A stretch of 64,000 nucleotides of DNA, from sequence record PV764938.1; one strand, 5' to 3'. Below are positions 1 through 64,000 of the stretch, one piece after another (positions within the stretch are counted from its first letter, which is position 1; every line of letters begins with the position of its first letter). Position numbers and translations under genes: made by a program. The notes under the pieces are model-generated. The model had not been told where the DNA came from. It saw only the letters and a list, made by a program, of their open reading frames with translations, and did no database searches.

Positions 1-41
1 CCGACGAAGACGAGGACGAAGATTACGACGATTACGAATAA
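1..41 (+). CDS. 3' end of upstream gene (acidic tail DEDEDEDYDDYE*)
   Basis: Frame from nt 3 reads gac gaa gac...gaa taa; truncated by window edge. Confidence 0.6.
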   Translation, partial: DEDEDEDYDDYE

Positions 42-112
42 TGACATAGGACTACTTACCGCGTTAAGGTAAGAAAAAACACCTGTCACAAGTTGAAAGT
101 TGAAGGCCAATA

Positions 113-580
113 ATGAGCAAATGGTACGGAAAAATCACATCGACACCTGATGATCTGTCCATCCTAGTGGATGCAGTTCTCTATTTCGAAAACGAAATCG
201 AAATGGCAAAGCATGAGGTAAAGCTCAAGGGCTCCGTCGAGAAGTCGAGCGCACAGCTCCCCGGTATCGTTGAGCATCGGTTCAACCAGTACCAAGAGGT
301 CGAGGCCATTCTCAAGTATTTGGAAATTAAACACACCAAAGCCAAGTCCGCAGCTTTCAAGCGTTTTCTCGAAAACTACAATCGCACACTCAGCAGCCGT
401 GATGCAGCAATTTACGCGGACGCAGACTCCGACGTCATTGAGCTTGCAATGCTGATCAACCAAGTTGCGCTCGTGCGTAACACCTACATGGGTGTCATGA
501 AGGGTCTCGAATACAAGCATTGGCAGATCAACAACATTGTCAAGTTAAAGGTCGCCGGCATGGAAGACTTCGAGGTCTGA
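113..580 (+). CDS. uvsY: UvsY-like recombination mediator
   Basis: 155 aa helical protein ending QINNIVKLKVAGMED, typical of UvsY in large T4-like phages; near UvsW. Confidence 0.7.
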   Translation: MSKWYGKITSTPDDLSILVDAVLYFENEIEMAKHEVKLKGSVEKSSAQLPGIVEHRFNQYQEVEAILKYLEIKHTKAKSAAFKRFLENYNRTLSSRDAAIYADADSDVIELAMLINQVALVRNTYMGVMKGLEYKHWQINNIVKLKVAGMEDFEV

Positions 581-618
581 GGTTGACATCCAGAAGCGTC
601 GGCAACTAGGAGAATATC

Positions 619-1122
619 ATGCTTTTTGTTGCCGACGCCGACTTTGTCCAAAAGACGCAAAGCCAAGATCTTGGAGCTGTTGCCGAACAATTCGATGGCA
701 TTGCGGTGATTGAACGCTGCGATACGTTCGACGATCCCGGCTCATATATCCACTTCATGGATATCCCAGATGAATGGGTGGCACCACGCAAACTGCTGGT
801 GAATCAAACGGGTAACCTCCTCTACAAGCCCTACAACACTGACCATCTCGATGAAGACCTTCTGGCTCAGTATTGGGAGATCAAACAGTACGACATCCAG
901 TTCCGCTACGCTATAATGTCGTACGAACCCTACTTGACTCGTAAGGGCCGATATGCGTTGCAAACGCATATGTGGCAGACTCTGATATTTTTTAATTTTG
1001 ACTCTAGCGCGGACGCCGTGTTAGCAAAATTGAGTACAGACGACCTTAGGAGCATTAGCGTTGAAGACTATCGAAGATTGCTTGGAGAAATTGGACAACC
1101 TTCAGTCCATCTTTCCGTATAA
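619..1122 (+). CDS. hypothetical protein, contains F-x4-DA-x-L-x-KL family motif
   Basis: GGAG RBS, TTGACA at about 583; motif FNFDSSADAVLAKL. Confidence 0.7.
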   Translation: MLFVADADFVQKTQSQDLGAVAEQFDGIAVIERCDTFDDPGSYIHFMDIPDEWVAPRKLLVNQTGNLLYKPYNTDHLDEDLLAQYWEIKQYDIQFRYAIMSYEPYLTRKGRYALQTHMWQTLIFFNFDSSADAVLAKLSTDDLRSISVEDYRRLLGEIGQPSVHLSV

Positions 1123-1729
1123 TCCTCCTCCGGGTTCGATCCATCCCACAAAACTCATTTCACAGTGGGATCAGAAATTCATCTCCGATGTTTCCACGCA
1201 CACGGTTCGTGGTTCCCCTTTGAGTTCCGCGCAAGCCGCGTTGACGCTCAAGATCCTCAACAAATACACGTCACTGTTCTCGGGTAACGATCGCACCAAT
1301 GTTGAGTCCCTGATTAAGCATCCGATTTACCGCCGCGAGCTTTACCAAAGCATTGCAGTGGAACGCGAAGTACGTTGGGCTGGTGGTGCAACTCTGTTGT
1401 TCCGCTGCCAGTACAATGCAATCGTGATGAGTGACCTCAAGTACATTAGTTGTGCGCTGGATACGATCATCGAGAAGCGCATGATCAAGGGCATGAAGAC
1501 TTGGAAAATCGTAGTCGACGATTCCAATTACAAGGAGATCATGAACTTCGTAAAGAAGCACAACTTCGCCTTTGACGATGGTGTGCTCGAATTGTTCATG
1601 CACATCAACAATCACGTCGATGACGAACCTGCAATCCGTGTCGTAGACGGCGAGATCCAAGTAGAAATCAACAATGATGTCCTCTCCACGCTGTGGATTG
1701 AGGAAATGGAATGGCTGCGAAATGTTTGA
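1061..1729 (+). CDS. conserved-type hypothetical protein (TTG start)
   Basis: 222 aa ORF overlapping both neighbours in operon fashion. Confidence 0.65.
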   Translation: MKTIEDCLEKLDNLQSIFPYNPPPGSIHPTKLISQWDQKFISDVSTHTVRGSPLSSAQAALTLKILNKYTSLFSGNDRTNVESLIKHPIYRRELYQSIAVEREVRWAGGATLLFRCQYNAIVMSDLKYISCALDTIIEKRMIKGMKTWKIVVDDSNYKEIMNFVKKHNFAFDDGVLELFMHINNHVDDEPAIRVVDGEIQVEINNDVLSTLWIEEMEWLRNV

Positions 1730-3224
1730 GAGAACTTCATATCCGCTAACCGGCAAGTGGGCCAGGCATCTCCTTCGCTTATCAAATGCTTCAAAGATAC
1801 CCGTAGATGCATCGCTACGCGAAGTAGCGAAACAACGTAGCTACGACGTATCAATGGTTCCTGCGCATCTCAAGTTCTCCCGTAAAGAATACGACGCTAT
1901 CCAATACCTATTGGACTGGAATTGCCGTGCCATCCTGTTGGATCACAAGGGTATCAGCTATTCCCGCCACATCTCGCTGTTGGGTGCGCAACTGTTGGAA
2001 TCCAAGTCCATTGTTGTGTTCTGCCGTGGTCCACGACAAGTGAGTGAATGGGCCGATCTGATTCGTTCCATGTATCCGGATGAACCCATCTTCACGAAGA
2101 TCAACAAGGATCCTCGTCGCAATGTCACCCAGCACGATGCCGACACGGCAAGTCGTCGTTGGATCGTTGGTGAATACCGGGAAATGCAAGACATTGGTAT
2201 GGTGACCGAACACAGCATCGACCACATGATTGTCGAGAAGGACGAAAAGGAACTCCCCTACGATTCCACGGATGTACTCGCGGGTCTTTGCTCGGAAATT
2301 CTCCGGACAACCTTTATCGCACAAAGCGCGGAGTTCTGGGTTGATCAATCCGACTACAAGAGTCAGTCCAGCATTGGCGTGATTCAAATGATCCTCTCGG
2401 AATATTTGAAAACTAATCGGCACATGAGTAAGGTCCCAGTGATGTTTGGAACGTCACAGACCGTTGCCATGTATTTCCGCAAGCGTGGACGCAAATACAA
2501 TCCAGTCTCGCTCTTTGAAGCTTCTGGGACCTGTTTTGATCTAGTCATGGAGAAATCCTCTGTGCATTTCAAAAACAACTTCTCCAATACCATGCTTGTG
2601 AATGAGGGAGCCAATAGCAATCGCCGCAACGAAGGCATCCAACGCTACACGAGTGTTGAAGCAGCCGTTTGTGGACGTGCTGGAGCTTCCGTTGATGAAC
2701 TCGTTGATCGTTCGCTTGAAGGTGATACCCAAGCTCGGGCACACCTTGAGGAACTAAAAACAGTGGATTGGGCAAAGCTCAAAGCCAACATGTTCTACAA
2801 CAATCTGCGCGTGATGAGTTCGGCTGAAGAGAAGGTTGTTATCGTCGCCAAGAACCAAGCCCTGCGCAAGTTCATGAGTTTCTCCACGAATATTGTGTCT
2901 GCGGATCCCGGTGATTCCAACATCGATCAGAAGCTCTCGAATTTCGTATATCCCGCAAATAACAGTTTGGATTTTCCGAATCTCCCCTTGGGATTCAAGA
3001 ACCATATCAGCAACACGATTATGGTCTCCGATTTGATCACATTGGATGTTCGGGCGCTGGAGATTACCGAGCAGGTCATCTTCGCCGAGTTCGATTACGA
3101 TCCTCAGGTTCTGGCCGATTACGTGGAGCTATCCAAGGCATTTGGATTCAAGATCACATTCGGGACGATGCGCGGAACTTTTGAGGAACGACTCGCTGAG
3201 AAGCTCCTGGATCCCTACTACTAA
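1722..3224 (+). CDS. degenerate SNF2/SF2 helicase-like protein
   Basis: RAILLDHKGISYS resembles SNF2 ALLADEMGLGKT; IVVFCR..W and EEKVVIVA resemble later motifs; Walker A Lys absent; start re-assigned to ATG 1722. Confidence 0.5.
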   Translation: MFERTSYPLTGKWARHLLRLSNASKIPVDASLREVAKQRSYDVSMVPAHLKFSRKEYDAIQYLLDWNCRAILLDHKGISYSRHISLLGAQLLESKSIVVFCRGPRQVSEWADLIRSMYPDEPIFTKINKDPRRNVTQHDADTASRRWIVGEYREMQDIGMVTEHSIDHMIVEKDEKELPYDSTDVLAGLCSEILRTTFIAQSAEFWVDQSDYKSQSSIGVIQMILSEYLKTNRHMSKVPVMFGTSQTVAMYFRKRGRKYNPVSLFEASGTCFDLVMEKSSVHFKNNFSNTMLVNEGANSNRRNEGIQRYTSVEAAVCGRAGASVDELVDRSLEGDTQARAHLEELKTVDWAKLKANMFYNNLRVMSSAEEKVVIVAKNQALRKFMSFSTNIVSADPGDSNIDQKLSNFVYPANNSLDFPNLPLGFKNHISNTIMVSDLITLDVRALEITEQVIFAEFDYDPQVLADYVELSKAFGFKITFGTMRGTFEERLAEKLLDPYY

Positions 3225-3344
3225 GTTCAATCAGGAACAGAACAAATTGACTACTGAGGCCTTATTCCTGTAAATTGGGAATAAGGTCGTTTTTTATATA
3301 AACGACGTGACCTGAAACGATAAGTAATAATAAAAAGGTCCATC

Positions 3345-4871
3345 GTGAAAACTTGTAAATTGGTAATCCATGACGAGGTTAATGCCTCGTTCGTAGATCT
3401 CGAACCACGTGTTCGTCGTCTATGCCATGACGCGCTCAAGCACTTCCTGCCACATGCTCGTCATACCCCTGCGTTCAAGTTGGGACGTTGGGACGGCACC
3501 ATTAGTTTGTTTGCCGTAAACGGCAACACCTATGTGAATATGCTGGATCGGGTACTCCCGATCATCATGGAAAACGGGTACGAAATTGAGCTCGAAGATC
3601 TTCGAACTCCACGTACTTTTGAATTCCCGGACATTGATGAAGAATACTGCACGAACTTCATGCCCAATAGTGTTTGGCCAAAAGGTCATCCAGCTGCGGG
3701 CAAGCCGATCATGCTGCGCGACTATCAGGTCGAAATCATCAAGACGTTCATCGACAATCCGCAGTCCATGCAGGAAATTGCAACGGGCGCTGGTAAGACT
3801 TTGCTCACGGCTACACTCAGCCATGTAGTCGAAGCCTATGGTCGTAGTATCATTATTGTTCCAAACAAGTCGCTTGTAGAACAAACTGAGGCCGATTATA
3901 AGAATCTTGGTCTTGATGTTGGTGTCTACTACGGTGACCGCAAGGATATCGGTAAGACTCACACGATTTGTACTTGGCAATCACTTGACCGCATGGCCAA
4001 GGGTACTGCAAGCAAGACAAAGACTAACGCCGTTGACTTCGAAGACTTCATCGAAAACGTTGTTTGCGTGATCATCGACGAAGCGCACCAAGCTAAAGCC
4101 GACGTGTTGAAGAACATGATGGCTGGTGCATTCGCAAACATTCCGATTCGTTGGGGACTCACTGGAACTATTCCGAAGGAAGCACATGCAGCGGATACTA
4201 TCCTGAGTTCAATTGGCCCAGTCGTTAACCGACTCGCAGCCAAGGAACTTATGGATCGCGGCGTTCTCAGCTCGTGCCACGTCGAATGCCTCCAGCTCAT
4301 GGACACGGCAGAATTCGGCAGCTTCCATGAGGAATATGAATTCCTCACAACCGACCGTACAAAGCTTGAATGGCTTGCTGGACTGGTTCAGCAAACACGC
4401 AAGACCGGCAACACTCTGGTTCTAGTGAATCGCGTGGCAACCGGAAAGGAACTCCAGGATATGGTCCCGGATTCCGACTTTATTTCAGGCGGTGTGAAAT
4501 CAGCCGAGCGTAATGAAACCTACTCGGATGCTTCCGAGAAGGACAACATGGCAATCATCGCTACCTATGGTGTTGCGGCGGTTGGCATCAATATCCCACG
4601 AATCTTCAACTTGATTCTCATCGAACCAGGAAAGTCGTTCGTCCGAGTTATTCAGAGTATCGGTCGCGGTATTCGTAAGGCTCAGGACAAGGATTTCGTG
4701 CAGATCTACGACGTCGCAAGCACCTGTAAGTTCTCGGCTGCGCATTTGACGAAGCGCAAGAAGTTCTACAAGGAAGCTCAATACCCATACAAGACCAAAA
4801 AGGTCGACTACCTTCGAGGAGAGATGCTCTCCTACAGTGGAAAAACAACAGATGAAGATTCTAACAGTTGA
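3345..4871 (+). CDS. uvsW: UvsW-like SF2 DNA helicase
   Basis: LRDYQ, ATGAGKT, DEAH, GLTGT, QSIGRGIR motifs; GTG start. Confidence 0.9.
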   Translation: MKTCKLVIHDEVNASFVDLEPRVRRLCHDALKHFLPHARHTPAFKLGRWDGTISLFAVNGNTYVNMLDRVLPIIMENGYEIELEDLRTPRTFEFPDIDEEYCTNFMPNSVWPKGHPAAGKPIMLRDYQVEIIKTFIDNPQSMQEIATGAGKTLLTATLSHVVEAYGRSIIIVPNKSLVEQTEADYKNLGLDVGVYYGDRKDIGKTHTICTWQSLDRMAKGTASKTKTNAVDFEDFIENVVCVIIDEAHQAKADVLKNMMAGAFANIPIRWGLTGTIPKEAHAADTILSSIGPVVNRLAAKELMDRGVLSSCHVECLQLMDTAEFGSFHEEYEFLTTDRTKLEWLAGLVQQTRKTGNTLVLVNRVATGKELQDMVPDSDFISGGVKSAERNETYSDASEKDNMAIIATYGVAAVGINIPRIFNLILIEPGKSFVRVIQSIGRGIRKAQDKDFVQIYDVASTCKFSAAHLTKRKKFYKEAQYPYKTKKVDYLRGEMLSYSGKTTDEDSNS

Positions 4872-5352
4872 TAACAAGCCCTTTTCGATGAACGACGTTC
4901 CCGATGAGGTCGATGATATCAGATATTGCGTACTCGATTACACGGACTCCAACAATGTGGATTACATTTTCATCCCATTGATGTTCTTGGAATCGTTCAA
5001 CAAAAGCGCGGTTGACCTGCGCATCGGAAACTATCGGATTCAAATGCCAAGTGATTGGTCCATCGTAATCGGCGATAAGCATTCGGGTGACCTGGAAGTC
5101 ATCAGCCTAAAGCAGCTTAATGACCGAGAGTTTGATGTATTTGCGATCAACCCGATCAGCGGATATATGCCGGAATTTCTTGACATTGAGATCATGAATG
5201 TGTTTCCTGATGTTAAGTGGTATTTCCCTAAACTCAAGTACGGACACATTCTTGCCGTCCCGTTGAGCCATGAGGAAAAATCCCTTTGTGCGTTCTTTGT
5301 GAAGGACGTCAACAAGATCCCGGAATCCCTTGATATCACACAGATGGTTTGA
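4852..5352 (+). CDS. conserved hypothetical protein downstream of UvsW
   Basis: ORF MKILTVDN... overlapping uvsW end; phage-like codon usage. Confidence 0.75.
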   Translation: MKILTVDNKPFSMNDVPDEVDDIRYCVLDYTDSNNVDYIFIPLMFLESFNKSAVDLRIGNYRIQMPSDWSIVIGDKHSGDLEVISLKQLNDREFDVFAINPISGYMPEFLDIEIMNVFPDVKWYFPKLKYGHILAVPLSHEEKSLCAFFVKDVNKIPESLDITQMV

Positions 5353-5555
5353 TGATACCTATTATTTTTAATCTTGATGATTGGGAAGGCTGGACCGTGG
5401 TACGGAATTACGAACGTAATGTTCACTCCGTACCGCGTAAAGGCGAAATGATCCACTACAAGGATACGCACTTCAAGGTGCGTGAAGTAACATACGACAT
5501 GGACGAAGGTTCGTTCGCCCCTGTCATCAAAGTCTACGCAAAGCAGGGTGACTAA
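5349..5555 (+). CDS. hypothetical protein
   Basis: 68 aa, coupled to neighbours. Confidence 0.6.
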   Translation: MMIPIIFNLDDWEGWTVVRNYERNVHSVPRKGEMIHYKDTHFKVREVTYDMDEGSFAPVIKVYAKQGD

Positions 5556-5830
5556 TGTCAACGCTATACTTGAGTTTGAAATCCGAATATTTTGATGCCA
5601 TTCGCGATGGTACCAAACTCGAGGAATATCGTGAAGTTACCGAATACTGGACCAAGAGAATTGTCGGCCGCGAATACACGGATATCATCCTGACTAAGGG
5701 GTATCCGAAGGCCGATGATTGGTCTCGTCGCATTCGTAAGCCCTGGCGCGGATACACCGTCAAAAAGCTTACCCACCCCTTCTTCGGAAATCAGGAAATA
5801 ACTGTCTTCGCAATTGACGTATCTGGTTGA
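5555..5830 (+). CDS. ASCH/PUA-like domain protein
   Basis: LSLKSEYFDAIRDGTKLEEYRE matches ASCH G-x-K-x-x-E-x-R motif. Confidence 0.75.
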   Translation: MSTLYLSLKSEYFDAIRDGTKLEEYREVTEYWTKRIVGREYTDIILTKGYPKADDWSRRIRKPWRGYTVKKLTHPFFGNQEITVFAIDVSG

Positions 5831-5881
5831 CAACTTTGGTTCCTATGTTATTCTACGGATAACAACAGGAGATCGAAGATG
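5823..5881 (+). promoter_or_regulatory. early sigma70-type promoter plus RBS cassette
   Basis: GGTTGACA-N7-GTTCCTATGTTATTCT ... AGGAGATCGAAGATG; near-identical copy at 35018-35076 on minus strand. Confidence 0.8.
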
Positions 5882-6178
5882 TCGGCTGATATGAACAAGT
5901 TTAACGAAGTGTTCTCTCACCTCAAGGCTGACCCCTACGCGGTCGCTGCTCTCGAGGACATGATCGGTCGCGAATTCGTCTACGATATTCCCGAAGAGCC
6001 CGCAGCACGCGACAAGTTCATCCGCGCAAACGGCACGCTCATCCTCAAAAACAAGTTCAAGATCGTCGGCATTCAGCGCGACTACAAGGGCGACCTCGCT
6101 TACCGCGCGGTTTGCTTGGGCTTCGACGACACTTTCGGTCGTTGCGTTTCTCCGAAAGAAATTCAAATTCTGGAATAA
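5879..6178 (+). CDS. early hypothetical protein
   Basis: Directly follows promoter/RBS cassette. Confidence 0.8.
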   Translation: MSADMNKFNEVFSHLKADPYAVAALEDMIGREFVYDIPEEPAARDKFIRANGTLILKNKFKIVGIQRDYKGDLAYRAVCLGFDDTFGRCVSPKEIQILE

Positions 6179-6180
6179 CT

Positions 6181-6235
6181 CTGGTTGACACTTCCCATTC
6201 CTATGTTATGTTGGATGTAACAAAGGAGATCGGAA
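6181..6235 (+). promoter_or_regulatory. early promoter plus RBS cassette
   Basis: GGTTGACA...TTCCTATGTTATGTT...AGGAGATCGGAAATG. Confidence 0.75.
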
Positions 6236-6421
6236 ATGCAGATTCACATGGTCATCAAGGTCGTCAAGCCATACTGCGAAACGCTGGTGTTCAACATCGA
6301 GCCTTATCTCTCAAAGATCAAAGCAGACATTCGCGCAAAGGAACTCAACGACAGCCGGACTCCGGAGGATCTTGAGGACTACGTTGATTACGTTGTAGAA
6401 TCCTACGACATTGCCGCTTAA
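6236..6421 (+). CDS. early hypothetical protein
   Basis: GGAG RBS. Confidence 0.7.
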   Translation: MQIHMVIKVVKPYCETLVFNIEPYLSKIKADIRAKELNDSRTPEDLEDYVDYVVESYDIAA

Positions 6422-6432
6422 GGAGATCGAAA

Positions 6433-6648
6433 ATGGTTAAAGAAGGTCAGCGAATCACCTACAAGGCCAAGGGCAAGCTTGCTCGTCTCGAAGGTAAGGC
6501 CGGCCAGTGGGTCACCGGTGTAGTTATGGGACTTCGCGGAGACGAAAACGCCGTACTCGTAATGCCGGACCATCGCACGGTCGAAGGCGCAGTGTTCAAA
6601 GACCTCGCCGCAATCATCGAAGTCAAAGCCATTAAGAAGGGCAAGTGA
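6433..6648 (+). CDS. early hypothetical protein
   Basis: AGGAGATCGAAAATG leader. Confidence 0.7.
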   Translation: MVKEGQRITYKAKGKLARLEGKAGQWVTGVVMGLRGDENAVLVMPDHRTVEGAVFKDLAAIIEVKAIKKGK

Positions 6649-6887
6649 TGTTTCCGCTCCATATGTGTTTGATGAAAATCACACGGAAGTCAGACGGCAA
6701 TTCCCACAGCATGACTTTCGATATGGAGTACACGGCGCAGGGAACCTTCGAACGACTTGACGCCGCAAATCCAGGCGTATATGAGTGCGAGATCACTCCC
6801 ATCCGGGGCTCCTACTATTATTGCCCTGAGATGTTCGAGCAAGAATTCGCAATTATGGATTTGGAAGCAAGTCGTGCAACTAGATGA
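6645..6887 (+). CDS. hypothetical protein
   Basis: GTGA overlap with upstream stop. Confidence 0.55.
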   Translation: MMFPLHMCLMKITRKSDGNSHSMTFDMEYTAQGTFERLDAANPGVYECEITPIRGSYYYCPEMFEQEFAIMDLEASRATR

Positions 6888-7413
6888 ATATCTCGCATTT
6901 GCGGGGATAGGCCACCAGGAGAATCTCTCCTATTTGCCACAGCCGAATACCGCAGACGTGGTACTCACCGATCAGATAGCGCCGTTGGATATTATTCCGA
7001 CGTCGTTCTGTTTTCCGTTCCTTCGCGATAGACGGGTAGTCTTGGCCAACAATCGCCGACGTGGTGCAGAAATCCCCGGTGGGCACCGTGACCGCATCAA
7101 TGGCGTACTGGAACTTCCCGCAGTAGCAGCAAAGCGCGAAGCACATGAGGAAGTCGGTGCGGTCGTCAATGACGTTATCGCAATCGGGTTCATGCGCAGT
7201 TCCTGCAGTGGTGAAGCACCAGACGGATATCGATATCCGTTCCCGCATTCATGTCAGCAGTTCTTTGCAGGTTTCTGTGAGGACTTGCTCGACTATGAGG
7301 AAAACGATGAATGCTTGGTGCCGCTGTTGGTAGCGCAATCGGACATTGAAAAGCATCTGAAGGACAGAGGTTTGCTCCTGTATAGGGAAGCTTATCGTAG
7401 GCTTTTCTCGTAG
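6874..7413 (+). CDS. Nudix hydrolase
   Basis: EIPGG...AAKREAHEEVG Nudix box with insertion; likely GTG start at 6874. Confidence 0.8.
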   Translation: MQLDEYLAFAGIGHQENLSYLPQPNTADVVLTDQIAPLDIIPTSFCFPFLRDRRVVLANNRRRGAEIPGGHRDRINGVLELPAVAAKREAHEEVGAVVNDVIAIGFMRSSCSGEAPDGYRYPFPHSCQQFFAGFCEDLLDYEENDECLVPLLVAQSDIEKHLKDRGLLLYREAYRRLFS

Positions 7414-7422
7414 TCAAGGAAA

Positions 7423-7446
7423 TGGCCCGGAAACCAGTCCGGGCCA
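7423..7446 (-). terminator. rho-independent terminator
   Basis: 9-bp stem TGGCCCGGA/TCCGGGCCA followed by short T run on minus strand, between convergent genes. Confidence 0.65.
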
Positions 7447-7455
7447 CATCTGTGA

Positions 7456-8160
7456 TTAAACAGCCGTCGAAGTGATACCGTCGATTGTGTATGTCTGACC
7501 GTCAGCAAAACCGAACAGGGTTGTGCCAACGAATGCTGTTGCGCCGCCTTCTGCGTCGTAAGCATCAAGAGTCAGGACAACGTCAGCACCACCAGCGATC
7601 GAAACTGTAACTGTTGCCTTAGCGGACTGGTCACCAGCGAGAAGCAGGTTGCTCTCTGTTGTGTCGTAGATCGAAACAACGTCAAAGCCTGTAATCGAAC
7701 CGGAGATTGCACCAGCTGTTTCGTTAACGTAACCAACAAAGCCTTCGCCTGCTTCAGCTGTTACGGAAATTTCTTCGCCTTCAGCTTCTTCCCATGTTTC
7801 GAATGTGAAGTCAGCCTGACCAGCTTCGGAAGCAGCATCAGCGGACCACATGTAGGAATTGCCGTCGAATGTCTTAACCGTACGGTTGAAGATCTTGCTT
7901 GCGTATTCGACCTGGGAAGCACCGAATGGAGTTACGATGATAACGCCTTCGCCTGGAGCATCCGGCATAGCATCGACGAGCTTTACAACGCCGACCTTAG
8001 TGCCGTTTGTTACCTGGTAACGACCAGTGCCAACCTGACGAACGATCCAGAAACCTGTTTCAGCTTCAGTAGAACCTTCCAGCCATACGTGGGACAGAAC
8101 TAGCTGCTTACCACCGGTTGCTGGCGAACCGAAAAAACTCTTCTTGAGGGGACGACCCAT
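7456..8160 (-). CDS. putative virion structural protein
   Basis: MGRPLKKSFFG N-terminus, beta-rich composition, late-type TAAATA upstream (8192-8197). Confidence 0.55.
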   Translation of the reverse strand: MGRPLKKSFFGSPATGGKQLVLSHVWLEGSTEAETGFWIVRQVGTGRYQVTNGTKVGVVKLVDAMPDAPGEGVIIVTPFGASQVEYASKIFNRTVKTFDGNSYMWSADAASEAGQADFTFETWEEAEGEEISVTAEAGEGFVGYVNETAGAISGSITGFDVVSIYDTTESNLLLAGDQSAKATVTVSIAGGADVVLTLDAYDAEGGATAFVGTTLFGFADGQTYTIDGITSTAV

Positions 8161-8234
8161 GATGTAAACTCCTTCTAATGGGATAACGTTCTATTTATTA
8201 GGCGGATTAAATAATGTTTATTAAGAGGTGCCTA

Positions 8235-8711
8235 ATGCTGTCCCGTCCTGACGTAGAACAGATATTCCTATCCACGATGAGCACTGCTTGGCTTGCAAAA
8301 GCCTATCGGGTATCAACAAACACCATCCGCAGCATCAAGCGTCGTCGCACCCATAACGAATGGACCAAACACATTTTGGCGCCCGGTGTCGCACCCAATG
8401 TGAATCGAAAGGTGCTAGACGACGCTACAGTATGGGCCATTTATAAATTCACCGGCAATACTAAGGACCTCAAGCAACAGTTTGGTATCTCAAAGAAAGT
8501 TGCCATGAACATTAAGTTCCAAATAACATATTCAAGTATTACGCAGGGACTAGGACCTCCGGGTGAGCTAAAGGTACATAAACTTACTTGGGATGATGTC
8601 TGTACTATACGTGCGAGTAATTTGGGTTCGTCGGTACTTGCTGAACTATTCGGTGTTTCCACTGGAACAGTCAATAACATAATCTCGGGCCGAACCAGGA
8701 ATCTGAAATAA
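8235..8711 (+). CDS. protein with three tandem HTH repeats
   Basis: Three repeats of L-x3-V-x2-I...LA-x2-(F/Y)GVS-x3-I-x2-I; GAGG RBS before ATG 8235. Confidence 0.7.
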   Translation: MLSRPDVEQIFLSTMSTAWLAKAYRVSTNTIRSIKRRRTHNEWTKHILAPGVAPNVNRKVLDDATVWAIYKFTGNTKDLKQQFGISKKVAMNIKFQITYSSITQGLGPPGELKVHKLTWDDVCTIRASNLGSSVLAELFGVSTGTVNNIISGRTRNLK

Positions 8712-8746
8712 ATTGACGCCGAAGGCTCCAATGTCGTAGGTTAACT

Positions 8747-9052
8747 ATGAATCAGAGGAACCACTTTATGAAGTACCCTTATCGAATTTTCATCAAGTAC
8801 TCAAAGGGCGAAAGCAAGCTCAAGACGATTCAGGAAGTCAATCGATTCCTGAACAACGACATCAAGGGCGAATACCAAAAATACAACATCATCGGCGGTG
8901 AATTTAGAGACCGCCTCGATGGTATCGAGCTTGCTTTTGCAGATCACAAAGACGCAGTTCTTTTCAGACTAGGATTTAATATCGATGGCCAAGAAGTCAC
9001 AGCCAAAACCCACCAGCGATTCGACGCCGGAGAAGAAAAAGAAAGAGTATAA
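8747..9052 (+). CDS. hypothetical protein, F-x4-DA-x-LFKL family
   Basis: LAFADHKDAVLFRLGF. Confidence 0.65.
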   Translation: MNQRNHFMKYPYRIFIKYSKGESKLKTIQEVNRFLNNDIKGEYQKYNIIGGEFRDRLDGIELAFADHKDAVLFRLGFNIDGQEVTAKTHQRFDAGEEKERV

Positions 9053-9542
9053 GCTCGATCTCTTCGGCCAAACGCTGCCTGCACTCTATAAGTGTGACAT
9101 TGATTTCTATGCACGATGCTCGGAAGAGGAACGCAAGGAAATCAGCCCGCTCATTCTGATGCGCTGGGTATCGCTTGCCGAGGGCCACCAAGAGCTCGCG
9201 CCTACATTCGTAAATACGTTTGTGAACAACGGCTTCTGGCAGCTTTCCAAGCATCCGGAATTGCAGTGGAAGCAGTTGTGTGTGGTTGCATCGGAAATCT
9301 CTCCTAGGACTCCACGGCATAAGTGGATGATGCCTAAGCGAAAGGTCTCCAATACTCCATTGCTCGATAACTATTTCATTCAGAAGTATCCGTTCGCCAA
9401 CGATCAGGAAATCAAGCTTCTGAAGGAAAAGCTGGAAACTGAGGACGCGGTGCGCGATCTCGCAGAGCAGTTCGGTGCAACCGATGGTGAGATCAAAGAC
9501 GTCGTGAAGGAATATCGAGATCACTATGGCAAGAAAGCCTAA
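8985..9542 (+). CDS. clamp-loader small subunit (T4 gp62-like)
   Basis: EEERKEISPLILMRWVS segment and size fit gp62-like proteins; replication context. Confidence 0.5.
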   Translation: MAKKSQPKPTSDSTPEKKKKEYKLDLFGQTLPALYKCDIDFYARCSEEERKEISPLILMRWVSLAEGHQELAPTFVNTFVNNGFWQLSKHPELQWKQLCVVASEISPRTPRHKWMMPKRKVSNTPLLDNYFIQKYPFANDQEIKLLKEKLETEDAVRDLAEQFGATDGEIKDVVKEYRDHYGKKA

Positions 9543-10236
9543 GACCAAAGAGGTTAAAGTCGAACCTATCCGTCATACTTGCGAATTCTGCAAGCGTGAC
9601 TTTTCCACAGAGAAAACACTTATCGCACATGCTTGCGAGAAGAAGCGACGTTGGCTGTGGAAGGATGAGAAGTATGCGACTATGGGCTTCCGTGCATACC
9701 AGCTGTTCTATGAAGTTGGGATGAAATACAAGAAGGTGAAGACCCAAGAGGACTTCATCGATTCCCAATACTACAGCGCGTTCATCAAGTTCGGAAAGCA
9801 TCTAGTCGATATCAACGCGATTGATCCCATTGGTTTTACTGAGTTCCTGATTCGCACGAATGTCCGATTGGACGACTGGACTTTGCCTCGTCCCTATGAG
9901 ATTTGGGTACGCGAACTCGGACGCAAAGAACATCCAGATCGTGCGCTTGAGCGAAATATTCTTCTAATGGAACAGTGGTCTCGCGAGACTGGTGAAGAGT
10001 GGACCGATTTCTTCCGGAAGGTCAATCCGCAGTTGGCAACTAAGTGGATCAAGACTGGACGACTATCGCCGTGGTTGCTGTTCACGGTGGGTGATCAACT
10101 CGTTGAACGTCTCTCCGACGAACAGCTGGTTCTCGTACAGGAACTATTGGAACCGGGATTCTGGTTCAAAAAGTTCGATACGTTCGAGGACGAAGTTCGG
10201 AGCATCAAATTTAACCTAAGAAGCGTTGGCGTCTAA
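9526..10236 (+). CDS. C2H2-type zinc-finger replication-associated protein
   Basis: HTCEFCKRDFSTEKTLIAHAC; C-terminal GRLSPW; possibly a helicase-loader analogue (unproven). Confidence 0.6.
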   Translation: MARKPKTKEVKVEPIRHTCEFCKRDFSTEKTLIAHACEKKRRWLWKDEKYATMGFRAYQLFYEVGMKYKKVKTQEDFIDSQYYSAFIKFGKHLVDINAIDPIGFTEFLIRTNVRLDDWTLPRPYEIWVRELGRKEHPDRALERNILLMEQWSRETGEEWTDFFRKVNPQLATKWIKTGRLSPWLLFTVGDQLVERLSDEQLVLVQELLEPGFWFKKFDTFEDEVRSIKFNLRSVGV

Positions 10237-10266
10237 TAAATATCGCACGCATCCACGGAGATCATT

Positions 10267-10626
10267 ATGAGCGACGACTTTTATTCAAGCATGTACGGGG
10301 CACAGAAGAAGCCCGCCGCGGAAACGCCAGTAAAGCCCGAAGCACCGAAGATTCCGCCGCCGGCGTATCAGCGTTTGTCCGGCTTGAAGCTTTCGGGCCA
10401 GCACATGCACGAAGTGGAAATCAATGGTCGTTACGTGACTATTCCGAGTGCCGCTTACATCAAGCTGCTCGAGGATCAGATCAAGGATTTCCGTCGCACG
10501 GTAGCCCAACAGGGTGAGGATCTTCGTCGCGCGGTGCGTGCGATAAACAAGATGAATTTGGAGATGGAAAAGCTGAAGACCGCGATGGCCGGTACAGTTA
10601 AACACCGCTCCTACCGAGGCTCATAA
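10267..10626 (+). CDS. hypothetical coiled-coil protein
   Basis: GGAG RBS, TAAATA upstream. Confidence 0.7.
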   Translation: MSDDFYSSMYGAQKKPAAETPVKPEAPKIPPPAYQRLSGLKLSGQHMHEVEINGRYVTIPSAAYIKLLEDQIKDFRRTVAQQGEDLRRAVRAINKMNLEMEKLKTAMAGTVKHRSYRGS

Positions 10627-11108
10627 TGGTAATTTCTGTCGATTTCGTCGATGCAATTCATGGCCATGCTTGGTCAGTCGAACTCCAAGATCAAGACGAA
10701 ATCTTTCTCAATGATGTTTGGTTTAAAGAGGACGCTCTGCTAGTCGGGCTCAGTGCTCAGGAACCTTTTGTTGGTCGTACCACGTGGAGTGACTTGGAAA
10801 TGGTTCACTATCAGATCCTATTGTTCCGTGCCTTTGATCTACTTGGCTCAGATACACCGATGGACGAAATCACAGTCCGTTATCGTGAGCCATTCTCTAC
10901 ATTCCGATTCCTAGCCACTGCAATCACCAAGCTTGCAAAGCTCGATGGTGTAACTGGTTTCGATAACGTAACGATTAGTCGCCCTCGTGATAATCGAGTT
11001 GTGGTGGATTTCCGACGTTTGTTCCGTTTCGATTGGGACTCCTACGTTCCACCGAAGCCGAAGCCCAAGGGCAATCCATTCCAAGTTATCGTTGACAATA
11101 CGAAATAA
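10626..11108 (+). CDS. hypothetical protein
   Basis: TAATG coupling. Confidence 0.7.
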   Translation: MVISVDFVDAIHGHAWSVELQDQDEIFLNDVWFKEDALLVGLSAQEPFVGRTTWSDLEMVHYQILLFRAFDLLGSDTPMDEITVRYREPFSTFRFLATAITKLAKLDGVTGFDNVTISRPRDNRVVVDFRRLFRFDWDSYVPPKPKPKGNPFQVIVDNTK

Positions 11109-11115
11109 GGTAAGT

Positions 11116-11331
11116 ATGTTCACACATAGCGACGATACCCCGTTAGTCTTCTTTGTCGACGATATGGACGCCGTGATGACTGCGGATATCTTTGAGTGGT
11201 TTGTTCGTCGCAAGCCTGAACATTTTGTTCGCACCCTTTTGAACATGGAGCGAAACGAGTCCGGGCACAAATACGAATTGATCTTCACGCATAAAAAAGA
11301 CGCAATGGAATTCAAGCTTACTTTCCTATGA
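11116..11331 (+). CDS. hypothetical protein, F-x4-DA-x-FKL family
   Basis: ELIFTHKKDAMEFKLTFL; start re-assigned to ATG 11116 after AAGG. Confidence 0.7.
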   Translation: MFTHSDDTPLVFFVDDMDAVMTADIFEWFVRRKPEHFVRTLLNMERNESGHKYELIFTHKKDAMEFKLTFL

Positions 11332-11903
11332 AAAAAGTCACAGACATTGACATCGACTTTGCTGACCGTGATATAGCCCTACAGCACGTTGCCCACACTC
11401 CCGCTAGTTTGATCAAGGATGGCGTTCTCAAGCGCCACAACGTCGGTGTATATCTGCACGACGTGCCCGTGGATCCAATCACAAACTTCTGCTCAATCGA
11501 ATACAAGCGAGCAGAAGAATTGGGTTTCTTCAAGATGGACTTTCTGAATGTTTCCGTGTATAAGGACGTGAAGTCACCGGAGCATTTGGATAAGCTGATG
11601 AACACTCCGCCGATGTGGGAGATTCTCGAGGACGAGTCCATTGTCGATGGCTTGTTCCACTTGGGCGGACATTTCGATGTTGTGTCGAAGATGAAGCCAA
11701 AGTCCGTCATGGAACTCGCAATGGTTCTCGCTCTGATCCGTCCGGCAAAACGGCATCTCGTCGGTAAATCGTGGAGTGAAGTTGAGAAGGATATTTGGAC
11801 AGCAAGCGCGGATGATCTCTATGGGTTCAAAAAGTCCCACGCCGTCTCTTATGCTTTGGTGATTGTTGTGCAGATGAACCTGCTAGTAGAGGGTGCGCTT
11901 TAA
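11328..11903 (+). CDS. dnaE: miniature DNA polymerase III alpha (DnaE) catalytic module
   Basis: TDIDIDF, RHNVGV, FKMDFL, LIRPA, GFKKSHAVSY motifs in 191 aa. Confidence 0.8.
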   Translation: MKKVTDIDIDFADRDIALQHVAHTPASLIKDGVLKRHNVGVYLHDVPVDPITNFCSIEYKRAEELGFFKMDFLNVSVYKDVKSPEHLDKLMNTPPMWEILEDESIVDGLFHLGGHFDVVSKMKPKSVMELAMVLALIRPAKRHLVGKSWSEVEKDIWTASADDLYGFKKSHAVSYALVIVVQMNLLVEGAL

Positions 11904-12265
11904 AACTTTGGTTTCTTAACCAGTTGAATCTGTCGGCGCTTGATTCGCTTTGCGGTGAGGTCATCTAGACTCACGCATGGCCCGCAATGGATCGTAAAAT
12001 CTTTTGTGATGAAAGTCTTAAGATATGGGCGGAAAACCGCCCACTTTTGCTTCAACGCGATATTGATTGGGAGTTGTCGATTAGTCTCCCACCACCATTC
12101 TTCACCTAGCTCCAAGAACAGCTTCTTCAGCTCGTCCGTCGGCAAGTCCCCGTAGATATACATGGAGAGGATTTGATTATCGGAGTTGCCTACGATTCCC
12201 AGGTACTCAGTATCCACGTATGTTCCGTGGGTGAGAAATGGGAATTTTTCCAGTGTGTTCTTCAT
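11900..12265 (-). CDS. conserved hypothetical protein
   Basis: AAGGA RBS; EEWWWETNRQLPINI; late-type promoter upstream. Confidence 0.75.
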   Translation of the reverse strand: MKNTLEKFPFLTHGTYVDTEYLGIVGNSDNQILSMYIYGDLPTDELKKLFLELGEEWWWETNRQLPINIALKQKWAVFRPYLKTFITKDFTIHCGPCVSLDDLTAKRIKRRQIQLVKKPKF

Positions 12266-12341
12266 AGATCCTTGAAAGGTTTTAGCTAAATATCGGATAC
12301 CTTTCTATTTATAAAAGGTTCAATCCGATATTGGGTGAGAC

Positions 12342-13151
12342 ATGGGTTCAGTGATACTTTACGAGACAAAGCGACGTATTTGGTTGACCATTGAAGGCCT
12401 GAGTGTTCACATGAATAGGAATATGGCCATGCACAATCCAGATTTTCTCGCGTTCAAAGACTCCCAAACTGATATCGAATTCATAGTTCGAAACATTGAT
12501 CGTAAGCCGATCAATTTGACCGACCGTAAGCTATTTGCGACTCTCGTAAACTACCACAGCGGACAAACAATGGCGAGTGTGCCGTTGACCATTGTGGATG
12601 CCACAAGAGGAATCTGCCGCCTAACATTCTTGCCCTATATGGTCAAGGACATGCCCCTGGGTTTTCACAGATATTCAGTCTCTTATATGCTTGACAATGG
12701 AAACGCCAAGCTACTGAGCACAGATCAATACGAGACTGCGCATGGTTTCTTCGAGCTCCGCTATGGCCGTGAACTCCAGGGAATTCAAAGCCAAAGCTAC
12801 GATTTCTCCTCATTTGCTCCCGTCAATAACAACCGCTACGACACCTACTGGGTATCTCCACACTATAAGGGCAACCTGCGTAATGGTTCGCTCGATGGTC
12901 TCCACACGATGGCTTGGTATCTCGAGGACTTCACGGGTTCCATTTGGGTCGAAGGTAGCATCGTTGAGCAAACGCCAGATGAGCCGGATTGGTTCCCAGT
13001 ACTCATCGATGACCGTTTCGAAACGATCCTAACGAGACAGTCAGGCATCATTGCCCACAACGTCGAGGCTAACCTGCAGTGGGTTCGATTCAAGGTTAAG
13101 CCGGACCAGATAAACGTCGGAAAAATAAGCAAAATCATGTTTAGAAATTGA
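12342..13151 (+). CDS. virion protein with BppU-like N-terminal Ig domain
   Basis: DIEFIVRNIDRKPINLT...GICRLTF...GFHRYSVSY pattern. Confidence 0.55.
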   Translation: MGSVILYETKRRIWLTIEGLSVHMNRNMAMHNPDFLAFKDSQTDIEFIVRNIDRKPINLTDRKLFATLVNYHSGQTMASVPLTIVDATRGICRLTFLPYMVKDMPLGFHRYSVSYMLDNGNAKLLSTDQYETAHGFFELRYGRELQGIQSQSYDFSSFAPVNNNRYDTYWVSPHYKGNLRNGSLDGLHTMAWYLEDFTGSIWVEGSIVEQTPDEPDWFPVLIDDRFETILTRQSGIIAHNVEANLQWVRFKVKPDQINVGKISKIMFRN

Positions 13152-13164
13152 CTTCGGTAACGCT

Positions 13165-13209
13165 CCTCTCTTATATTCTAAATACATATATCGAAAATAT
13201 AAGAAGAGG
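13165..13209 (+). promoter_or_regulatory. RBS-occluding hairpin with late promoter TAAATA in its loop
   Basis: CCTCTCTTATATT pairs with AATATAAGAAGAGG (contains SD AGAGG); TAAATA at 13179-13184. Confidence 0.7.
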
Positions 13210-13215
13210 TAGTAA

Positions 13216-14865
13216 ATGCCCGGAATTGATTTTTCCCTGCGATATTCTGACTACGCTCGGTTTCTACCGGCTGTGAGTGAGATGTATACGCGCTTCGTCG
13301 TAAACGATAATCCGAAGCGTGAGGGTCCCATTCTCCGTAGCGATCTGGATTTCTTTAATCCCGACACTAGCCTGTGGTACCTGCCTTGCTCACTTTATTC
13401 GGCGGGTCAGGCTGCAAAGTCTGAAGGTGCTGCAAAGCGCAAGGACATGATCACGGGTCGCATCAACAAAAACACCACGATCCTTGGCGACTCCGGTGGA
13501 TTCCAAATCCAGCAGGGTTCGATCAAGTTTAAGGGCGACGTTACGCGCGAGCGTATGATGCGTTGGCTTGAAGAGAACTGCGACTGGAGCATGATTCTCG
13601 ACTTCCCAACGGGTGGTATCAACATGGGCACAATCGACGCCCACTATAACCGCCTGGTCGCTGATGGTGACACCTATGAGATGGACGTCAACGGAACTCC
13701 GACACAGCTGAACATTACTCAGTTCGCGAAGGAACTCAAGTTTGATCTGAACGATCTGCAACAGCGTGGGTTTGCCACTTGCATGTTCCAGACTCTGATC
13801 AATAACGTGTACTTCGCAACAAAGCGTGATGTCGGTAAAACTGGATTCCTCAACGTTATCCAGGGTCGTACAAAGGACGAATCCGATGCTTGGTACGAGC
13901 GCGTAAAGCACTTCAGCAAGAAGGATGTTTATGGCGATCGTGCATTTGAGGGTTGGTCGCTCGCTGGTCCACATAAGGAAAAGTTTGATATGACGCTATC
14001 GCGTCTACTTGCTTTCCGTCGTGATGGTCTCCTCGAGGGTAAGAACTGGATGCACATTCTCGGTGTTGGCAAGCTCGCAAACGGCTGCGCCTATACGACT
14101 ATGCAGCGCATGATTCGCAAGCACGACAATCCAGAGTTCACAATCTCCTACGACGTGTCCTCGCCATTCACCACGGCAGCTTATGGTAACCTATTCTTGG
14201 GTTACACTCTGGACAAGAACGCATGGACGATTCAGTCCGAAAAGCTTGACGGTCGTGAATATCTAGCCGAGTACAACGCGGACATTCATCGCAACCCGAT
14301 CAAGCGTCGTGACCAGTACGGTAAGATGGCAACGGTTCCCTACAAGGGCGACCACGAGTTCCTCGATGAGCTCAAGATCCTTTGGGACGAAAAGTTCCGT
14401 AAGCAGTCGGAAACCTACAGCACATTCGTGCGTACGGAAATCGGCCAGCGTTTGAAGATGAAGGACATCTGCGTTAACTCGGATCCTGACCTCACATCGA
14501 CATGGGACGTTGTCACGTATGCGTACCTGATGAACCATAACGTCCAGGTTCACCTAGAGGGTGTTTTCGAATCACAGGACCTCTATGACAAGGGCGACGT
14601 CGAGCGCGTTCCTTTGAAGATGATCATGATGAAGGAAGCGATCGAGGAAATTCTTGATCCCGCATGTCCTAATCCGCTAGAATTGATAGATAAGCATAGA
14701 GACGTTCTGAACTGCTTGGCCGGTGACAAAGTTACCGCAGGCGTTCTGATGACCGGCGCTATTGATCAGCCTCCAATTCCAGATCACAACAAACAGTTGA
14801 AGATCATGAAGGAAGAGACGAAGCTCAAGCCAGTCGAATTGAAGATCGTCGAAGGTCTATTCTAA
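13216..14865 (+). CDS. TGT-fold guanine transglycosylase (DpdA/TGT-like)
   Basis: LGDSGGFQI, MILDFP, NVIQG, MHILGVG, SYDVSSP match TGT catalytic motifs. Confidence 0.8.
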   Translation: MPGIDFSLRYSDYARFLPAVSEMYTRFVVNDNPKREGPILRSDLDFFNPDTSLWYLPCSLYSAGQAAKSEGAAKRKDMITGRINKNTTILGDSGGFQIQQGSIKFKGDVTRERMMRWLEENCDWSMILDFPTGGINMGTIDAHYNRLVADGDTYEMDVNGTPTQLNITQFAKELKFDLNDLQQRGFATCMFQTLINNVYFATKRDVGKTGFLNVIQGRTKDESDAWYERVKHFSKKDVYGDRAFEGWSLAGPHKEKFDMTLSRLLAFRRDGLLEGKNWMHILGVGKLANGCAYTTMQRMIRKHDNPEFTISYDVSSPFTTAAYGNLFLGYTLDKNAWTIQSEKLDGREYLAEYNADIHRNPIKRRDQYGKMATVPYKGDHEFLDELKILWDEKFRKQSETYSTFVRTEIGQRLKMKDICVNSDPDLTSTWDVVTYAYLMNHNVQVHLEGVFESQDLYDKGDVERVPLKMIMMKEAIEEILDPACPNPLELIDKHRDVLNCLAGDKVTAGVLMTGAIDQPPIPDHNKQLKIMKEETKLKPVELKIVEGLF

Positions 14866-14875
14866 GGATAAAACA

Positions 14876-15958
14876 ATGAATCTGATATACGACGCGCTCA
14901 CTCGGGTTATTCCGGGTGTCAAGCGCAAGCACGGCTCAAGCAGTTGGAACAACTTCAACGCTATCTGTTGCACGTATAACGGAGAAGTTCGTCCTGATAC
15001 TAGAAACAGAGGAGGGTTGATTCTCTCCTCTGATAACTCCTGTGTGTATCACTGCTTCAACTGCAAGTATAAGGCCTCCTGGAAGCCCGGGCAAAAGCTC
15101 GGACGCAAGATGGAAGACCTGTTGGATTGGGCGCATGTGAGTCTTGAGGAGCAGAAGCGAATCAAGTTTAAGGTCTGGCAGCTTTGGATGAACTCCAAGG
15201 CTGACAAACCAATCGACAACTCATTTTACGTTCCGAAGTCCAAGTTCTCATTTCCCGAGATGGAACTCCCGAATGGTGCAAAGCCATTTTCGCATTGGTT
15301 GAAACCCGAGAATTTCCATGAGGATTTTGTTCCAGTCGTCGAATACATGCTGGAGCGCGGCGAGGATCTATTTGATTCCTACGATTTCTACTGGACGCCA
15401 GAGCCGGAAAAGTTCCCCGATGGTAAGCCGGATCCGACCATCAGCAAGCGCGTGATCATTCCGTTCCATTGGGAAGGCAAAACCGTCGGCTATACGGGTC
15501 GTGACACTTCGGGTTCTCTCAAGCATCGCTACTATGGCAAGGTGCTTCCCAACTACATTTTCAATACGGAATCCATCGAACACGATAACGAATACATCTT
15601 TGTCTGCGAAGGCGCATTCGATGCCTTGGCTATCAACGGCGTTGCTCTGCTTGGTGACAAAATCACTCCTGAACAAGCAGATTGGCTCGACGACACCGGT
15701 AAGAAAATCGTAGTCGTTTGCGACCGCGAGAAGGGCGGCGGCCGTCTCGTTGACATGGCCGTAGAGCGTGGTTGGTATGTCAGTTTCCCCGCATGGGGAG
15801 ACAATCTGGATATCAAGGATGCAGCTCAGGCAGTCCGGGAATTAGGAAAGATATATACAATGTTGAGCATAACTGGTGTTATGTTCAATGATAAGTTCGC
15901 TATCAGCGTAAGAAGAAAACTTGCTTTCAGGAAGGCAAAAAACAAGTATGTCCGCTAA
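14876..15958 (+). CDS. gp61: DNA primase (T4 gp61-like)
   Basis: Zn-binding CC..NGE..RGG..YHCFNC and TOPRIM CEGAFDALAI / VVVCDRE. Confidence 0.85.
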   Translation: MNLIYDALTRVIPGVKRKHGSSSWNNFNAICCTYNGEVRPDTRNRGGLILSSDNSCVYHCFNCKYKASWKPGQKLGRKMEDLLDWAHVSLEEQKRIKFKVWQLWMNSKADKPIDNSFYVPKSKFSFPEMELPNGAKPFSHWLKPENFHEDFVPVVEYMLERGEDLFDSYDFYWTPEPEKFPDGKPDPTISKRVIIPFHWEGKTVGYTGRDTSGSLKHRYYGKVLPNYIFNTESIEHDNEYIFVCEGAFDALAINGVALLGDKITPEQADWLDDTGKKIVVVCDREKGGGRLVDMAVERGWYVSFPAWGDNLDIKDAAQAVRELGKIYTMLSITGVMFNDKFAISVRRKLAFRKAKNKYVR

Positions 15959-17417
15959 AGAAAATAAAAAGACTGAGACAATCGACTACAACGAAGACGT
16001 GCAACGACTGCTCCTGCAGTTTATGATTTCCGATCCCGCAGCTTTTGCACGTTCCCAGAATATTATCAAGCCTGAATATTGGAATGACCGTCTGCGCGGT
16101 GCTTGCCGCTACATCATGAAGTATTCGACCGAGTACAATATTCTGCCTACGCCTGAAATGGTCAAGGCCGAAGCTGGCGTAGAAATCGATAAGCTTGGTG
16201 CAGAAATCACCGTGGGCCATAGCGAATGGTACATGGATACGATTGAGCAGTTTTGTCGTCACAAGGCGATGGAAGCTCTCGTATATGAAGGTCCTGAACT
16301 CGTCGACAAGGGAATGTATTCGGAACTGGAACGTCGCTCCAAGGAGAACATGCTGATCTCCTTGCAGAAGGACATGGGTACCGATTACTTCACGAATCCT
16401 CTTGAGCGTTTGCAGCGCATGAAGGATCGTACCGGTATGACCTCGACGGGCTGGCGCGATATCGACGCAAAGCTCTACGGTGGTATGAACCGAGGAGAAT
16501 TGACATTCTTTGCTGGTGGTCCTGGTACCGGCAAGTCCTTGTTCTTGCAGAACCTAGCGTTGAACTGGGTGCAGATGGGACTGAACATCGTCTACGTTAC
16601 GCTGGAACTTTCGGAAGAACTCGTTGGTCTTCGTTTCGACGCGATGATTTCGGAAATGCCGACGAAGCAGATCTTCAAAAACATGGACGAAACCGCGATG
16701 AAGGTCGCGATGGCAAAGAAGACCCACAAGTGGGGTCGCTTGCATATCAAGAAGTTTCCTGAAGCTGGTACCTCTGCAAACGATATTCGTGCATACTTGA
16801 AGGAATATGAAATCCAGAACGGATTCAAGCCCGACGGTATTTGCGTGGACTACTTGGACCTTCTGCATCCGAACAGCGGTAAGATCAGCGCATCTGACCT
16901 GTTCATCAAGGACAAGTACACGTCGGAAGAATTGCGTGCGTTGGCTTCCGAATACAACCTGTTGGCGGCGACTGCTTCTCAGCTTAACCGTGCATCGATT
17001 CAGGAACAAAGCTTCGACGCCTCGCACATGGCGGGTGGTATTTCCAAGATCAACACTGCGGATAACGTGCTTGCTATCTTTATGAGCCCGCAGATGAAGG
17101 AAATCGGCCAGTACAACATTCAGTTCCTCAAGACGCGTTCGTCTTCGGGTGTCGGCTCGAACATTTTCCTGAAGTTTAACTTGGAGACACTCCGTATCGT
17201 TGACCATGACGAAAACGCATCTGCTAGTGTCCCGGCGACCTTCTCGAAGATCTCCGAAGAGATCAAAAAATCTGCCCCGCAAGTTGTCAAGGCGGGCCCG
17301 AAGGTTGAAGAAAACGAGTACAAGCCAGGAGCTGCCGCACCAGCAACTCCGGCCGGTGGAAACGCTGTGGATCTGCGTGCTCGCATCAAAAACCTCCAGT
17401 CAAAGGGTGACTTCTAA
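15948..17417 (+). CDS. gp41: replicative DnaB-family helicase (T4 gp41-like)
   Basis: GGPGTGKS, VTLELSE, CVDYLDLL, TASQLNR, LKTRSS motifs. Confidence 0.9.
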   Translation: MSAKENKKTETIDYNEDVQRLLLQFMISDPAAFARSQNIIKPEYWNDRLRGACRYIMKYSTEYNILPTPEMVKAEAGVEIDKLGAEITVGHSEWYMDTIEQFCRHKAMEALVYEGPELVDKGMYSELERRSKENMLISLQKDMGTDYFTNPLERLQRMKDRTGMTSTGWRDIDAKLYGGMNRGELTFFAGGPGTGKSLFLQNLALNWVQMGLNIVYVTLELSEELVGLRFDAMISEMPTKQIFKNMDETAMKVAMAKKTHKWGRLHIKKFPEAGTSANDIRAYLKEYEIQNGFKPDGICVDYLDLLHPNSGKISASDLFIKDKYTSEELRALASEYNLLAATASQLNRASIQEQSFDASHMAGGISKINTADNVLAIFMSPQMKEIGQYNIQFLKTRSSSGVGSNIFLKFNLETLRIVDHDENASASVPATFSKISEEIKKSAPQVVKAGPKVEENEYKPGAAAPATPAGGNAVDLRARIKNLQSKGDF

Positions 17418-17428
17418 GTCACCCTTTT
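17402..17428 (+). terminator. rho-independent terminator
   Basis: AAAGGGTGACT-TCTA-AGTCACCCTTT followed by T. Confidence 0.75.
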
Positions 17429-17476
17429 GATAAATTCCTGGACATATAAATATAACAAAATCCGGGAGACCCATAC

Positions 17477-17764
17477 ATGACAAATCATTTAACCGATTTG
17501 AGAACTTTTATGGATATTGCAGGAACTACCGTGCGTGGATTCCAGGATAATGTCCAACCTCACTTCGATGAGAAAGTTGTCATCAATGTCGCACCCGACC
17601 AGGACACTATTCTGGAAGATTTAGAGCTCCTCAGATTCAAGCTTTTGAATCATCGCCAAATGACAGGTTCGGATGATTACGCATTGGGATATGAGGAAGC
17701 GTGTTTGAAAGTCGTAGAGATGATTGATGGTATAATTCGCAATCATCGCGAAGAAGAATTTTAA
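17477..17764 (+). CDS. late hypothetical protein
   Basis: TATAAATA at 17445-17452, GGAG RBS. Confidence 0.7.
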   Translation: MTNHLTDLRTFMDIAGTTVRGFQDNVQPHFDEKVVINVAPDQDTILEDLELLRFKLLNHRQMTGSDDYALGYEEACLKVVEMIDGIIRNHREEEF

Positions 17765-17777
17765 GGCAGACCTCTCA

Positions 17778-18026
17778 ATGAAAACCATGCGAAGCATCAT
17801 CAGTGAATTGGATCGCCTGGTCCCCGAACGGGACAAGCACCAAATTATCGAGGCTAGAGCTTCTAATGTCATCACCAGTTGCATAAACGTTATGCAGCTC
17901 ATCGCCGAAAGCTTCTCCGATGAGGAAGCCGAAGAGCTTAACAAACGCCTACTTGGTGCTATAAAGAATCGTGATCCAAGCAAGTTTAATCGCAAGATCA
18001 AAGAGATGAAGAAGATCGGCAAGTAA
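17778..18026 (+). CDS. conserved late hypothetical protein
   Basis: MKTMRSIISE leader; 82 aa. Confidence 0.75.
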   Translation: MKTMRSIISELDRLVPERDKHQIIEARASNVITSCINVMQLIAESFSDEEAEELNKRLLGAIKNRDPSKFNRKIKEMKKIGK

Positions 18027-18027
18027 G

Positions 18028-18768
18028 ATGACAAATGACATTCGCAAACACATGGACATGCTAAACGAGGCTTCCCTCAAGGATGTAGCCGCGGATGTCA
18101 GCAACAAGGCGAAAGCAGCACTCGGCGACAAGGGCGCTGCTGGTAAAGAAGACGCAAAGCGTCTCTCCAAATATCTCAGCAAAAGTTACAAGAAATGGCT
18201 AGGGCAGACCGGTGGCGAACCCACTGAAGAAACCCTAATGAAATTTCTCGTGTCCAAAATCGGATTCACAGCCGCAAACGCTCGTAAGATTTTCGATAAG
18301 TCGGGCATACAGGACCCGACAAAGGCAAATGAATCCGTTATGGAAGACATTAGCCGTGCTGATCTGGACAAAGTATTTTTGAACGCTGCTCAGTTCGCAT
18401 ATGAGTATGACCTAATTAAGGATCCCGAAGAGGACAAGGAACGCAAGATCAACAAGTCCGAATATTCGGATGGAAGCTTTGGTTCTCGTGGTCGCTCTAG
18501 CGGATATGGTTCCCGTCGTGGTTACCAGAACAGCGATCCCATCGGCGGTCTTCGTGACCAAGTCCAGAAGAACTCCTACCAAGTCGATAAGGGCGAAATG
18601 CTCCAGCAGATCACCAAGTCTGGCCTGTCGAAGGAGCATCTTGAGGATCTCACCGACATCGTTGCAAACGCAAAGAAGTTTGAGGATCTACAGTCCCGTC
18701 CGGACCGTCAGGAGCTTATGAAGCAGCTGGCGCGTATCGGTTACGCCTTCTTCAAATCCAACAAATAG
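18028..18768 (+). CDS. putative head-internal protein
   Basis: MTNDIRKHMDMLNEA leader with an LxE site. Confidence 0.65.
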   Translation: MTNDIRKHMDMLNEASLKDVAADVSNKAKAALGDKGAAGKEDAKRLSKYLSKSYKKWLGQTGGEPTEETLMKFLVSKIGFTAANARKIFDKSGIQDPTKANESVMEDISRADLDKVFLNAAQFAYEYDLIKDPEEDKERKINKSEYSDGSFGSRGRSSGYGSRRGYQNSDPIGGLRDQVQKNSYQVDKGEMLQQITKSGLSKEHLEDLTDIVANAKKFEDLQSRPDRQELMKQLARIGYAFFKSNK

Positions 18769-18804
18769 ATTGACTAACAGGGGCAAGTCTCGCATATAGA
18801 GTGC

Positions 18805-20040
18805 ATGAAACACCTATGCGACTTGCCAATCCCTACCATCCGTGCTATTCTTAGCAAGACTTGGCGTCTGAGCGAAAAGCTCGACGGTTCGTTCATGCGA
18901 GCCGGTTTGGATGAGAATGGCGTCTTCTATACGGAGCGCAAGGGTAAGAACCGCTATTACAGTGTGGATGATTGGCCCGATTTACCCTGGACCAATTACT
19001 TCCGTAGTGCTCACTTGGCACTTGAAGCAGTCTTCGATGGACTCGCTGATCACAACCTGCTTACAGGGAAATACGTTGACATTGAAGTCATTGGCGGTGA
19101 ACTCCCCAATAGCATTCGCTATAGCCTGTTCAGCGCGAACAACCTGTGGATCACCGGTGGCACTGCATTCATGGAAGTAGCCGAAATCGGTGGCAAGAAG
19201 CTATTCCGTTTCGGTGGTAACCAAAGCCATTTCGGCCACATAAAGGTCGCTTCGAATTTCTGGAAGACAACCGACGGCATCGATCTAGTGAAAGAGCGCA
19301 AGGAAATTGCGTGGTCGCTTCGTCGCATGGATATGCTAGATATTGACGCTCATGAACTCTTTGAGGGCCGTGAGCTCAACTTGCGGACATGGCTTGAACG
19401 TACTGTCGTGTTCCGCGGAGAAACTACAAACAATGGTGATCTTCTCGACGCCAAGCTGAATCGCAAGCCGGAGTTCGTACAGCAAGAGGACTGGTCAGCT
19501 AATCGGTTGGAAATCCTAGCCCAGCTCAAAGTAAAGCGCGAGTCTCTCCGTGATGAGTTCGTAAAGCTCTGCAACGTCACGGCCCGCATTTTGAAGCTCA
19601 AGCTCCAACACGTCGACTATGAGAATTTCAAGAAGCGGATTCCATCGCCGGGTGAAGTAGAAGGCGTGGTCATTTCGGTTTGGCTCAACTATCCGGAAAA
19701 GCTTGTATTCAAGGTCGTTGATAAAGATCATTTTGCACCTTTGAACAACTTCACGCATATTGTTCGGTATTGGCTACAGGGTGGAAGACGACCCGAGCGC
19801 CCAAGCTTCTGGTCACGGACCGAACACTGGCCCATGCAGAAACGCCTGGATCGACTAGAAGTGTTGCGTCGTCGATACCAGCGTGGCAAATATGCGCTCG
19901 AACATACTTTCGATCGACGACCACTTGCCTATTCAAACTGGGAACTAGACCAGCGAACGCTTTTGTTGTTCGCGGAACTCAAGCAGAGGATTCAAAATGG
20001 GTGGGGCAGCATTCAAGGACAAGGCCCGTCGGATCAATAA
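18805..20040 (+). CDS. ATP-dependent ligase-like nucleotidyltransferase (RNA-ligase-like)
   Basis: Motif I SEKLDGS, DIEVI, EGVV, FKVVDK. Confidence 0.65.
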   Translation: MKHLCDLPIPTIRAILSKTWRLSEKLDGSFMRAGLDENGVFYTERKGKNRYYSVDDWPDLPWTNYFRSAHLALEAVFDGLADHNLLTGKYVDIEVIGGELPNSIRYSLFSANNLWITGGTAFMEVAEIGGKKLFRFGGNQSHFGHIKVASNFWKTTDGIDLVKERKEIAWSLRRMDMLDIDAHELFEGRELNLRTWLERTVVFRGETTNNGDLLDAKLNRKPEFVQQEDWSANRLEILAQLKVKRESLRDEFVKLCNVTARILKLKLQHVDYENFKKRIPSPGEVEGVVISVWLNYPEKLVFKVVDKDHFAPLNNFTHIVRYWLQGGRRPERPSFWSRTEHWPMQKRLDRLEVLRRRYQRGKYALEHTFDRRPLAYSNWELDQRTLLLFAELKQRIQNGWGSIQGQGPSDQ

Positions 20041-20857
20041 AGAGGAAATTATCCCCACGTTGAAGTGGATCGCCTATAAGACTGGGCTTGGATATCCCTA
20101 TTTGATCAACAACATGATGGGCTCCGCCGGTAAATCCGAAACATCTGGCGACATTGACATCAACATGGATCAGACCAAATACGACAAGCGGGCGCTTTTG
20201 AATAAGCTCGTGAACGTGTTGGGTCCCGATGATGTCAAAGACTGGACTCATGTGAATCAGATCTTCACTTGCATTCCCATCACGGGTGATCCGGCTCACG
20301 GTTACGTGCAGGTCGACTTCATGTTCGGCAATCATGCCTGGCAAGCGTTCTCGTATCACAGCCCAGGCCCAACGTCCCAGTACAAGGGACTATTTCGGAC
20401 TGAACTGATTAAAGCCGCAGTTGCGTTCAACTCGGATTGGACTCTCATGGAGAATGACGAGTTGGTTGCTCGTGTCGGTCCGACATTCTTCCACGACAAA
20501 GGTCTTGTCTGGCGTTATCGTCATCGTGCTCCACGCAAGGATGGCAAAGGCCGAGTAAAAGCACTCAGTGAGCTTACGGAAGCAGAATTCCTGCAGATGT
20601 ATCCGGATGCTAAGAAAGCGTCCGCGCTTATCGTTGATAGTCCCAAGGGCGTTGCTGAGCTAATCTTCGGTTCGGATAAAACCCTACAAGCTTTCGACCG
20701 CTACGAAACGCTCAGTGAGAAGCTGAAGACGTTCTACGGGAGAAACTCCTATGGGACCATCATGGAGATTTTCGAAGAACGATTAAATAGTCTGAAGGTT
20801 GACATACCTAAGGACATTATCGATGAAATTCTTGCAGCAACTAGAGCCGCTGGTTGA
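19997..20857 (+). CDS. Pol-beta superfamily nucleotidyltransferase
   Basis: MGSAGK..SGDIDI and VQVDFM (third Asp). Confidence 0.75.
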   Translation: MGGAAFKDKARRINKEEIIPTLKWIAYKTGLGYPYLINNMMGSAGKSETSGDIDINMDQTKYDKRALLNKLVNVLGPDDVKDWTHVNQIFTCIPITGDPAHGYVQVDFMFGNHAWQAFSYHSPGPTSQYKGLFRTELIKAAVAFNSDWTLMENDELVARVGPTFFHDKGLVWRYRHRAPRKDGKGRVKALSELTEAEFLQMYPDAKKASALIVDSPKGVAELIFGSDKTLQAFDRYETLSEKLKTFYGRNSYGTIMEIFEERLNSLKVDIPKDIIDEILAATRAAG

Positions 20858-21500
20858 AACTCACACTACGGCTATAGAAGAGAAACTGGAAGAGTCCAGT
20901 GTGATTCGCGCACTGGACCAATTCCGTCATTATACGATCCGTGATATCGCGGACTTCGCATTCCTGCATTTCCTCATTTTGTTCATCTTGGAAACGGACT
21001 TCAAGAGCTCCGTTCTCGTAAAGGGCCACGCTACTCGTACCCTACAACACGTTGATTTTAAAAAGCTTTCCTTTATCGGCACCGATCTTTATCTGTACTT
21101 GCATTTGCTTTTGGGTCACAGCTTAGACAAACTCAAGCAGACACCGGCCAATGCAATCTTCATGCGTCGCAATCATCTCCAGGAACGCGACGTAAAGAGT
21201 ATGCTCCGTGATATGGCAAATGGTCATCGCGATGAAGCAAAGGAATCCCGTTTTCTTCTATCCCTGGAGAAAAACCTACAAATAGACACAGCCAATTATC
21301 GCAGTTGCCGACGACTTGTCGCATACTGGGATGAGCAGGATACTCACAATCAAAAACTGGTTGTAACGAGAATTCTCTTGGCTTTGAGGACACGAACACC
21401 AAAATCTGACCTGCTACCCTATTTAGAAGCCTACGCTAAGGCGAAAGCTTTTGAACTCAAGCACGTCAAGAACCCGGAGAAACACGATGAAAGCAATTGA
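20823..21500 (+). CDS. conserved hypothetical (probable virion-internal) protein
   Basis: MKFLQQLE...KLEES leader; start re-assigned to ATG 20823. Confidence 0.65.
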   Translation: MKFLQQLEPLVETHTTAIEEKLEESSVIRALDQFRHYTIRDIADFAFLHFLILFILETDFKSSVLVKGHATRTLQHVDFKKLSFIGTDLYLYLHLLLGHSLDKLKQTPANAIFMRRNHLQERDVKSMLRDMANGHRDEAKESRFLLSLEKNLQIDTANYRSCRRLVAYWDEQDTHNQKLVVTRILLALRTRTPKSDLLPYLEAYAKAKAFELKHVKNPEKHDESN

Positions 21501-21684
21501 AATTCTTTCTGAAAGCCAATTGGCCCTTTTCGAACATGCAAGCGGTGGTGGCACCGGTGCAGGCTCTGTTGCAACCTCTGTAGGAGGCCTTGGTGCTGGC
21601 TTTGACCCTGATGCTGACTTCGGCATTTACGGCGAAAATCCTAATAAGAAAAAGGCTAAAAAAGCAACTGTGATTCGTCGGTAA
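21487..21684 (+). CDS. small Gly-rich late protein
   Basis: MKAIEILSE..LFEHASGGGTGAGSVA. Confidence 0.65.
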   Translation: MKAIEILSESQLALFEHASGGGTGAGSVATSVGGLGAGFDPDADFGIYGENPNKKKAKKATVIRR

Positions 21685-21737
21685 GACACTCAGAGCATAA
21701 ATAGTTTTAACAGAAACTCTCATTTGGAGTACACACA

Positions 21738-22136
21738 ATGACTGAAAAAGTTAATGGTACCAGCTTTGCTGGTCAGTTCCTCACAGGCGGCCTGAACTTC
21801 TACAAGGTTCGTACAACTCTCGATATCCGCGCTACTGGCGTTATCGGTGATGCGTCCCAGAAGCGTCTTGACAAGCTTGTTGAAACAATCTCGACACGCG
21901 CTCAGCCAGTTATCCTGTCGGCTGTTACATCGGCTGTAGAAGCTGCACCAACAGACCTCGTTGGCACAAACGTAACAGTTTACACACTGTCGTTCGCTAT
22001 CGAGCACAACATGGCTTGGGAAGTTGCTGGTTCTAAGAACCCAGACCTCGCTGAGTCGCTCGACGGCATTGAAGGCTTTGTAAACGACGGCGTTGCTATC
22101 GGCAACGTTTCGGTACAGCTCGTAGAATCCCTGTAA
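21738..22136 (+). CDS. putative abundant virion structural protein
   Basis: Own TAAATA (21698), GGAG RBS, highly biased codons, own terminator. Confidence 0.6.
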   Translation: MTEKVNGTSFAGQFLTGGLNFYKVRTTLDIRATGVIGDASQKRLDKLVETISTRAQPVILSAVTSAVEAAPTDLVGTNVTVYTLSFAIEHNMAWEVAGSKNPDLAESLDGIEGFVNDGVAIGNVSVQLVESL

Positions 22137-22162
22137 TCCCTTCCTCGGTTACAGTTACAAAG

Positions 22163-22195
22163 AAGCCAGCGGATCAAAGCGATTCGCTGGTTTTT
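22163..22195 (+). terminator. rho-independent terminator
   Basis: CCAGCGGATC/GATTCGCTGG stem followed by TTTTT. Confidence 0.7.
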
Positions 22196-22401
22196 CCTTG
22201 AATGGCTTGGTGCACCGGAGGGCAAAGCTCTCTCATAGTTTCGGCAATCTCTTTGCCATTACCATCGCCGACACGTTCATCATAGAGCTCAACAAAACGT
22301 GCCCAGAAAGTGTCGCCGTTGGTGTGTTTCTCAGCATTGCAGTGGTCGAGAACGGAAACTGCAATTAAAAGTCGGCTGCGAGCAGTATCTTCAATTTTCA
22401 T
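22174..22401 (-). CDS. early hypothetical protein
   Basis: GGAGATCGAACATG leader and TTGACA promoter at 22449-22454. Confidence 0.7.
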   Translation of the reverse strand: MKIEDTARSRLLIAVSVLDHCNAEKHTNGDTFWARFVELYDERVGDGNGKEIAETMRELCPPVHQAIQGKTSESL

Positions 22402-22585
22402 GTTCGATCTCCCCTCGGTTTCCTAAACGCTAACACAGGATCCAGATTTGTCAACCATGTCAAAAAGAAACCGAGCCTAAGCCCGGTTTTCAAGTTGTTT
22501 TGTTCTAGTTGGTTCGGGGAACCTCACCCATCTAGAACTGCTCTGCGTGTTAAACAAACAATCTTAGCGTGCATTTGTCAACACG

Positions 22586-23890
22586 TTAGCGTGAAATTTC
22601 CTTAGCACGTTTAATATAATCGGTTACATCACGCCCAATGCCCTGGAACTCCAGGAACTTTCCGTTATCGTCGAAGACTGCGCGGTCGATCCAATCGAGC
22701 CAACGAGTCTCTCCATTGTAGGAAACCCGGTGAAGCGTGCGCTTTACTGGAGATTCCACTGTGATCGCTGTGAGGTGAGACAACACCCGTTGATGGTCAC
22801 GAATATCGATGGCCTCAAGTAGACTCGTATTTGGCGTGAACGGCTTCCCAAAGTAATCCAGGAATGTCTGGTTCACAAAGGTCAAGCATAGGTCCATACC
22901 ATAGCAGGCAACGACGTCAAAGGTGTTGTCGGTGATGCTCTTGTAGCGTTCACGAGACAAGTGAAGAATCTGCTCTACGTCCTTGAGATGGGTGATGTCT
23001 CGGATGACCTTGATTCGAGCCTTTGCATTGCGCCAATCAACAACTCGCTCGTTGATTGCGACTTCAACGGAGCCACCAGTTTTTGTACGGAACAAAGTCG
23101 TGTAGGCTTTGTTCGTCATATCACTGGAGCTTCCAATGCGAGAACGTTCCATCGGATGGATGAAATCTTCTGCACGCATTTTGGCAATTTCCGCGTTGGT
23201 GAAACCCGTCATTTCGGTAAGGCGAGGATTCCAGTCCAAGAGACCTGTGTCATTGTGGATCATCATGGCCTCATTCGAAGCCTGTCCAAACACTCGGAAG
23301 TGTTCTTCGGATTCCAACAGAAGCTGCTCGGCCTCAACATGTTCGGTAATGTCTTGGACCAAAAGCATGAACTTGGTCGATCCATCGGAGCGTTCAAATT
23401 CACTGATCTTGATGTTCGGGTAGAACTGATCTCCATCCTTAGTGATACCACGGATAGTGAGTTTGCCCTTGCGGACAAGATCCCAACTGTGAGCTACACC
23501 ACGGAATGTGTCTTGGATGGTTTCAAGAGTGACTCCGCCGTTTGAATCCGTAAAAAGATCACCGACGGTTTTCTGCAGGAATTCCGATTTGCAGAAGCCG
23601 AAAATCTGTTCAGCCGCTACGTTGATGTTTTCGAGTTTTCCCTCGTCGGAAACAAGAATCAATGCATCAGGAATTACGAGACTGGTTGCCTCGATTTGGT
23701 TTGTGTAATCGTCGATGCGATCACGGAGTCCAACAGTGACATCCTTAGCTAGACTAAGAGTGTCGCCTGCTGCACTCATAAAAGCGGTGTAGCTTTCATT
23801 AACCTTATTAATCTGTTCGTCGGCCGCTTGTGCTTTCTTCAAGAGCTCAGCGTTACTGGTACCAAACATGGATCGAATTAGCCGCTTCAT
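22586..23890 (-). CDS. coiled-coil plus three tandem PAS domains, no output domain
   Basis: IPDALILVSDEG...NVAAEQIFGF; WNPRLTEMTGF; FVNQTFLDYFG; PAC ends QDIT, RDIT, GIGRDVT; stop follows third PAS. Confidence 0.9.
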   Translation of the reverse strand: MKRLIRSMFGTSNAELLKKAQAADEQINKVNESYTAFMSAAGDTLSLAKDVTVGLRDRIDDYTNQIEATSLVIPDALILVSDEGKLENINVAAEQIFGFCKSEFLQKTVGDLFTDSNGGVTLETIQDTFRGVAHSWDLVRKGKLTIRGITKDGDQFYPNIKISEFERSDGSTKFMLLVQDITEHVEAEQLLLESEEHFRVFGQASNEAMMIHNDTGLLDWNPRLTEMTGFTNAEIAKMRAEDFIHPMERSRIGSSSDMTNKAYTTLFRTKTGGSVEVAINERVVDWRNAKARIKVIRDITHLKDVEQILHLSRERYKSITDNTFDVVACYGMDLCLTFVNQTFLDYFGKPFTPNTSLLEAIDIRDHQRVLSHLTAITVESPVKRTLHRVSYNGETRWLDWIDRAVFDDNGKFLEFQGIGRDVTDYIKRAKEISR

Positions 23891-24135
23891 TATAGTTTGC
23901 CCTTAATTTCAGCTAGAACGATTTTTAGTCCATGCAGAGCTTCTGTGATCGTCAGGTTACCTTTATAGTAATCGTCAATGATCTTTTCCAGCTTCGCGTC
24001 TTTCTTCTCAATATCTGCAACTAGGCGTCTACGGTCCCAAATCAGAACGCCAATGAACCCCACCAGAAGAGCGATAATTGCTCCGGGACCTCCATTGGAG
24101 ATCGTCGTGAGCAACAATTTCAAAATTTCTTCCAT
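23890..24135 (-). CDS. small single-pass membrane protein (holin-like or sensor partner)
   Basis: TM segment GPGAIIALLVGFIGVLIW then coiled coil; TAATG-coupled to PAS gene; TAAATA upstream. Confidence 0.7.
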   Translation of the reverse strand: MEEILKLLLTTISNGGPGAIIALLVGFIGVLIWDRRRLVADIEKKDAKLEKIIDDYYKGNLTITEALHGLKIVLAEIKGKL

Positions 24136-24229
24136 TTGTGTTGTTCCGTACTTAGAATGCGATGTGTATTGAATATTTATGTGATGTACCCAGTTCACAT
24201 AAATAGCATATTAGTTTGGAGTATTGGGC

Positions 24230-26002
24230 ATGGCTTCCACAGAACCTTTCGACGTTTCCGCAGTTTTGGCAGCATTGGGCGTTAAGCCCGAAGTCGCTAA
24301 AAGCCTGCAGAACAAGATGGACGGCGTAGATTATTTGAATCTAGTAAACTCGCTCTCCGATGATTCCGAAGGTGGTCGTGAAAGAGCTACGCAGATACTA
24401 GCCAAGTACGGAATCAAAATTCGCAAGGTGCCTCACATGGAAAATACACGCCTGGAATCCATCTTCAAAGAGATGCACGCTGGTAAGGATTACGAAGCAG
24501 CCCACAATACTGCTTTTGTTCGTCCGATCAGCGAAATGGAATCTCCGTCCGCAGCAATGTCCGGATATTCCTCGTTTGTTCGCGCTGCCAATGATTCGGA
24601 TGCAGAAACGCTCCGTGACTGGCTAGAAGAGAACGAATTCGACTACCAGAATAATGACAAACTCACGTTTCTTGTGCAAAGTGCAGATCGTGAACGAACC
24701 TACCGTTTGAATCACTTCATGGGTAAGATGAACGGCAAGACATCAGTTATGGACGAACTCGACGAAGCATCCCCTCAGTCGATTAACTCGATCATTGATG
24801 GAGTTGGCGCAAGTGGTTCTAACCGCACACCGATGGCACAGGACGACAAGTCAAAGCGTTTGTTTACTCGTGGTTTCCGCGCTGGTTTTGCTGGTAACTC
24901 CCATGCAAGCGATGAAGGTGTATCCGATGCGGACATGGCAATTGTAGACAAGGGTTTGCAAGCTGGCCGAGTAGCACGCAAGAAGGCTGGTGAGCAGAAT
25001 GTTCCAGCTTCGCATGTTGAAGGTCGCTTCGGAACAAAGAAATTGAATCCGGCTTTCACTAAGGCTGCTGATGCAGCAATGGCGCAGGCAATGGATGAAT
25101 CCGTTGTAGAAGAAAAGAAGAAGAATATGGCTAAGGATGATCTTCCAAAGCAACGCAATCCGTTTGCGGCTCAGGTTATTAAGAAGTCGGGTGGTGGCGC
25201 TCACAACAGCAAGGACCCATCCCGTCGTGACGCTTGGTCCCGCAACGCAAAGCATAAGGGCCGTAGCTACGAGTCCATCGAAGAGAGCATCTTCACACAG
25301 GGCGAATCTGTCCAGTTCGAAGGCAATGATTGCTCCGTACAAATCCCAAGTGGCCCGAATGGCACTGTTGGTCTCCTGATCGACGGCAAGGTTCGCATGG
25401 TCCGCGAAAGCGACATTTCCCGTGTAGATGAAGGAGTTCTAGGTATGACAAAGGTCGACCCACTATACCGTTTGCGAGAGTTGGCCGGAGTTAAACCTTC
25501 TGCTACGAAGATCGAAGAAGATGATTTCGGAACTGTTGATCCGATGGCTGACATGGATGTCGCTGATGACTTTGATGATGCAGGTGCCGATTTTGATGCA
25601 GGTGACATTGGCGGTGATTTCGCTGACCCTGCTGATGACATGGGTATGGACATTGGTGGCGCGTCGGACGACCTGGCAGGATCCGCAGACATTGGCGGTG
25701 GACTTGATCCAATGGCAGATGACGGTCTGGACGGTGATTTTGGTGGTGCTGGTCCTGCTATGGACGGTGGTATTCCTGGCGAACTCCCACCAATGGGCGC
25801 CGGCGATGCTCTCGGTGTTGGCCCTGTAGACTCTGAGGCTTACACTCAGATCCAGGATCATTTGAATAACATCCAGGCTTCCCTCGGTGATGTAAAGCTT
25901 TCGGAGTACCGTTCGCTCATCGCTAAGCTTGAGGCTCTTGCGGTTCAGGTTAAGTCCATGGGTCGTGACTATCTCGGCGAACAGCGCAAGTTGAAGAAGT
26001 AA
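24230..26002 (+). CDS. large acidic head-internal/scaffold-like protein
   Basis: TAAATA at 24200; many xxE sites; Asp/Gly/Met low-complexity tract. Confidence 0.6.
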   Translation: MASTEPFDVSAVLAALGVKPEVAKSLQNKMDGVDYLNLVNSLSDDSEGGRERATQILAKYGIKIRKVPHMENTRLESIFKEMHAGKDYEAAHNTAFVRPISEMESPSAAMSGYSSFVRAANDSDAETLRDWLEENEFDYQNNDKLTFLVQSADRERTYRLNHFMGKMNGKTSVMDELDEASPQSINSIIDGVGASGSNRTPMAQDDKSKRLFTRGFRAGFAGNSHASDEGVSDADMAIVDKGLQAGRVARKKAGEQNVPASHVEGRFGTKKLNPAFTKAADAAMAQAMDESVVEEKKKNMAKDDLPKQRNPFAAQVIKKSGGGAHNSKDPSRRDAWSRNAKHKGRSYESIEESIFTQGESVQFEGNDCSVQIPSGPNGTVGLLIDGKVRMVRESDISRVDEGVLGMTKVDPLYRLRELAGVKPSATKIEEDDFGTVDPMADMDVADDFDDAGADFDAGDIGGDFADPADDMGMDIGGASDDLAGSADIGGGLDPMADDGLDGDFGGAGPAMDGGIPGELPPMGAGDALGVGPVDSEAYTQIQDHLNNIQASLGDVKLSEYRSLIAKLEALAVQVKSMGRDYLGEQRKLKK

Positions 26003-26003
26003 G

Positions 26004-26234
26004 ATGCGATTTTACGAAATTAAAGGCGGGATCCAGGTCCCGCTTTCCAATGAAGAGCGTAGACTTCTTGAGTCCGTTGAGACTGAAGGACAAGTCCTAG
26101 GTGAAGACCTTGACGAACGTGATCGCGAGCTTGCCCGTCAACTCGTGGTCCGTGGCGTCTTCAATATGATCGAGAACGAAGATGATTCCATCACCTATAC
26201 GGTGAACAAGCTAGAAGATATTTGGAGAGACTAA
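26004..26234 (+). CDS. late hypothetical protein
   Basis: MRFYEI leader; coupled to neighbours. Confidence 0.7.
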   Translation: MRFYEIKGGIQVPLSNEERRLLESVETEGQVLGEDLDERDRELARQLVVRGVFNMIENEDDSITYTVNKLEDIWRD

Positions 26235-26893
26235 TGAATAACATCGGCGTCGGCCCAACTGCACAAGACGTAAACGAGATGCAGAAGCTGATTAACTTGA
26301 TGAACGGTAACGCGGACGAACAGTCCTATGAACCAGTTCGTCAGTCTGCCCCTGTTCCTGCAGTGGTAACTTCCGACAAGGATCACATGAAGAAGATCCT
26401 AGAAGGTTTTTACGGCGCTGCTGGTGAAGCGATCACTGAAGTTGTTCGTGAATCTACTCATGACCGTCGTCTCCAAGAAGCAATGCAGACCCACCGCACT
26501 GATGAAGGTGCAATCATTGGGTCTTGGGAAGTTCGTGTAAAGATCACGGAATCCAACGGAGCCAAGCGTAAGATGTACGATGTTCTGCATCCTGGAACAA
26601 AGAGTACGCTGTTCTCCGATCTCGTAATTTTTGAAGCAGCTCATGCGATCGTTCGTTACCTGAACAAGGGTCTTCATACGACTCACAATAAGATCGTTGA
26701 GATCGCAGACCTCGAAGAAATTTACCGACGCAATCGTCAGGATGCCATCATTTTCAAGAAGCGTTACGAGCGTTGCTTGGAACTGAAAGAGACTGCCGCT
26801 GGTGAAGTGTTTGAAGCTCGCTATCACAAGGCTAGAGCACAAGCAATCGTTGCCAACGACTCCATCAAGACGATTCTAGACAATATTCGATAA
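26234..26893 (+). CDS. late hypothetical protein
   Basis: TAATG coupling, GGAG RBS. Confidence 0.7.
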   Translation: MNNIGVGPTAQDVNEMQKLINLMNGNADEQSYEPVRQSAPVPAVVTSDKDHMKKILEGFYGAAGEAITEVVRESTHDRRLQEAMQTHRTDEGAIIGSWEVRVKITESNGAKRKMYDVLHPGTKSTLFSDLVIFEAAHAIVRYLNKGLHTTHNKIVEIADLEEIYRRNRQDAIIFKKRYERCLELKETAAGEVFEARYHKARAQAIVANDSIKTILDNIR

Positions 26894-26987
26894 CACGGTT
26901 TGGCACATCGTGCCAAGTGTCAGGAAAACTGTGGCAGAATAAATAGTTATAAATTAAGCAACTTCCCTTGAATTGGAAGGTTAACAC

Positions 26988-27302
26988 ATGATTGTCAACG
27001 AACTCGAACATAGCGCCCACTTCAAGTTGGCCAAGGTTCTAAGCACTCTAAGCGAGTCGCATGGAATTCACTTGGACTTTACTCAGTCCGACTTCGATCA
27101 ACTGATGGGTGTCTACGAGGAATGCCAGAGTACTCGCTCTCGCATCGTAGAATCGGCAGCTCACAATACGTATCATAGCAATGGTAAGTATCTGGAAGCT
27201 GGTCTAATTCAAGAGGCCATCCACATTTTTCTAAGCGAGGTTGCTCCTAAGCGACTCAACCGTCGCCTGCGAACAACAGCTTTTGGAGCGAATAATGAAT
27301 AA
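26988..27302 (+). CDS. late hypothetical protein
   Basis: TAAATA at 26940; MIVNELE leader. Confidence 0.7.
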   Translation: MIVNELEHSAHFKLAKVLSTLSESHGIHLDFTQSDFDQLMGVYEECQSTRSRIVESAAHNTYHSNGKYLEAGLIQEAIHIFLSEVAPKRLNRRLRTTAFGANNE

Positions 27303-29076
27303 GAAGCATAAAATCGAACGTCTACAGGCTCTGAACGAGTCCGTAAAGGCAACGCAGGTCAAGCTTGCTCGTGCCAAGAAGCTTGAAGAGTCCCTCCGTG
27401 CAACCAACATTGGTGTGCTTCTGGAAGCTGAACTCGAACAAGCTGAAGTAATTCTCGCGGCTAAGGACTTCGTTTCGAAGCTCCAGAAGATGGCCGAAGA
27501 CCTCGCAAACATGCAGGCAGAGTCGATTCCACTTGGTGACTCCATGAAGGAAACACTCGGCCCGGACGCTGCACAGGATTTCGAAAACGCCGTAACCGAC
27601 GCTATCGCACAGGGCCTGGTTGCTGTTCGCGCTGCTAAGGATCAGATCTCTGATTCGATCACTCGCGTTGAAGGTGGTACTCCTGAGGCTTCCGCTGATA
27701 TCGGTTCCGATATGGGCGACTTCGGTGATGATGCTGGCGCTGAGGATCTCGGCGGTGATGATCTTGCTGGTGATCTTGAAGAGCCTGCTGCCGATGTATT
27801 CGGTGGTGCAGAAGCTTCGGCTGGTCCTGCTGAAGAGCCACTTGGTCGTGGTTTCAAGGAATCCTACAAGAGCATTGGTAAGAAGCTGCTTGAGCGTGAA
27901 TCCCTCGATTCGCTCGTTGGTTGGTTGTTCGAGAACATTTCCGCTACAATGCCTGCGGAACAGTTCCCGAAGTTTGCTGGTCAGATCGCAATGAAGGGCG
28001 CACAGGACTCCGAGCGTCTGGCAGGTTGGATCGGCAAGCGCAAGTACGGCAAGGGTCTTAACGCACAGCTTTCGTCCCCACTAGACGATATGGATGCTGA
28101 CATTCTCGATGAAGGTGCTCGTGCAGACCGAAAGACTGTTCAACAGCTCGAAAAAAAGAAAGCTGATGGCAAGAAGCTGAATCCATCGGAAGTTGCCCGT
28201 CTTGACCGTGCCAAGGCTAACACAGAAAAGGAATCCGTAAAGGAAGGCAAGTCCTACCGTTATGACGACGAAGACGGAGATGACGTAGACACCAAGAAGA
28301 AGGCTTCCGCTGAGAAGGGCGCAAAGGCAAAATCCAAGCGTACAATCGAAGAAGCAGTTCGTCTGATCATCGAGCGCAACATTGCACAGACCGGTAAGGG
28401 TCTCGCTGCTCGCGCAATTGCTGAAGCACAAAGCATGTTCCCAATGGTTGAGTCCACAAGCGAGTCGATCGTTGAAGCGTTCACTGCTGAATTCGGTATG
28501 TCCCCGCAGGCTTACTCCGTAAAGAAGGCAAAGGCTGTTGCTGAGGCACAGACTCTGAACCCGCAGGACAAGAAGAATGCAGCCGCTGTAATGAGCAAGG
28601 TTGCTGGTGAAATGGCAACAGATAAGGCACTGGACAAGAAGGGCGTTGACTCTGCAATGTCCAAGTTGGACCCGAAGGAGCGTTCTACAGCTCAGAAGGT
28701 AATCAACAACGCAAAGTCCCAGGGCAAGACTGTTCAGAAGGTTGGCGATCTGGTTTCCGCAACAAAGGATGAACTCGAAGAGAACATCAACGCTGCTAAC
28801 TGGCCAATCAACAGCATGGGTCAGTACAAGGGCGACGCGTTCTCGACCGACTATAACAAGCTGAAGCCAAACAAAACTTCGACGGATTCGGCTCAGGTCT
28901 CGGATACTCCAAAGGCTGCTGATGCTCCAAAGTCCGATACTCCGTGGGATGGCAGCAATAAGGCCCCTGCAGAGTCTCCAAAGACATCCGATGGTGCAAC
29001 AGCAAGCAACAAGCCTGCTAAGCCTTCCCAGGATGGTGCTACAAAGTCCGAAGGTTCTGAAGAAGAAAAGGACTAA
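27295..29076 (+). CDS. prohead core/scaffold-like coiled-coil protein
   Basis: LLEAELEQAEVILAAKDFV..LQKMAEDL; acidic linker; multiple LxE/IxE sites. Confidence 0.55.
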   Translation: MNKKHKIERLQALNESVKATQVKLARAKKLEESLRATNIGVLLEAELEQAEVILAAKDFVSKLQKMAEDLANMQAESIPLGDSMKETLGPDAAQDFENAVTDAIAQGLVAVRAAKDQISDSITRVEGGTPEASADIGSDMGDFGDDAGAEDLGGDDLAGDLEEPAADVFGGAEASAGPAEEPLGRGFKESYKSIGKKLLERESLDSLVGWLFENISATMPAEQFPKFAGQIAMKGAQDSERLAGWIGKRKYGKGLNAQLSSPLDDMDADILDEGARADRKTVQQLEKKKADGKKLNPSEVARLDRAKANTEKESVKEGKSYRYDDEDGDDVDTKKKASAEKGAKAKSKRTIEEAVRLIIERNIAQTGKGLAARAIAEAQSMFPMVESTSESIVEAFTAEFGMSPQAYSVKKAKAVAEAQTLNPQDKKNAAAVMSKVAGEMATDKALDKKGVDSAMSKLDPKERSTAQKVINNAKSQGKTVQKVGDLVSATKDELEENINAANWPINSMGQYKGDAFSTDYNKLKPNKTSTDSAQVSDTPKAADAPKSDTPWDGSNKAPAESPKTSDGATASNKPAKPSQDGATKSEGSEEEKD

Positions 29077-29079
29077 TAG

Positions 29080-29478
29080 ATGAGACTCTCAGAGATCATC
29101 AATGAAAGTGGAGCTTTGGGCTCCACTTTTGTTATCGAGGGACAAACCGATAATGCGATGCGCGAAGTAATGCGCGCTACGCTTATTCCGTTGAAATCCC
29201 AAAAGGTCAGCAAGATCACAGTTGATCAGTTCATGGATACCATCCGTGAAAACCCAATGCTCCAGGGCATTGACTTCGATCAGTCCTATGTGGTTGACCA
29301 ACTCGGTAAGTCCAAGGTTGTAAATAAAATACAAGCGGATCCCGAGAACAACGGGCTGATGACCATCTATTTCGACTTCCCAGTTGGCGATCGTCAAATC
29401 GATGCAAAGCAAGCGGAACGCGAAAAGGAAAGTATTAAGAAGTCCGCACTTCGAGCTATTAAGGACAAACAGAAGTGA
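29080..29478 (+). CDS. late hypothetical protein
   Basis: MRLSEIINES leader. Confidence 0.7.
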   Translation: MRLSEIINESGALGSTFVIEGQTDNAMREVMRATLIPLKSQKVSKITVDQFMDTIRENPMLQGIDFDQSYVVDQLGKSKVVNKIQADPENNGLMTIYFDFPVGDRQIDAKQAEREKESIKKSALRAIKDKQK

Positions 29479-31298
29479 CCAAACTAACTGAAGGCCGTGG
29501 AATTGTTGATCGCATTGTTTTGGACGGAATGGATATTTCCATCGAGGTCGAAGCCGGCGGTACACGCTCTGGCGTAAACTTTAAGGGTGAACGCTGGGAG
29601 AACAAAGTCAAAGCGGCTTACGGTTATATCTTGGGTACAAACTCTCCGGATGGGGAACACCTGGATGTATGGGTGAAGAAAAACGCAAAGGACGGACGTC
29701 CTGTATTCGTTATTCATCAGTTGACTCCCGATGGTTCCAAGTACGATGAAGACAAGGTAATGCTCGGATATTCCTCCGCTGAGGAAGCCATTAAGGCGTT
29801 CAAGGATCATGCGTTCAAACCCGAAAAGATGTTCGGTGGATGCTCGGAGTTTGGTATCGAGCATTTCAAAGTAATTGCGTATCAGGCATCCAACAGTAAA
29901 GCGATGCTTGCTAGTCAAAAAATGTTCGACAAGTTCGTCGAAAAGGGTCTCCTCCCCAAGGGTATAAAGAGCCCAATTCAAGTCAGCCAAATCGTTAAAG
30001 AAGGTGCAAATATGGGTCTCTATATTTCCTACAAATCCCACATTGTCGCTGAGTCAGCTCTCGATCTGGCTCTTACAGGAGGGCTCAAGGCTCGCAAGGC
30101 TAACATGGATCTCATTTTTGAATCACAGAGTGATCTCGGCAATTTCATTAAGCTCATCGATGAGAACATGGAAGATCGTGCTCACCTCGGTGACCTGCAT
30201 GATATGCTTCCGGAGTCCATGGAAGTTATCATGGAGTCGAACTTGTCCGACGCTATTGACGACCTCAAGTCCGAGCTAAAGGTGGAAATGAACTCCACAC
30301 AGATCCATCAGTTGGTTAACTCCATCGCAGCCGACTACGGTATCAACCAGGCAACTCTGTCCGGTGCATTCGAGAAAGCAACAAAGACTTCGATTCATTC
30401 CTGGGCTGCATATCGTGACGCAAACAATGCGGTACTACAGCAACAGAAGGACAATGAGAAACGCGCTGCTGATAAGGCTGCCGCTGACAAGAAGGCTGCA
30501 ACCGCAGCACGTCGCAAAGCAAGCTCTCCACAGGGCAAGATGAGCGAACTCGTTCGCTATGTCATGGATCGCATTGGTAACTACTTTCCGGATGGTGATC
30601 CAACAGACGCCGTAATCGATGGCCTCTCTGAGTTGGGCATTGACACACACGAATACTACCAGAAATATGAGAAGTATTTCCGCAAGTTGTTCAAGGCCGA
30701 AACCGGTTACGAAACACCTTACGATTACGCTGCTGGTATTTGGGACGATATGGCCGCTGATAATCCGGAGGAATACGGCGATCGTAATCCTTATCGTGAA
30801 TCCGTCGATGCAATGCTCAAGCTTGCCGGTGTTAAGACTGCAATCGTTGAATCCACACGCACTCCGCTTGTTCATGCAAGCCGTAGCGTAGTTGGTGCAA
30901 TCAACGAAACACACAACTCTGCGCTACGTGCCTATATGGTCGGATATGCCGTTAAGAAGCAGAGAGCACTCACGGAATCGGTTAGTGAAGTTGATATGGA
31001 TGCGGCACTGCGTCGCTATGCAAACACACTCCTGGCTTATCCAAAGGCTTCTGCAGAAACAGTTCTTCGTGTAGTTGCGGAAAAGGTTGTTCGTGGTGAT
31101 GAACGTGCCCTGCGTGAACATGTTGGCGCCACAACTGGCCTGTCCGTAGATGCATTCCGCGAAGCTATTGCTCAGCGCGTATGGAAGGACAACCGAATTA
31201 GCCGTCAGGTATTCGAGTCTCTTATGGAAGCAACCGAAGCTGGTTGGAACCTAGACTGTCCGGATAAGGGTACTGCTTTCGCTAAGGCTTGCCGCTAA
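29475..31298 (+). CDS. virion protein with N-terminal inorganic-pyrophosphatase-like (InPase) domain
   Basis: ISIEVEAGGTRSG...YGYILGT..PDGEHLDVWV...YDEDKVMLGY..AEEA. Confidence 0.75.
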   Translation: MTKLTEGRGIVDRIVLDGMDISIEVEAGGTRSGVNFKGERWENKVKAAYGYILGTNSPDGEHLDVWVKKNAKDGRPVFVIHQLTPDGSKYDEDKVMLGYSSAEEAIKAFKDHAFKPEKMFGGCSEFGIEHFKVIAYQASNSKAMLASQKMFDKFVEKGLLPKGIKSPIQVSQIVKEGANMGLYISYKSHIVAESALDLALTGGLKARKANMDLIFESQSDLGNFIKLIDENMEDRAHLGDLHDMLPESMEVIMESNLSDAIDDLKSELKVEMNSTQIHQLVNSIAADYGINQATLSGAFEKATKTSIHSWAAYRDANNAVLQQQKDNEKRAADKAAADKKAATAARRKASSPQGKMSELVRYVMDRIGNYFPDGDPTDAVIDGLSELGIDTHEYYQKYEKYFRKLFKAETGYETPYDYAAGIWDDMAADNPEEYGDRNPYRESVDAMLKLAGVKTAIVESTRTPLVHASRSVVGAINETHNSALRAYMVGYAVKKQRALTESVSEVDMDAALRRYANTLLAYPKASAETVLRVVAEKVVRGDERALREHVGATTGLSVDAFREAIAQRVWKDNRISRQVFESLMEATEAGWNLDCPDKGTAFAKACR

Positions 31299-31304
31299 CA
31301 TATT

Positions 31305-31335
31305 CAGGAACAATTGTTAATTGCAATTGTTCCTG
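31305..31335. terminator. 12-bp perfect inverted repeat ending the late block
   Basis: CAGGAACAATTG-N7-CAATTGTTCCTG followed by TTT. Confidence 0.5.
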
Positions 31336-31384
31336 TTTCCATGTAAGAATGGGAATTAAGATTCCACAAAAATAAGAAGAAACT

Positions 31385-32074
31385 ATGGAAATCAATAAAC
31401 TTTACGAATACGAAAAACTTGAACGAGTCACGCATGAAGATGGTTCCCGCTATTATGTTAGCCCACAGAACGATCATCTGAGTTCTGTAACTACGATTCT
31501 CAGTGCAACCTCCTATAGCCCGGAACTAGAAGCCTGGCAAAAGCGAGTAGGACTCCAAGAAGCAGAGCGTGTTCGTGTAGAGGCTACCGGCTTGGGTTCG
31601 CTCATGCACACACACTTGGAAAACTACGTGATGGGTGAAGAGCGTCCCGGTGGCAATAACATCGTTCGCGTCATGGCCAAGAACATGGCAGATCAGGTTA
31701 TCGAAAAGGGTCTCTGCAACGTCAATGAAGTCTGGGGCATGGAAGAGATTCTGTATTACCCGGGACTTTACGCGGGAACGTCCGACTTGATTGGTATCCA
31801 CAATGGTGAGCCGGCAATCATGGACTACAAGACTTGCCGCAAGATGAAGAAGAAAGCCACCATCACGGACTATTCTCTCCAGGGTGCAGCTTACAGTATC
31901 GCACACAACCACATTCACGGCACCGACATTAAGAAGATCGTTATCTTCATGGTCAGCCGCGATATGGAATTCCAGGAATACATTTGGGAAGGTGACGAAT
32001 TCGAGAAGGCCAAGGAACTTTGGCTAATGCGTTTGGAAGCATTCCATTCGACCAACAAGAAGCTTGGTCAATAA
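31385..32074 (+). CDS. PD-(D/E)XK exonuclease
   Basis: SVTTIL, GSLMH, YAGTSDL, IMDYKT, Y-x-x-Q motifs. Confidence 0.85.
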   Translation: MEINKLYEYEKLERVTHEDGSRYYVSPQNDHLSSVTTILSATSYSPELEAWQKRVGLQEAERVRVEATGLGSLMHTHLENYVMGEERPGGNNIVRVMAKNMADQVIEKGLCNVNEVWGMEEILYYPGLYAGTSDLIGIHNGEPAIMDYKTCRKMKKKATITDYSLQGAAYSIAHNHIHGTDIKKIVIFMVSRDMEFQEYIWEGDEFEKAKELWLMRLEAFHSTNKKLGQ

Positions 32075-32075
32075 G

Positions 32076-32100
32076 AAAAGCGGCCAAGTTGGCCGCTTTT
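32076..32100. terminator. bidirectional terminator
   Basis: AAAAGCGGCC-AAGTT-GGCCGCTTTT between convergent genes. Confidence 0.8.
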
Positions 32101-32352
32101 TCACCAAATAACTACCGCTTTGAATTCTTCGCCGAACTCGTCCTTGTGGTTCTTCCACACAGCATCTTCAGTCCGTGCGAAATACTTGGGATCATTCTTC
32201 GATTTCATGAGCTGGTCATAGTTGAGCCAGTGTCCAATATAATCGGAATCGACGGGCGGAAAATCACCAGCAGAACCGCGCTTATGAAGGGGAAGGTTTT
32301 GGTCGACCTTTAGGAGTATTTCCACAAGATCCCTAACGCACATTTCTGCCAT
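32101..32352 (-). CDS. hypothetical protein
   Basis: Last gene of minus-strand early cluster. Confidence 0.6.
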   Translation of the reverse strand: MAEMCVRDLVEILLKVDQNLPLHKRGSAGDFPPVDSDYIGHWLNYDQLMKSKNDPKYFARTEDAVWKNHKDEFGEEFKAVVIW

Positions 32353-32822
32353 CAGACCTTCTCCACTTTCTTCTGCTCGGCCTTCAGTTTGCCGACGGCT
32401 TCTTCAACATGCTTGCAGCGGCGACCACGTTCGCCGGCCGGACAAGTGCAGGACCAAGAGAACTTGGCCTTGGTGACAACGTAGGTGTTGCCCTTGGAAC
32501 CCTTGATCTCGAAAGTCCGATCCGCAGCTTTCTCTTCCACCATGATCGCTTTGAAAGCGCCGTTGGTTTCCTCGTGAAGTGCCTGCGCCTTGATCTGTTC
32601 GATTGAAGTCACGAACTTGAGGTCGATAGTTTTGATCCGCATTTTGGGATCATCCGTAAGGAGCGCGAAAGTGTTCTCACCTTCCCATTCCTGGGACTCC
32701 ATCACCTTGCCGACAGTCGTGTACTTGCGTTGGACGAGCCAGTGGAAGTTCTTTTTGGGCTCGGAATAGTCAGTAGTGACTCGAACCCATGTGCCGACTT
32801 TGGGCTTCTTGATATCAGCCAT
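32352..32822 (-). CDS. SWIM zinc-finger protein
   Basis: WSCTCPAGERGRRCKHV (CxC-xn-CxH). Confidence 0.75.
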   Translation of the reverse strand: MADIKKPKVGTWVRVTTDYSEPKKNFHWLVQRKYTTVGKVMESQEWEGENTFALLTDDPKMRIKTIDLKFVTSIEQIKAQALHEETNGAFKAIMVEEKAADRTFEIKGSKGNTYVVTKAKFSWSCTCPAGERGRRCKHVEEAVGKLKAEQKKVEKV

Positions 32823-33045
32823 TTGCGTAGATCCTTCTCCACTCACTCAGCAGCATAAACTCGTTGGCCGAATAGTCAACCAGTTTGGAACGACCGGCTC
32901 CGTTTTTGGACCAAATGAAGACCATGTTGGCTTCTACCCGTTCAACAATAAAGCTGGGAACGGCACCGCGGCTTCGGAATATTACTTCGTCGCCAGGCCG
33001 AAACGGATTGGTTTTGCTAGGAGGGGTCCAACCGCCGTTAGTCAA
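32815..33045 (-). CDS. hypothetical protein (TTG start)
   Basis: LTNGGWTPPSKTNPFRPGDEV..., overlaps upstream stop. Confidence 0.5.
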   Translation of the reverse strand: MTNGGWTPPSKTNPFRPGDEVIFRSRGAVPSFIVERVEANMVFIWSKNGAGRSKLVDYSANEFMLLSEWRRIYANG

Positions 33046-33316
33046 TTTTGATCCTCCCGTTATAGAGGTCCGACATATAGATGGCAGCCTCGAGGCAAAG
33101 CTTTGCCGAGCTTTTCGAAAGGGCCAGTCCATGTGCGATTTTGTGAATATTCCGAGCCTCGTCTCCGTAGAGGTCCTCGACCTGCTGCTTTGCAGCATAG
33201 CCCGCAACCTCGCGGAAAACCTTCAGTTCCGCCGACATCATCTGGATCAGATCGACCAGGTCGCGAACGTTCGTGTAGTTCCCAACGGTATGTTCGATTT
33301 CCTTGTCGGTGATCAT
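33038..33316 (-). CDS. hypothetical protein
   Basis: GGAG RBS. Confidence 0.65.
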   Translation of the reverse strand: MITDKEIEHTVGNYTNVRDLVDLIQMMSAELKVFREVAGYAAKQQVEDLYGDEARNIHKIAHGLALSKSSAKLCLEAAIYMSDLYNGRIKID

Positions 33317-33319
33317 CGA

Positions 33320-33727
33320 TTACTCCTTCGGCTCGACAGTTGCAGTGAACCAGCTTTCAACACCGCCGCCGTCCCATTCGTAGTTGAACTTGCCGACGAG
33401 ACCGTTTTCATCAGCCCAGTCGAAGAAGCTCTGGAAAGCATGAAAGTGTGGGTGATTCATGGCCTCGAACTTACCGACCATCGTTTTGGTGGGCCAGCCG
33501 TACGTATTGAAGGGCTCCCACTTCGGGAACTTCTCGGGCTTGAAAGTGCGACCGGCTTCGATGGCCGATTCGATGATTGCAATTTGACGTTCGATTTCAT
33601 TGCGGATCGTGGCGTCGTCAGCCTTGAACTTGGCGAGATCTGCCTCACGCTTTGCGATTTCAGCCTTATTGGCGGCCTCTGCACGAGCAATGTTGGCCGC
33701 CTTAAGCTTTTCACCGAGATTGGTCAT
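33320..33727 (-). CDS. early hypothetical protein
   Basis: AGGAGATCGAAAATG leader; promoter TTGACA at 33791-33796. Confidence 0.75.
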   Translation of the reverse strand: MTNLGEKLKAANIARAEAANKAEIAKREADLAKFKADDATIRNEIERQIAIIESAIEAGRTFKPEKFPKWEPFNTYGWPTKTMVGKFEAMNHPHFHAFQSFFDWADENGLVGKFNYEWDGGGVESWFTATVEPKE

Positions 33728-33823
33728 TTTCGATCTCCTTGCTTGCGCTTGTGCGCTTCCATGTTCTCAACATAACATAGGAACCAAGGATGTCAACCAG
33801 TTCAGGAAGATTTTTCTTCCTGA

Positions 33824-34072
33824 TTACCAGGAGCCGTATCGAATAACGCCGCTGTTGTAGAGCTCGATGACACGTGGCTTGATCGTGCCCTCTTTATGCT
33901 CCAAGTATTTGGCTTCAGCCTCGGGTTTCACAACCCACGTCTGATGACCGAAAAACGGGTTGCTGGTTTCGAGGTCAGCGAGGGTGAGGCCGGTGTCGGC
34001 GATCACAGCCTCAATGAGATTTTCCGGACGTGGATACCCTGGCGGGCAATCAAGTTCGATGGTCTGCGGCAT
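33824..34072 (-). CDS. early hypothetical protein
   Basis: GAGGAGATCGAAATG leader. Confidence 0.7.
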   Translation of the reverse strand: MPQTIELDCPPGYPRPENLIEAVIADTGLTLADLETSNPFFGHQTWVVKPEAEAKYLEHKEGTIKPRVIELYNSGVIRYGSW

Positions 34073-34092
34073 TTCGATCTCCTCTGTTGCAT

Positions 34093-34566
34093 TTAGAGTC
34101 CAAATCTTGCCTTCAACTCACGTTCGACCTTTTCGGTCATTGGTCCGCGAATCATGTTGTGGATTCTAGCGAAAGCCAACTGCGAGTGCAAACTTGTCGG
34201 AACGGTTGCCCACAACGTGATCAAGTCGATCTTCATTTCGAACATCTCGAGAAGTTTGAAACTACGAGGATCGTTATTGCCGAATACGTCGTGACAACCC
34301 TTGAGCACGATAACTTTGTTTTCGGCCACAGCATTTTTCAAGGTGCCGGCCATCCAGCTCTCAATCTTAAAGAGCGGATTGTTCATGTTGTAGGTGATGT
34401 AGGGAGTCTGGAGAGCTTCGAATTCCTGTTCCAGAACCGTTATGATTTGGGTTGCCCACATATCGCCGACAATTGCAGTGTTCAGCTTACCTTGAAAGGC
34501 AGCGATCCTAGCAATCCCACGAATCTGGGAATGGAACAATGGAAGAGCTTCGAAGAATCCGCTCAT
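34093..34566 (-). CDS. hypothetical protein
   Basis: GGAGG RBS; coupled. Confidence 0.65.
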   Translation of the reverse strand: MSGFFEALPLFHSQIRGIARIAAFQGKLNTAIVGDMWATQIITVLEQEFEALQTPYITYNMNNPLFKIESWMAGTLKNAVAENKVIVLKGCHDVFGNNDPRSFKLLEMFEMKIDLITLWATVPTSLHSQLAFARIHNMIRGPMTEKVERELKARFGL

Positions 34567-34838
34567 GCTGCCTCCGGACGGATATATTCGATTTCGTATT
34601 CGGATGGCTTGAACTCGCCAATACCACCGCCGCAGCGAACACCGACGATCAGGTCGAGTTCCGGATCACATGCGGATTCGACCACATCGAGAACAGCCTG
34701 ACGCTTGGTACGCAAAGCTTTGGCGATTGCCGAAACCTTCATGTAATCGGACTCGCCCATTACACGCTTGATCTCGGCAACTGCCTTTTCATCGATGAGG
34801 TCGGCAAACTTGGTCTTGGTCATTAGATCAGATCCCAA
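34563..34838 (-). CDS. hypothetical protein
   Basis: Operon context; start uncertain. Confidence 0.6.
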   Translation of the reverse strand: MGSDLMTKTKFADLIDEKAVAEIKRVMGESDYMKVSAIAKALRTKRQAVLDVVESACDPELDLIVGVRCGGGIGEFKPSEYEIEYIRPEAA

Positions 34839-35020
34839 GTGTTGTTGGTGACGGTTTCGTCAGTCGCGTCGATCATGACCGCGGCCATTGCAGGAGAAAC
34901 TTCGATCTCACCGGCGACTTTTGCGATGACTTTTTCGCGGGCTGCACCACGCAGGGAACCGAATTCACGGTCCATGAGGTGGGCGATTGCTGCTTTGAGG
35001 ATTGCTACTTCGTTGTCCAT
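34823..35020 (-). CDS. early hypothetical protein
   Basis: Follows promoter/RBS cassette copy. Confidence 0.7.
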   Translation of the reverse strand: MDNEVAILKAAIAHLMDREFGSLRGAAREKVIAKVAGEIEVSPAMAAVMIDATDETVTNNTWDLI

Positions 35021-35076
35021 CTTCGATCTCCTTGTGTTGTCCGAAGAATAACATAGGAACCAAAGTTGTCAACCAG
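35018..35076 (-). promoter_or_regulatory. early promoter plus RBS cassette (repeat of 5823-5881)
   Basis: 32 bp identical CTGGTTGACAACTTTGGTTCCTATGTTATTCT plus identical AGGAGATCGAAGATG. Confidence 0.8.
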
Positions 35077-35101
35077 AAATGGGAATGGACTGAGATTTCT
35101 C

Positions 35102-35482
35102 TCAGCCCATCGACAGCTTGAGGATCATTACGATCTGTTCGTCCGTCAATACCGAAGTATCGATGTGGTCGAACGGCTCGACAACCCGCTGTAGCGTCCT
35201 AAAGTCGATACCATACGGGGTCGCATTGTTATCGGCATAGTGACGCAGTTCGGCCAACGTTATCTCAGTCGGATCCCACTGATCTTCCAAGCCGTAGCAG
35301 GAGCAGTGCGAACCGGTAACCAAGAACAATCGACCACCTTTGAGAAAGATCACTCCGGCGGAGCCATCGTAACCTTCGATCTCATAGGATGCGTACAGGA
35401 AATGCAGTCCTTCACGGTCGGCGCCGGAGACGCTGAAGTTAGAGAATACATCGTCTGCACACGTAAATTCGCCGTAAAACAT
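35102..35482 (-). CDS. conserved phage hypothetical protein
   Basis: GSHCSCYGLEDQW motif; GGAG RBS. Confidence 0.75.
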   Translation of the reverse strand: MFYGEFTCADDVFSNFSVSGADREGLHFLYASYEIEGYDGSAGVIFLKGGRLFLVTGSHCSCYGLEDQWDPTEITLAELRHYADNNATPYGIDFRTLQRVVEPFDHIDTSVLTDEQIVMILKLSMG

Positions 35483-35624
35483 TTCTTTCTCCTAAATTGC
35501 GTTGCATAGCAGGCAACCTTATCTCGGAGTGATCTGTTCTTTAGCGAACTCACACACAGTAGCAAAAGCATTGGTCTTTGTCAACCAGGTTTAGATAAAT
35601 ATTGAAAACAAAGGGAGACGATCG

Positions 35625-36539
35625 ATGCCTGTTACACAAATCAGCAGAATCCAGATCCGTCGCGGGCCCAAGGATAACATTCCACAGGCTCTCGAGGAAG
35701 GCGAAATGGCTATGACCACCAATACCGGCGAGGTATTCATTGGTGCTCCTAACCTGCCAAAGATCGCCCATCGCGGTGGATCGATCTTCCCGTATCAAAA
35801 CATTCGCCTGATCACAGAGTTCGACTTGGTTCACTCCATGCACGATCACGTTGTGACTACTGGCCCGCTTATGCGAATCACAGCTCCAACTCGTACAGAC
35901 GACTCCAAGACATTCTCGTTCATGTACTTGGGCGCTCCTGAAGATTTGACTCCTGGTCTCCGTGTAATCGAACTTGGTTTCGACGGTGTTGCTCCGGCTC
36001 CTGGCGATCTTCGCGGTCGCGTAATGAGCAAAGCAACTCTGATCCGTGGCACTGATGGCAACTCTCAGACTGTACCGTACGCGGCTTTCAACGTGTTCCA
36101 CAAGAATGGTTCAGCTACACCAAACAGCTTCATGACAATCGACTTGGATGCAGCTGGTCTCGCAAGTTTGCACCCGGCGGATCGCTTCCTCATTACGTTT
36201 TTGAATCTCGATGTTGTTGCAGAGTTTCCGCTTGCTGAGTCCGATAGTTTCGTAATGGACTACTCGATGACTTCAGACGTCGAAGTCAACAACCTGCGTG
36301 TTCGTCGCACCGGCACACTTCACATCGTTTGTGATGATTATTCCGTAGCGATGATCGATCACGGTGTTGATCTGAACCAGGATCCAACGAATAACAATTT
36401 CATGAAGATCGTTTGGTCCGGACACATCGAGCAACGATCTGGTTTCCCTTGGGTTATCCTGACATGTACGAATGCCAGCTATTATCCCGTAAGCATTACA
36501 TTTGCCGGCTCTCGCTGGTCGCATACTTCGGAGGCCTAA
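35625..36539 (+). CDS. tail/virion protein with Mtd-N-like N-terminus
   Basis: QISRIQIRRG...EEGEMA..TNTGEVFIG; TAAATA at 35596. Confidence 0.7.
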   Translation: MPVTQISRIQIRRGPKDNIPQALEEGEMAMTTNTGEVFIGAPNLPKIAHRGGSIFPYQNIRLITEFDLVHSMHDHVVTTGPLMRITAPTRTDDSKTFSFMYLGAPEDLTPGLRVIELGFDGVAPAPGDLRGRVMSKATLIRGTDGNSQTVPYAAFNVFHKNGSATPNSFMTIDLDAAGLASLHPADRFLITFLNLDVVAEFPLAESDSFVMDYSMTSDVEVNNLRVRRTGTLHIVCDDYSVAMIDHGVDLNQDPTNNNFMKIVWSGHIEQRSGFPWVILTCTNASYYPVSITFAGSRWSHTSEA

Positions 36540-36542
36540 TCG

Positions 36543-37769
36543 ATGAGCTCGACAACAAACCTGAATAACCTGGATAACCAAGTCGCACAGTACGGTGCAA
36601 CTGGTGCCGTAGCTTTGCCGATCGGTACAAACATTCAGCGCCCGAAGAACCCGGCAAACGGTATGCTTCGTTGGAACTCCACAACAAACGCTTTGGAGCT
36701 TTACGGTCCAACAACTTGGAACTCTATCCTGAACAAGCAGGATATCGAAGACGCATACGTGAAGATTGCTGAACCTAAGTTCGAAGGTGATCTCGACGCA
36801 GGCGGGCACAAGTTGGGGAATATCGCTGCGCCAGCTGCAAATGGTGATGCCGTAAACTTGGGCTACTTGGAGCAACGATTCACAGCGGGTACCGGAATTA
36901 ATGCTGACACTCTCGACGGTCACGATTCCCTATACTTTGCGACTCAATACGATGTCACTGACCTCCAGAACCTCGTAGGACAAGTTCAGACCAACTTGAA
37001 CGCGCACATTGCGGACAAGGATAATCCTCACGAGACCACAAAGGCTCAGGTCGGACTGGATCAGGTTGATAACACTTCGGATCTAGATAAGCCGATTTCC
37101 ACAGCCACACAGACCGCGTTGAATGGTAAGGTCAACAAGGCCGGCGACACAATGCAGGGCAACCTGAGTATCGGTTACAACAACCTCATGGACATCATGA
37201 ACTTCGTGGGTTCCATTTGGTACTTTGCTCGTGAGAATGCTCCGGCTGGCTTCCTCGTATGTAATGGGGCTGCCGTTTCTCGTACCAACTATTCGCGCTT
37301 GTTCTCTATCATCGGTACACGTTTTGGTGCAGGCGATGGATCCACAACATTCAACTTGCCCGATTTGCGTGGTATGTTTCTTCGTGGTTGGGCGCTTGGT
37401 GGTTTCCCGACGGATCCTGGTCGCGTAATGGGCTCATTCCAAGCCGACGCATTCAAGGCTCACAAGCACGATCTCAACGAAGCTGCTCACACCCACACGG
37501 GCTCCACAGGACCTGCTGGTCAGCACCATCACGCTGTTATGAACGGCGCAGGTGGTCAGGAAACAGACTCCGTTGGCGATCGTAAAAACTTCGCAGCACG
37601 TGACTACGCAACTAGCTTCTATAGTGATCCCAACGTTGTGCAGCCAGCGGGTGAACACACTCACCCCGTAACATTGAATGGTGCGAAGACAAATATCACG
37701 ATGGAAAACGCGGGTGGAACAGAAACACGCCCGATGAACGTCGCGATGCTTGCTTGTATCATGTACTAA
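36543..37769 (+). CDS. tail fibre protein with tail-collar domain
   Basis: VGSIWYFA..APAGFLVCNGAAVSRTNYSRLFSIIG..FNLPDLRGMFLRG; H-x-H repeats; ETRPMNVA. Confidence 0.9.
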   Translation: MSSTTNLNNLDNQVAQYGATGAVALPIGTNIQRPKNPANGMLRWNSTTNALELYGPTTWNSILNKQDIEDAYVKIAEPKFEGDLDAGGHKLGNIAAPAANGDAVNLGYLEQRFTAGTGINADTLDGHDSLYFATQYDVTDLQNLVGQVQTNLNAHIADKDNPHETTKAQVGLDQVDNTSDLDKPISTATQTALNGKVNKAGDTMQGNLSIGYNNLMDIMNFVGSIWYFARENAPAGFLVCNGAAVSRTNYSRLFSIIGTRFGAGDGSTTFNLPDLRGMFLRGWALGGFPTDPGRVMGSFQADAFKAHKHDLNEAAHTHTGSTGPAGQHHHAVMNGAGGQETDSVGDRKNFAARDYATSFYSDPNVVQPAGEHTHPVTLNGAKTNITMENAGGTETRPMNVAMLACIMY

Positions 37770-37797
37770 ATATTCACAAGTACAACAAACTTTGGGT

Positions 37798-38262
37798 ATG
37801 ATAATGAATCCGTTTTTGCTACCTGAGAAAGATCGTATGCTTTCCTGGAGAGAGCTTCGTAACCAAATCTCTGCACTTCCCGATGATGAAAAGTTTGAAC
37901 CACTTCTGCGTTGGTGGGCAAAGGCTCCTATTTGTGCCTACGCAATCGATGCCTACGATTGCTCGCAGTGGCCAACACCTTGGGAACTCTTGAATGAGAA
38001 TATGTTCTGCACAAGTGCGATTGCATACTTGATGGCGCAGACACTCATCTTGGGCGGCGTGAACGAAAACCGTATCATTCTCTCTTGCATCAAGAGCAAT
38101 GACGACGAACGACTCATTGTCATTGTCGACGACAGCATCGTACTAAACTATTCGTATGGTGAAGTTTTCGCTTGGAGCGATATCAAGGACGAATTCGTAG
38201 AACGCCAGTCCTACCGTTTCTCCGACGCCAAGGCAATTCCGATTAGCCGTACCGCAGCTTAA
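37798..38262 (+). CDS. transglutaminase/papain-like fold protein (putative)
   Basis: WPTPWELL...FCTSAIAYLMAQTL Cys-helix pattern. Confidence 0.45.
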   Translation: MIMNPFLLPEKDRMLSWRELRNQISALPDDEKFEPLLRWWAKAPICAYAIDAYDCSQWPTPWELLNENMFCTSAIAYLMAQTLILGGVNENRIILSCIKSNDDERLIVIVDDSIVLNYSYGEVFAWSDIKDEFVERQSYRFSDAKAIPISRTAA

Positions 38263-38476
38263 ACAGAACAGCTTCTGCGGGGTCTTCGAACCAGAAATCC
38301 CGCAGAAGTTTGTAATGATTGCCTGTGAGTTCGTTTTGGCAGTAATCAATTGCAGCGCGGTATTCCGCACTGAACTCACTCATCACAGGAGTGTCACGTA
38401 GCTCCACTCGCACCCATAGTTCAGCACCTTTTGCTAATTTGAAGATTGTCTCGGGTACGGGTTTGTTCTCGCGCAT
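38243..38476 (-). CDS. F-x4-DA-x-LFKL family protein
   Basis: FWFEDPAEAVLFKLRYG. Confidence 0.7.
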   Translation of the reverse strand: MRENKPVPETIFKLAKGAELWVRVELRDTPVMSEFSAEYRAAIDYCQNELTGNHYKLLRDFWFEDPAEAVLFKLRYG

Positions 38477-38496
38477 AAGCGCATTCTAACGAATTG

Positions 38497-38754
38497 TCAA
38501 AGAAAACGCAATTTGTAGAGCATCGCGTCGCGTGCTTCTTCAAACCAATAACCGGGCCTACTGGTGCGATCAACGCAGAATCGACCTGCCGATTCTACGC
38601 GAACAAACTCATGCACTTGAGTACGGTGTTCAAGCCGTTCGCGTAGCTCGTACATTTCGGAGTAATCGACTGCTGGTACGAAATGCCAAGTCGCTCGATA
38701 GCCATTGCTGGCGAAAGTCTCTGGAAGGATTTGTTTAGTTGGAAAGTCAGTCAT
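38497..38754 (-). CDS. F-x4-DA-x-LFKL family protein
   Basis: YWFEEARDAMLYKLRFL. Confidence 0.7.
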   Translation of the reverse strand: MTDFPTKQILPETFASNGYRATWHFVPAVDYSEMYELRERLEHRTQVHEFVRVESAGRFCVDRTSRPGYWFEEARDAMLYKLRFL

Positions 38755-38893
38755 CTGCGTCTTTGCGTTCTAGTTCCCGTTTGCGCTTTGCCATCTTGTA
38801 GGCAAAGTCTTCGGCTTGCTCCAGAAGACGTTCGGTTTCGGAACGTTCAATTTGTTCGAGCTCTTGCTTCTTGTGCGGGAACCAGTGACGCAT
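38747..38893 (-). CDS. 48-aa charged peptide MRHWFPHKKQELEQ...
   Basis: Translated by hand; GAGGT RBS; overlaps next start. Confidence 0.6.
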   Translation of the reverse strand: MRHWFPHKKQELEQIERSETERLLEQAEDFAYKMAKRKRELERKDADD

Positions 38894-38942
38894 GGATGAC
38901 CTCAAATTGTTTGTCTACAATTTATTGGTTGATACTCAGAAG

Positions 38943-39185
38943 TCAACCAAAAGCCAGCTTAAACAGCATGGCATCCTGCCGCTTTTCGAAACAAACGTAG
39001 GTGTTGAAATTCTTGCTGTGGTAGCAACCCTTGGCGTTTTCATGGCACCAGATCAGGGCATCTTCCTCATACCGCATAAGTTCGTCCCAGGTCTTCCAAT
39101 AGTCTTGGGAAGCCATACGGATGACATGCCAACGCAGGTAGTACCCTTTGTCCAAATACTCTTCATATAGAACGTGACGGTCCAT
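38943..39185 (-). CDS. F-x4-DA-x-LFKL family protein (tandem paralogue)
   Basis: YLRW...VCFEKRQDAMLFKLAFG. Confidence 0.75.
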   Translation of the reverse strand: MDRHVLYEEYLDKGYYLRWHVIRMASQDYWKTWDELMRYEEDALIWCHENAKGCYHSKNFNTYVCFEKRQDAMLFKLAFG

Positions 39186-39499
39186 TAGGTGAAAGCCAGT
39201 TTGAACAACATTGCGTCTTGACGTTCTTCAAAGCACACGAACGCCCAATGTTTGGTAGAGAATCGGCCCTTGCAGTTCTCGCATAGCCACTCAATCATCT
39301 CGTCCTCGAACTCATAGTATTCGAGACCGTCGGCCCATATTGGCTTGGCATCGACTCGAATGGGAAGCCAACGCAGGTACAATCCCTCCGTGTAGTATCG
39401 ATAATAATCGACAAACTTGGGATCGCCGACTGTCATCATTGCGGCCTTCTCCTCCTGCTGTATCTTATATTCGAGTAGAATAGTCATTAGATGACTCAT
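39185..39499 (-). CDS. F-x4-DA-x-LFKL family protein (tandem paralogue)
   Basis: YLRW...VCFEERQDAMLFKLAFT. Confidence 0.75.
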   Translation of the reverse strand: MSHLMTILLEYKIQQEEKAAMMTVGDPKFVDYYRYYTEGLYLRWLPIRVDAKPIWADGLEYYEFEDEMIEWLCENCKGRFSTKHWAFVCFEERQDAMLFKLAFT

Positions 39500-39527
39500 A
39501 TATTGGGCTCACTATCAGAACAAGAGC

Positions 39528-39551
39528 AAAAAACCGGCCGAAGCCGGTTTT
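39528..39551 (-). terminator. tmRNA terminator
   Basis: AAAACCGGC-TTCG-GCCGGTTTTTT on minus strand (UUCG loop). Confidence 0.85.
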
Positions 39552-39723
39552 AAGTGGGCCCGTTCTGTTTCGAGGTGGAACCCATACCCAAAAGGTTACG
39601 CTGCGAGAGCGACCTTAGTGGAAACGTTGTCGTTTGCACTTAGAATTGTAGCCCGATAACGGTGGTACAATACCGGAAACCTACTCGCACCGTTCATCAC
39701 CTGGTCGATCCTATTTCAGCCCC
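39552..39723 (-). ncRNA. ssrA: two-piece (permuted) tmRNA, coding piece; tag (A)ANDNVSTKVALAA
   Basis: Starts GGGGCTGAAATAGGATCGAC; contains rhizobial-like TTGTACCACCGTTATCGGGCTA; tag ORF 39637-39596 gca aac gac aac...gca gcg taa. Confidence 0.93.
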
Positions 39724-39957
39724 ATCATAACAACATGACCCATATTGGTCGTTGGCCTCGTTGCCGTGCTACGCGCACTTAGATCCGACACATGTCGTCC
39801 GCTAACCACCAGCCCAATCCGTTCTTTATCCCGCCCTTGTCGCGAACTCAGTTGGGGAACTTGCATCTGGTAGTACGAGTGCTTGAATGCTTCCCTCTAG
39901 AATTTGATATCGAATCCTAGGCTTAACACGTTCAGCGCATGTTGTTATGATGGGGCT
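39718..39957. repeat. perfect 20-bp inverted repeat (39718-39737 / 39938-39957) enclosing 200 nt
   Basis: AGCCCCATCATAACAACATG versus CATGTTGTTATGATGGGGCT. Confidence 0.95.
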
Positions 39958-39968
39958 TCCGTTTAGGC

Positions 39969-40144
39969 CAGCACCACCAAAAACATAAGCCGCCGTCACA
40001 TGAACGACTACGCTGCAAACGAGGGTTCTTTTGTTCCTCTTGCCGTTTGCAGCGGTTTGAGGATTTGTTGTAACCCTGGGCCTATTAAGTTATGCGCACC
40101 ACTTTCCGTGCAGAAGGCCTCGTCTTATGTTTTTGGTGGAGCTG
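39969..40144. repeat. 20/21-bp inverted repeat (39969-39989 / 40124-40144) enclosing 134 nt
   Basis: CAGCACCACCAAAAACATAAG versus CTTATGTTTTTGGTGGAGCTG. Confidence 0.95.
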
Positions 40145-40200
40145 TGGGGTACCGCCCCCCAGTCCCATAGCGACTATTGAGATTGTATCAACAGCTTCAC
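40134..40200 (-). ncRNA. ssrA: two-piece tmRNA, acceptor piece (T-arm and CCA)
   Basis: GGGACTGGGGGCGGTACCCCACAGCTCCACCA resembles alphaproteobacterial acceptor piece; G3-U70 pair with coding piece; 5' end approximate. Confidence 0.9.
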
Positions 40201-40203
40201 CGC

Positions 40204-40233
40204 TATTTACACACAGGGCGGTACCCAAGTCAA
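40204..40233 (-). promoter_or_regulatory. tmRNA promoter (TTGACT-18-TAAATA)
   Basis: Late-type TAAATA at 40204-40209 and a -35-like hexamer. Confidence 0.6.
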
Positions 40234-40238
40234 CCTAA

Positions 40239-40700
40239 TTAATCCGACCCACCACAAGAACTTGAATCCGAGCTAGAAGAGCTACTGGAATCGTACGAGC
40301 TAGACGAACTGGAGCAGGAATCATCCGAAGAACTGCTATAGGATGAGGTATAGCTTGTGTAGGCGAACGGCGAAGTATCATAGTAGGAAGTGTCATCGCG
40401 ACGAGTAGAAGAACTCGTGGACGATGAACCCGAAGAGCTCGACGAACTTGTAGAACGTCTCGACGGAACACTATGATACGGGCTGTAGCTGGAGGAAATT
40501 GGGCGAGAGAAGCTCGGAGGAGTGGAGCCAACAAGATCGCCAGCAATTGTCTTTTGCTTCTTAGTCTTGAAGAACAGACCCAAGAAGATAAGGGTAGCAC
40601 CGATCGGGAATAGGATCCCGAAACCGGAGATAGAAAGTAGCACCGCGGCGACTGAAATTGCGCAGAGTGCGAAACCAATTACATGAAGGATTGAACGCAT
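40239..40700 (-). CDS. membrane protein with Ser-rich C-terminal tail
   Basis: Two hydrophobic N-terminal segments, long poly-Ser; GGAG RBS. Confidence 0.75.
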   Translation of the reverse strand: MRSILHVIGFALCAISVAAVLLSISGFGILFPIGATLIFLGLFFKTKKQKTIAGDLVGSTPPSFSRPISSSYSPYHSVPSRRSTSSSSSSGSSSTSSSTRRDDTSYYDTSPFAYTSYTSSYSSSSDDSCSSSSSSYDSSSSSSSDSSSCGGSD

Positions 40701-40761
40701 AATAGCTCCCAGTTGTTATTTCCAGGAGCGTTGCATAGAGTTTAATTAAAAATCAATATTA

Positions 40762-41046
40762 TTAGGGGCCGATGAAAACATCAGAGGAACCCGTTAGTAC
40801 GGAAGAACCGCAGCTTACGGGATCACCGATACGACCCGCTTGCTTATCGTTGATCCATACGGTTCCGCTACCCGAAGCAAGGTTGCCACTGTGAGAAGTG
40901 AAGCAGCTATGGGAAGCCCAAGCATCACCCTGACGGTGTGCGCCCAAATCATTTGTGAATACATCCGAAGAAGCTTCCACATTGGGACGACTGCTATAGC
41001 AGCCATGACCCGTGCATTTATCATTGAGACGAGCTGCGCCTGGCAT
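40762..41046 (-). CDS. PAAR spike-tip protein (T4 gp5.4-like)
   Basis: MPGAARLND.CTGHG; AHRQGD; AGRIGDPVSCG. Confidence 0.9.
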   Translation of the reverse strand: MPGAARLNDKCTGHGCYSSRPNVEASSDVFTNDLGAHRQGDAWASHSCFTSHSGNLASGSGTVWINDKQAGRIGDPVSCGSSVLTGSSDVFIGP

Positions 41047-41047
41047 C

Positions 41048-41779
41048 TTATGCTCCCAAAACGTTTGCGGCTGCGGATGTGAGCATTCCACCGAGGATCT
41101 GTTTCAAGCAGGGATCCTTCATCTGGAACTTCATCATTTGAGCCAAGTTCATCTTGCTCATGTTGAGCATCGACTTTGCCATCTTTTCGATTTCTTCAAG
41201 CATCTGTGTCATAGCTTTGGCGATTGCTGCCATTAGCTTTGCAACGAGTTCCTTGAGAAGATCCAAAGCGGCTTGTAGGTTCTCTTTAATGTTGGCGATG
41301 GCCGCTATAATCTCGTTCATGATATCACGACCAGCATCGAGAACCGAGCCCATGATATCACCGAAGCCCAGGCAGGGATTGCTGCCATAGGCTCCGACGT
41401 TGTTTCCGATTTCGCTCTGTACGATACTGGAAATAGTCGGAAAGTTCGCGATCAAACGATCGGTGTGTTCCTTATACTCGTCCAGTGCATCTTTAGCATC
41501 TTCAAGGTGATCCGGAATGGTCGTTGGGATATCCGGATTATTTTTCACGTCTTCGATGATTTCATCAAGATCGTTATTGGCTTGGTCTACTTCACAGGCA
41601 CGAGGGTTGGTCAGAACACCAGCAAACGGATTGGCTGTTGGCATACTGGTAACCATTTCCCTATATGTGGCCATGAGCTCTTCAGTTGGCTCTGCCGTGT
41701 TCATAATCCCAAAAAGCTCAGTCACATCTGGAGCTCTTGATGGATTATAGGTTTCACTCTGAAGTGCTGATGTCGCCAT
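41048..41779 (-). CDS. baseplate-region helical hypothetical protein
   Basis: Adjacent to PAAR; start approximate. Confidence 0.6.
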   Translation of the reverse strand: MATSALQSETYNPSRAPDVTELFGIMNTAEPTEELMATYREMVTSMPTANPFAGVLTNPRACEVDQANNDLDEIIEDVKNNPDIPTTIPDHLEDAKDALDEYKEHTDRLIANFPTISSIVQSEIGNNVGAYGSNPCLGFGDIMGSVLDAGRDIMNEIIAAIANIKENLQAALDLLKELVAKLMAAIAKAMTQMLEEIEKMAKSMLNMSKMNLAQMMKFQMKDPCLKQILGGMLTSAAANVLGA

Positions 41780-41987
41780 TTCTATCCTTGAGGGCAAGAA
41801 CTCCGTCTGCGGTCAGGCTGAGATTGCCAGTTACATGAAGGGCAAAATCGCCCTCCAGAATTACTTTGTTATTCACTAGGTCCAAAGTCATGCCGTTATC
41901 CAAACGGATAACCGGATGGACTGTGTCAGCAACCAATGCACGATGCGCCCAGATCAAACGCTGAGAAAGTTGCTGAAACCAGTTCAT
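41754..41987 (-). CDS. small beta-strand-repeat protein (spike-associated?)
   Basis: KVILEGDFALHVTGNLSLTADG. Confidence 0.5.
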   Translation of the reverse strand: MNWFQQLSQRLIWAHRALVADTVHPVIRLDNGMTLDLVNNKVILEGDFALHVTGNLSLTADGVLALKDRNGDISTSE

Positions 41988-42355
41988 CGTCCACGTCCGC
42001 CTCTGCGGCCCATCGAGCTCTGCACTTGAGTGATCTTTGGCGTCGCTACGGTTTCTTCACCAACAGCCTGCGAGTACTGCGATGCAGCATCCACACGCGC
42101 TGTAGCCAAAGCAATGATCTTGCTGGGCTCGATTGCAATCTCAGTGTCTTCATCAACGCCAAGCATCCAAGGCGCAAATGCGACCATGCCCTGATTGCCA
42201 TCATCCGAAGGCATCATCACCATTGCCAATGGGTTCTTAACCTTGACAGCGCCGGTCGGATAATTGTCCTCGGGAATACGAGCGATGATTTCTTCACCAG
42301 TAACCAGCTTCAAAATGCCGACCTTACCAGTCAAGCTCTTCTTTTCAACCAACAT
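41984..42355 (-). CDS. Sm-like fold conserved phage protein
   Basis: LKLVTGEEIIARI...VKNPL...FAPWM pattern; TAAATA upstream. Confidence 0.6.
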   Translation of the reverse strand: MLVEKKSLTGKVGILKLVTGEEIIARIPEDNYPTGAVKVKNPLAMVMMPSDDGNQGMVAFAPWMLGVDEDTEIAIEPSKIIALATARVDAASQYSQAVGEETVATPKITQVQSSMGRRGGRGR

Positions 42356-42385
42356 GAGTTATTCCTTTTTCCATATTTATGAGTC

Positions 42386-42889
42386 TTATAAACCGCGTAG
42401 TTTACGCCGAGCATCAAGAAGCCCAACATATCCGAGATCAGTGAACCGTCCGAGGAAAGTCGAAGCTTCAATCATTTCCTTCATTCTAGCATGGCTTATG
42501 GTTAGAACTGTATATTCTATTTTGACCTGAGCTCTAAGTGGATCCGCAAGGAAAGCATTTCCGGGTTCAATCTCGTAGTCGAAGCCTTTGGGAGGAACGA
42601 TAAGTTCGTTGGGTTTGGTCCACTCGTATACGGAGTATTCCTGTAGAGCGGCACGCGCCTGTGTGGCTTCGGCTTCTGCAATGACTTCATCGACGACTTG
42701 CCATTGTGTTTTACCGCCACGAGTTTTGATTTCGGCGAGTGCTTCACGAACCCAAAGTGGTTGCCCACAGTTCTCGATTTCTTCGTCGCTGAGATTGCCC
42801 GCGATGACCTTCTGATAAAGTTCCTCTTGTGCGGGTTTGCGTTTGATACGCAGGAAGTAATCGGACTTCCCGTAGAGTGATGATCGCAT
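42386..42889 (-). CDS. hypothetical protein
   Basis: GGAGG RBS. Confidence 0.7.
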   Translation of the reverse strand: MRSSLYGKSDYFLRIKRKPAQEELYQKVIAGNLSDEEIENCGQPLWVREALAEIKTRGGKTQWQVVDEVIAEAEATQARAALQEYSVYEWTKPNELIVPPKGFDYEIEPGNAFLADPLRAQVKIEYTVLTISHARMKEMIEASTFLGRFTDLGYVGLLDARRKLRGL

Positions 42890-42976
42890 GTTGCCTCCAT
42901 TCCGATAATTTATCGGTTCACCAACATGAATTTTGATTCTGATAAGTACCCTGTGTAATACTCAAGCTAGGAGAAA

Positions 42977-43279
42977 ATGATGAAATACGATACCGAACAT
43001 TTTGAACGCAAGCTATCTGTGCTGAACATGGCGATGGATCTCTATGGTGCGACACTTCCTTCGGGGTTTGACTCCGAGAAGAATCACGCGGATGGTGTTA
43101 TCGCGGCTGCTCGAAAAATTGAGGAATTCATCTTTTCGGATTTCCAATTGGCAGATAAACCTGCTGTTGTCTCTGAGGCTGCGAAACGTCAAGCGTTTTT
43201 GGATTCGATTTCCTCAAACACTTGCGGTCGCGGAATTGAAGGTTGCGATGGTTCAGAAGGAACATGCACATGTCAGTAA
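42977..43279 (+). CDS. hypothetical protein with Cys-rich tail
   Basis: AGGAG RBS. Confidence 0.7.
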   Translation: MMKYDTEHFERKLSVLNMAMDLYGATLPSGFDSEKNHADGVIAAARKIEEFIFSDFQLADKPAVVSEAAKRQAFLDSISSNTCGRGIEGCDGSEGTCTCQ

Positions 43280-43512
43280 CAGACGAACAAACAATCGAAG
43301 AAGCTCTCGTGGATTTCGATCCGCAAGTCGTGGCCGTGCTTGTTGAGCAAAGCCAGGGCAAGTATCACAAGATCCTGCTCTCACAAGATGACGCTGGCAC
43401 GGCGTTCTTCCGTGAGACAACAAACTTTGTCGATGATGAATCCGATGAGCCGGTAATCTTCGGACCATTCGCTGATGCAGCTTCGGCACTTTGGGGTATT
43501 AGCTTGCTCTAA
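43270..43512 (+). CDS. hypothetical protein
   Basis: Start re-assigned to ATG 43270. Confidence 0.6.
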   Translation: MSVTDEQTIEEALVDFDPQVVAVLVEQSQGKYHKILLSQDDAGTAFFRETTNFVDDESDEPVIFGPFADAASALWGISLL

Positions 43513-43934
43513 TGGATGACTCCTACAAAAGCGTGTTCTTCAGAATTCGTGATCGTGGTGGAGTTATTCACCACGAATGGACCGGCCAAGATCACAGCGA
43601 GTCACGCCCCTATATGAGGGTGTATAAGCTTAACGGATACAACCTGAATTTGTCATTACCCGGAAGCTGTGACCATATGGTCGCATTCGAAGTTCCTGAT
43701 TATGACGCTTTCGTGATGCGACGATATTCATATGTGGAGTTCGTCAAATACACCACAATGTTCGCGGATACCGCATGGCCCGTCTGGGGTTGTTTTCCGA
43801 CTTGTGATGACCGTTGTCACGATATTCACCTGGGCTTTGTGTTTAGGAGCCAAACCGATGCTGCGGTATTCAAATTGGCGTGTGAATTTCCTACTCATGT
43901 CATCGACTTTCCCACGGAATTCATCAACGAATAA
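43512..43934 (+). CDS. F-x4-DA-x-LFKL family protein
   Basis: FVFRSQTDAAVFKLAC. Confidence 0.65.
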   Translation: MDDSYKSVFFRIRDRGGVIHHEWTGQDHSESRPYMRVYKLNGYNLNLSLPGSCDHMVAFEVPDYDAFVMRRYSYVEFVKYTTMFADTAWPVWGCFPTCDDRCHDIHLGFVFRSQTDAAVFKLACEFPTHVIDFPTEFINE

Positions 43935-44021
43935 ATATTGACATATTGGGTTATCAGCCAATATGTGAGCTAAAACGCCAAAGCAGTTTGGCGTTTTTCT
44001 GCATTCTAAAAGGGCAAAATC

Positions 44022-44189
44022 ATGCGTGGTATCTTCTCCAAACTCAAATCTGTTTTCTCTCTCCAGAGCGATCGCGACCGTTATTTGATGGGCTCCGCCG
44101 ACCTCGCAGAGCTGGAATATCGTCGTCGCCAGTGGGACCGTTGGGAAATGGATCGCGCTCGCAATTTCGGCGACAAGCGTTTCTATTAA
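44022..44189 (+). CDS. 55-aa DUF3563-like protein
   Basis: Hand translation MRGIFSKLKS...DRYLMGSADLAELEYRRRQW; resembles R-x-YL-x-x-S-x-D-x-x-DLE-x-R pattern. Confidence 0.6.
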   Translation: MRGIFSKLKSVFSLQSDRDRYLMGSADLAELEYRRRQWDRWEMDRARNFGDKRFY

Positions 44190-44446
44190 TTGGAAATTAT
44201 TCAGAGTTTTCATACTGTTGCATGAATGCTGGTGTTAGCTGAAATAGTTAACCTACCTAAGTTTTCAATTGCATAAGTTGCACTTTGACTGCAAAGTAGT
44301 TGCGGGTGGGGCAGGGTACACCCGCGCATCGTGCATTCCATGCACGAACATAGAAGCCCGAAAAGGGTTCTCCTTCAGTCGTTAGAGGTGGTAAAGCGTT
44401 GTTAACGTTGAAATCTTTCCATAGTGCGGCATTTATCCAAGAGAAA

Positions 44447-44923
44447 ATGCGTGATAGTGATGTCTTCGCAACTGTCATCGAGGGCAAATACCAAGGTACC
44501 GTCGGCAAAATCCAGCGGGTTGTACGTAAGCATTATGATCGTCATGAGTACTTCTTGGCTGTAGGGGCCAAGTCGATAAAGTTCTGCGGCAGCATCCTCA
44601 AGGAAAGCTCGTCGCATGAAGTTACTCTCCAGCTGAACCAAAACTATCAGCGTGAGTTTAGGGACTTCAACGAACGCACAATTGGTCTTAATAATGTGCT
44701 AATCATTTCCGCGCCGAGCAAAAAGAATAGCTCGAACGAGGTGATCATCGGCACAGTTCGTAAGATCGATGATACCGGCGTATTTGTCGCACCCTTCGCG
44801 GTCAACGGCAAGTACACGAATGAGTCCACAAAATATGTCCGCGTGATCAAAACTGCCAGCGCGATCATTTTGGACAACTCAACACAAAACGCCTGCATGT
44901 TGCAGCGCCTCTCCGCAGCCTAA
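44447..44923 (+). CDS. KOW/SH3-like hypothetical protein
   Basis: VIEGKYQGTVGKI. Confidence 0.6.
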   Translation: MRDSDVFATVIEGKYQGTVGKIQRVVRKHYDRHEYFLAVGAKSIKFCGSILKESSSHEVTLQLNQNYQREFRDFNERTIGLNNVLIISAPSKKNSSNEVIIGTVRKIDDTGVFVAPFAVNGKYTNESTKYVRVIKTASAIILDNSTQNACMLQRLSAA

Positions 44924-45000
44924 ATCATATTTTTGGTTGACACTTCACTCAATCCTTACTACTTGGACGGCATACGACGTTAGGTAAGGATTGAGTTTTC

Positions 45001-45621
45001 ATGTGGGAGTTTTTCACGAGTGACGCCAACCTCCCCTTCTTGGGTGGTTTGCTTATTCTTCTCGGCATCGGCGTTCTCGAAATCCTCAGCTTGCTCGTTG
45101 GACTTTCCTTTTTGGGTTCCAACGATTTCGATGCTGATTCGAATTTCGACATCGACGGTTTCTTCGGCGATGCCCTACACTGGGTTGGTTTCGGGCGCGT
45201 TCCGCTGCTCGTATTCATCGCACTGTTCTCGGGCATTTTTGCAATCGCCGGCTTTACGCTGAATCACATTGCATTGCATTCGGCGGGTGTTGCTTTGGTT
45301 CACATGCTGAGCGTTCCGCTTGCAATTGTGATCACATTGCCGATCCTCTCCCGCGCAAGCCGACTTGTGGCAAAGCTGTTGCCGAAAGATGAAACCAACG
45401 TTATCGCGTTGTCGGCACTCGTCAATCGACATGGCGTGGTCATCAGCGGAAACGCCACCGACATTCAAGTCGCATTTGCCCGCGTGTATGATGCGCATAG
45501 TGTCCAACATGTCGTGCGTGTTCGCAGCGCAAACGGCGACACTATTCCGGAAAATTCTCACATTGTTCTGGTCGCATATGAAGCTGACCAGGGCTTCTTC
45601 TACGCAAACAAAACCAACTAA
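45001..45621 (+). CDS. yqiJ: YqiJ/NfeD-like membrane protein with C-terminal OB fold
   Basis: NLPF..., GRVPLL, TM helices, LVNRHGVV..G, directly upstream of flotillin. Confidence 0.85.
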   Translation: MWEFFTSDANLPFLGGLLILLGIGVLEILSLLVGLSFLGSNDFDADSNFDIDGFFGDALHWVGFGRVPLLVFIALFSGIFAIAGFTLNHIALHSAGVALVHMLSVPLAIVITLPILSRASRLVAKLLPKDETNVIALSALVNRHGVVISGNATDIQVAFARVYDAHSVQHVVRVRSANGDTIPENSHIVLVAYEADQGFFYANKTN

Positions 45622-45633
45622 GGAGAAAAGACG

Positions 45634-47334
45634 TTGGATAATATGATTTTCATCGGTACCATGGTCGGCATCGGCCTGGTCGTACTGGTTGTGGTGGGTT
45701 TCATCCTCGCCCGCCTCTTCAAGCGTGCTTCAAAGGAAACGGCATTCGTTCGTACGGGTTTCGGCGGCCAGAAGGTCGTTAAGGACGGCGGCGCGGTCAT
45801 TTTCCCGATCCTGCACGACACCATCGACGTCAACATGAAGACGCTCAAGCTGGACGTTTCCCGTCACGGCACTGACGCACTCCTTACTGGTGACCAGATT
45901 CGCGTAGACGTTGAAGCATCCTTCTACACCCGCGTGAAGCCGGACGAGTCCGCTATTGCTATTGCTGCCCAGACGCTCGGCGACAAGACGCAGAATCCGC
46001 AGGCGCTGAAGGAAATCATCGAAAACAAGTTCGTCGACGTTCTCCGCTCGGTTGCGGCGCAGATGACCATGAACGACCTGATCTCCAAGCGTGCTGACTT
46101 CTCGGCGAAGGTTCGTGAAGCTATCGCACACAACATCGAGGCCAACGGTCTTGAACTCGAAGACGTCGCCGTTACCCGTCTCGACCAGACGCCGGTCAAG
46201 TTCCTTGACCCGAACAACGTCTACGACGCCGCCGGTCTCGCAGCGATCACCAAGGTGACCAAGGAGAAGGAACGCGAGCGTAACGACTTCGAACAGGGTA
46301 CCCGCGTTGCCATCGAGCAGCGTAACCTGGAAGCAACTCAGCAGTCGCTGGCAATCAAGCAGCAGAACGAATTCGCAACCCTGGACCAGGAACGCGAAAT
46401 CGAAACTCGCCGCGCCGAGCAGGAATCCCAGCTCGCTAAGCAGCGTGCCGACCGCAAGCGTGAAGCCGACGTTGCCCAGATTTCGGCCGACCAGGCAACT
46501 GCACTGGCTCGTACTGAATCGAACCAGAAGCAGAAGGAAGCTGAAATCACGGCAACCCAGCAGCTTCGCATTGCCGAGCAGGTCGCACAGATCGCCGTCA
46601 ACGAGAAGTCGGAAGCTGAATCCCAGGCACGCGCCAAGGCTGACACTGCTCGTGCAGAAGCTGTTTCGGCTGCTGAAAGCGTGAAGACGGCGGAAGCTGT
46701 TGCGGCAGCTGAACGTAACAAGCAGGTTGCGATCATCGCTGCTGAACAGGAAGCCGGCAAGGAAGCAACCAAGATCACGGTTCAGGCCAAGGCCGAAGCA
46801 GAAGCTGCCGACCTCCAGGTTCAGGCACGTCTGAAGAACGCTGAAGCTCTCGAGCGCGAACTCACTGTTAAGGCCGAAGGTGAGCGCAAGCTTGCTGAAG
46901 CTGCAAACAGCCTGAGCCCTGAGCAGGTACAGCTTCGCATCCGTCTCGCTGCAATCGAAGCTGCACCGCAGCTGGTTGCTGAAATGGCCAAGCCGATGGC
47001 TGCGGTCAAGAATGCACGTGTCGTTGCAGTCACCGGTCTCGGTGCAAACGGCGGTGCAATCGCCGGCGCAAATGGTTCTTCCGGCAACGTTCCGCAGGAC
47101 CTGACCAACGCACTGCTCAACTTCAAGTTGCAGTCGCCGGTTGTCGAACAGATCGGCGCCCTCGCTGGCTTCGATCTCAAGAACGGTCTCGCTGGTATCG
47201 GCGAATCGACGTTCAACTTCGACGACAGCGACCAGCCGGAAGCTGAAACTGTTGAAGCAGTCGAAGCACCGGTCGATACTGCGGCTCTCCAGAAGCTCGC
47301 TGGCATTACGCCGGAACGCCGTGTACGCAAGTAA
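45634..47334 (+). CDS. yqiK: flotillin/SPFH protein (YqiK-like)
   Basis: TM, AFVRTGFGG.KVV..GGA, GLELEDVAVT, long AE-rich coiled coil; TTG start with GGAG. Confidence 0.92.
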   Translation: MDNMIFIGTMVGIGLVVLVVVGFILARLFKRASKETAFVRTGFGGQKVVKDGGAVIFPILHDTIDVNMKTLKLDVSRHGTDALLTGDQIRVDVEASFYTRVKPDESAIAIAAQTLGDKTQNPQALKEIIENKFVDVLRSVAAQMTMNDLISKRADFSAKVREAIAHNIEANGLELEDVAVTRLDQTPVKFLDPNNVYDAAGLAAITKVTKEKERERNDFEQGTRVAIEQRNLEATQQSLAIKQQNEFATLDQEREIETRRAEQESQLAKQRADRKREADVAQISADQATALARTESNQKQKEAEITATQQLRIAEQVAQIAVNEKSEAESQARAKADTARAEAVSAAESVKTAEAVAAAERNKQVAIIAAEQEAGKEATKITVQAKAEAEAADLQVQARLKNAEALERELTVKAEGERKLAEAANSLSPEQVQLRIRLAAIEAAPQLVAEMAKPMAAVKNARVVAVTGLGANGGAIAGANGSSGNVPQDLTNALLNFKLQSPVVEQIGALAGFDLKNGLAGIGESTFNFDDSDQPEAETVEAVEAPVDTAALQKLAGITPERRVRK

Positions 47335-47356
47335 TCGGCTTTAACTAAACTGTTGG

Positions 47357-47383
47357 AAAAGGCTCCTTTTAGGGGCCTTTTTC
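47357..47383 (+). terminator. rho-independent terminator
   Basis: AAAAGGCTCC-TTTTA-GGGGCCTTTTTT. Confidence 0.75.
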
Positions 47384-47446
47384 TTTATCAGCAGTAGACT
47401 TTGGTACCAGCTTGTGTAATATTCCGCGCAACATATGGAGACAAAC

Positions 47447-48109
47447 ATGAACAAAATCCTTGGCGTCATTGGTGCCATTCTCTTGGGCGGCGCAATTGCA
47501 TGGGGCATCGTTACAATGCTCGGCGCAAGTCCCTTTGTACTGTTGGCGGCAATCCTCGCGGCCATGGTCGGTGGCTTCTGTGGCTACAATGGAATCATGG
47601 GGTTTCTCAAAGAGTTCGACAACAAAACCCAGCAAACTGAAACACTCCGCCTCACGCATGAGGAATTCACTGGTCTAGAGGGCCTTTCCGGCATCAACAC
47701 CGAGGAGTTTATCGAGCTAGTGCAGGGTGCGCGAAAGAAGCTGCGAGCTATCGTTGACGTGCGTATGCGTCTCATAGACGTAAAGGAAACCGTCGGGTTG
47801 CTTACTTTGGGCAAGCTCGGTGACGATATCATCAACGAAATCAAACGCGATCCCAAAGACTACCGACTTGCTCGGTCCTGGTTCAACACGCACTTGGATC
47901 AAACCCTCAACATCGCGACCAAATTCGAACAGATGCGCGGGCGCGTAAAGGGACAGGAACTCGCACAAATCACCGCCGAGTTCGAAACCACTGTAAAACA
48001 GCTGGAAACCAATTTCACCAAACTCCTGGAAGATCTCCGAGCCAACGATATGATGGCACTCAAGATCGACATGGAAGTGCTGAACGATCAGCTCAAACTC
48101 GAACGCTAA
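47447..48109 (+). CDS. xpaC: XpaC-like (5-bromo-4-chloroindolyl phosphate hydrolysis family) membrane protein
   Basis: 2 TM helices then helical domain with ARSWFNTHLD and LKIDMEVL; upstream of TelA as in xpaC-yaaN/klaC-type loci. Confidence 0.75.
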   Translation: MNKILGVIGAILLGGAIAWGIVTMLGASPFVLLAAILAAMVGGFCGYNGIMGFLKEFDNKTQQTETLRLTHEEFTGLEGLSGINTEEFIELVQGARKKLRAIVDVRMRLIDVKETVGLLTLGKLGDDIINEIKRDPKDYRLARSWFNTHLDQTLNIATKFEQMRGRVKGQELAQITAEFETTVKQLETNFTKLLEDLRANDMMALKIDMEVLNDQLKLER

Positions 48110-48119
48110 GGAGAACCCC

Positions 48120-49181
48120 ATGGAACAGACCAATACGATCCCGCTCGTTGGACTTGAAGTACCGAAAGCATCGGATTCCGTCAACATCACGCTCTACAAG
48201 AAAGAGCTGAATCTCGACGACACCACCAGCGTTATTAGCTGGGGCACCGGCGCACAGAAGAAGGTCGGTCAGATCAACGCACAGATGCTCGAGGGCGTGC
48301 GTTCGAAGGATGCCGGCGAAGTTGGTGCGGCTCTGAACTCGATGGTTACACAGATTCGCGGGCTGGACTTCGGCAAGGTCACGGAAAAGCAAGGCTTCTT
48401 CGGCAAGCTGTTGGGCAAGATCACCCCGATCGCTGAATTCGTTCAGTCCTTCGAGACGATTTCGAGCCAGGTTGAAGCTGTCGCCAACAAGCTGGAAACC
48501 CACAAAGTCGAACTGCTGAAGTCGATCAAGTCCCTGGACATCCTCTATACGAGCACGCTCGAATACTTCCACGAACTCGGCAACTACGTGAAGGCCGGCG
48601 AGGATATCCTGAAGGAACTCGACGAAGTCCGCGTTCCGGAACTCAAGGCCAAGGCCGAAGCTTCCGGCGATATGCTAGACGCACAGAACCTCAACGATCT
48701 CGTCGCCAAGCGTGATGCGTTCGACCGTCGCGTTCACGATCTGCGTCTGACCCGTCAGGTTGTCATGCAGACACTTCCGCAGATTCGTATGATCCAGGGC
48801 AACGACAACGGCCTCGTGCAGAAGATCGATACACAGATCCTCAACACGATTCCGCTCTGGGAAGGTCAGCTTGTGCTTGCGGTCGAGCAGTGGAAGATGG
48901 CTGATGCAACCAAGACGACCAAGGCCGTTTCGGATCTGCAGAACGAGCTGCTCGTCAAGAATGCAGAAATGCTGAAGCAGGGCAACGCCGAAGCCCGTAG
49001 GGAAATCGAGCGCGGCGTCTACGACGTTGAAAGCGTGAAGAAGTCCAACGATTTGCTGATCGCGGCGATTGAAGAATCCATCGCGATCACACAAGAGGGT
49101 CGTGCAAACCGCATTGCTGCGGCAAACGTACTGGTAGAGGCCGAAGGGCAGCTCAAGTCTGCCCTTCGTAACGCGGCTTAA
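48120..49181 (+). CDS. telA: TelA/KlaA toxic-anion resistance protein
   Basis: ISWGTGAQ, QTLPQIRMIQGND..LVQKI, TIPLW, NELLVKNAEMLK. Confidence 0.9.
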   Translation: MEQTNTIPLVGLEVPKASDSVNITLYKKELNLDDTTSVISWGTGAQKKVGQINAQMLEGVRSKDAGEVGAALNSMVTQIRGLDFGKVTEKQGFFGKLLGKITPIAEFVQSFETISSQVEAVANKLETHKVELLKSIKSLDILYTSTLEYFHELGNYVKAGEDILKELDEVRVPELKAKAEASGDMLDAQNLNDLVAKRDAFDRRVHDLRLTRQVVMQTLPQIRMIQGNDNGLVQKIDTQILNTIPLWEGQLVLAVEQWKMADATKTTKAVSDLQNELLVKNAEMLKQGNAEARREIERGVYDVESVKKSNDLLIAAIEESIAITQEGRANRIAAANVLVEAEGQLKSALRNAA

Positions 49182-52100
49182 CCGAAGAAGTCGTCGTAGT
49201 CACTACTTGGTGAACCAGGACCGCCGCTGGGGCTTGATGGATCCGGCGGCGGCTCCAAGATGTAGCACTTACCGATTGAACCCGTTGCCGTCGAGAACTG
49301 GCAAACTGCGGTCTTTGGCTTCGGTGGCAGGAAGCTTCCTGGGATACCCACTGTTGCGTCGGTTGTCGCTGTAGTTGCATCGGTTGCAGATTTGCCTGTT
49401 GCTGTCCAGTGAACTCGGTATGTACGATACTTTGTTTCACCTGTGACCAAGTCAACACCACGAATCTTAAATGTATAGGTCGTTGGAGTTGATGGCGGCT
49501 TAGTGTTGATTGGACCACCATTTCTAGCATCAAACTGCGACTTAACTGTGCTGTAGTTCATGAAGCTAAGTGTAGCGTTAGTCCAGCCCAAGAACTTCTT
49601 CGTTGGCTTGTAGTAGGTGTTACCGTACATTTTGAAGGATTCGTAGTGTAGCCATGGGCTATACTTACCATATCCGGCACCCAGATATCCATTGATCATT
49701 TCGTTTGCTGGGATATTAAAGCCAGTACCTGGGTATTGCTTTAGACCAGCAGCCGTTGCATCGTTGAATCCCGAGTACGACCACACCGGGCCACCATCAA
49801 GACCAACAATGAAGTCACGTGGAACCGTGTATGTGACATTGCCGGTTGGAGCCTTCGTAGTCTTGTCTGGGCTACCTACTGGACGCTGCGATGCAACAAA
49901 TCCCGCATAGCTGTTGGTACCAGCTAACTTGACGTAGTATTGACCCTTGATGTACGGATTCAAGTCGTTGCTGTTGGATCCAACCTGGTCGTAGATTGTC
50001 TTCATTGGGAAGACCTTCTGCGCACGAGTAATCGGATACGGGGACATACTCTGGCTTACCTGTAGTTGTTTGAACATTGGCGTACCGTATGTGCTCAAAG
50101 AGAAGTCCCAAAGACGATTATCGGACTGACAGATCGTTTGCTGACCATGTTCGTTCATGATGTCGTAGCGCACGTAGAAGCGAGACGAGAAGATGAACAA
50201 CTCGAATGTTGCATTCAATGGGAGCCAGAACTCGTTAGGACCAATCCAAGCAAATTCATCCAAAGCGTAGGATTGCGTGTAGGTTTGCTCATCAGGAACC
50301 GCTGTGCCATCGGGCTGTGGTGTATACACGGTATCGGTTGGCTTGTGGTAGATTGGTTTACCAGGAACCAAGACGTTCGGCTGATCCTGTTGCAGGATAT
50401 AGTCGGGAACCGCCTTGATGATCGGTGACATATCCGTGTCCAAGATATTGCAGGATCCAGGAACCGCAGTATCGCAAACTGGACGATATGTACCGTCTGG
50501 GCCAGCAACAAACTTCGTACCGGTATCCGAGACAAAGCAAGTACCAGGCTGCGACAAGTAAGGTGTACCTGTTTCCGTAAGCGCACCTGGAGGACTTACG
50601 TAGTGGTCACCCGTGATATACGACATAACGCCGGACGACTTTGTTGTCTTCGGATTTACCGTGTTGATCTGATTCGTATAATATCCGGGATTCGCATCGA
50701 AGTATTTCTTGTCAGCGAAATACAAGTCCTTTGGCTTGTACGAGATATTGTTGATTCTGATCCAAACCAGCTTTGTTGGCTTTGGAGAAGCAGCCGCAGT
50801 CTTGACGTTCGCAACACCCGTTGGACGAACCGCAAAACGTGGATTCCCAGCCTTGTTCTTCGGGATACGAAGCGTAAAGATCTGAGTGAAGTTTTCACCA
50901 ACTGTCTTCGATTTGCTTAGGACCAACTCGTAAGTCTTGTCGAGGTTTGTGACTTCAACACGCGAAGTGTCAGCACCACCCTCAAGCTTAACCTGAACGA
51001 GATATTCATCCTTAGTCGTGTTCGGTGCAATCGGAGTGGTCGAGCACTCGTCACCAACGGGTTGGTCCGCAATGTTGAAGGGAAGCTGTACGAACTCACC
51101 ATCAACGACGACCAATGTTACCGGGCCCTGAGGAGCATTCGGAACGTATACGATTTGACCAGGCTCTAGAGTTGCAGGATCTGGTAGAATACGACCGAGG
51201 ACCTTAACCCAGAGTCCGCACTCACCAACTGGTTCCCAAACACCGTAGAAGTTCAGCTTGTAGGTACAACCCGCGGAGCTCGTCGATACACCAGGTTCAA
51301 CCGGTGGATATTCTACTGGCAACGGGATGATCTTAACAAGCAGGCTGAGTTCACGGCATTTGCCCTTCTGGGTGCAAACGTCGAACATCAAGCGTTCCAT
51401 CCAAATTGTTGGATCGTCACCGCAATGGTGTTTCAGCTTAACGAGACCATTGTTGACGTCAGCCTGTGTAAAGACTGCCGGAATAATCTCGACTTTGTTG
51501 TTGTCGTTATTGATGAACTGAGTACGCTCTGGATTCAACGTGATCGAAATCTGATCGTCAGTGGAACCGAAATCAACCACATACTTGAGTTGATCCGGAG
51601 TCAGTGTGATCTCGGAACATTCGTCCATCTCCGCATAGTTGTTTTCGACTTCCGGATATGGCCACTCGATGACCTTGATGTTGAAACGGCCAGCGGTGCA
51701 TTTGAATTCGTTTACGCAAGCACTGAAACCAAAGTATTCTTTACCAGCGCCCGTAAACAAACCCTGTACGCAGACTTTACCTTCATCGAGATCCTTGTGA
51801 GTGAACTTGTCACCGATCTTCATCTTGACACCGTTCAAGAGAATCTCGGCTTTATCCATTAGGCTCAGGTAAGTAACCGTATAGGTAACCGGGAAACGTT
51901 CCCAAAGTGGATCCGTCGGTGGATCTGGGACCGGAGGAACTACTGGTGGCGGAATCTCAACAGCTTCCATATCCTCATATGTGGCGTACTGTTGAGACAA
52001 TGCGGAGAAACCATACTGAGCAGGACCGTCAAAAACACTACCCGAGGGAATCGTATAGGTGATCGTCGTGGAGTCATCCAACGGCAATACCGCGTTATTC

Positions 52101-53101
52101 ACGCCAACTGTTGTGTAGCTGAACTGGCTTGTTTTGGCTGTGATCGTGTTGCCCTTACGAACAACCTCAATCTGAGTCTTACCCAGAGTTGCCCAGTTTT
52201 GGCTCTTGGTATTACCAAAAGCATTTGGTGCAGCCATATTATTTTGTGCGATGATTGTACGGTTGTTTCCGTTCGTCATCATAAGGAACCAAGTGTTTCC
52301 GGTGCCATTGAAGCCACCGGAACGAACCGCTGCGATTGTCTGAGGAACACCACCGACTTCAGCATAAGCAACGATGATACCAATCAAGTCATCATCCTTT
52401 GCCGCAGAGCTGAGAGTGGACTTCATTCGGAAGGATTCACTCTGAGTCAAGTTTACCATACCCGTATAAGACGGGCTGTTATTGGTGATACGGATCGCGC
52501 TGTTGGTGGGATCAAATTCCCAACGCTTGGCATCGGAACTTGCTGGAGCATCCTTACCGGCGTTTTCATAAACGATCGGTCCGGAGAATCGCTTCCACGT
52601 ATTGAAAATATTGTTTTCGGTTGGGCTTACTGGCTCAGCTGGCTTTCCGAAATACTTGTTGATCTGCGGCGTGTCCGAGGAATAGAAGAGCCAATTACGG
52701 TTCAAGCACTTGAGCTCGTCTTCCATAATCGACATTTCTTTGTTGCGAATTTCCTTAGGGAAAGGCAAGCAAACGATGTTGATGGGAAACGTATAGATAC
52801 CATCCTTCGGGATTGTTGCGTCGGGCAAGCAATCGCTTCGTGGAGTCTGAGGTGTGAGTTTCTCAGTGTCACTCAACGGGATAATGTATTTGAAGAAGTC
52901 GTAGGCGCTGCTCACGTTGCCTTCGTTCTTTGTGTGTTGGTACTGGAGTGTACCTACACGAACGTCGGCCTGTGTGAATCGCTCATTCACCTTCATGAGC
53001 TTACCGTTCAACAGCAAATTGCCGTGTGTGGGCAACTGTGTGACCTGGTAAATCGCACGAAGATCATATTCTTCTACGATGATATTTTGATGCTGGTTCA
53101 T
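49178..53101 (-). CDS. large virion fibre/adhesin with CSPG-cadherin repeats and a lectin-like domain
   Basis: Repeats of LP.HG.L..NG....FTQAD...G...Y.H; DDDLIGIIVAY resembles thrombospondin C-terminal lectin; Cys/Pro-rich. Confidence 0.7.
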   Translation of the reverse strand: MNQHQNIIVEEYDLRAIYQVTQLPTHGNLLLNGKLMKVNERFTQADVRVGTLQYQHTKNEGNVSSAYDFFKYIIPLSDTEKLTPQTPRSDCLPDATIPKDGIYTFPINIVCLPFPKEIRNKEMSIMEDELKCLNRNWLFYSSDTPQINKYFGKPAEPVSPTENNIFNTWKRFSGPIVYENAGKDAPASSDAKRWEFDPTNSAIRITNNSPSYTGMVNLTQSESFRMKSTLSSAAKDDDLIGIIVAYAEVGGVPQTIAAVRSGGFNGTGNTWFLMMTNGNNRTIIAQNNMAAPNAFGNTKSQNWATLGKTQIEVVRKGNTITAKTSQFSYTTVGVNNAVLPLDDSTTITYTIPSGSVFDGPAQYGFSALSQQYATYEDMEAVEIPPPVVPPVPDPPTDPLWERFPVTYTVTYLSLMDKAEILLNGVKMKIGDKFTHKDLDEGKVCVQGLFTGAGKEYFGFSACVNEFKCTAGRFNIKVIEWPYPEVENNYAEMDECSEITLTPDQLKYVVDFGSTDDQISITLNPERTQFINNDNNKVEIIPAVFTQADVNNGLVKLKHHCGDDPTIWMERLMFDVCTQKGKCRELSLLVKIIPLPVEYPPVEPGVSTSSAGCTYKLNFYGVWEPVGECGLWVKVLGRILPDPATLEPGQIVYVPNAPQGPVTLVVVDGEFVQLPFNIADQPVGDECSTTPIAPNTTKDEYLVQVKLEGGADTSRVEVTNLDKTYELVLSKSKTVGENFTQIFTLRIPKNKAGNPRFAVRPTGVANVKTAAASPKPTKLVWIRINNISYKPKDLYFADKKYFDANPGYYTNQINTVNPKTTKSSGVMSYITGDHYVSPPGALTETGTPYLSQPGTCFVSDTGTKFVAGPDGTYRPVCDTAVPGSCNILDTDMSPIIKAVPDYILQQDQPNVLVPGKPIYHKPTDTVYTPQPDGTAVPDEQTYTQSYALDEFAWIGPNEFWLPLNATFELFIFSSRFYVRYDIMNEHGQQTICQSDNRLWDFSLSTYGTPMFKQLQVSQSMSPYPITRAQKVFPMKTIYDQVGSNSNDLNPYIKGQYYVKLAGTNSYAGFVASQRPVGSPDKTTKAPTGNVTYTVPRDFIVGLDGGPVWSYSGFNDATAAGLKQYPGTGFNIPANEMINGYLGAGYGKYSPWLHYESFKMYGNTYYKPTKKFLGWTNATLSFMNYSTVKSQFDARNGGPINTKPPSTPTTYTFKIRGVDLVTGETKYRTYRVHWTATGKSATDATTATTDATVGIPGSFLPPKPKTAVCQFSTATGSIGKCYILEPPPDPSSPSGGPGSPSSDYDDFFG

Positions 53102-54267
53102 AGATCAATACTTTCCGATGCTAGTCCATCATTACTTAGCCCGTTGCTGGTTAGGACCAAGGCATACCGACGAACAAACGATTCGCCTGTTCTAGGGTCA
53201 TAAGCAGTGACAGTGAAAGGATACCGACCCGGCTTCAAGGGAAGCTTCCATGGTTGAGTGCCCGCGAGGCTTGTCGGTGTACGATCGGCTGTTCCGATAT
53301 AACCAACGCTCGAAAACGCAACGCCCAAAGGAAGACCACCATCCCAATAGAGACGTTCCTTTATATTTCTGTAACTAGATAATTTATCATATCCAGGACC
53401 GCGGTCTGGGGAATCCACAGGCAAGTCACTGTTCACGACATAGGTGGACCAATCCACGATATAGCCGGCTGCGGGCTTTGTATTGACCGGAGGAATATCA
53501 GTGCCTGCACGAAGCTCCCAAAGTGCATTCGGTGCATTCGACGTGAAAGTCCAGTTGAAGTTGGTTCCGACTTCCGCATAAATGACGTTATCACCGATTT
53601 GACGGAACTTAGGTGTGATCGAGAGATCCAGCGAAGTTTCTACGCAACGGCTTTTAATTGTGCAGGCATTGAACTCCAGACGCTCAACGGCATTACCCAA
53701 GCGCGTGTTGACGTACACGACATCGCCTGCGTTGATATCCGCTTGTGTGAACATCTCTGCGTTACGACCGCGCAAGCTAATGTAACCGTTAGCCGGCTTG
53801 TTCGTCAACGTGTAGATGATTTCATCTGGCGCAAAGCTAGGATCAACCACGCTGAGCAGGTTGTTCGCGAGAATAAGAGTTCCTTCTTCACGCAGGATAA
53901 CCGTACCTGGATCTATACCCGCTGTAGGATCAACCGGACGCTTAATGGTGATTGCGAACACAAAGATGCCATTCTCGGGAGTAGCAATCTCACGAGGCGG
54001 CATACAATCCGAATACATGTCGCCGGTGATATCACCGAGATCCTGTTCCCACATGGAGAACTCGAAGGAATCTTCAGTCTCATTGACACCTGGATCCAAT
54101 GGAACCGTGCTGTGATAAAGAATGCGACCCGCATTGATGTCGGCTTGAGTGAACTTGGATCCCACTTGTAGTGGGACCCCGTTTCTTGACAATTTACCCA
54201 ATGTAGGAAGCTTTCGGATCTTGAAGAATCCTTTGTCTGCTACCGATGATTGAATCTTATGAAGCAT
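53098..54267 (-). CDS. CSPG-cadherin repeat protein
   Basis: Two FTQADINAG repeats; N-terminus paralogous to the 1307-aa gene. Confidence 0.75.
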   Translation of the reverse strand: MLHKIQSSVADKGFFKIRKLPTLGKLSRNGVPLQVGSKFTQADINAGRILYHSTVPLDPGVNETEDSFEFSMWEQDLGDITGDMYSDCMPPREIATPENGIFVFAITIKRPVDPTAGIDPGTVILREEGTLILANNLLSVVDPSFAPDEIIYTLTNKPANGYISLRGRNAEMFTQADINAGDVVYVNTRLGNAVERLEFNACTIKSRCVETSLDLSITPKFRQIGDNVIYAEVGTNFNWTFTSNAPNALWELRAGTDIPPVNTKPAAGYIVDWSTYVVNSDLPVDSPDRGPGYDKLSSYRNIKERLYWDGGLPLGVAFSSVGYIGTADRTPTSLAGTQPWKLPLKPGRYPFTVTAYDPRTGESFVRRYALVLTSNGLSNDGLASESIDL

Positions 54268-54279
54268 CAGTAGTCTCCC

Positions 54280-57200
54280 TTACACGTATTGGATTTCGAA
54301 AGTCCAAGTTGCCGGCGATGGGCCAGTCACGCAAGTTTCAACAACCTGACACTCAACGTATCCGGAAGTAATGCTTGGGGTGAACGAGAATGTCTTCTCA
54401 CCATCAGCCGATGTTTGGCATGTCGAAGCCGCTAGAATTGCACCGGACTGGTCACGAACATAAGCACGTGCCGAACCCGCTGAAACCAAGAACTTCAAAG
54501 TCATCGGAGCCACTGGGGTCTTCAACTTGATTGTGCGCGATGCACGTCCATCCGAATCTGTATCAGCCGGAGACAATACAAAGCCTTCATCGTGTGTCAG
54601 CGTATCCAGGTCTTCAGCGGATTCTGGATCAGGATCCAGAACATCATCGTAGTCCAAGTCAACGTCGCAGAGCTGGAGTTCGTTCAGCGTAATCGCCTTT
54701 GTTTCCATCTCAAACAAAGTGATACCTGTGTTTGCGCATACCCACGGTGGGTTGTTGATCTGCTTGAACTTGATGTCGAAGGTCTGGTTTGTTGCGTTGA
54801 ACACATCACTGTTTACGTCGAACTTGAAGGAGTCCGGCTTAGTGAAGTAGGACAAGCTCGTGTAGTTGACCAGGTTCGCATAGATGTCAGTGAGTGTGAA
54901 TGTGTCACCGACGACCAAAGCCACGCTGTTACGTTCAAGCACGCCATAGATTGGCAAGCTACGAACCGTAAACACCATGTTGTCCTTGTTGTAGGTGCTA
55001 CGCAGGTTCTTGATGCTCAAGCTTACTGGAGTGATCGCACGCTTGGTGCACGGATCAATCGTCATACCCTTGTTGATGAGTTCCGGCGGTGGCGGTGGGA
55101 TGATCTTAATCGGAAGCGTGAGCGGCGTAACAACGTTGGTCGCCGAGTCAGTTACCGAGAAGTCAAAAGAGTCCAACAGTGCGCCTTCAGTGGTTTCACA
55201 ATACATCATGTTACCACCAAGAATATCCGCGTATGTGAATGTGCTGCCCTCAGCGAGCGTGACGCCATTACGCTGGACAGTACCGTGAATCGTGTTGGTC
55301 AGCATGGTAATGATCAGCTGACTATCAGAGGATTCCTTATCTGTAATACGGATATGGTTGTTTGTGATTTCCGCACATGTGAGTTCGCCAACGGAAAGCT
55401 CATTGATAACAACTTCCGGTGGACGATCCGTTAGGATAATCTTGATCTTGAAGACTGCGTCAATGTGTTCGATGCTGTCAGTGACACGGAACTTGAACTG
55501 ATCCTTGTCCATGAGAAGCTGATCAGGATCCGGAGCATACTGGAGCAAACCGGAGTCGATGTCGGCCTGTGTGAAGCTTACGGCATCGCCTACTGGCAAG
55601 GCAAGTTCAACACCACCCAGCAATAGCTTACCCGCAGCTGGCAACGTCAACAACTTGTAGAGAATCTGAGTCGCGTTGGACACAGCGCCGGATTCAGCAA
55701 GCAAATATGTGTTATCGATTGTTGCCGGAGGATCAGCCTGAACAACTGTGAGTTCATTGTTCTCTACGAGCTTGAGACCCGGCAGGAATTGAATCACGTA
55801 GACGCCGCTAACCGCACAGAACCCGTTGGTTACGGAGAACTCGAAACGATCATCCGGAGGAGTATCTGTTTCGTGCTTGTAGGTGAATTTCATATCCTTG
55901 ATATCTTGGGAAGTCCAAGTACCAGTTGTCTCAACAACTTCGACACCACCAACGAAAAGCTTACCGAATTCAGGCTTCTTTGTGAGAGTCCAAACGAATT
56001 CCTTTGCATCAACGCCTTCGTTCGACGCGAATAGATCAAACTCCGAAATAGCCTTTTCCTGTGTGTAGGAAGTCTTCAACGGAATGTTTGTGATATCTGG
56101 GCAAACCAATGGCGGTGGTGGGAATACGATGTGAATCGCAAGATCCTCAACCACGTTGTTCTCATCGTAAAGCTTGAAGAATGCAAAGTCTTCCATGATC
56201 TCGTTTGCAGGAGAACCCGCAACGTAACGGAATGTCAATGCTTCCCATTCTGTACGATTGAACTTCTGACCAACTGTGGCGGGGTTACCGTTGATGAACA
56301 GGTCACCATGCTCGGGCAGAGCTGTCAGTTCCCACCAAACCTTATCCGGGGTTGTGTCATCGTCTGTGAAGTCGAACTTGTCGAACTTCCAGCTAACTTC
56401 ACCGTTGCGTTCGCAAAGATGAGTTTCGTTCGTGACCATATACGGAGGCTTGTCCTCGACAACTAGGATCTGGATCGGAAGAATCAAAGGAATCTTCAAG
56501 CCACCATCCTTGAGGATGAACTTGAATTGGTCAGTCAGGGGATCGTGAGTCGTACAATCGTGAATGTAGGAAATGTTGCCGGCGAGTACATCAGCATAGG
56601 TGTATTTGGTGCCGATTGTTGCTGTCATGCCGTTGATACGGAGCATACCATGTAGCGGCAGCTCGGTGATTTCCATTTCAAGATCCGGAGGAAGCAGACC
56701 TTCGGGGTCAGTGATCTTGAGGTTTGCTTCGCCTGGAATACCAGTGTCGCACTTTGGAACCAACAGTGGGTTGATTTCAACGTTCGGTGGTAGGTTCGGG
56801 ATCAAACGAATCGGAAACTTATTACCGGGAATCGTTTGCTTGCTATGGGAAACTTCAAACTCGAATTCGTCAGTTGGAGTATCCGAGCAATCCTGAGTGA
56901 AAGTGATTCGACCCGCAGCAATATCCGCGTTTGTCCAAGTCGTACCAATAACCATCGGTGTGCCATTCTTCTTGAGAATGCCATGCAGAGGAAGCTTGGT
57001 CAGCTTGAACGTGATTACCAGCGCCGGATCATCTTCATCCGATGCAACCAGGAGCGTATCGTCGATAACGCCGGTCTCACATTGCAGGACTTCAAGTGGG
57101 CCATTTGGGCTGACAACAATTGGAAGGTCTGTGAGCTGAATGTGAATATTCAAGACGTAGACGTTGGCCGATGTTTCGGTAGCGGTTTCACCCGGAGTCA

Positions 57201-57843
57201 GACCAGACCACTTGTTCTTGGTATCGCGAACCTTAAACGTGAGAACGTCCAGCTCAGCTTCGTCGCCATTGTGCTTATAGGAAATACGACCCGCGATGAT
57301 ATCAGCCATCGAGAATTCGCTATTTGGACCCATCGGCAACGGAGAACCGTTCTTGAGGATCTGACCATGAGTAGGCCAGTTTTGGATCCGGAAGAAGATA
57401 GCTGTCGGGCTATCATACAAGTCGGTAAAGTTAATGTTACCGGTTGTGATCTTCTGCTCAGTATTTTCCTTCACGTACATGTCATTGACAGTACCTTCAG
57501 GCGGACCATCTGGGAGCGAGTATCGAATTTCGAAGTCTCTTAGCTCGGCAGAACCATCGGTTGTGTCGATGATACGAATCTTGTACTTGATGCTGATAAC
57601 CGTTTTGTTGGTTGGATCAGAAGTGTACTTGATAACGTTGCTATCGACTTCGGCCTGTGTGAACGATGTAACGGGTACGCCGCCCTTAGTGATTGCGCCG
57701 ATCGCCGGCGACGCACTAACAACTTGATATTGAATCTTGTTTGCAGCGGGACCAGTAGCTTTTAGGAATGCGCTTGTGATGTTCGTTGTACCTGTCGCGT
57801 TAACGGTCAACGGAGAGTTCACTGTTACTTTAGTGAGTGCCAT
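54280..57843 (-). CDS. tandem CSPG-cadherin repeat protein (roughly 9-10 repeats)
   Basis: About 115-aa repeats with P.HG.L...G...FT.ADI..G.I.Y.H and D.F.F.V.D; TAAATA at 57873. Confidence 0.8.
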   Translation of the reverse strand: MALTKVTVNSPLTVNATGTTNITSAFLKATGPAANKIQYQVVSASPAIGAITKGGVPVTSFTQAEVDSNVIKYTSDPTNKTVISIKYKIRIIDTTDGSAELRDFEIRYSLPDGPPEGTVNDMYVKENTEQKITTGNINFTDLYDSPTAIFFRIQNWPTHGQILKNGSPLPMGPNSEFSMADIIAGRISYKHNGDEAELDVLTFKVRDTKNKWSGLTPGETATETSANVYVLNIHIQLTDLPIVVSPNGPLEVLQCETGVIDDTLLVASDEDDPALVITFKLTKLPLHGILKKNGTPMVIGTTWTNADIAAGRITFTQDCSDTPTDEFEFEVSHSKQTIPGNKFPIRLIPNLPPNVEINPLLVPKCDTGIPGEANLKITDPEGLLPPDLEMEITELPLHGMLRINGMTATIGTKYTYADVLAGNISYIHDCTTHDPLTDQFKFILKDGGLKIPLILPIQILVVEDKPPYMVTNETHLCERNGEVSWKFDKFDFTDDDTTPDKVWWELTALPEHGDLFINGNPATVGQKFNRTEWEALTFRYVAGSPANEIMEDFAFFKLYDENNVVEDLAIHIVFPPPPLVCPDITNIPLKTSYTQEKAISEFDLFASNEGVDAKEFVWTLTKKPEFGKLFVGGVEVVETTGTWTSQDIKDMKFTYKHETDTPPDDRFEFSVTNGFCAVSGVYVIQFLPGLKLVENNELTVVQADPPATIDNTYLLAESGAVSNATQILYKLLTLPAAGKLLLGGVELALPVGDAVSFTQADIDSGLLQYAPDPDQLLMDKDQFKFRVTDSIEHIDAVFKIKIILTDRPPEVVINELSVGELTCAEITNNHIRITDKESSDSQLIITMLTNTIHGTVQRNGVTLAEGSTFTYADILGGNMMYCETTEGALLDSFDFSVTDSATNVVTPLTLPIKIIPPPPPELINKGMTIDPCTKRAITPVSLSIKNLRSTYNKDNMVFTVRSLPIYGVLERNSVALVVGDTFTLTDIYANLVNYTSLSYFTKPDSFKFDVNSDVFNATNQTFDIKFKQINNPPWVCANTGITLFEMETKAITLNELQLCDVDLDYDDVLDPDPESAEDLDTLTHDEGFVLSPADTDSDGRASRTIKLKTPVAPMTLKFLVSAGSARAYVRDQSGAILAASTCQTSADGEKTFSFTPSITSGYVECQVVETCVTGPSPATWTFEIQYV

Positions 57844-57902
57844 AAGGATGAGCTCCAAGTCATAATTTCATCTATTTATGGTATTCCTGAATGACGTTTT
57901 GG

Positions 57903-57953
57903 TGTTGACAAAGTTGGTTCCTGTGTTAGAGTCGGTACAAATAGGAGATCGCG
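57903..57953 (+). promoter_or_regulatory. early promoter plus RBS cassette
   Basis: TTGACAAAGTTGGTTCCTGTGTTA...AGGAGATCGCGATG. Confidence 0.75.
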
Positions 57954-59522
57954 ATGGACTTTCTGCGTAACAAGAACTTGATCAAACTGGTCGGCCACTT
58001 CGAGAAGATGGGTTATCAAATCCGTGTCGTTGGTGGTGCTGTTCGTGATGCTCTGCAGAAACTCCCCTGCAAGGATATCGATCTCTGCACTGACGCCGAT
58101 CCCAACGAAATGATGGAACTGGCCGAGAAATTCTCGCTGCATGTGGTTCCAACAGGCCTGCAACACGGCACCGTAACGTTCGTGATCAACGGCGAGCCCT
58201 TCGAAGTGACAACCCTGCGTGTGGACGTCGAGACAGATGGTCGGCACGCACAGGTCGAATACACTCGCAGCTTCACAAAGGACGCTTTCCGCCGTGACCT
58301 GACCATCAACGCGATGTCGATGGACATGAACGGCAACGTCTACGACTATTTCTGTGGTCGCGAAGACCTGCGTAAGAATCGTGTTCGGTTTGTCGGTGAG
58401 GCACGCGATCGTGTCCGTGAGGATTACCTGCGTGTTCTGCGTTGGTTCCGCTTTGCAGCACGGATGAAGCAGTTTCCCGAGTATAGGACAATTGAATCCG
58501 AACTGCGCCTGTTCGGCGAAGCTGACACACTGAATGGTCTGGCCAATATCAGCGGTGAACGTATCTGGTCCGAACTGAAGAAGATCTTGGTCGCTCCGAA
58601 TGGTCGCAAGGCTATCGAGTATATGATGTCCACACACGTCTTCAACAGCATCTCGACGGACAAGGCCAAGTTCCGTTCGCAGGGCATTGGGGCGTTTTCG
58701 GTTCAGATCCTGATCGAAGCCTACAACGCACAGAACGACTACAGTGATGACTTCGCCGATATGAAGGAAGCGATGGTCATGGCAAGCCTGGCTGTGCTGG
58801 TCGGTGTGCATCAGGCAGATCAAGTCATCGAACGCTTGAAGTTCTCCACCAAGGAACGCAAGTATTTCGAGTTTATGGTTCGTTGGATCGAACTGGCCGT
58901 GTTCCAGAAGAAGTCACTGGGCCAGCTGGAGTCTTGGTTCTATTTCAGGACTTCTGAAGGCGCTGATCCACAATTGCTGATGGCTGCGGTCAAGATCGCA
59001 GAAATCAACGCGCGGATGGATGGTTCGATTCTGAAGAACATCATGACCGACGATGGTAAAGTGAAATTCAGCCAAGACCAGGCACCGTTCCCAGTTTCCG
59101 GAAAGGATTTGGCAGAACGTGGCGTTAGACCGGGACCCGCAATGGGTCACCTGCTGAAGGCCATGCGCTTGGATTGGGCTTTGCAACCGCATCCCGCTGT
59201 AGCTACGAAAAAGATGCTGCTGGATAACGTTCTGGGCCAGTTCTCGGATCCTTCTGAAATCTATGCGATGAAGGTTCCGGTGGTTAAGGTCGACGAGTTC
59301 TTTCAGGATCACCTGGACTACATGGTGCATCACGATATGACCGGTGAGACCGTAAAAGTGTTGAATCTGATGCAGGATCTGTTCGAAGCAGAGTCTGAGT
59401 TCCACTATGTGGATTTCGACATGGACCCAGACGGTGACCAACACTTCCTGGCTTTCTTCAAGAGCAAGGATTCTGCAATGATTGCAAAGCTGCGGGAGGG
59501 TGCATTTGCCTCTGCCCGATGA
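57954..59522 (+). CDS. cca: class II tRNA nucleotidyltransferase (CCA-adding enzyme) with C-terminal extension
   Basis: VGGAVRD, DIDL, RRDLTINAM, EDYLRVLRWFRFA, SGERIWSEL. Confidence 0.88.
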   Translation: MDFLRNKNLIKLVGHFEKMGYQIRVVGGAVRDALQKLPCKDIDLCTDADPNEMMELAEKFSLHVVPTGLQHGTVTFVINGEPFEVTTLRVDVETDGRHAQVEYTRSFTKDAFRRDLTINAMSMDMNGNVYDYFCGREDLRKNRVRFVGEARDRVREDYLRVLRWFRFAARMKQFPEYRTIESELRLFGEADTLNGLANISGERIWSELKKILVAPNGRKAIEYMMSTHVFNSISTDKAKFRSQGIGAFSVQILIEAYNAQNDYSDDFADMKEAMVMASLAVLVGVHQADQVIERLKFSTKERKYFEFMVRWIELAVFQKKSLGQLESWFYFRTSEGADPQLLMAAVKIAEINARMDGSILKNIMTDDGKVKFSQDQAPFPVSGKDLAERGVRPGPAMGHLLKAMRLDWALQPHPAVATKKMLLDNVLGQFSDPSEIYAMKVPVVKVDEFFQDHLDYMVHHDMTGETVKVLNLMQDLFEAESEFHYVDFDMDPDGDQHFLAFFKSKDSAMIAKLREGAFASAR

Positions 59523-59763
59523 AGGATCCTGGCTCGGCCGGATTGAAGTCCCTGAAGGTCGTGATGATATCATTACCATTACGACCTACTTCGACCGAAC
59601 CGATGGCTACTATACGCGCAAGAAAATTGCGACATCCAAAGCCGTGCTGGATTGGTGTGCCGAAAACAATATCGCGATAAACGATCTGTTTCCGTTGTTC
59701 CCGCGCACCCTGTATTTCAAAACGACACAGGATGCTATGCTGTTCAAGTTGAGGTGGCTATGA
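59506..59763 (+). CDS. F-x4-DA-x-LFKL family protein
   Basis: LYFKTTQDAMLFKLRWL; probable TTG start after GGAGG. Confidence 0.7.
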   Translation: MPLPDEGSWLGRIEVPEGRDDIITITTYFDRTDGYYTRKKIATSKAVLDWCAENNIAINDLFPLFPRTLYFKTTQDAMLFKLRWL

Positions 59764-60101
59764 CTCTCGTTTACGTGGGTAAAGACGACGGAGATTCCCA
59801 TGTTATCCGTATCGAGTCAACTGCTTTGATGAACCGCCTCTATATGTGGAATCAAATCAAGTTGGGCACAATGGATGGATTCAATCGAATCTGGCCATGG
59901 GATCCTGCGTTTCGAATGCACCGGTGGATTCAGCCGGAATTCAAGGAGTGGCTGGAAAAGCACGCGACTACCGACGAGGGAATGCCGCTGTATTCGATAC
60001 GCTGGCGCGAATGTGAAGTCGCCGGATACTTCCGCAAGTATCTTCACATTCATTTCTATCGTGAGCGGAGCGCGGCAATATTCAGGTTGACCTACTCATG
60101 A
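59760..60101 (+). CDS. F-x4-DA-x-LFKL family protein
   Basis: IHFYRERSAAIFRLTYS; ATGA overlap. Confidence 0.7.
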   Translation: MTLVYVGKDDGDSHVIRIESTALMNRLYMWNQIKLGTMDGFNRIWPWDPAFRMHRWIQPEFKEWLEKHATTDEGMPLYSIRWRECEVAGYFRKYLHIHFYRERSAAIFRLTYS

Positions 60102-60349
60102 TCCAATATGTACTCGAGGACGAAGAGAAACGCGATGGTCTAGTTGATGAGGACTGGGGTATCGTTGACATCAAGTGCTATGGTGGTTCGCCCGTCGAGA
60201 TCAACGGAACACGCTGGAATCTCAAACAAGAGGTTGAAGACTGGCTTGAATCCGATATTATCGGCCAGTACGAGTATGAAGTAGAGTCAAGCGTCCTCAA
60301 GTTCAAATCACCCGATGACGCGATGTTGTTCAAGTTGACCTGGTTATGA
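60098..60349 (+). CDS. F-x4-DA-x-LFKL family protein
   Basis: LKFKSPDDAMLFKLTWL; ATGA overlap. Confidence 0.75.
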   Translation: MIQYVLEDEEKRDGLVDEDWGIVDIKCYGGSPVEINGTRWNLKQEVEDWLESDIIGQYEYEVESSVLKFKSPDDAMLFKLTWL

Positions 60350-60678
60350 GAGTATTCTCCAACGCGCACCAAGCTATTATGCGGCTTGGTGGTGACGAAA
60401 TCGACAAGGTGCTAAATGTTGACTGGGATTCCGTCAACAGCATCACGACTTGGAAATTGGTCCAGCGTGCGCGGCAAATGGAGACGATCCTATCGGCTAC
60501 CGATTTCAAACCCGACGTGAAGACATGGCTCGAAACAAGCCTCGGCCCATATGGTGACCAATACCATTTGAATTGGAAAGCCGTCGCAAGCAATGCAAAT
60601 TGGGACATTAAAGTCACCTGCGACTTGCATTTCGAGAATACCAAATACGCGGCACTCTTTAGGTTAACCTGGCTATGA
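60346..60678 (+). CDS. F-x4-DA-x-LFKL family protein
   Basis: LHFENTKYAALFRLTWL; ATGA overlap. Confidence 0.75.
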   Translation: MRVFSNAHQAIMRLGGDEIDKVLNVDWDSVNSITTWKLVQRARQMETILSATDFKPDVKTWLETSLGPYGDQYHLNWKAVASNANWDIKVTCDLHFENTKYAALFRLTWL

Positions 60679-60992
60679 TTGCAATCCCATTGGAAACTGT
60701 CGACCAGATGGAGAAGCTATTCAAATTGGATGAATGGCGAGAGCAGGTGGGCCGTGCATTGTTGTTCAGCGGATTATCAGAGATGAAGATCCTAGCGACG
60801 ATGGAAGCCTTGGATCTTACTGATACTGCTCGCGATTTCCTCTACGAGCATGATCTCTATTATCCGAGACAATTTCGGTTCGAGTGGGAATGCACTGAAA
60901 TCCAAGCAGAACCAGAAAATCGGTTCGACGTCCGGGGCAAATTCTTCTTACCCGAGGAATATGCGGTTTTGTTCAAACTGGCTATTCTGTGA
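60675..60992 (+). CDS. F-x4-DA-x-LFKL family protein
   Basis: FFLPEEYAVLFKLAIL; ATGA overlap. Confidence 0.7.
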   Translation: MIAIPLETVDQMEKLFKLDEWREQVGRALLFSGLSEMKILATMEALDLTDTARDFLYEHDLYYPRQFRFEWECTEIQAEPENRFDVRGKFFLPEEYAVLFKLAIL

Positions 60993-61042
60993 GTTGACAT
61001 TCCTGATTCCTATGTTAGTATGCGACTAACAAAGGATAGGTT

Positions 61043-61558
61043 ATGACAAAGTTTTTTCATGCAGAGCTGAACGCTCACAAAGGCTTAGGCATCGACATTG
61101 ATGAAACGCTCATCAATGGCCCGGGCAGCTATTTCCTGCAGGAATGGGTTCAAGAGTATCACAGCCAGCTTGAGCTGCATCTGATCACGTTCCGCACCGG
61201 CAAGTGGCTCGATCAACTCGCCGACGACGTTTATCGTTGGGGTATCGAACCCCATATGTTCCAGGGCATTCACAGCGTTCCAATCGAAACTGCAGGTCCG
61301 TTCTGGGACCTCGTAAACGCGATCGGCGACAAACGTGCGAAGAATTTCCATCGTCCCAAATGGGAACGTGGTCTTGCCCATCACAAGGTCACCGAAGAAC
61401 AGTACGACGCGATGGAACTAAACCTTGCGCTGTGGAAGGGCTCCAAGTGCAAAGAGCTTGGCCTTACGGCGCTTGTCGATGACTTGGAGCATTGGGTTGT
61501 CCCCGGTTGTAACGCGCACGGCGTTACGTGGATCAACTCGCTTACGCTGCGTCCTTAG
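61043..61558 (+). CDS. HAD-superfamily phosphatase
   Basis: GIDIDETL (DxDxT), LITFR, K and LVDD motifs; early promoter at 60994. Confidence 0.75.
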   Translation: MTKFFHAELNAHKGLGIDIDETLINGPGSYFLQEWVQEYHSQLELHLITFRTGKWLDQLADDVYRWGIEPHMFQGIHSVPIETAGPFWDLVNAIGDKRAKNFHRPKWERGLAHHKVTEEQYDAMELNLALWKGSKCKELGLTALVDDLEHWVVPGCNAHGVTWINSLTLRP

Positions 61559-61877
61559 GCGGCCGATAATCAACCGGGAGGATCTCATCGGGATTCACCC
61601 GGCAAAGCCCGCACATTCCGCCATCTTCATCGCGGCTTGCATTTTCGATGGCCATCTTTAGCTCAATCAGCATAGTGGTCATCGCAGCATTTACGTTAGC
61701 TGCAATTTGCGAGGCCATCATTTGGCCCGCATTCCGCATGATATCTTCGATGTTATTGCTGCCGTATCCGGATCCACTGTAATAGGTTGTAGGAACCCAC
61801 GAACGGTAGGTCAGTTGTTGGACTTTGTCCATGAGAATGTCCGCGTCTACTACTTTCTTTTTAGCCACAATAGCCAA
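61542..61877 (-). CDS. hypothetical protein
   Basis: TTG start with GGAG; ends convergently. Confidence 0.55.
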   Translation of the reverse strand: MAIVAKKKVVDADILMDKVQQLTYRSWVPTTYYSGSGYGSNNIEDIMRNAGQMMASQIAANVNAAMTTMLIELKMAIENASRDEDGGMCGLCRVNPDEILPVDYRPPKDAA

Positions 61878-62209
61878 GCTCCGCCGTCATTTTGTTTCTT
61901 AATTTTTCGGACTCTGGGATGCAACGAGGCCCATGTCTCAAACTCCTGAGATATCTGGCCACTCTTTCCCGTAATGTGCTGGACTTTCTTAATCCCTAAA
62001 TAGAATGCTTGTTCAAGATGATCACTGCTCGCTTCATAAGCTTGTTGAATCGTGTAGTTGTGAAGATCCAATACAGGCGAAAACGATATATCCTGAACCT
62101 GAGGACGAGTCGCGCGAGTTGGCAACGGAATACTTTCAGATAGGTTGAGCTTCACCCCTTTGGTGAAGTCGTCCCAAAGCTTCCTCTCTGTATCCGTAAG
62201 CTCACGCAT
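61850..62209 (-). CDS. Smr-domain endonuclease (SmrA/SmrB-like)
   Basis: N-terminal MRELTDTERKLW, LDLH, ITGK, DGGAWLLWL. Confidence 0.85.
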   Translation of the reverse strand: MRELTDTERKLWDDFTKGVKLNLSESIPLPTRATRPQVQDISFSPVLDLHNYTIQQAYEASSDHLEQAFYLGIKKVQHITGKSGQISQEFETWASLHPRVRKIKKQNDGGAWLLWLKRK

Positions 62210-62297
62210 TTCTATTTTGACTCTACTTGTCTGAACCAGCTATATTTTGACTTAACAGGACACGACGTTGTCTGTCAATTTTTACAGGAGAAATCTT

Positions 62298-62741
62298 ATG
62301 TACGTTTCCACCAAGACCTATGGCCACGATATCGGACTGAGCTGTGCTTTTCGTCAATGGCGCGCCGAATCGCATTGCCGATTCATTCACGGCTACGCGC
62401 TGAAGGTCCACCTGGAATTTGAAGCTGACGAACTGGACGCCCGTAACTGGGTTGTTGATTTCGGTTCGCTCAAGAGCTTCAAGAAGATGCTTGAAGACAC
62501 TTTCGACCACAAGCTATTGGTGGCCGAGGATGATCCGGAGCTTGAAACACTTATGGACCTTCATGCAAAGGGTCTGGCTGATGTTGTAGTTCTTCCGAAG
62601 GCTGGCTGTGAGGCTTTTGCCGAATACGTCTTTGGTGCTGCTGAGACGTGGCTACAGTCGAATGGATACACTCCGCGCGTTCGTATGCGCCGCGTGGAAG
62701 TTTCCGAACACGGCGCAAACTCTGCGCAATTTGTTGCTTAA
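62298..62741 (+). CDS. queD: 6-carboxy-5,6,7,8-tetrahydropterin synthase (QueD/PTPS)
   Basis: HCRFIHGY, VDFGSLK, FDHK, VSEHGAN; AGGAG RBS before ATG 62298. Confidence 0.9.
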   Translation: MYVSTKTYGHDIGLSCAFRQWRAESHCRFIHGYALKVHLEFEADELDARNWVVDFGSLKSFKKMLEDTFDHKLLVAEDDPELETLMDLHAKGLADVVVLPKAGCEAFAEYVFGAAETWLQSNGYTPRVRMRRVEVSEHGANSAQFVA

Positions 62742-63388
62742 TTTCGGTCTTCGACTTCAGCAACCTGGTCCGCAAACATTAGCTTGAGGACCAGGACTTC
62801 GTTTAGCTTGTCCACGTAAACGAATGTATCTCGGACAACACCTTCCGGATGTCTTTCATCCACGCTATTCGAATATTTCTTGCAGACTAACTTGTGATGA
62901 ACGCCGAGCTCAGTTAGGGCTTTGGCGTTCTCATCGTCTGTGCCCCAGTTACGGTTGCGCATTTTCACACGGAAACGGAACTCTCCGTAGAACTTACCCT
63001 TATCGTTGTTTTGACGTGGCAAAGGCTTGCCCCAGTGCGCGGGATTTGTCTGACGCACACTGTTGACGAAGAAACGGCTGTTGTGGGTCTCAATCCAACG
63101 CAAAACCGCGGGATCGTTCCCGTAGACGTAGAAGTCGTAGGTTGCCTTCACACTGACAAGGTGCGCACCCAATGGATCCAGCGCATCATGAAGAACCTGC
63201 TTGAGTTCATCAAAGTGATGCCACGATTCCAAGCTTGGACTCAGCGCGACACGGAACGCATACTTGGCGAAGAACTTGGGCCTATGGAGCATTTCAGACG
63301 CCTCGGCATCCAAGATTGCGTTGTCAACAAGACGCGCAATTGCTCGCTCCATTCTCTGCTCATAAGTCCACGCCATGGCATGCTCCAA
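62738..63388 (-). CDS. hypothetical protein, divergent F-x4-DA-x-LFKL family
   Basis: VYVDKLNEVLVLKLMF near C-terminus. Confidence 0.65.
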   Translation of the reverse strand: MEHAMAWTYEQRMERAIARLVDNAILDAEASEMLHRPKFFAKYAFRVALSPSLESWHHFDELKQVLHDALDPLGAHLVSVKATYDFYVYGNDPAVLRWIETHNSRFFVNSVRQTNPAHWGKPLPRQNNDKGKFYGEFRFRVKMRNRNWGTDDENAKALTELGVHHKLVCKKYSNSVDERHPEGVVRDTFVYVDKLNEVLVLKLMFADQVAEVEDRN

Positions 63389-63503
63389 AAATAAGGTCGT
63401 GCCATATTTAACACAAATCGTTTATTGACACAACTGGGTGATTTTTGGTTGACACGACCATTTCCTGCTTTATGTAGGACACAATAATCGAAAGGATTCG
63501 TTA

Positions 63504-64000
63504 ATGAATAGCCAGGGGTTTAGGGTTTCACATCACGGTGACCAGGCACAAATGCAGGTGGATCGTGAAAAGCGCCTGGATGCCTTCCAAGATATGTCGC
63601 TCAAGTTCATCAAGGATGTGAAGTTCCTGCATGGCGGCGACATGGCTAAGGCCGTGATTGAGTCCCTTTCCGAAACGCTTGGAAAGCAGTGGTCTTCGCG
63701 TATCATCTTCGACATGATCGCACGCAACGATGAGGTTCCCGCTTACGTTCGGGTTACGCTCCGTGTGAATGCACAGAATGGCGCGGCTCCACAAAAGATT
63801 CCGCTCATCAAGGGTTTCCGTTGGCTCACCGGTACCGGTCTGAAGGAAGCCAAGGATGCTATTGAGGCCCTCATGTCTCGCGTCGAGCTTTGGGAGCTTG
63901 AGCTGGCCAAGCTTAACCGTTATCCAAACTATCGCGAAGCCCCGTATATCCAGATCGAAGTCCGCCAGGACACTTACGACGAGGCTGCGAAAGAATACAC
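63504..64000 (+). CDS. protein with ribosomal bL12 (L7/L12) C-terminal-like domain, truncated by window end
   Basis: Hand translation open to end; KIPLIKGFRWLTGTGLKEAKDAIE matches bL12 KI.VIK.VR..TGLGLKEAK..VE. Confidence 0.8.
   Translation, partial: MNSQGFRVSHHGDQAQMQVDREKRLDAFQDMSLKFIKDVKFLHGGDMAKAVIESLSETLGKQWSSRIIFDMIARNDEVPAYVRVTLRVNAQNGAAPQKIPLIKGFRWLTGTGLKEAKDAIEALMSRVELWELELAKLNRYPNYREAPYIQIEVRQDTYDEAAKEY

Follow-up and report, generated by a model that had tools for sequence, protein, structure and literature searches.

The genome of Sinorhizobium phage Phosso (469,473 bp) carries small genes packed in arrays beside a tmRNA gene and a gene for a CCA-adding enzyme, which raises the questions of whether these genes share one origin and what a phage might gain from so many of them. 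The window analysed here is a stretch of 64,000 nucleotides, bases 310001-374000 of that genome, in which an earlier note, made from the letters alone, had pointed out about 15 small paralogues with a common terminal motif. The six-frame translation of the window contains 11 instances of a loose form of this motif, where 50 shuffles gave 0.4 on average and 3 at most; a form ending 1-3 residues before the stop is present nine times, compared with 0.12 in shuffles.

Homology was assessed in two ways: each ORF was compared with a profile built from the remaining 52 Phosso members (leave-one-out, E-values scaled to 5849 ORFs), and with an external-only profile made from metagenomic proteins not close to any Phosso ORF (threshold E<0.01). 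In the leave-one-out comparison, 11 of the 12 accepted window ORFs (named here by their first coordinate) score between E=3e-14 and 1.7e-3, ORF 60675 being marginal, and the external-only profile recovers nine of the 12 and misses 43512, 59760 and 60675. Thus, 12 of the 15 proposed paralogues belong to one homologous family, and three candidates are not supported as members: ORF 619 (619..1122, plus strand; profile E of about 0.6-2, hhalign probability 30% over 26 columns), ORF 62738 (62738..63376, minus strand; already listed as weak, with a profile E above 6 and an hhalign probability of 0.3%), and the C-terminus of the CCA-adding enzyme (profile E of about 0.5-10, hhalign 18-23%). Outside the two arrays, the accepted ORFs are:

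8768..9052, plus strand: family member, 94 aa, with a 26-residue tail after the module (leave-one-out E=3.8e-5; external-only E=1.9e-6)
11116..11331, plus strand: family member, 71 aa (leave-one-out E=8.3e-7; external E=7.8e-4)
43512..43934, plus strand: family member, 140 aa, with a longer N-terminal part and an 18-residue tail (leave-one-out E=2.6e-5)

The first of these, which had been given as ORF 8747, has the GenBank coordinates 8768-9052(+). The downstream neighbour of 11116..11331 is a small ORF with a piece of DNA polymerase III alpha (Pfam). ORF 43512 has a 71% identical orthologue in the relative L014 and a weak counterpart in phage Atu_ph07, the nearest isolate.

The larger array follows the cca gene and is laid out as follows (orthologues with identity and dN/dS):

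57905..57932, plus strand: sigma-70-like promoter with an extended -10 element, 22 nt upstream of cca; conserved in the relative L030
57954..59522, plus strand: CCA-adding enzyme, 522 aa (Pfam PolyA_pol, E=2.6e-30)
59506..59763, plus strand: family member, 85 aa, TTG start overlapping cca by 17 nt (leave-one-out E=2.2e-9; L030 orthologue 81%, 0.12)
59760..60101, plus strand: family member, 113 aa, ATGA overlap with the previous gene (leave-one-out E=1.7e-3; L030 orthologue 87%, 0.12)
60098..60349, plus strand: family member, 83 aa, ATGA overlap (leave-one-out E=6e-11; L030 orthologue 92%, 0.04)
60346..60678, plus strand: family member, 110 aa, ATGA overlap (leave-one-out E=2.3e-6; orthologue only 35% identical)
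60675..60992, plus strand: probable divergent member, 105 aa, ATGA overlap (leave-one-out E=0.28; L030 counterpart 55%, 0.26)
60994..61021, plus strand: second conserved promoter copy, upstream of the polynucleotide kinase gene; conserved in L030

Five ATGA-coupled copies had been described here; five members are indeed present, joined to one another by four ATGA junctions, but the first is attached to cca by the 17-nt TTG overlap. ORF 60675 is probably a divergent member, because its sequence keeps the terminal Phe-Lys-Leu, lies inside the array and has a conserved position in L030. The promoter at 60994..61021 marks the end of the cca unit, and the array stands between two promoter copies. 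The window has nine copies of the pattern TTGACA-spacer-TANNNT, where shuffled sequence gives 1.9; a wider form of this promoter class has 27 copies genome-wide, and copies of the class also lie upstream of the arrays at record positions 6639, 12112 and 113936(-). Residues 426-522 of the CCA-adding enzyme itself form a lineage-specific tail with a short motif resembling the family; alignments with other phage CCA enzymes stop at or before residue 426, and the enzyme of Atu_ph07 is 421 aa long.

The second array lies on the minus strand, below the tmRNA gene:

39553..40242, minus strand: permuted (two-piece) tmRNA of the alphaproteobacterial type (Rfam RF01849, 108 bits; RF04321, 113 bits)
39530..39551, minus strand: terminator-like hairpin followed by a T run (nine-pair stem, five G-C; consensus match only)
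39185..39487, minus strand: family member, 100 aa, first gene below the tmRNA (leave-one-out E=3e-14)
38943..39185, minus strand: family member, 80 aa, the modelled protein (leave-one-out E=1.9e-13; L014 orthologue 84%, 0.09)
38497..38754, minus strand: family member, 85 aa (leave-one-out E=8.6e-5; external E=1.3e-11; orthologue 60%, 0.11)
38243..38476, minus strand: family member, 77 aa, last of the four (leave-one-out E=1.6e-8; L014 orthologue 73%, 0.17)

The tmRNA is a neighbour of the array and stands outside the protein family; ARAGORN reports no tmRNA at 39553-40242(-), and the GenBank record is without annotation there. A longer reading of ORF 39185 runs to 39499. This ORF and its neighbour 38943 are 54% identical in the module, and no clear orthologue of ORF 39185 was found in L014. 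The four members that had been placed directly downstream of the tmRNA are confirmed, although the hairpin separates the 3' end of the tmRNA from the first of them, and a non-member ORF of 48 aa (38747-38893) interrupts the array. No conserved promoter of the cca type was seen before these four genes.

The window gives too small a picture of the family. An iterated profile finds 53 members in the Phosso genome at E<1e-3, instead of the 15 first proposed, and they lie in 20 clusters and make up about 8% of the phage's genes; a profile made from metagenomic proteins not close to any Phosso ORF recovers 45 of the 53. The profile search that the earlier note had suggested, run against 1.84 billion proteins, yielded 206 cluster representatives, all small proteins, and the contexts fetched for these clusters contain several copies each, most of them tandem arrays on phage-like contigs. 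Such arrays comprise 25 members in 18.2 kb (L018), 16 in 20.1 kb (L016), seven in 4.3 kb (L031) and three in 1.4 kb (L032). Since there are at least 53 copies in Phosso and tandem arrays in other large phages, the family is a real and sizeable part of phage gene content. Pfam, PHROGs and NCBIfam hold no model for it; it thus consists of previously undescribed single-domain proteins of about 60-110 residues, so far from large phages and metagenomes. Atu_ph07 has about six weak members against the 53 of Phosso, and, judged from this count, the Phosso expansion is lineage-specific. Gain at a fixed slot is seen between the two topoisomerase genes: this slot holds no genes in Atu_ph07, 13 member ORFs in L016, and in Phosso four small genes, two of them members and one a weak candidate.

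The product of ORF 38943 was modelled with AlphaFold2 as a single domain with high confidence (pLDDT 93.4, pTM 0.82). In order, the core consists of a strand, a long helix, two further strands and a C-terminal helix, that is, three strands and two main helices; the last helix lies against the sheet and belongs to the fold rather than forming a free tail. Together with the profile tests, the model supports the claim that these are true paralogues of one small alpha/beta module. The ferredoxin- or RRM-like fold suggested earlier is not supported: helices, a small sheet and a strand-helix-strand beginning are shared with that fold, but the fourth strand is lacking, and Foldseek against the PDB gave nothing significant (best E=0.88, TM-score at most 0.42). 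In the BFVD structure library A0A915VGP9 scores best (E=5.5e-4, TM-score 0.70), and many other proteins, as well as three from Atu_ph07, rank below it. These uncharacterised proteins, from uncultured Caudovirales phages and Atu_ph07, have the same predicted fold and are most likely family members; they add to the distribution but not to the mechanism.

Across the 53 members, the conserved columns are Trp (83%), Phe (96%), Ala (85%), Phe (96%), Lys/Arg (100%), Leu (94%) and an aromatic residue (92%), and these shares and the model bear out the conserved helix and terminal strand-helix that had been noticed. Aromatic, aliphatic and likely helix-capping residues fill most of the conserved positions, which also include the always-basic one in the last helix. 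They look like residues that hold the fold together, and residue type and helix periodicity suggest that they are buried; the invariant Lys/Arg could instead be a shared functional site. Otherwise the copies have diverged: pairwise identity in the module has a median of 26% and never exceeds 59%, and the copies differ in loop lengths, in net charge and, as had been observed, in their highly divergent N-terminal parts. Leaving out two truncated entries, the pI ranges from 4.1 to 9.9; acidic members number 21 and basic ones 20. Diversifying selection had been suggested as a test, and purifying selection was found: orthologues are 35-92% identical with dN/dS values of 0.04-0.26, similar to neighbouring genes. 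Purifying selection combined with deep divergence does not look like a fast arms race within the lineage.

We favour, with a probability of roughly 45%, the reading that the family supplies a conserved scaffold with varied surfaces, used for early host-takeover or counter-defence proteins that bind differing host or phage targets. The family grows as genes are gained at fixed positions between core genes, forming same-strand, translationally coupled arrays whose individual copies purifying selection then retains. At least some arrays would be transcribed by the host polymerase from the conserved sigma-70-like promoters, the early timing being read from the promoter consensus alone. The products would be stoichiometric binders, the variable surface of each copy recognizing a different host or phage macromolecule, and would thereby act as accessory proteins in takeover or counter-defence.

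The earlier idea of an interaction array thus survives as the best reading of these presumed accessory proteins, whereas its hint at RNA-related targets is weak. It is possible, though unlikely, that the family works with RNA or translation, its products being RNA-binding proteins or else small partners or regulators of enzymes for translation and tRNA repair. One array lies directly below the tmRNA and another in the interval from cca to the polynucleotide kinase gene. A member comes straight after the threonyl-tRNA synthetase gene and after two of the three peptidyl-tRNA hydrolase genes. The last helix of the module has its always-basic position, and the best-conserved stretch of the CCA enzyme tail, present in this lineage alone, resembles the family strand-helix. 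Nevertheless, clusters adjoin tRNA or tmRNA genes no more than expected (5 versus 4.2), and the stretch at 400-450 kb, with 45 of the RNA genes found, has a single member. What remains of the link is a modest excess of clusters beside translation and RNA-repair protein genes (5 versus 1.6 expected, P of about 0.01, with a gene list chosen after the data had been seen). In addition, 21 of the 53 members are acidic, the tmRNA is the only Rfam-known RNA in the window and is parted from its array by the terminator-like hairpin, the few RNA-related Foldseek entries have E above 1, with no solved structure matched significantly, and the L016 arrays lie between topoisomerase genes. It should be noted that tRNA-repair neighbourhoods would be compatible with a counter-defence role, too.

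The conservation of the last helix could also point to adaptors, in which the C-terminal strand-helix docks on one shared hub (such as a Clp protease or chaperones encoded by the phage itself, or RNA polymerase) and the variable part picks the cargo. This helix is the most conserved stretch, ends the protein in 29 of the 53 Phosso members and in 100 of 150 external ones, and contains one position that is always Lys/Arg; moreover, genes for ClpP, ClpX, ClpS and further Clp-type ATPases occur in both Phosso and Atu_ph07, and in L016 a ClpX gene adjoins the array. However, the modelled helix packs on the sheet and belongs to the fold, the shortest members, at 52-66 aa, are too small to include a separate cargo domain, and Atu_ph07 has its Clp genes with only about six weak members, all of which makes a common dock rather improbable.

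A tie to the capsid, the proteins helping or regulating head assembly or displaying pieces of the major capsid protein as decoys against host sensors of that protein, is highly improbable. The product of Phosso gene '170' (record 113923-114303, 126 aa) passes the curated cut-off for Pfam Gp23 (E=9e-6) and also matches residues 336-376 of the phage's own capsid protein (E=6e-7), and the metagenomic members P0035 and P0076 carry another capsid segment, residues 198-220 or so (P0035, E=4e-5); Pfam Gp23 matches occur in two of 81 members, and one member matches the major head protein PHROG. Yet this resemblance is confined to three of about 250 members examined, no N-terminal part among the remaining 52 Phosso members matches the capsid protein, and the family genes lie outside the structural gene blocks.

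Finally, selfish or neutral duplicated cassettes without individual function, or convergence on a short motif, are very improbable: copy numbers do vary greatly between related phages, and one tmRNA-array position is replaced in L014, but the data fit poorly, given profile matches that are significant over about 47-87 positions rather than in the motif alone, one confident fold for the whole protein, the low dN/dS values, a gene order conserved in relatives, and arrays annotated without repeats, endonuclease genes or other mobility genes.

The reading as varied binders on one scaffold can be set beside known systems. Large virulent phages have blocks of small early host-takeover genes, for instance in the early region of T4 and the terminal region of SPO1, which as far as is known are mostly unrelated to each other. 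The Phosso arrays share with them short same-strand genes with overlapping stops and starts, strong sigma-70-type promoters and a position between core genes; they differ in that one fold supplies the whole array, and their early timing is presumed from the promoters. One member, ORF 59506, weakly matches another small phage protein, the late-transcription coactivator gp33 of T4 (Pfam PF16805 Trans_coact, phrog_254), at E=0.053 and 13.8 bits against a cut-off of 25; this is one match among 10 members, and again one among 81 at the same E, a resemblance at chance level. A parallel in copy number is Bacillus phage G, where, according to a survey of jumbo phages (PMC7824862), a zinc-ribbon domain has expanded in a lineage-specific manner to about 35 copies. 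The Phosso family is not mentioned in the searched passages of this survey. Both cases involve a small domain present in tens of copies in one jumbo phage, with a function proposed to be exerted via binding. The Phosso family, with its 53 copies, differs in fold and has no conserved metal ligands, and it recurs as arrays on other phage contigs with a G+C content of 32% to 50%.

The earlier note had proposed, within the window, an expanded family of about 15 small paralogues that end in a common motif, F-x4-(D)A-x-LF(K/R)L-x-(W/F/Y). A loose form of this motif was found 11 times in the six-frame translation of the window, compared with a mean of 0.4 in shuffled sequences, and its C-terminal form nine times, compared with 0.12. 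In the stretch that was compared, the window is 100% identical to bases 310001-374000 of the GenBank record of Sinorhizobium phage Phosso (PV764938.1, 469,473 bp), in which all of the ORFs concerned are annotated as 'hypothetical protein'. In the alignment of 12 of the proposed ORFs, the conserved helix could be seen together with a Gly-aromatic turn, a strand that has Phe at its end and the final helix, and a profile of the last ~47 residues set the 12 ORFs apart from everything else in the window. When each was left out of the profile in turn, 11 of the 12 were recovered with E values from 3e-14 to 1.7e-3, and member 60675 (members are named by their start in the window) was marginal (E=0.28). 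For the three other candidates, ORF 619, ORF 62738 and the C-terminal tail of the CCA-adding enzyme, membership was taken to require significance, in a profile or profile-profile comparison, over more than the 16-26 residue motif; in the window they scored E ~1 or worse with the 47-residue profile, the family profile gave E values of 0.5 or worse, and the hhalign probabilities were 30%, 0.3% and 18-23%, respectively. Thus, 11 of the proposed paralogues stand, one is marginal, and the membership of these three is not supported.

The window contains only a part of the family. An iterated profile (E<1e-3) retrieved 53 members in 20 clusters throughout the genome of Phosso, a phage of S. meliloti, the largest clusters having 13 members (5.6-14.0 kb), eight (95.3-100.3 kb), five (following cca) and four (below the tmRNA gene). 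The members represent ~8% of the Phosso protein genes, based on the 735 features of the record, 62 of which were recovered as tRNA genes by ARAGORN. A profile of metagenomic proteins alone, excluding those close to Phosso, still recovered 45 of the 53. The identity of the common domain, the module, among the Phosso copies has a median of 26% and a maximum of 59%, and the closest paralogue lies within 6 kb for only nine of the 53 members; the copies are old. Three more Phosso ORFs weakly match the module of metagenomic members in BLASTP (E 0.002-0.01) and may be additional, very divergent copies:
record 28096-28488, 32635-33003 and 228865-229209 (minus strand), on the record pieces L003 and L007: possible very divergent members, from weak BLASTP matches.

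When 1.84 billion cluster representatives were searched with a profile, 206 proteins matched at E<=0.001. Among the 150 matches listed, all are small (median 85 aa), and in 100 the chain ends no more than three residues after the Phe-Lys/Arg-Leu triplet; several matches hold two modules in tandem. 'Hypothetical protein' is the only name borne by any of the matches that were looked up. Most of the fetched contexts are phage-like, with genes for DNA polymerase B, ligase, topoisomerase II, ClpX, ParB-like or queuosine-related proteins, or with runs of tiny genes on the same strand; phage markers of that kind are absent from three short contigs. Every fetched locus bar two contains several members.
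Family members at metagenomic loci
L018 (32% G+C), 18.2 kb: 25 members
L016, 20.1 kb: 16 members
L031, 4.3 kb: 7 members
L014, 20.2 kb: 5 members
L012, 15.6 kb: 4 members
L032, 1.4 kb: 3 members
One protein of the metagenomic phage contig L012 (L012:2445-2789, plus strand) combines apparent MORN-type repeats, recognized by eye, with the C-terminal module of the family.

It should be noted that tblastn searches of GenBank phages with two window members and one metagenomic member gave no match outside Phosso, and thus the family is missed by searches at the BLAST level. A word-indexed protein search with the family alignment found four proteins only, and a pattern scan of IMG/VR led to two confirmed stretches among 240 candidates, the confirmation being against the first sequence alone.

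The expansion of the family is lineage-specific. Among the isolates of the phage collection, Agrobacterium phage Atu_ph07 is the nearest by helicase identity (60%); PA5oct-like phages and jumbo phages of Vibrio, Xanthomonas and Escherichia are related more distantly. The Atu_ph07 genome, which was scanned as a whole, has only ~6 members, weak and degenerate. In Atu_ph07, the genes for the two topoisomerase II subunits have no gene between them; Phosso has four small genes in this gap, of which two are members and one is a weak candidate, and the IMG/VR contig L016 has 13 member ORFs:
record 375689-379975 (L010:2689-6975): topoisomerase slot of Phosso
Atu_ph07 2699-5885 (L020): the same slot in Atu_ph07
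L016:5015-12642: the same slot in the IMG/VR contig.
The topoisomerase gap is a fixed slot that is filling up with genes of the family, and such differences in copy number (none, few, 13) show the way in which jumbo-phage genomes grow.

Taken as a whole, the members form a phage protein family that is real, large and undescribed, and the fold that is confidently predicted for it is its own. Neither the 81 members scanned nor the longer members contain a recurring Pfam-A family, PHROGs v4 gave nothing at 1e-3 save one capsid match, NCBIfam 20 gave no match, and the best E value against PDB sequences by profile was 0.3. The T4 gp33-type late-transcription coactivator (PF16805) was considered and rejected, as it matched one member only, with 13.8 bits (E=0.053) and a gathering threshold of 25 bits. 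Literature searches for the motif strings came back empty, and the terms searched led to no passage on a paralogous or duplicated gene family in the papers on Atu_ph07 and AP-J-162.

AlphaFold2, run on member 38943 with the 81-sequence family alignment, predicted a short N-terminal helix, a strand (19-22), a helix (32-49), two strands (54-58 and 62-65) and a helix (68-78), with a pLDDT of 93.4 and a pTM of 0.82. Foldseek found no match to this model in the PDB at E<=0.001; the best had E=0.88, TM-scores did not exceed 0.42, and the insignificant matches included secretin and ring-building domains, DCoH and NusG. The ferredoxin- or RRM-like fold that the earlier note had suggested would comprise strand-helix-strand-strand-helix-strand with a four-stranded sheet and a likeness to solved examples; the last strand, which this fold needs, is absent from the family model, and the PDB comparison gave no significant likeness, so that the suggestion is not supported. 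Matches in BFVD were to unnamed proteins of uncultured Caudovirales phages and to three Atu_ph07 proteins (best match E=5.5e-4, TM-score 0.70), and the TM-scores to other likely members were 0.53-0.70, with one member modelled with the family alignment. Structure prediction and Foldseek therefore gave no sign of unrelated folds, the outcome that the earlier note had named as speaking against a family.

The members are kept by selection. The compost contig L014 is syntenic with the window at 29-49 kb, and its family orthologues are 60-84% identical, with dN/dS ratios of 0.09-0.17 (neighbouring genes 0.05-0.31); one position of the tmRNA array is without a clear orthologue. The 4.2-kb contig L030, from another relative, contains cca, the five members and the kinase gene in the same order, and its members are 81, 87, 92, 35 and 55% identical to those of Phosso, with dN/dS ratios of 0.04-0.26; all of these ratios are rough, because dS is near or above 1. 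The CCA enzymes of Phosso and L030 are 54% identical.

Both arrays that had been described in the window, four copies below tmRNA and five copies after cca, were borne out, with the addition that a terminator-like hairpin precedes the former and that the latter has four ATGA junctions. The tmRNA was missed by ARAGORN and is without annotation in the Phosso GenBank record. The features of the two arrays are:
window 39553-40242, minus strand: permuted (two-piece) tmRNA of the alphaproteobacterial type (Rfam), with a long intervening segment
window 39530-39551, minus strand: strong terminator-like hairpin and then a T run, following the tmRNA and preceding the members
window 38747-38893, minus strand: 48-aa non-member ORF inside the tmRNA array, conserved in the compost relative (62% identity)
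first gene of the cca array: TTG start, 17-nt overlap with cca
window 59746-59763, 60332-60349 and 60661-60678: purine-rich stretches before the next ATG in the cca array.
In the cca array, a purine-rich stretch, for example GAGGTGG, arises a few bases before the next ATG from the codons of the final conserved residues (Lys-Leu-Arg/Thr-Trp), and thus the end of one gene may be the ribosome-binding site of the next.

The pattern TTGACA, a spacer of 15-18 nt and TANNNT occurs nine times in the window, compared with 1.9 times in shuffled sequences, and seven of the nine sites have a common conserved spacer and an extended -10 element. This promoter class, which consists of TTGAC(A/T), ~10 nt, a conserved pyrimidine-rich spacer, the extended -10 and TANNNT, is conserved in L030 and L014, and a wider form of it has 27 copies in the genome:
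window 5827, 6185, 22454 (minus), 33796 (minus), 35072 (minus), 57905 and 60994: sites of the promoter class.
Copies are situated 22 nt ahead of cca and, next in order, ahead of the kinase gene, so that cca and the five members form one unit; both copies are kept in L030. More copies precede arrays at record positions 6639, 12112 and 113936 (minus). From what is known of T4-type phages, such promoters would mediate early transcription by the host polymerase.

The ~97-residue C-terminal extension of the CCA enzyme (window 59229-59519, residues 426-522) was found only in Phosso and in L030, with 37% identity; none of the other phage CCA enzymes listed aligns beyond residue 426, that of Atu_ph07 is 421 aa long, and a word-indexed search with the tail returned only the Phosso protein itself. 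Its best-kept stretch resembles the strand-helix of the family, but has Ala in place of the family Phe. A single-sequence model has a family-like order of core elements with low confidence (pLDDT 50.9), and a fold search of BFVD with this poor model, which gave no family match, is uninformative. The tail is possibly a degenerate relative of the family.

Across the 53 members, the long helix has Trp in 83% and, at its end, Asn in 47%, the turn has Gly in 51%, the last strand ends with Phe in 96%, and the last helix has Ala in 85%, Phe in 96%, Lys/Arg in 100%, Leu in 94% and an aromatic residue in 92%; these conserved residues appear to be mostly of the core type. Charge varies widely, with 21 acidic and 20 basic members. 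A metal site in the helix was rejected because the top-residue Cys is present in only 40% of the members at one position and in 20% at the other. Our tentative reading, to which we would assign a probability of roughly 0.45, is that the members are diversified binders on a conserved scaffold and probably early accessory proteins.

A link to RNA or translation, at which the earlier note had hinted, is the best of the alternatives and nevertheless unlikely. When placements were restricted to the small-gene part of the genome, five of the 20 Phosso clusters were next to tRNA or tmRNA genes, compared with 4.2 expected. Five clusters were next to 18 genes for translation or RNA-repair proteins, compared with 1.6 expected (P ~0.01), and the two sets combined gave 10 clusters compared with 5.1 (P ~0.007), the gene list in both cases having been picked after seeing the data. 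The distance test was borderline, with eight members within 500 bp and a 95th percentile of the null of eight. A family member comes immediately after the threonyl-tRNA synthetase gene and after two of the three genes for peptidyl-tRNA hydrolase:
record 176653-177305 and 281210-282336 (L006, L008) and 402686-405685 (L010): these gene/member pairs.
At 237 and 336 aa, two of the members concerned are unusually long, and Pfam gave no match for their N-terminal parts.

That the members are adaptors to a shared hub is less probable again. A few members, namely Phosso gene '170' and the metagenomic proteins P0035 and P0076, have N-terminal stretches that resemble parts of the T4-type major capsid protein, two different parts in all:
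record 113923-114303 (L005:15926-16303, minus strand): member with a capsid-like N-terminal stretch (Pfam Gp23, BLASTP).
One might speculate, with little expectation of being right, about a modular 'bait on a scaffold', in which the small domain, stable and conserved, would serve to display peptide segments that vary, some being copies from essential proteins of the phage (the major capsid protein, for instance); an array would then provide a library of decoys or adaptors, by which immune sensors of the host are intercepted or its machines redirected, and copies would expand at fixed slots as hosts change. As a general rule, N-terminal parts copied from other phage genes were rejected, since only two of the 53 members have any match and only one of these is to a capsid protein. 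A capsid-related or decoy role of the family is improbable. Gene '170' matches PF07068 (Gp23) with 25.8 bits (cut-off 24.4) and Phosso's own capsid protein by BLASTP (E=6e-7), but only positions 306-354 of the 376 of the profile are covered, and it is a fragment, not a capsid protein. That the family has no function at all is hardly credible in view of its dN/dS ratios.

Whichever reading holds, one family, unnamed in libraries and with a predicted fold that lacks a solved match, accounts for ~8% of the genes in a phage of 469 kb and for much of the small-gene regions of other large phage contigs. Giving it a name would make a single tractable problem out of hundreds of 'hypothetical proteins' and provide a new profile for phage annotation, and the natural series of diversified copies on one scaffold would suit structural and expression studies of the dealings of large phages with their hosts.

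Two small ORFs annotated as 'DnaE-like' lie directly downstream of family members:
window 11328-11903, plus strand, and L004:48210-48743 (record 97210-97743): 'DnaE-like' small ORFs.
They contain fragments of DNA polymerase III alpha only, a palm/NTPase piece (E=5e-12) in one case and a weak finger-domain piece in the other; Phosso's own replicase is a family-B polymerase. Finally, a tRNA with the anticodon CTA (L011:24731-24806, record 446731-446806) is labelled tRNA-Pyl in GenBank and, if functional, would read the amber stop codon.

Follow-up and report, generated by a model that had tools for sequence, protein, structure and literature searches.

How a PAS protein that carries no output domain might signal, and whether it does so together with the small membrane protein encoded directly ahead of it, is the question raised by two genes of the Sinorhizobium jumbo phage Phosso. 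The window analysed here, a stretch of 64,000 nucleotides from record PV764938.1, is part of this 469-kb genome, and the pair gp453-gp452 sits at approximately 333 kb of the record. An initial annotation described an 81-residue ORF overlapping a 434-residue ORF through the sequence TAATG, the latter with three PAS units and no kinase, GGDEF or DNA-binding domain, and a TAAATA word upstream. The present analysis confirms each of these features: both genes lie on the (-) strand, the stop of gp453 and the start of gp452 share one base, and TAAATA is found within the late-promoter-like motif ahead of the small gene (Table 1). The functional proposals attached to them, a two-part sensor with a FixL-type PAS domain, a tie to lysis timing, or a decoy of host kinases, fare less evenly.

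Table 1. Features of the gp453-gp452 locus, in window coordinates; aa, residues of the protein named.
Feature	Position	Strand	Description
CATAAATA, T4-type late-promoter-like motif including TAAATA	24174..24181	(-)	38 nt before gp453 ATG
gp453	23890..24135	(-)	81-aa single-pass membrane protein; GenBank: hypothetical protein
GGPG Gly-rich motif and transmembrane helix, aa 15-34 of gp453	24034..24093	(-)	Predicted from hydropathy
Cytoplasmic C-terminal helical hairpin, aa 48-81 of gp453	23893..23994	(-)	Predicted; best conserved part of gp453
AAGGG, Shine-Dalgarno-like word	23900..23904	(-)	In Lys-Gly codons of the gp453 gene, 10-14 nt before gp452 ATG
gp452	22586..23890	(-)	434-aa soluble protein, N-terminal helix and three PAS, without output domain; GenBank: PAS domain S-box protein
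N-terminal long helix, aa 14-72 of gp452	23675..23851	(-)	AlphaFold2; conserved small residues A40, A41, T44, A48
PAS1, aa 73-181 of gp452 (Pfam ~74-183)	23348..23674	(-)	FixL-like, without the heme-ligating His
PAS2, aa 205-298 of gp452 (Pfam ~204-300)	22997..23278	(-)	Pfam, AlphaFold2
PAS3, aa 323-422 of gp452 (Pfam ~322-424)	22625..22924	(-)	Pfam, AlphaFold2
Intrinsic-terminator-like hairpin	22468..22489	(-)	9-bp stem then CTTTTT, 97 nt past gp452 stop (consensus scan only)

The ATG assigned to gp453 is backed by homologues of 81 residues, and the Lys-Gly codons that hold the Shine-Dalgarno-like word of gp452 supply the same AAGG(G) in several other loci. The hairpin that follows gp452 would close a bicistronic unit. 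The Phosso genome gives no sign of an alternative genetic code.

No upstream word in Phosso is more enriched than TAAATA. Of its 141 copies, 82 stand in the sense orientation no more than 100 nt ahead of an ORF, and it is found before the portal, sheath and tail-fibre genes as well as upstream of the small gene in all 22 close loci. The unit thereby has a TATAAATA-like -10 word in common with virion genes, as in late units of the T4 type (gp55). A gp55-like late sigma factor is encoded by Phosso itself (record 222194-223021); it is 52% identical to ASV44763.1 of phage Atu_ph07, which matches the late sigma factor families phrog_12791 and phrog_234. The motif also precedes gp440, the head of a run with primase and helicase genes, and is thus not exclusive to virion genes. 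The gp453-gp452 unit is probably expressed late, as first suggested.

gp452 is the sole PAS protein encoded in Phosso. Pfam assigns three stretches of it to PAS families, with PAS_9 at 81 bits (cut-off 27) and PAS_8, PAS_4, PAS_3 and PAS also above their cut-offs, while NCBIfam finds sensory_box (TIGR00229, 120.9 bits) three times; the same scans detect no kinase (HisKA, HATPase_c), GGDEF, EAL or DNA-binding domain. The AlphaFold2 model (mean pLDDT 78) presents a long helix followed by three PAS folds, each a five-stranded antiparallel sheet with flanking helices modelled mostly at pLDDT 86-92; the N-terminal helix is modelled with moderate confidence only (pLDDT 55-65). This helix shows the highest mean pairwise identity in the family (47%); the first half of PAS1 comes next (45%), and the remaining parts of the protein reach 26-35%. 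PAS3 is missing from family members of 283-309 residues. No output domain was found in 13 close relatives, for which precomputed Pfam assignments list PAS families only, nor in the loci scanned, and one cellular match with kinase domains was obtained at an E-value of 1e-4 only. Judged from its sequence, the Atu_ph07 homologue, labelled 'histidine kinase' in GenBank, has no phospho-accepting His dimerisation domain and no ATPase domain, and the label is corrected here.

Foldseek aligns the gp452 model at probability 1.00 with DosP, PpsR, LOV-PAS and FixL. The top matches, DosP, PpsR (without its HTH) and the Brucella LOV-PAS-HK (E 1e-14 to 1e-13), share with gp452 an architecture of tandem PAS domains joined by helices, at global TM-scores that are low (0.2-0.36). 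Unlike gp452, they have both known cofactors and output domains of the GGDEF/EAL, HTH or kinase type.

The first PAS domain was originally described as FixL-type, and the resemblance is real. Residues 72-192 align across the whole domain to the FixL heme-PAS (PDB 1dp6, 2cmn, 8js5), which is the only solved structure type matched by gp452 in a PDB sequence search at E<=1e-3 (E 1e-6, 31 bits), and the NCBIfam model sens_FixL_Rhizob matches residues 65-190 at 34.8 bits (cut-off 850). The heme ligand is not kept, however: the column of the proximal His (His200 in the F-alpha helix of Bradyrhizobium japonicum FixL) is occupied by Leu122 in gp452, and in an alignment of 18 family members it is variable, gapped and placed in the least conserved part. 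That alignment holds no conserved cofactor-binding signature. FixL of B. japonicum or Rhizobium moreover has the HisKA and HATPase domains that gp452 lacks, whereas gp452 is phage-encoded and partnered by a separate membrane protein.

The FixL likeness, together with the fact that both cultured phages, Phosso and Atu_ph07, infect Rhizobiaceae, speaks for the proposal that gp452 is a decoy which forms heterodimers with PAS histidine kinases of the host, FixL for example, and thereby shuts them down, gp453 serving only to localise it. This is highly improbable. The similarity is confined to the domain level, late expression would leave little time to reprogram host transcription, and many members of the family belong to uncultured phages with no host assigned. 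Conservation peaks in the putative partner-facing helix and in the membrane protein rather than in PAS dimer surfaces or surfaces that would mimic a kinase; this part of the initial annotation finds no specific support.

In the model of gp453 an N-terminal amphipathic helix is followed by a transmembrane helix that continues into the cytoplasm (residues 17-57), a turn and a further helix (63-77); the 'coiled coil' ascribed earlier to both proteins denotes such long predicted helices. A hydrophobic 17-mer begins near residue 17 in 176 of 181 family members, and charge bias predicts an N-out/C-in topology in 176 of 176. The C-terminal hairpin has a mean pairwise identity of 74%, compared with 28-50% elsewhere in the protein, with K51, I52, Y56, G59, A66, L70, E76, I77 and K78 invariant. 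Searches for a known identity gave only weak matches driven by the transmembrane segment in Pfam (CcmD, FAM165), no match in PHROGs, NCBIfam or PADLOC, noise in a PDB profile search and nothing at E<=0.001 when the model was compared with BFVD by Foldseek.

Small membrane proteins are known to modulate sensor kinases, as with SafA-PhoQ and MzrA-EnvZ. The pair also resembles the TM-HAMP-PAS sensor kinases in having a transmembrane helix, a cytoplasmic two-helix unit and PAS domains, here split over two polypeptides. It differs from them in that 26 gp453-family members yield no Pfam match to HAMP even at E<=10, the modelled connector between the cytoplasmic helices spans approximately 5 residues instead of approximately 14, there is no kinase, and the family was not found in the cellular genomes searched.

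The distribution of the two genes bears on whether they belong together. Clustered at 50% identity, the gp453 family comprises approximately 190 clusters, nearly all of small proteins (59-162 residues, nearly all 80-95), among which there is no fusion to PAS; a search of 185,579 genomes of bacteria and archaea gave no relative. The top match of the profile search, a protein of 3151 residues with 28 matching stretches (P0049), is not a fusion but a repetitive coiled-coil protein matched by composition. The gene pair recurs in Atu_ph07, where an 81-residue protein (37% identity) and a 536-residue protein with four PAS domains overlap through ATGA, in a 607-kb contig and other contigs, and altogether in more than 25 metagenomic phage loci besides Atu_ph07. 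Among 21 IMG/VR loci, 3 are cut too short to tell; in 17 of the other 18 the PAS homologue is directly next, and in the remaining one (L010) it follows after approximately 840 nt. Distant gp453 members of 93-94 residues precede proteins with 1-3 PAS domains, and a subset alignment of divergent members led to three loci. A helix-plus-PAS protein with 1-4 PAS domains follows the small gene in all contexts with enough downstream DNA except L050, a short contig in which no PAS gene is called after a distant gp453 homologue.

At the junctions the gap between stop and start is -4 to +4 nt in 17 of 24 cases, and the codons overlap in many loci. Exceptions are the insert in L010, a 123-nt gap in L012 and a homing-endonuclease gene directly after the small gene in L024, which contradict an obligatory translational coupling. 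Such occasional insertions would also fit two genes that function independently and have only the transcript in common. This is very improbable, given that stop and start overlap in many loci and that the two genes stay adjacent and in the same order as identity falls from 94% to roughly 25-40%. Every other neighbour varies, and no third gene is conserved with the pair. The recurrence is more than chance as judged by these sequence comparisons, which, on the same basis, identify gp453-gp452 as a conserved, phage-specific module. The lengths of the helices in the two partners do not co-vary in any consistent pattern. The module appears to be new: our literature search found no publication that deals with Phosso or with PAS proteins of jumbo phages, and the pair is unmentioned in the Atu_ph07, AP-J-162 and jumbo-phage comparative papers.

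We lean towards the view that the pair is a module specific to phages and transcribed late, whose two products together form a PAS sensor tethered to the membrane. Of the two-part sensor suggested at the outset, the two-part unit stands, in the strict synteny, the overlapping or abutting codons and the shared conservation of the gp453 tail and the gp452 N-terminal helix, while a FixL-style heme reading does not, the heme His being absent. Pairing of the two proteins is what we infer from these patterns. Translational coupling would provide gp453 and gp452 in similar amounts; the 34-residue cytoplasmic hairpin of gp453 may dock on the N-terminal helix and the start of PAS1, which would hold the PAS domains at the cytoplasmic side of the membrane; and a cue read by the PAS domains, other than through a FixL-style heme, could then travel through the bundled helices to a further partner or to the membrane helix with its Gly-rich motif. 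As to the process most likely affected, our guess, and a doubtful one, is an event at the membrane late in infection, for example the timing of lysis.

In vibriophage VP882 the phage's own PAS sensor, VqmA-Phage, couples a chemical cue to the phage programme and triggers lysis (PMC8284805). Its likeness to gp452 is drawn at the level of the PAS fold; unlike gp452 it has a DNA-binding output and no membrane partner, and it belongs to a temperate plasmid-like phage. Comparable in layout are the holin/antiholin pairs of T4 (T with RI/RIII) and lambda (S105/S107) and the single-TM holin-like proteins BhlA/UviB, small late membrane proteins with a charged cytoplasmic part. As in the former, gp453 has a soluble partner that could bind it; in contrast to them, it has no holin HMM match and no linked endolysin.

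In an alternative reading gp453 is the missing holin of Phosso, or a pinholin-like trigger, and gp452 a PAS antiholin. Bound to the cytoplasmic tail of gp453, gp452 would hold back hole formation or permit it, depending on the redox, energy or small-molecule state of the cell, and so set the time of lysis. gp453 has the general holin layout (small, at least one transmembrane helix, a charged hydrophilic C-terminus), carries the late-promoter motif and is among only five small hydrophobic Phosso ORFs with TAAATA nearby. HMM searches find no T-type or BhlA holin in Phosso, and the lysis mechanism of Atu_ph07 is reported as unknown (PMC6102473). The pair, at 333 kb, is not linked to the Phosso endolysins gp62 and gp381, at record positions 20.9 kb and 277 kb, or to a spanin-like pair at 123 kb, but since the lysis genes of this phage are themselves scattered, the missing linkage is weak counter-evidence. 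One distant locus (L051) has a Peptidase_M15_4 gene two genes downstream.

Other observations weigh against this alternative, which we consider unlikely. gp453 matches no holin family in Pfam or PHROGs, Phage_holin_T and Holin_BhlA included; the L051 peptidase is the single nearby endolysin in approximately 27 contexts; and another late ORF, with 84 residues, a transmembrane segment and a charged tail, exists at record 411704-411958. The tail of gp453 is also far more conserved than its membrane helix, a bias not known to be typical of holins. Two specific identities were rejected: Holin_BhlA, the cluster of which an Atlas feature search lists at 0.91 (a lead only), for want of HMM support, and T4 holin T, its family Phage_holin_T being absent. 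The tie to lysis timing proposed in the initial annotation is thus not borne out by family matches or gene context. In its full form, a lysis clock gated by ligand or redox state, with gp453 as the holin of Atu_ph07-like giant phages and gp452 as a cytoplasmic antiholin that reads host metabolism, the proposal is distinctly unlikely. We know of no PAS domain in any antiholin, nor of any PAS-regulated holin described earlier, and gp453-gp452 would be the first if this reading were true.

The output might instead lie in other proteins, the pair acting as a membrane-tethered adaptor on second-messenger or respiratory proteins of host or phage, for instance c-di-GMP enzymes, with the PAS domains as interaction modules. 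The best Foldseek matches do act via partners or attached enzymes, the number of PAS domains varies between phages, and in L059 EAL and HDOD genes lie directly upstream of the pair. That context comes from a single locus, however, Phosso has no EAL or HDOD gene, and no third gene accompanies the pair consistently; we regard an adaptor role as quite improbable.

The sensors of strictly lytic phages are little known, and here output-less PAS domains are locked to a membrane protein found only in phages, in a pair that, with its conserved late-promoter motif, is spread over a large clade of giant phages from soil and water. If the complex forms, the sensor would be split over two polypeptides and its output would necessarily be a late membrane or protein-protein event, making the pair a model for PAS arrays that signal without an enzymatic domain. 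Because both Phosso and Atu_ph07 can be grown on Rhizobiaceae, the pair is also an experimentally accessible candidate for what controls lysis in Atu_ph07-like phages; should the lysis-clock reading hold, a strictly lytic phage would time lysis by sensing the physiology of the cell.

In the circular, 469,473-bp genome of Sinorhizobium phage Phosso (PV764938.1), to which window bases 18000-30000 are 100% identical and in which window base 1 corresponds to record base 310001, the genes of gp453, labelled 'hypothetical protein' in GenBank, and gp452, labelled 'PAS domain S-box protein', have one base in common, the TAA stop of the former and the ATG start of the latter forming TAATG, and the overlap described in the initial annotation is thus borne out by the coordinates. 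A GTG-started, 102-aa version of the gp453 gene is unlikely, as the homologues are 81 aa long with the N-terminus identical in position, and is also disfavoured by the promoter-like word that falls within the extended part. Three stretches of gp452 match PAS in Pfam, which detects no domain of another kind in the protein; NCBIfam agrees, and the AlphaFold2 model (built with 18 homologues; mean pLDDT 78) presents an N-terminal helix followed by PAS units connected by helices, as expected of the output-less triple-PAS protein originally proposed. The top Foldseek matches are the multi-PAS proteins DosP, PpsR and LOV-PAS. The gp453 model comprises a helix at residues 2–13, a second at 17–57 that includes the membrane segment and, after a short turn, a third at 63–77. 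The coiled coils claimed for both proteins stand in so far as the term is taken to mean long predicted helices.

Coordinates of the gene pair (window positions) and of the gp452 segments (residues)
Feature	Position	Strand	Length	Source
gp453 gene	24135..23890	minus	81 aa	
gp452 PAS gene	23890..22586	minus	434 aa	
gp452 N-terminal helix	aa 14-72			AlphaFold2 model
gp452 PAS1	aa 76-180			AlphaFold2 model
gp452 PAS2	aa 208-298			AlphaFold2 model
gp452 PAS3	aa 325-421			AlphaFold2 model

No relative of the small protein was found in 185,579 bacterial and archaeal species (one genome per species), and of 50,697 phage records Phosso and the Agrobacterium jumbo phage Atu_ph07 alone have it. The Atu_ph07 protein, also of 81 aa, is 37% identical without gaps, and its gene overlaps by ATGA that of a 536-aa four-PAS protein (AUZ94861.1; Atu_ph07 locus L002:4947-6557). 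The GenBank label of the latter, 'multi-sensor signal transduction histidine (kinase)', is apparently mistaken, because its full-length alignment to gp452, covering the N-helix and four PAS-like repeats, leaves no space for a kinase domain. A word-based search returned 44 small-protein homologues, nearly all of exactly 81 aa and many from contigs of 430–608 kb, while the hits of the full profile search fall into 190 clusters at 50% identity, with lengths of 80–95 aa in nearly all (range 59–162) and fusion to PAS in none; the apparent best match of the profile search, a repetitive coiled-coil protein, was composition-driven and was rejected.

Three of the 21 IMG/VR loci end too early to judge the downstream gene; in 17 of the remaining 18 a gp452 homologue immediately follows the small gene, and in the other (L010) it follows after ~840 nt. 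At another locus (L024:1174-2154) a NUMOD3 homing-endonuclease-type gene, to the end of which the DNA was read, comes after the small gene, at the place where the PAS gene usually begins. Distant members of 93–94 aa precede a helix-plus-PAS protein with one to three PAS domains; on one short contig with a distant homologue (L050) no PAS gene was called. Clustering of all neighbouring ORFs left only the small gene and the PAS gene common to all loci. The PAS partners form size classes of ~180–210, 280–310, 380–440 and 536–557 aa, corresponding to one to four PAS domains. Because the 12 closest relatives of Phosso have the four-PAS form (550–557 aa; L005:4247-5899 and the protein matches P0196-P0206), with the extra PAS between PAS1 and PAS2, gp452 appears to have lost its second PAS, seemingly through a deletion between inter-PAS linkers that resemble each other.

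A hydrophobic 17-mer begins near residue 17 in 176 of 181 small-protein members. It is preceded by an acidic segment (mean 0.65 K+R, 2.0 D+E) and followed by 15 residues with 4.5 K+R, from which the positive-inside rule predicts an N-out/C-in topology in 176/176; hydropathy reveals no hydrophobic segment in gp452. Mean pairwise identity in the gp453 family reaches 74% in the cytoplasmic C-terminus (aa 48–81) against 28% in the N-terminus, 45% in the juxtamembrane stretch and 50% in the membrane segment. In the gp452 family it is 47% in the N-helix (aa 29–72), 45% in the first half of PAS1 and 26–35% in the remainder. The invariant residues of the gp453 tail are bulky (I52, Y56, L70, I77) and those on the gp452 N-helix small (A40, A41, T44, A48), a pattern that fits a putative conserved helix–helix interface between the two.

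The resemblance of PAS1 to FixL, also noted at the outset, is genuine: FixL heme-PAS domains are the only solved structures matched by the gp452 sequence at E<=1e-3 (aa 72–192, E ~1e-6), and the NCBIfam FixL equivalog scores 35 bits on this stretch versus a cut-off of 850. However, heme or oxygen sensing gains no support from it, because the proximal-histidine column of FixL holds Leu122 in gp452, where the family alignment is most variable and gapped, and that alignment contains no conserved Cys or His in PAS1. The invariant PAS1 residues (D75 A76 L77, N90, A92 A93, F97) resemble positions common to PAS cores more than they do ligands of a cofactor.

The sequence CATAAATA lies 38 nt upstream of the gp453 ATG, and a second copy, CACATAAATA, lies on the plus strand (window 24198-24205) upstream of the divergent gene gp454, within the 94 nt that separate the two genes. 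Across the genome, no 8-mers are more enriched ahead of Phosso ORFs than those containing TAAATA. Of its 141 copies, 82 are sense-oriented and no more than 100 nt from the ORF that they precede, a space that makes up 6.5% of the sequence and holds just 10–33% of control hexamers of the same composition; the copies peak 20–40 nt before the start codon. At least seven of ten large TAAATA-bearing genes tested serve the virion or its morphogenesis (portal, tail sheath, tail-fibre-like proteins, virion structural protein, protease), although the word also precedes gp440, the head of a run that includes primase and helicase genes. TAAATA stands immediately upstream of the small gene in 22/22 close loci. 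A T4-like late sigma factor is reported for Atu_ph07 (PMC6102473), and a Phosso protein is 52% identical to the Atu_ph07 protein matching PHROG late-sigma families. AAGGG, 10–14 nt upstream of the gp452 start, is supplied by Lys-Gly codons close to the 3' end of the gp453 gene, gaps between the two genes are −4 to +4 nt at 17/24 junctions, and a terminator-like hairpin lies downstream of the pair. The motif, the late sigma factor, AAGGG and the close junctions make late expression and translational coupling of the pair, as initially predicted, well supported at the sequence level. TGGTTGACA is likewise enriched upstream of ORFs throughout the Phosso record (L026-L049) and probably serves as the −35 element of early promoters that host sigma-70 recognises. 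Nearby, gp454 (window 24224-26002, plus strand, ~590 aa) ends in a highly acidic, Gly/Asp-rich C-terminus and matches no family, and a 411-aa ORF annotated as hypothetical (window 18805-20040, plus strand) carries a KxDG-type motif close to the N-terminus and matches Pfam RNA_ligase weakly (E 0.085).

The idea that gp453 is a holin setting lysis timing draws on its place among five small hydrophobic Phosso ORFs with TAAATA nearby, on the absence of known holin families from Phosso in an HMM search and on the report that the Atu_ph07 lysis mechanism is unknown. The dispersal of the Phosso lysis genes also speaks for it, the endolysins being encoded at 20.9 and 277 kb and a spanin-like pair that lacks annotation at 123 kb. 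So does one distant locus (L051:3501-5575), where a 94-aa member precedes, in order, a 211-aa one-PAS protein, a 209-aa unknown protein and an endolysin-type Peptidase_M15_4, the peptidase gene lying two genes downstream. However, this is the one context with endolysin linkage, gp453 has no homology to any holin family, and its membrane helix is much less conserved than its cytoplasmic tail. The overlapping genes at 123 kb, gp191 and gp192 (L061:3748-4532; record 123247-124031, which is not part of the window), resemble a spanin pair, in that gp191 combines an N-terminal TM helix with a long coil and gp192 has an initial lipoprotein signal and a lipobox with terminal Cys; TAAATA lies upstream of them also. 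On one uncultured phage contig (L059:3126-4950) the pair is directly preceded by EAL-domain and HDOD-domain genes, a hint of a signalling-adaptor role, but Phosso has neither gene. The proposal that gp452 is a decoy for host PAS kinases lacks specific support. PADLOC returned no defence-system match.

By itself gp452 is ordinary and already annotated. In the searchable literature we found no description of the obligate pairing of a PAS protein with a phage-only single-pass membrane protein, of the pair's conserved late-promoter motif, of a varying PAS number around a fixed N-helix–PAS1 core or of the breadth of this family. The best-supported reading is that gp452 and gp453 would together form a membrane-tethered PAS sensor produced late in infection.

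Follow-up and report, generated by a model that had tools for sequence, protein, structure and literature searches.

The permuted tmRNA gene of phage Phosso

The stretch of DNA analysed here, a window of 64 kb, is part of Sinorhizobium phage Phosso, a giant phage with a sequence record of 469 kb, on which we found no published literature. The minus strand of the window carries a tmRNA gene matched by two Rfam models, each over its entire length: RF04321 (40198-39596, 113.3 bits, threshold 47) and RF01849 (40242-39553, 108 bits, threshold 50), family membership being taken as a covariance-model score over the curated Rfam threshold. Both matches support an earlier note on this DNA, which had recognised a permuted tmRNA on this strand. 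The gene is not annotated in the GenBank record of Phosso, and ARAGORN reported no tmRNA in the 64-kb window although Rfam detects one there; phage tmRNA genes with long composite intervening segments (IVSs) can be missed both by this program and by deposited annotation. Run SRR33812634, assembled independently in Logan, yields a 340-kb contig whose sequence is identical across the tmRNA locus. The locus is therefore not a misassembly, the artefact that the earlier note had named as one way in which its reading could fail.

We compared the locus with that of eleven syntenic relatives of Phosso. Upstream of the gene lies a promoter (40204-40233) with TTGACT at 40233-40228, an 18-nt spacer and TAAATA at 40209-40204, of which AGGTTGAC and TAAATA are unchanged in five relatives. 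Transcription probably starts near 40198, where the Rfam permuted model begins. An 11-nt repeat shared by the T arm and the upstream DNA (40147-40157/40216-40226) was dismissed, since it lacks conservation and falls within the spacer of the promoter.

The tRNA-like acceptor piece (40134-40198, from the Rfam alignment) includes a strand of helix 2, the T arm and CAGCUCC-ACCA, and contains a 60-nt block that is invariant among the relatives. Its 3′ acceptor strand, CAGCUCCACCA, terminates at 40134, upstream of the 5′ strand, which is the permuted order: GGGGCUG-AAAUAGGAUCGAC begins only at 39723, on the same strand as the T arm and the encoded CCA. The mRNA-like coding piece (39530-39723, from Rfam, translation and a terminator scan) holds a complete tag frame at 39637-39596, ANDNVSTKVALAA followed by a stop, whose translation starts with ANDN and ends with LAA, and an intrinsic terminator at 39551-39530. 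The tag ORF is conserved across 12 relatives, with synonymous changes. In the real acceptor stem, GGGGCUG/CAGCUCC, G3 stands opposite U70, so that the alanine identity pair is present.

Since the 3′ acceptor strand ends at 40134 and G1 lies at 39723, the IVS is 410 nt long, the length given in the earlier note. The two-piece, circularly permuted tmRNA of alphaproteobacteria was reportedly described by Keiler, Shapiro and Williams in 2000. The IVS has a median length of 80 nt in 113 alpha-type loci from IMG/VR, reaching at least 100 nt in 42, at least 200 nt in 10 and a maximum of 499 nt, and that of Hodgkinia measures 129 nt (PMC6581868); a norm of a few tens of nucleotides, as had been assumed, is too narrow. 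The Phosso locus is made of ordinary tmRNA parts, in an arrangement that is unusual and conserved.

Inverted-repeat arms and their predicted pairing

On the minus strand, arm A (40121-40144) comprises the real 3′ acceptor strand, ACCA and the trailer AAAACAUAAGACG. It is followed by the core of IVS module M, of type M1 (39993-40120), which is structured and non-coding and includes an 11-bp hairpin (40011-40021/40044-40054), and by anti-A (39969-39992), a leader with a decoy 5′ acceptor strand B′ (...CUUAUGUUUUUGGU-GGUGCUG). Arm A and anti-A are the 5′ and 3′ strands of helix H1 (inverted repeat I1). In the sequence, a junction of 11 nt (39958-39968) leads from decoy B′ to anti-B (39938-39957), a decoy 3′ acceptor strand A″ (AGCCCC-AUCA-UAACAACAUG) and the 5′ strand of helix H2 (inverted repeat I2). 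Then come seg2 (39738-39937), a structured core of 200 nt confined to Phosso, L172 and L179, and arm B (39718-39737), with the working leader CAUGUUGUUAUGAU at 39737-39724 and the 5′ acceptor strand GGGGCU at 39723-39718. The junction, A″, seg2, the working leader and GGGGCUG together make up the 252-nt cassette E_B (39717-39968).

A repeat search recovered A and anti-A (39969-39992/40121-40144) as an inverted repeat of 24 nt at 92%, and it corroborated the complementarity stated in the earlier note, that is, 20/21 for A and anti-A with the sole mismatch at U70, and 20/20 for B and anti-B (39718-39737/39938-39957). No other inverted repeats of at least 16 nt within 600 nt were found in the 64-kb window, except for one 16-nt palindrome. 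In the pairing table, 22 of the 24 positions of H1 form Watson-Crick pairs, with the mismatch at U70.

Folding predictions place both long duplexes in the minimum free energy (MFE) structure of the precursor, with energies of about -38 and -39 kcal/mol for the real:decoy duplexes versus -22 for A:B. The real A:B pairing in Phosso consists of the 7-bp stem only; the real trailer pairs with the leader of one decoy and the real leader with the trailer of the other. Forcing A:B in the uncut Phosso precursor costs a predicted +17.1 kcal/mol, and the penalty is 16.5-17.1 kcal/mol in cassette genomes versus 0 in the single-unit L178 and L183. The MFE structure and the forced-fold cost thus agree with the expectation that the arms would beat the 7-bp acceptor stem, and because this cost is about 17 kcal/mol in the uncut precursor, a processing-dependent lock on the tmRNA is plausible. 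A long leader:trailer helix extending the acceptor stem is generic, with at least 8 consecutive pairs in 70 of 76 IMG/VR alpha-type loci, and an acceptor stem plus leader:trailer helix of about 20 bp is normal in alpha-type precursors. Decoy arms were not found in the other long IMG/VR IVSs (247-499 nt).

Could the decoy arms, along the lines of the earlier note, be an evolved lock that keeps the tmRNA inactive until a timed infection signal, so that the RNA is switched and not simply processed? The predicted penalty of 17 kcal/mol on the active fold would suit such regulatory self-inhibition, as would the greater perfection of the decoy helices than of the real:real helix at position 74:-2 and the lack of a G3·U70 pair in either Phosso decoy helix. 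Nevertheless, the near relative L178 keeps the same tmRNA and tag without the cassette, the cassette has been gained, lost and swapped among relatives, neither a sensor nor an element for alternative pairing can be discerned, and nothing separates regulation from constitutive processing. We therefore consider self-inhibition improbable.

Two DNA-level or plus-strand readings had also been raised. Inverted repeats of 20-24 bp flank two segments, 39738-39937 and 39990-40123, and one or both might flip as invertible DNA. However, seg2 has the same orientation in the GenBank record, the Logan assembly, L172 and L179, as does M in all 8 genomes, and the 340-kb Logan contig runs unbroken through the locus. 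Moreover, the arm differences of L179 are G·U pairs in RNA but mismatches in DNA, and no recombinase gene adjoins the locus. A flip would also leave the junctions unchanged. With a single orientation in every assembly and no neighbouring recombinase, we find inversion hardly credible. As for the plus strand, the CCA-ended minihelix described in the earlier note, GGGGCU-UCCGUUUAGGCC-AGCACC-ACCA, is present at 39952-39979, but it is not conserved. It has G3×A70 in Phosso, A2×C71 in L172 (GAGGCU) and two mismatches in L179, with predicted energies of only -2 to -7 kcal/mol. An antisense RNA or tRNA-like minihelix gene could draw on a promoter-like TTAACA-N17-TATGAT at 39923-39951, kept as TTAACA-N18-TATGAT in L172 and as TTAACA-N18-TACAAT in L179. 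Transcription from it would begin downstream of GGGGCU and leave the 5′ strand out of the minihelix, and promoters in the region occur at chance level (2 found versus 0.9 expected). A plus-strand gene is thus very unlikely.

IVS modules in related phages and selection on RNA pairing

The centre of the IVS had been taken for a purpose-built antisense splint. The relatives indicate otherwise: anti-A aligns with, and is positionally homologous to, the real leader and GGGGCUG of the cassette-free L178, L173 and L177. In the alignment, Phosso 113-282 runs in the same orientation as L177 239-408 and L173 370-532, across their real G1, and the core of module M is 77% identical to the IVS of both. In L178, ...AAAUGUGUUUUUGAU|GGGGCUG occupies the site at which L179 has ...AAAUGUGUUUUUGGU GGCGCUG and then the cassette. 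By this alignment, anti-A is the ancestral leader and 5′ acceptor strand, displaced by the non-coding E_B of 252 nt. Anti-B, the other supposed half of the splint, is the decoy 3′ strand of this present/absent cassette.

L179 carries E_B and L178 lacks it, between flanks that are 97.4% and 96.1% identical, the difference amounting to one indel of 253 nt with an 18-nt direct repeat at its borders. GGGGCUG and the leader are regenerated at the 3′ border of E_B, and a decayed copy, GGUGCUG, stands at the 5′ border. In cassette-free relatives, a single helix of about 22 bp, formed by the trailer and 3′ strand with the leader and 5′ strand, closes an M of about 175 nt; this trailer:leader precursor stem between real ends was found in the single-unit L178, L182 and L183. 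On the A side, L173, L175/L177, L176 and L188 carry E_A, a cassette in mirror image that has a decoy B‴ and a decoy A′. L173 additionally holds an extra nested insertion, and L176 an inserted hairpin.

Module types disagree with the phage tree. Exchange of modules extends to phages with only about 60% identity in the neighbouring proteins, so that the modules serve as markers of recombination. Based on these sequence comparisons, we propose that IVS modules are gained, lost and swapped among related phages by recombination via their repeated acceptor-like ends.

At E-values up to 10, Rfam returned for the Phosso and L177 IVSs no family beyond the tmRNA flanks and a chance miRNA match, so that neither a group I intron nor any known ribozyme is present in the IVS; M, seg2 and X1 match no Rfam family. 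A group I intron was rejected specifically because no Intron_gpI match was obtained in 39700-40160 at E up to 10, and the insert lies outside the mature RNA, with the T loop intact. No gene, a tyrosine integrase of the kind borne by genomic islands included, was called in the 252-nt insert in the Logan contig, and any reading frame there is interrupted by single-base indels that separate Phosso from L179. A MITE or IS element was rejected: a 20-bp terminal inverted repeat is present, but in only one location within the 469-kb record of Phosso.

Database searches beyond the relatives were largely empty. Among INPHARED phages the IVS was found in Phosso only, plasmids returned nothing, and the only distant INPHARED relative, Agrobacterium phage Atu_ph07, has no tmRNA at the syntenic site. 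Neither invariant tmRNA string was found in GTDB genomes. In IMG/VR, no relative was recovered by neighbouring proteins, clade-invariant tmRNA strings or a cassette 18-mer, and the trailer 16-mer gave 48 single chance matches and no relative.

Covariation in the relatives supports the view that the arms act as RNA helices under selection. Substitutions in the arms preserve pairing, with G·U pairs arising on the tmRNA strand, one compensatory pair and no pair broken. In H2, for which the basis is only three cassette-bearing sequences from two lineages, none of 19 pairs is broken, three G·U pairs are confined to the tmRNA strand and one G-C pair is replaced by A-U (L172, L179); the chance of all these changes being pair-preserving is about 0.01-0.05, as a rough estimate and not a formal test. 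The 16-bp closing helix of M also shows compensatory pairs, and its position 74:-2 is C×A only where both strands are real and C-G or U-A where one is a decoy, which makes two independent "repairs" of the mismatch, both in decoy helices. The M unit keeps a length of 174-176 nt and covarying pairs in 8 genomes, and seg2 shows frame-breaking indels together with compensatory pairs between Phosso and its relatives. These comparative data show that selection on RNA pairing maintains both real:decoy helices, although DNA-level conversion of quasi-palindromes can also keep inverted repeats nearly perfect.

The same data bear on whether E_B and E_A are selfish or neutral passengers, tolerated because they are located in RNA that is discarded, with arms that are a by-product of their origin and play no role in tmRNA maturation. 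Such passengers might have arisen if the gene was duplicated in tandem and lost its internal body, or if an insertion duplicated its target. The polymorphic presence of the cassette between direct repeats, the mosaic distribution at odds with the phage tree and the insertions in L173 and L176 would all fit, and the B′-11 nt-A″ junction resembles a gutted standard-order gene whose helix is not conserved. A mere passenger, however, is not expected to show pair-preserving arm substitutions on the tmRNA strand, two independent repairs of 74:-2 in decoy helices, or an E_B whose size and internal covarying hairpins have been retained since the split of Phosso and L179 (about 79% genome identity). 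Nor was a second copy of E_B found in the Phosso record, including the rest of the window, in the compared loci, other phage records or plasmids, or in IMG/VR with one cassette 18-mer. We think the passenger explanation unlikely.

Maturation of the tmRNA and comparison with known systems

Our preferred reading, to which we give a probability of roughly 60% with its processing model included, is that the Phosso locus is a functional alpha-type two-piece tmRNA gene with an IVS of two tandem stem-loop modules. In the Phosso lineage, the comparisons show E_B directly following the original GGGGCUG and bringing a new leader and a GGGGCUG that continues into the tmRNA body, along with its own perfectly complementary decoy 3′ strand; the original 5′ strand has stayed behind as a decoy that still pairs with the real 3′ strand. 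The primary transcript would fold into two hairpins of 20-24 bp sequestering both acceptor strands. A double-strand-specific endonuclease, most likely the host RNase III, would cut both stems in their leader:trailer parts, the shortened real:decoy duplexes would melt, the true G3·U70 acceptor stem would form, and RNase P and 3′ trimming would complete the ends. The module cores and a junction of about 50 nt bridging both pieces would be by-products or separate small RNAs. Against this model, two RNase III cuts would leave real:decoy duplexes of some 10-12 bp each that are still predicted to be stabler than the 7-bp stem, and an extra step, such as a helicase, binding of SmpB or AlaRS, or an exonuclease, may be needed.

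If the model is true, Phosso provides a natural tRNA-like RNA that is transcribed with both acceptor strands mispaired to decoys and would need rescue by nucleases and strand exchange. It would then be a clean system in which to follow the resolution of a designed misfold by RNA processing. The B′-11 nt-A″ junction looks like a relic of a gene in standard order, set between two permuted units, and as such it bears on the origin and growth of permuted tmRNA genes. More speculatively, and in our view improbably, the tmRNA IVS of this phage clade might be a landing pad for undescribed, horizontally exchanged cassettes of structured non-coding RNA (E_A/X1, M1/M2, E_B/seg2), each bounded by a decoy copy of an acceptor strand of the tmRNA and borrowing the end-processing signals of the tmRNA for its release as a small RNA; maturation of the tmRNA would then require cleavage of double strands and an exchange among four strands, whether as a side effect or as a function.

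A further parallel is RNase III processing of rRNA operons and of early phage transcripts, where the RNA to be released is flanked by sequences that pair into long stalks. The 20-24 bp duplexes of Phosso would suit RNase III by their length and predicted stability (about -38 kcal/mol). Unlike such stalks, they contain the mature ends themselves, and for this reason strand exchange would have to come after cutting.

With the alphaproteobacterial two-piece tmRNA (RF01849/RF04321; PMC11915505), Phosso shares the order of the pieces, the T arm, G3·U70, the encoded ACCA and an ANDN...ALAA tag. As in that family, the acceptor stem is prolonged in the precursor by a leader:trailer helix, and the leader ends in UGAU, with A(-2) facing C74. 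The Phosso extension differs in joining each real end to a decoy and not two real ends to each other, and the IVS consists of two modules (410 nt) instead of one.

Genomic islands that integrate in tRNA and tmRNA genes restore the end of the gene and have a displaced fragment at their far border (Islander, PMC4383910). E_B is similar in having the working end regenerated at one border and a decaying displaced copy at the other, and in its presence or absence in near relatives. Unlike these islands, it measures 252 nt, has no integrase or any ORF, lies at the 5′ acceptor strand inside a permuted IVS, bears an inverted copy of the regenerated end and is conserved as a structured RNA. Finally, a tRNA-Ala is found inside the permuted tmRNA IVS of GCA-2688965 sp002688965.2 (PMC11915505), which, as in Phosso, houses an extra structured RNA flanked by tRNA-type processing signals; the passengers of the phage IVSs, M, seg2 and X1, are instead bounded by decoy acceptor strands and are not a complete tRNA.

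The tmRNA gene, its arms and its relatives

The Sinorhizobium phage Phosso (PV764938.1, to which the stretch is 100% identical; circular genome of 469,473 bp; host S. meliloti NRRL L-50) carries a complete permuted tmRNA gene on the minus strand, as the earlier note had proposed. Rfam models match it in full, RF04321 at 40198-39596 (113.3 bits) and RF01849 at 40242-39553 (108 bits); positions are record positions minus 310,000. The 3' acceptor strand (A), CAGCUCC-ACCA, ends at 40134 (-) and G1 of the 5' strand (B), GGGGCUG-AAAUAGGAUCGAC, lies at 39723 (-), and therefore the intervening segment (IVS) measures 410 nt. Between the two hypothetical genes on either side of the locus (39530-40233, -), the GenBank record shows no RNA. 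ARAGORN reported neither a tmRNA nor a tRNA in the window, presumably because the 410-nt IVS is longer than the program permits.

A repeat search recovered all four arms where the earlier note had placed them, as inverted repeats at 39969-39992/40121-40144 (24 nt, 92%) and 39718-39737/39938-39957 (20/20). No other inverted repeats of at least 16 nt lie within 600 nt of each other in the 64 kb, save one 16-nt palindrome, and the arms are real and beyond chance. The suspicion of an assembly artefact was dispelled by a 340-kb contig of the independent Logan assembly (run SRR33812634), in which the locus is identical base for base; this rules out local misassembly and speaks against an abundant inverted isomer. 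A perfect inverted repeat of 11 nt (40147-40157/40216-40226) connects the T arm with upstream DNA, but its upstream arm, which falls within the untranscribed promoter spacer, is unconserved in relatives, so that the repeat is probably due to chance.

Alpha-type IVSs from IMG/VR range from 8 to 499 nt (median 80 nt; at least 100 nt in 42 of 113 loci), a wider span than the few tens of nucleotides previously assumed. Internal antisense arms were found in none of these other alpha-type loci (n=113). One unrelated alpha-type locus (L030, IMG/VR 3300030430_000853) has an AT-rich IVS of 499 nt without decoy arms.

Upstream of the tmRNA, all on the minus strand, lie genes for a 153-aa protein that has a membrane segment at its N-terminus and a tail rich in Ser (40239-40700), a PAAR-domain protein (40762-41046) and a DUF7217 protein (41048-41779). 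The neighbouring proteins had no match in IMG/VR; relatives of the 153-aa and DUF7217 proteins were obtained from a large protein collection, and one further contig was added by a metagenome scan. Synteny of this block (DUF7217, PAAR, small membrane protein, tmRNA) extends to all relatives, with a distant relative in Agrobacterium phage Atu_ph07 (35%), and Rfam detected a permuted tmRNA in each contig that extends to the site. In the relatives, designated by L handles, the IVS measures 70 nt (L183-L185), about 95 nt (L182), 156 nt (L178), 265 nt (L188), 268 nt (L175/L177), 373 nt (L176), 394 nt (L173), 409 nt (L179) and 411 nt (L172).

Just downstream, two adjacent paralogous genes (38943-39185 and 39185-39499, -) encode proteins of 80 and 104 aa with a common C-terminal motif, CFE.RQDAMLFKLAF; their sole database relative, at 82% identity, comes from a compost metagenome. 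A PAS/HWE histidine kinase and response-regulator pair, unusual as phage cargo, lies a few genes downstream of the tmRNA in L176 (6321-7638) and L182 (5905-7222).

The tRNA-like domain is unchanged over 60 nt in five relatives, and the tag frames are intact in 12 of 12 genes (ANDN...[V/M]ALAA), their codon changes being synonymous. The gene is thus subject to purifying selection whether or not a cassette is present, and accordingly the decoy arrangement is compatible with function. The hairpin CCGGUAUUGUACCACCGUUAUCGG of the coding piece (39655-39680, -) becomes UCGGCAUGAUACCACCGAUAUCGG in relatives (compared: L170, L173, L175); the changes look compensatory and are consistent with a structural constraint on the pseudoknot region.

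Origin of the arms from exchangeable modules

BLAST matches Phosso 113-282, comprising the CCA, the whole first segment (module M) and anti-A to its end, with the 3' part of the L177 and L173 IVSs, orientation preserved, and the alignment runs on through their real leader and GGGGCUG (77%, E about 1e-31 to 1e-34). The plainest example is that of L178 and L179, which share an identical DUF7217 protein and have flanks 97.4% and 96.1% identical. L178 reads ...GGAAAUGUGUUUUUGAU|GGGGCUG-AAAUAGG; L179 reads ...GGAAAUGUGUUUUUGGU-GGCGCUG, followed by 253 nt ending in ...CAUGUUGUUAUAAU|GGGGCUG-AAAUAGG, and the indel is edged by an 18-nt direct repeat. By these comparisons, anti-A is the ancestral leader together with its 5' acceptor strand, which has become a decoy (B'). 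The antisense splint of the earlier note is thus upheld as to its arms and revised as to their origin: anti-A is a displaced working end, and anti-B the decoy 3' strand of a cassette. This cassette, E_B (252/253 nt), consists of an 11-nt junction, the decoy 3' strand with trailer (A'', or anti-B), a 200-nt core (seg2) and the working leader with GGGGCUG. It is non-coding, with single-base indels between Phosso and L179 and no gene called there. A terminator-like hairpin with U-run, GUCGUUCAUGUGACGGC...UUAUGUUUUUG (39988-40009, -), lies inside the gene just ahead of decoy B'; in cassette-free relatives this element directly precedes the real G1.

A different cassette, E_A, follows the real CCA in L173, L175/L177, L176 and L188, all of which lack E_B. 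It comprises a short trailer; a helix UAUACGAU/AUCGUAUA, covarying to UAUAUGAU/AUCAUA in L173 and L188; a core with a covarying hairpin (CCAAC/GUUGG vs CUAGC/GCUAG); a decoy 5' strand UGGUGGRG, complement of CUCCACCA; a short hairpin; and, fused to the original trailer, a decoy 3' strand CCUCAUCA that pairs with the real leader and B. E_A is the mirror image of E_B, and so pairing of real ends to decoys is found in both cassette types. Further insertions include about 130 nt nested inside E_A in L173 (IVS positions about 75-205) and a hairpin of about 110 nt in the trailer of L176, closed by AAAACAGU/ACUGUUUU (IVS positions about 3-112); the IVS looks like a hot spot for insertions of the hairpin type.

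Module M has two core types, M1 in Phosso, L172, L173 and L175/L177 and M2 in L178, L179, L176 and L188. The M2 copies of L176 and L178 are 95% identical, while their DUF7217 proteins fall in different clades, each only 62-87% identical to that of Phosso. In the DUF7217 tree, E_B occurs only in the clade (Phosso, L172)+(L178, L179), being absent from L178, and E_A in two other clades; outgroup IVSs are short and single-unit. No module copies were found in the rest of the window, the relatives' flanks or the other tmRNA loci compared. The IVS occurs only once in the Phosso record and matches no other phage record; one cassette 18-mer had no match in IMG/VR, the cassette none in plasmids, and the modules none among Rfam families. 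The IVS thus amounts to a mosaic of exchangeable structured modules, for which the repeated acceptor-like ends would be obvious recombination substrates.

Pairing of real and decoy strands

In the single-unit relatives L178, L182 and L183, the real 3' strand and trailer pair with the real leader and 5' strand over 22-24 positions, broken only by the wobble pair G3·U70 and by the mismatch C74×A(-2); trailer and leader vary among the three and yet remain complementary, that is, they covary. Of the IMG/VR alpha-type loci with an IVS of at least 40 nt, 70/76 carry an unbroken run of 8 or more leader:trailer pairs directly past the CCA (mode 10-13), and the leader almost always ends in UGAU. A long leader:trailer helix is thus the normal alpha-type design, and Phosso has two ordinary precursor stems, each combining a real strand with a decoy.

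The covariation sought among relatives was found, in small samples. Across Phosso, L172 and L179, all 19 aligned pairs of the A'':leader+B helix are intact: the three one-sided changes each yield G·U on the tmRNA strand (the opposite strand would have A×C), and one change is two-sided, G(-3)-C to A(-3)-U. The closing helix of M, aligned in eight genomes with its strands real or decoy, has compensatory changes at 4 of 16 pairs. Only L178, with both strands real, has C×A at pair 74:-2; the three E_B genomes have C-G there (decoy leader A to G) and the four E_A genomes U-A (decoy 3' strand C to U). These patterns favour, without proving, selection on the arms as RNA helices.

Inversion of the DNA between the repeats is not supported: all assemblies have the same orientation, flipping would alter nothing, the arm differences of L179 are mismatches in DNA and no recombinase lies nearby. 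The other alternative, a plus-strand tRNA mimic, fares no better: its CCA minihelix has G3×A70 in Phosso and decays in relatives, L172 reading GAGGCU and L179 carrying two mismatches, and it folds weakly across the junction on both strands (-2 to -8 kcal/mol). Opposite the tmRNA lies a promoter-like TTAACA-N17-TATGAT (39923-39951, +), its -10 element formed by the anti-B arm; it scores at chance level in a promoter scan, and the hexamers are kept in L172 (N18, TATGAT) and L179 (N18, TACAAT). An antisense start near 39958, after GGGGCU, reading through the decoy strand, M and the acceptor strand, is a lead, not a finding.

Returning to paired precursor stems, the minimum free energy (MFE) fold of the 680-nt Phosso transcript contains both real:decoy helices. 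The penalty for forcing the real acceptor stem of 7 bp is 17.1 kcal/mol in Phosso, 16.9 in L172 and 16.5 in L179, 1-10 kcal/mol in E_A genomes and 0 in L178 and L183, whose MFE already contains it. For Phosso, RNAduplex gives -37.8 for A with its decoy, -39.0 for the decoy with B and -22.4 for A+B (-32.6 in single-unit L178). The long duplexes are thus predicted to outcompete the acceptor stem, as had been suspected. Position 3:70 is U×U or G-C in the Phosso decoy helices.

Whereas the architecture, homology, polymorphism, RNA-level conservation and predicted trap are documented here, we infer the folding pathway and cleavage. The transcript would fold during transcription into two long hairpins, whose stems a dsRNA endonuclease, host RNase III being the obvious candidate, would cut in their leader:trailer parts; a junction fragment of about 50 nt (B'-11 nt-A'') would then hold the two mature pieces together. 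The shortened duplexes could next swap strands into the real G3·U70 stem, and the ends would be finished by RNase P and by trimming at the 3' side. The decoy trap may act as a regulated lock, belong to a constitutive pathway or be no more than a tolerated outcome of cassette gain. The observation made in the earlier note stands; its interpretation is in part borne out and in part replaced.

Comparison with known systems

Phosso shows all testable defining features of the alpha-type permuted tmRNA except one, its leader:trailer stem being split between two decoy helices. The tmRNA database paper (PMC11915505) describes a tRNA gene within one permuted IVS as a unique feature; decoy strands and tandem IVS modules are absent from that paper, the literature search being limited. 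With tmRNA-gene islands (PMC4383910), Phosso has in common a regenerated end and a displaced fragment, but its insert carries no integrase and has an added inverted copy.
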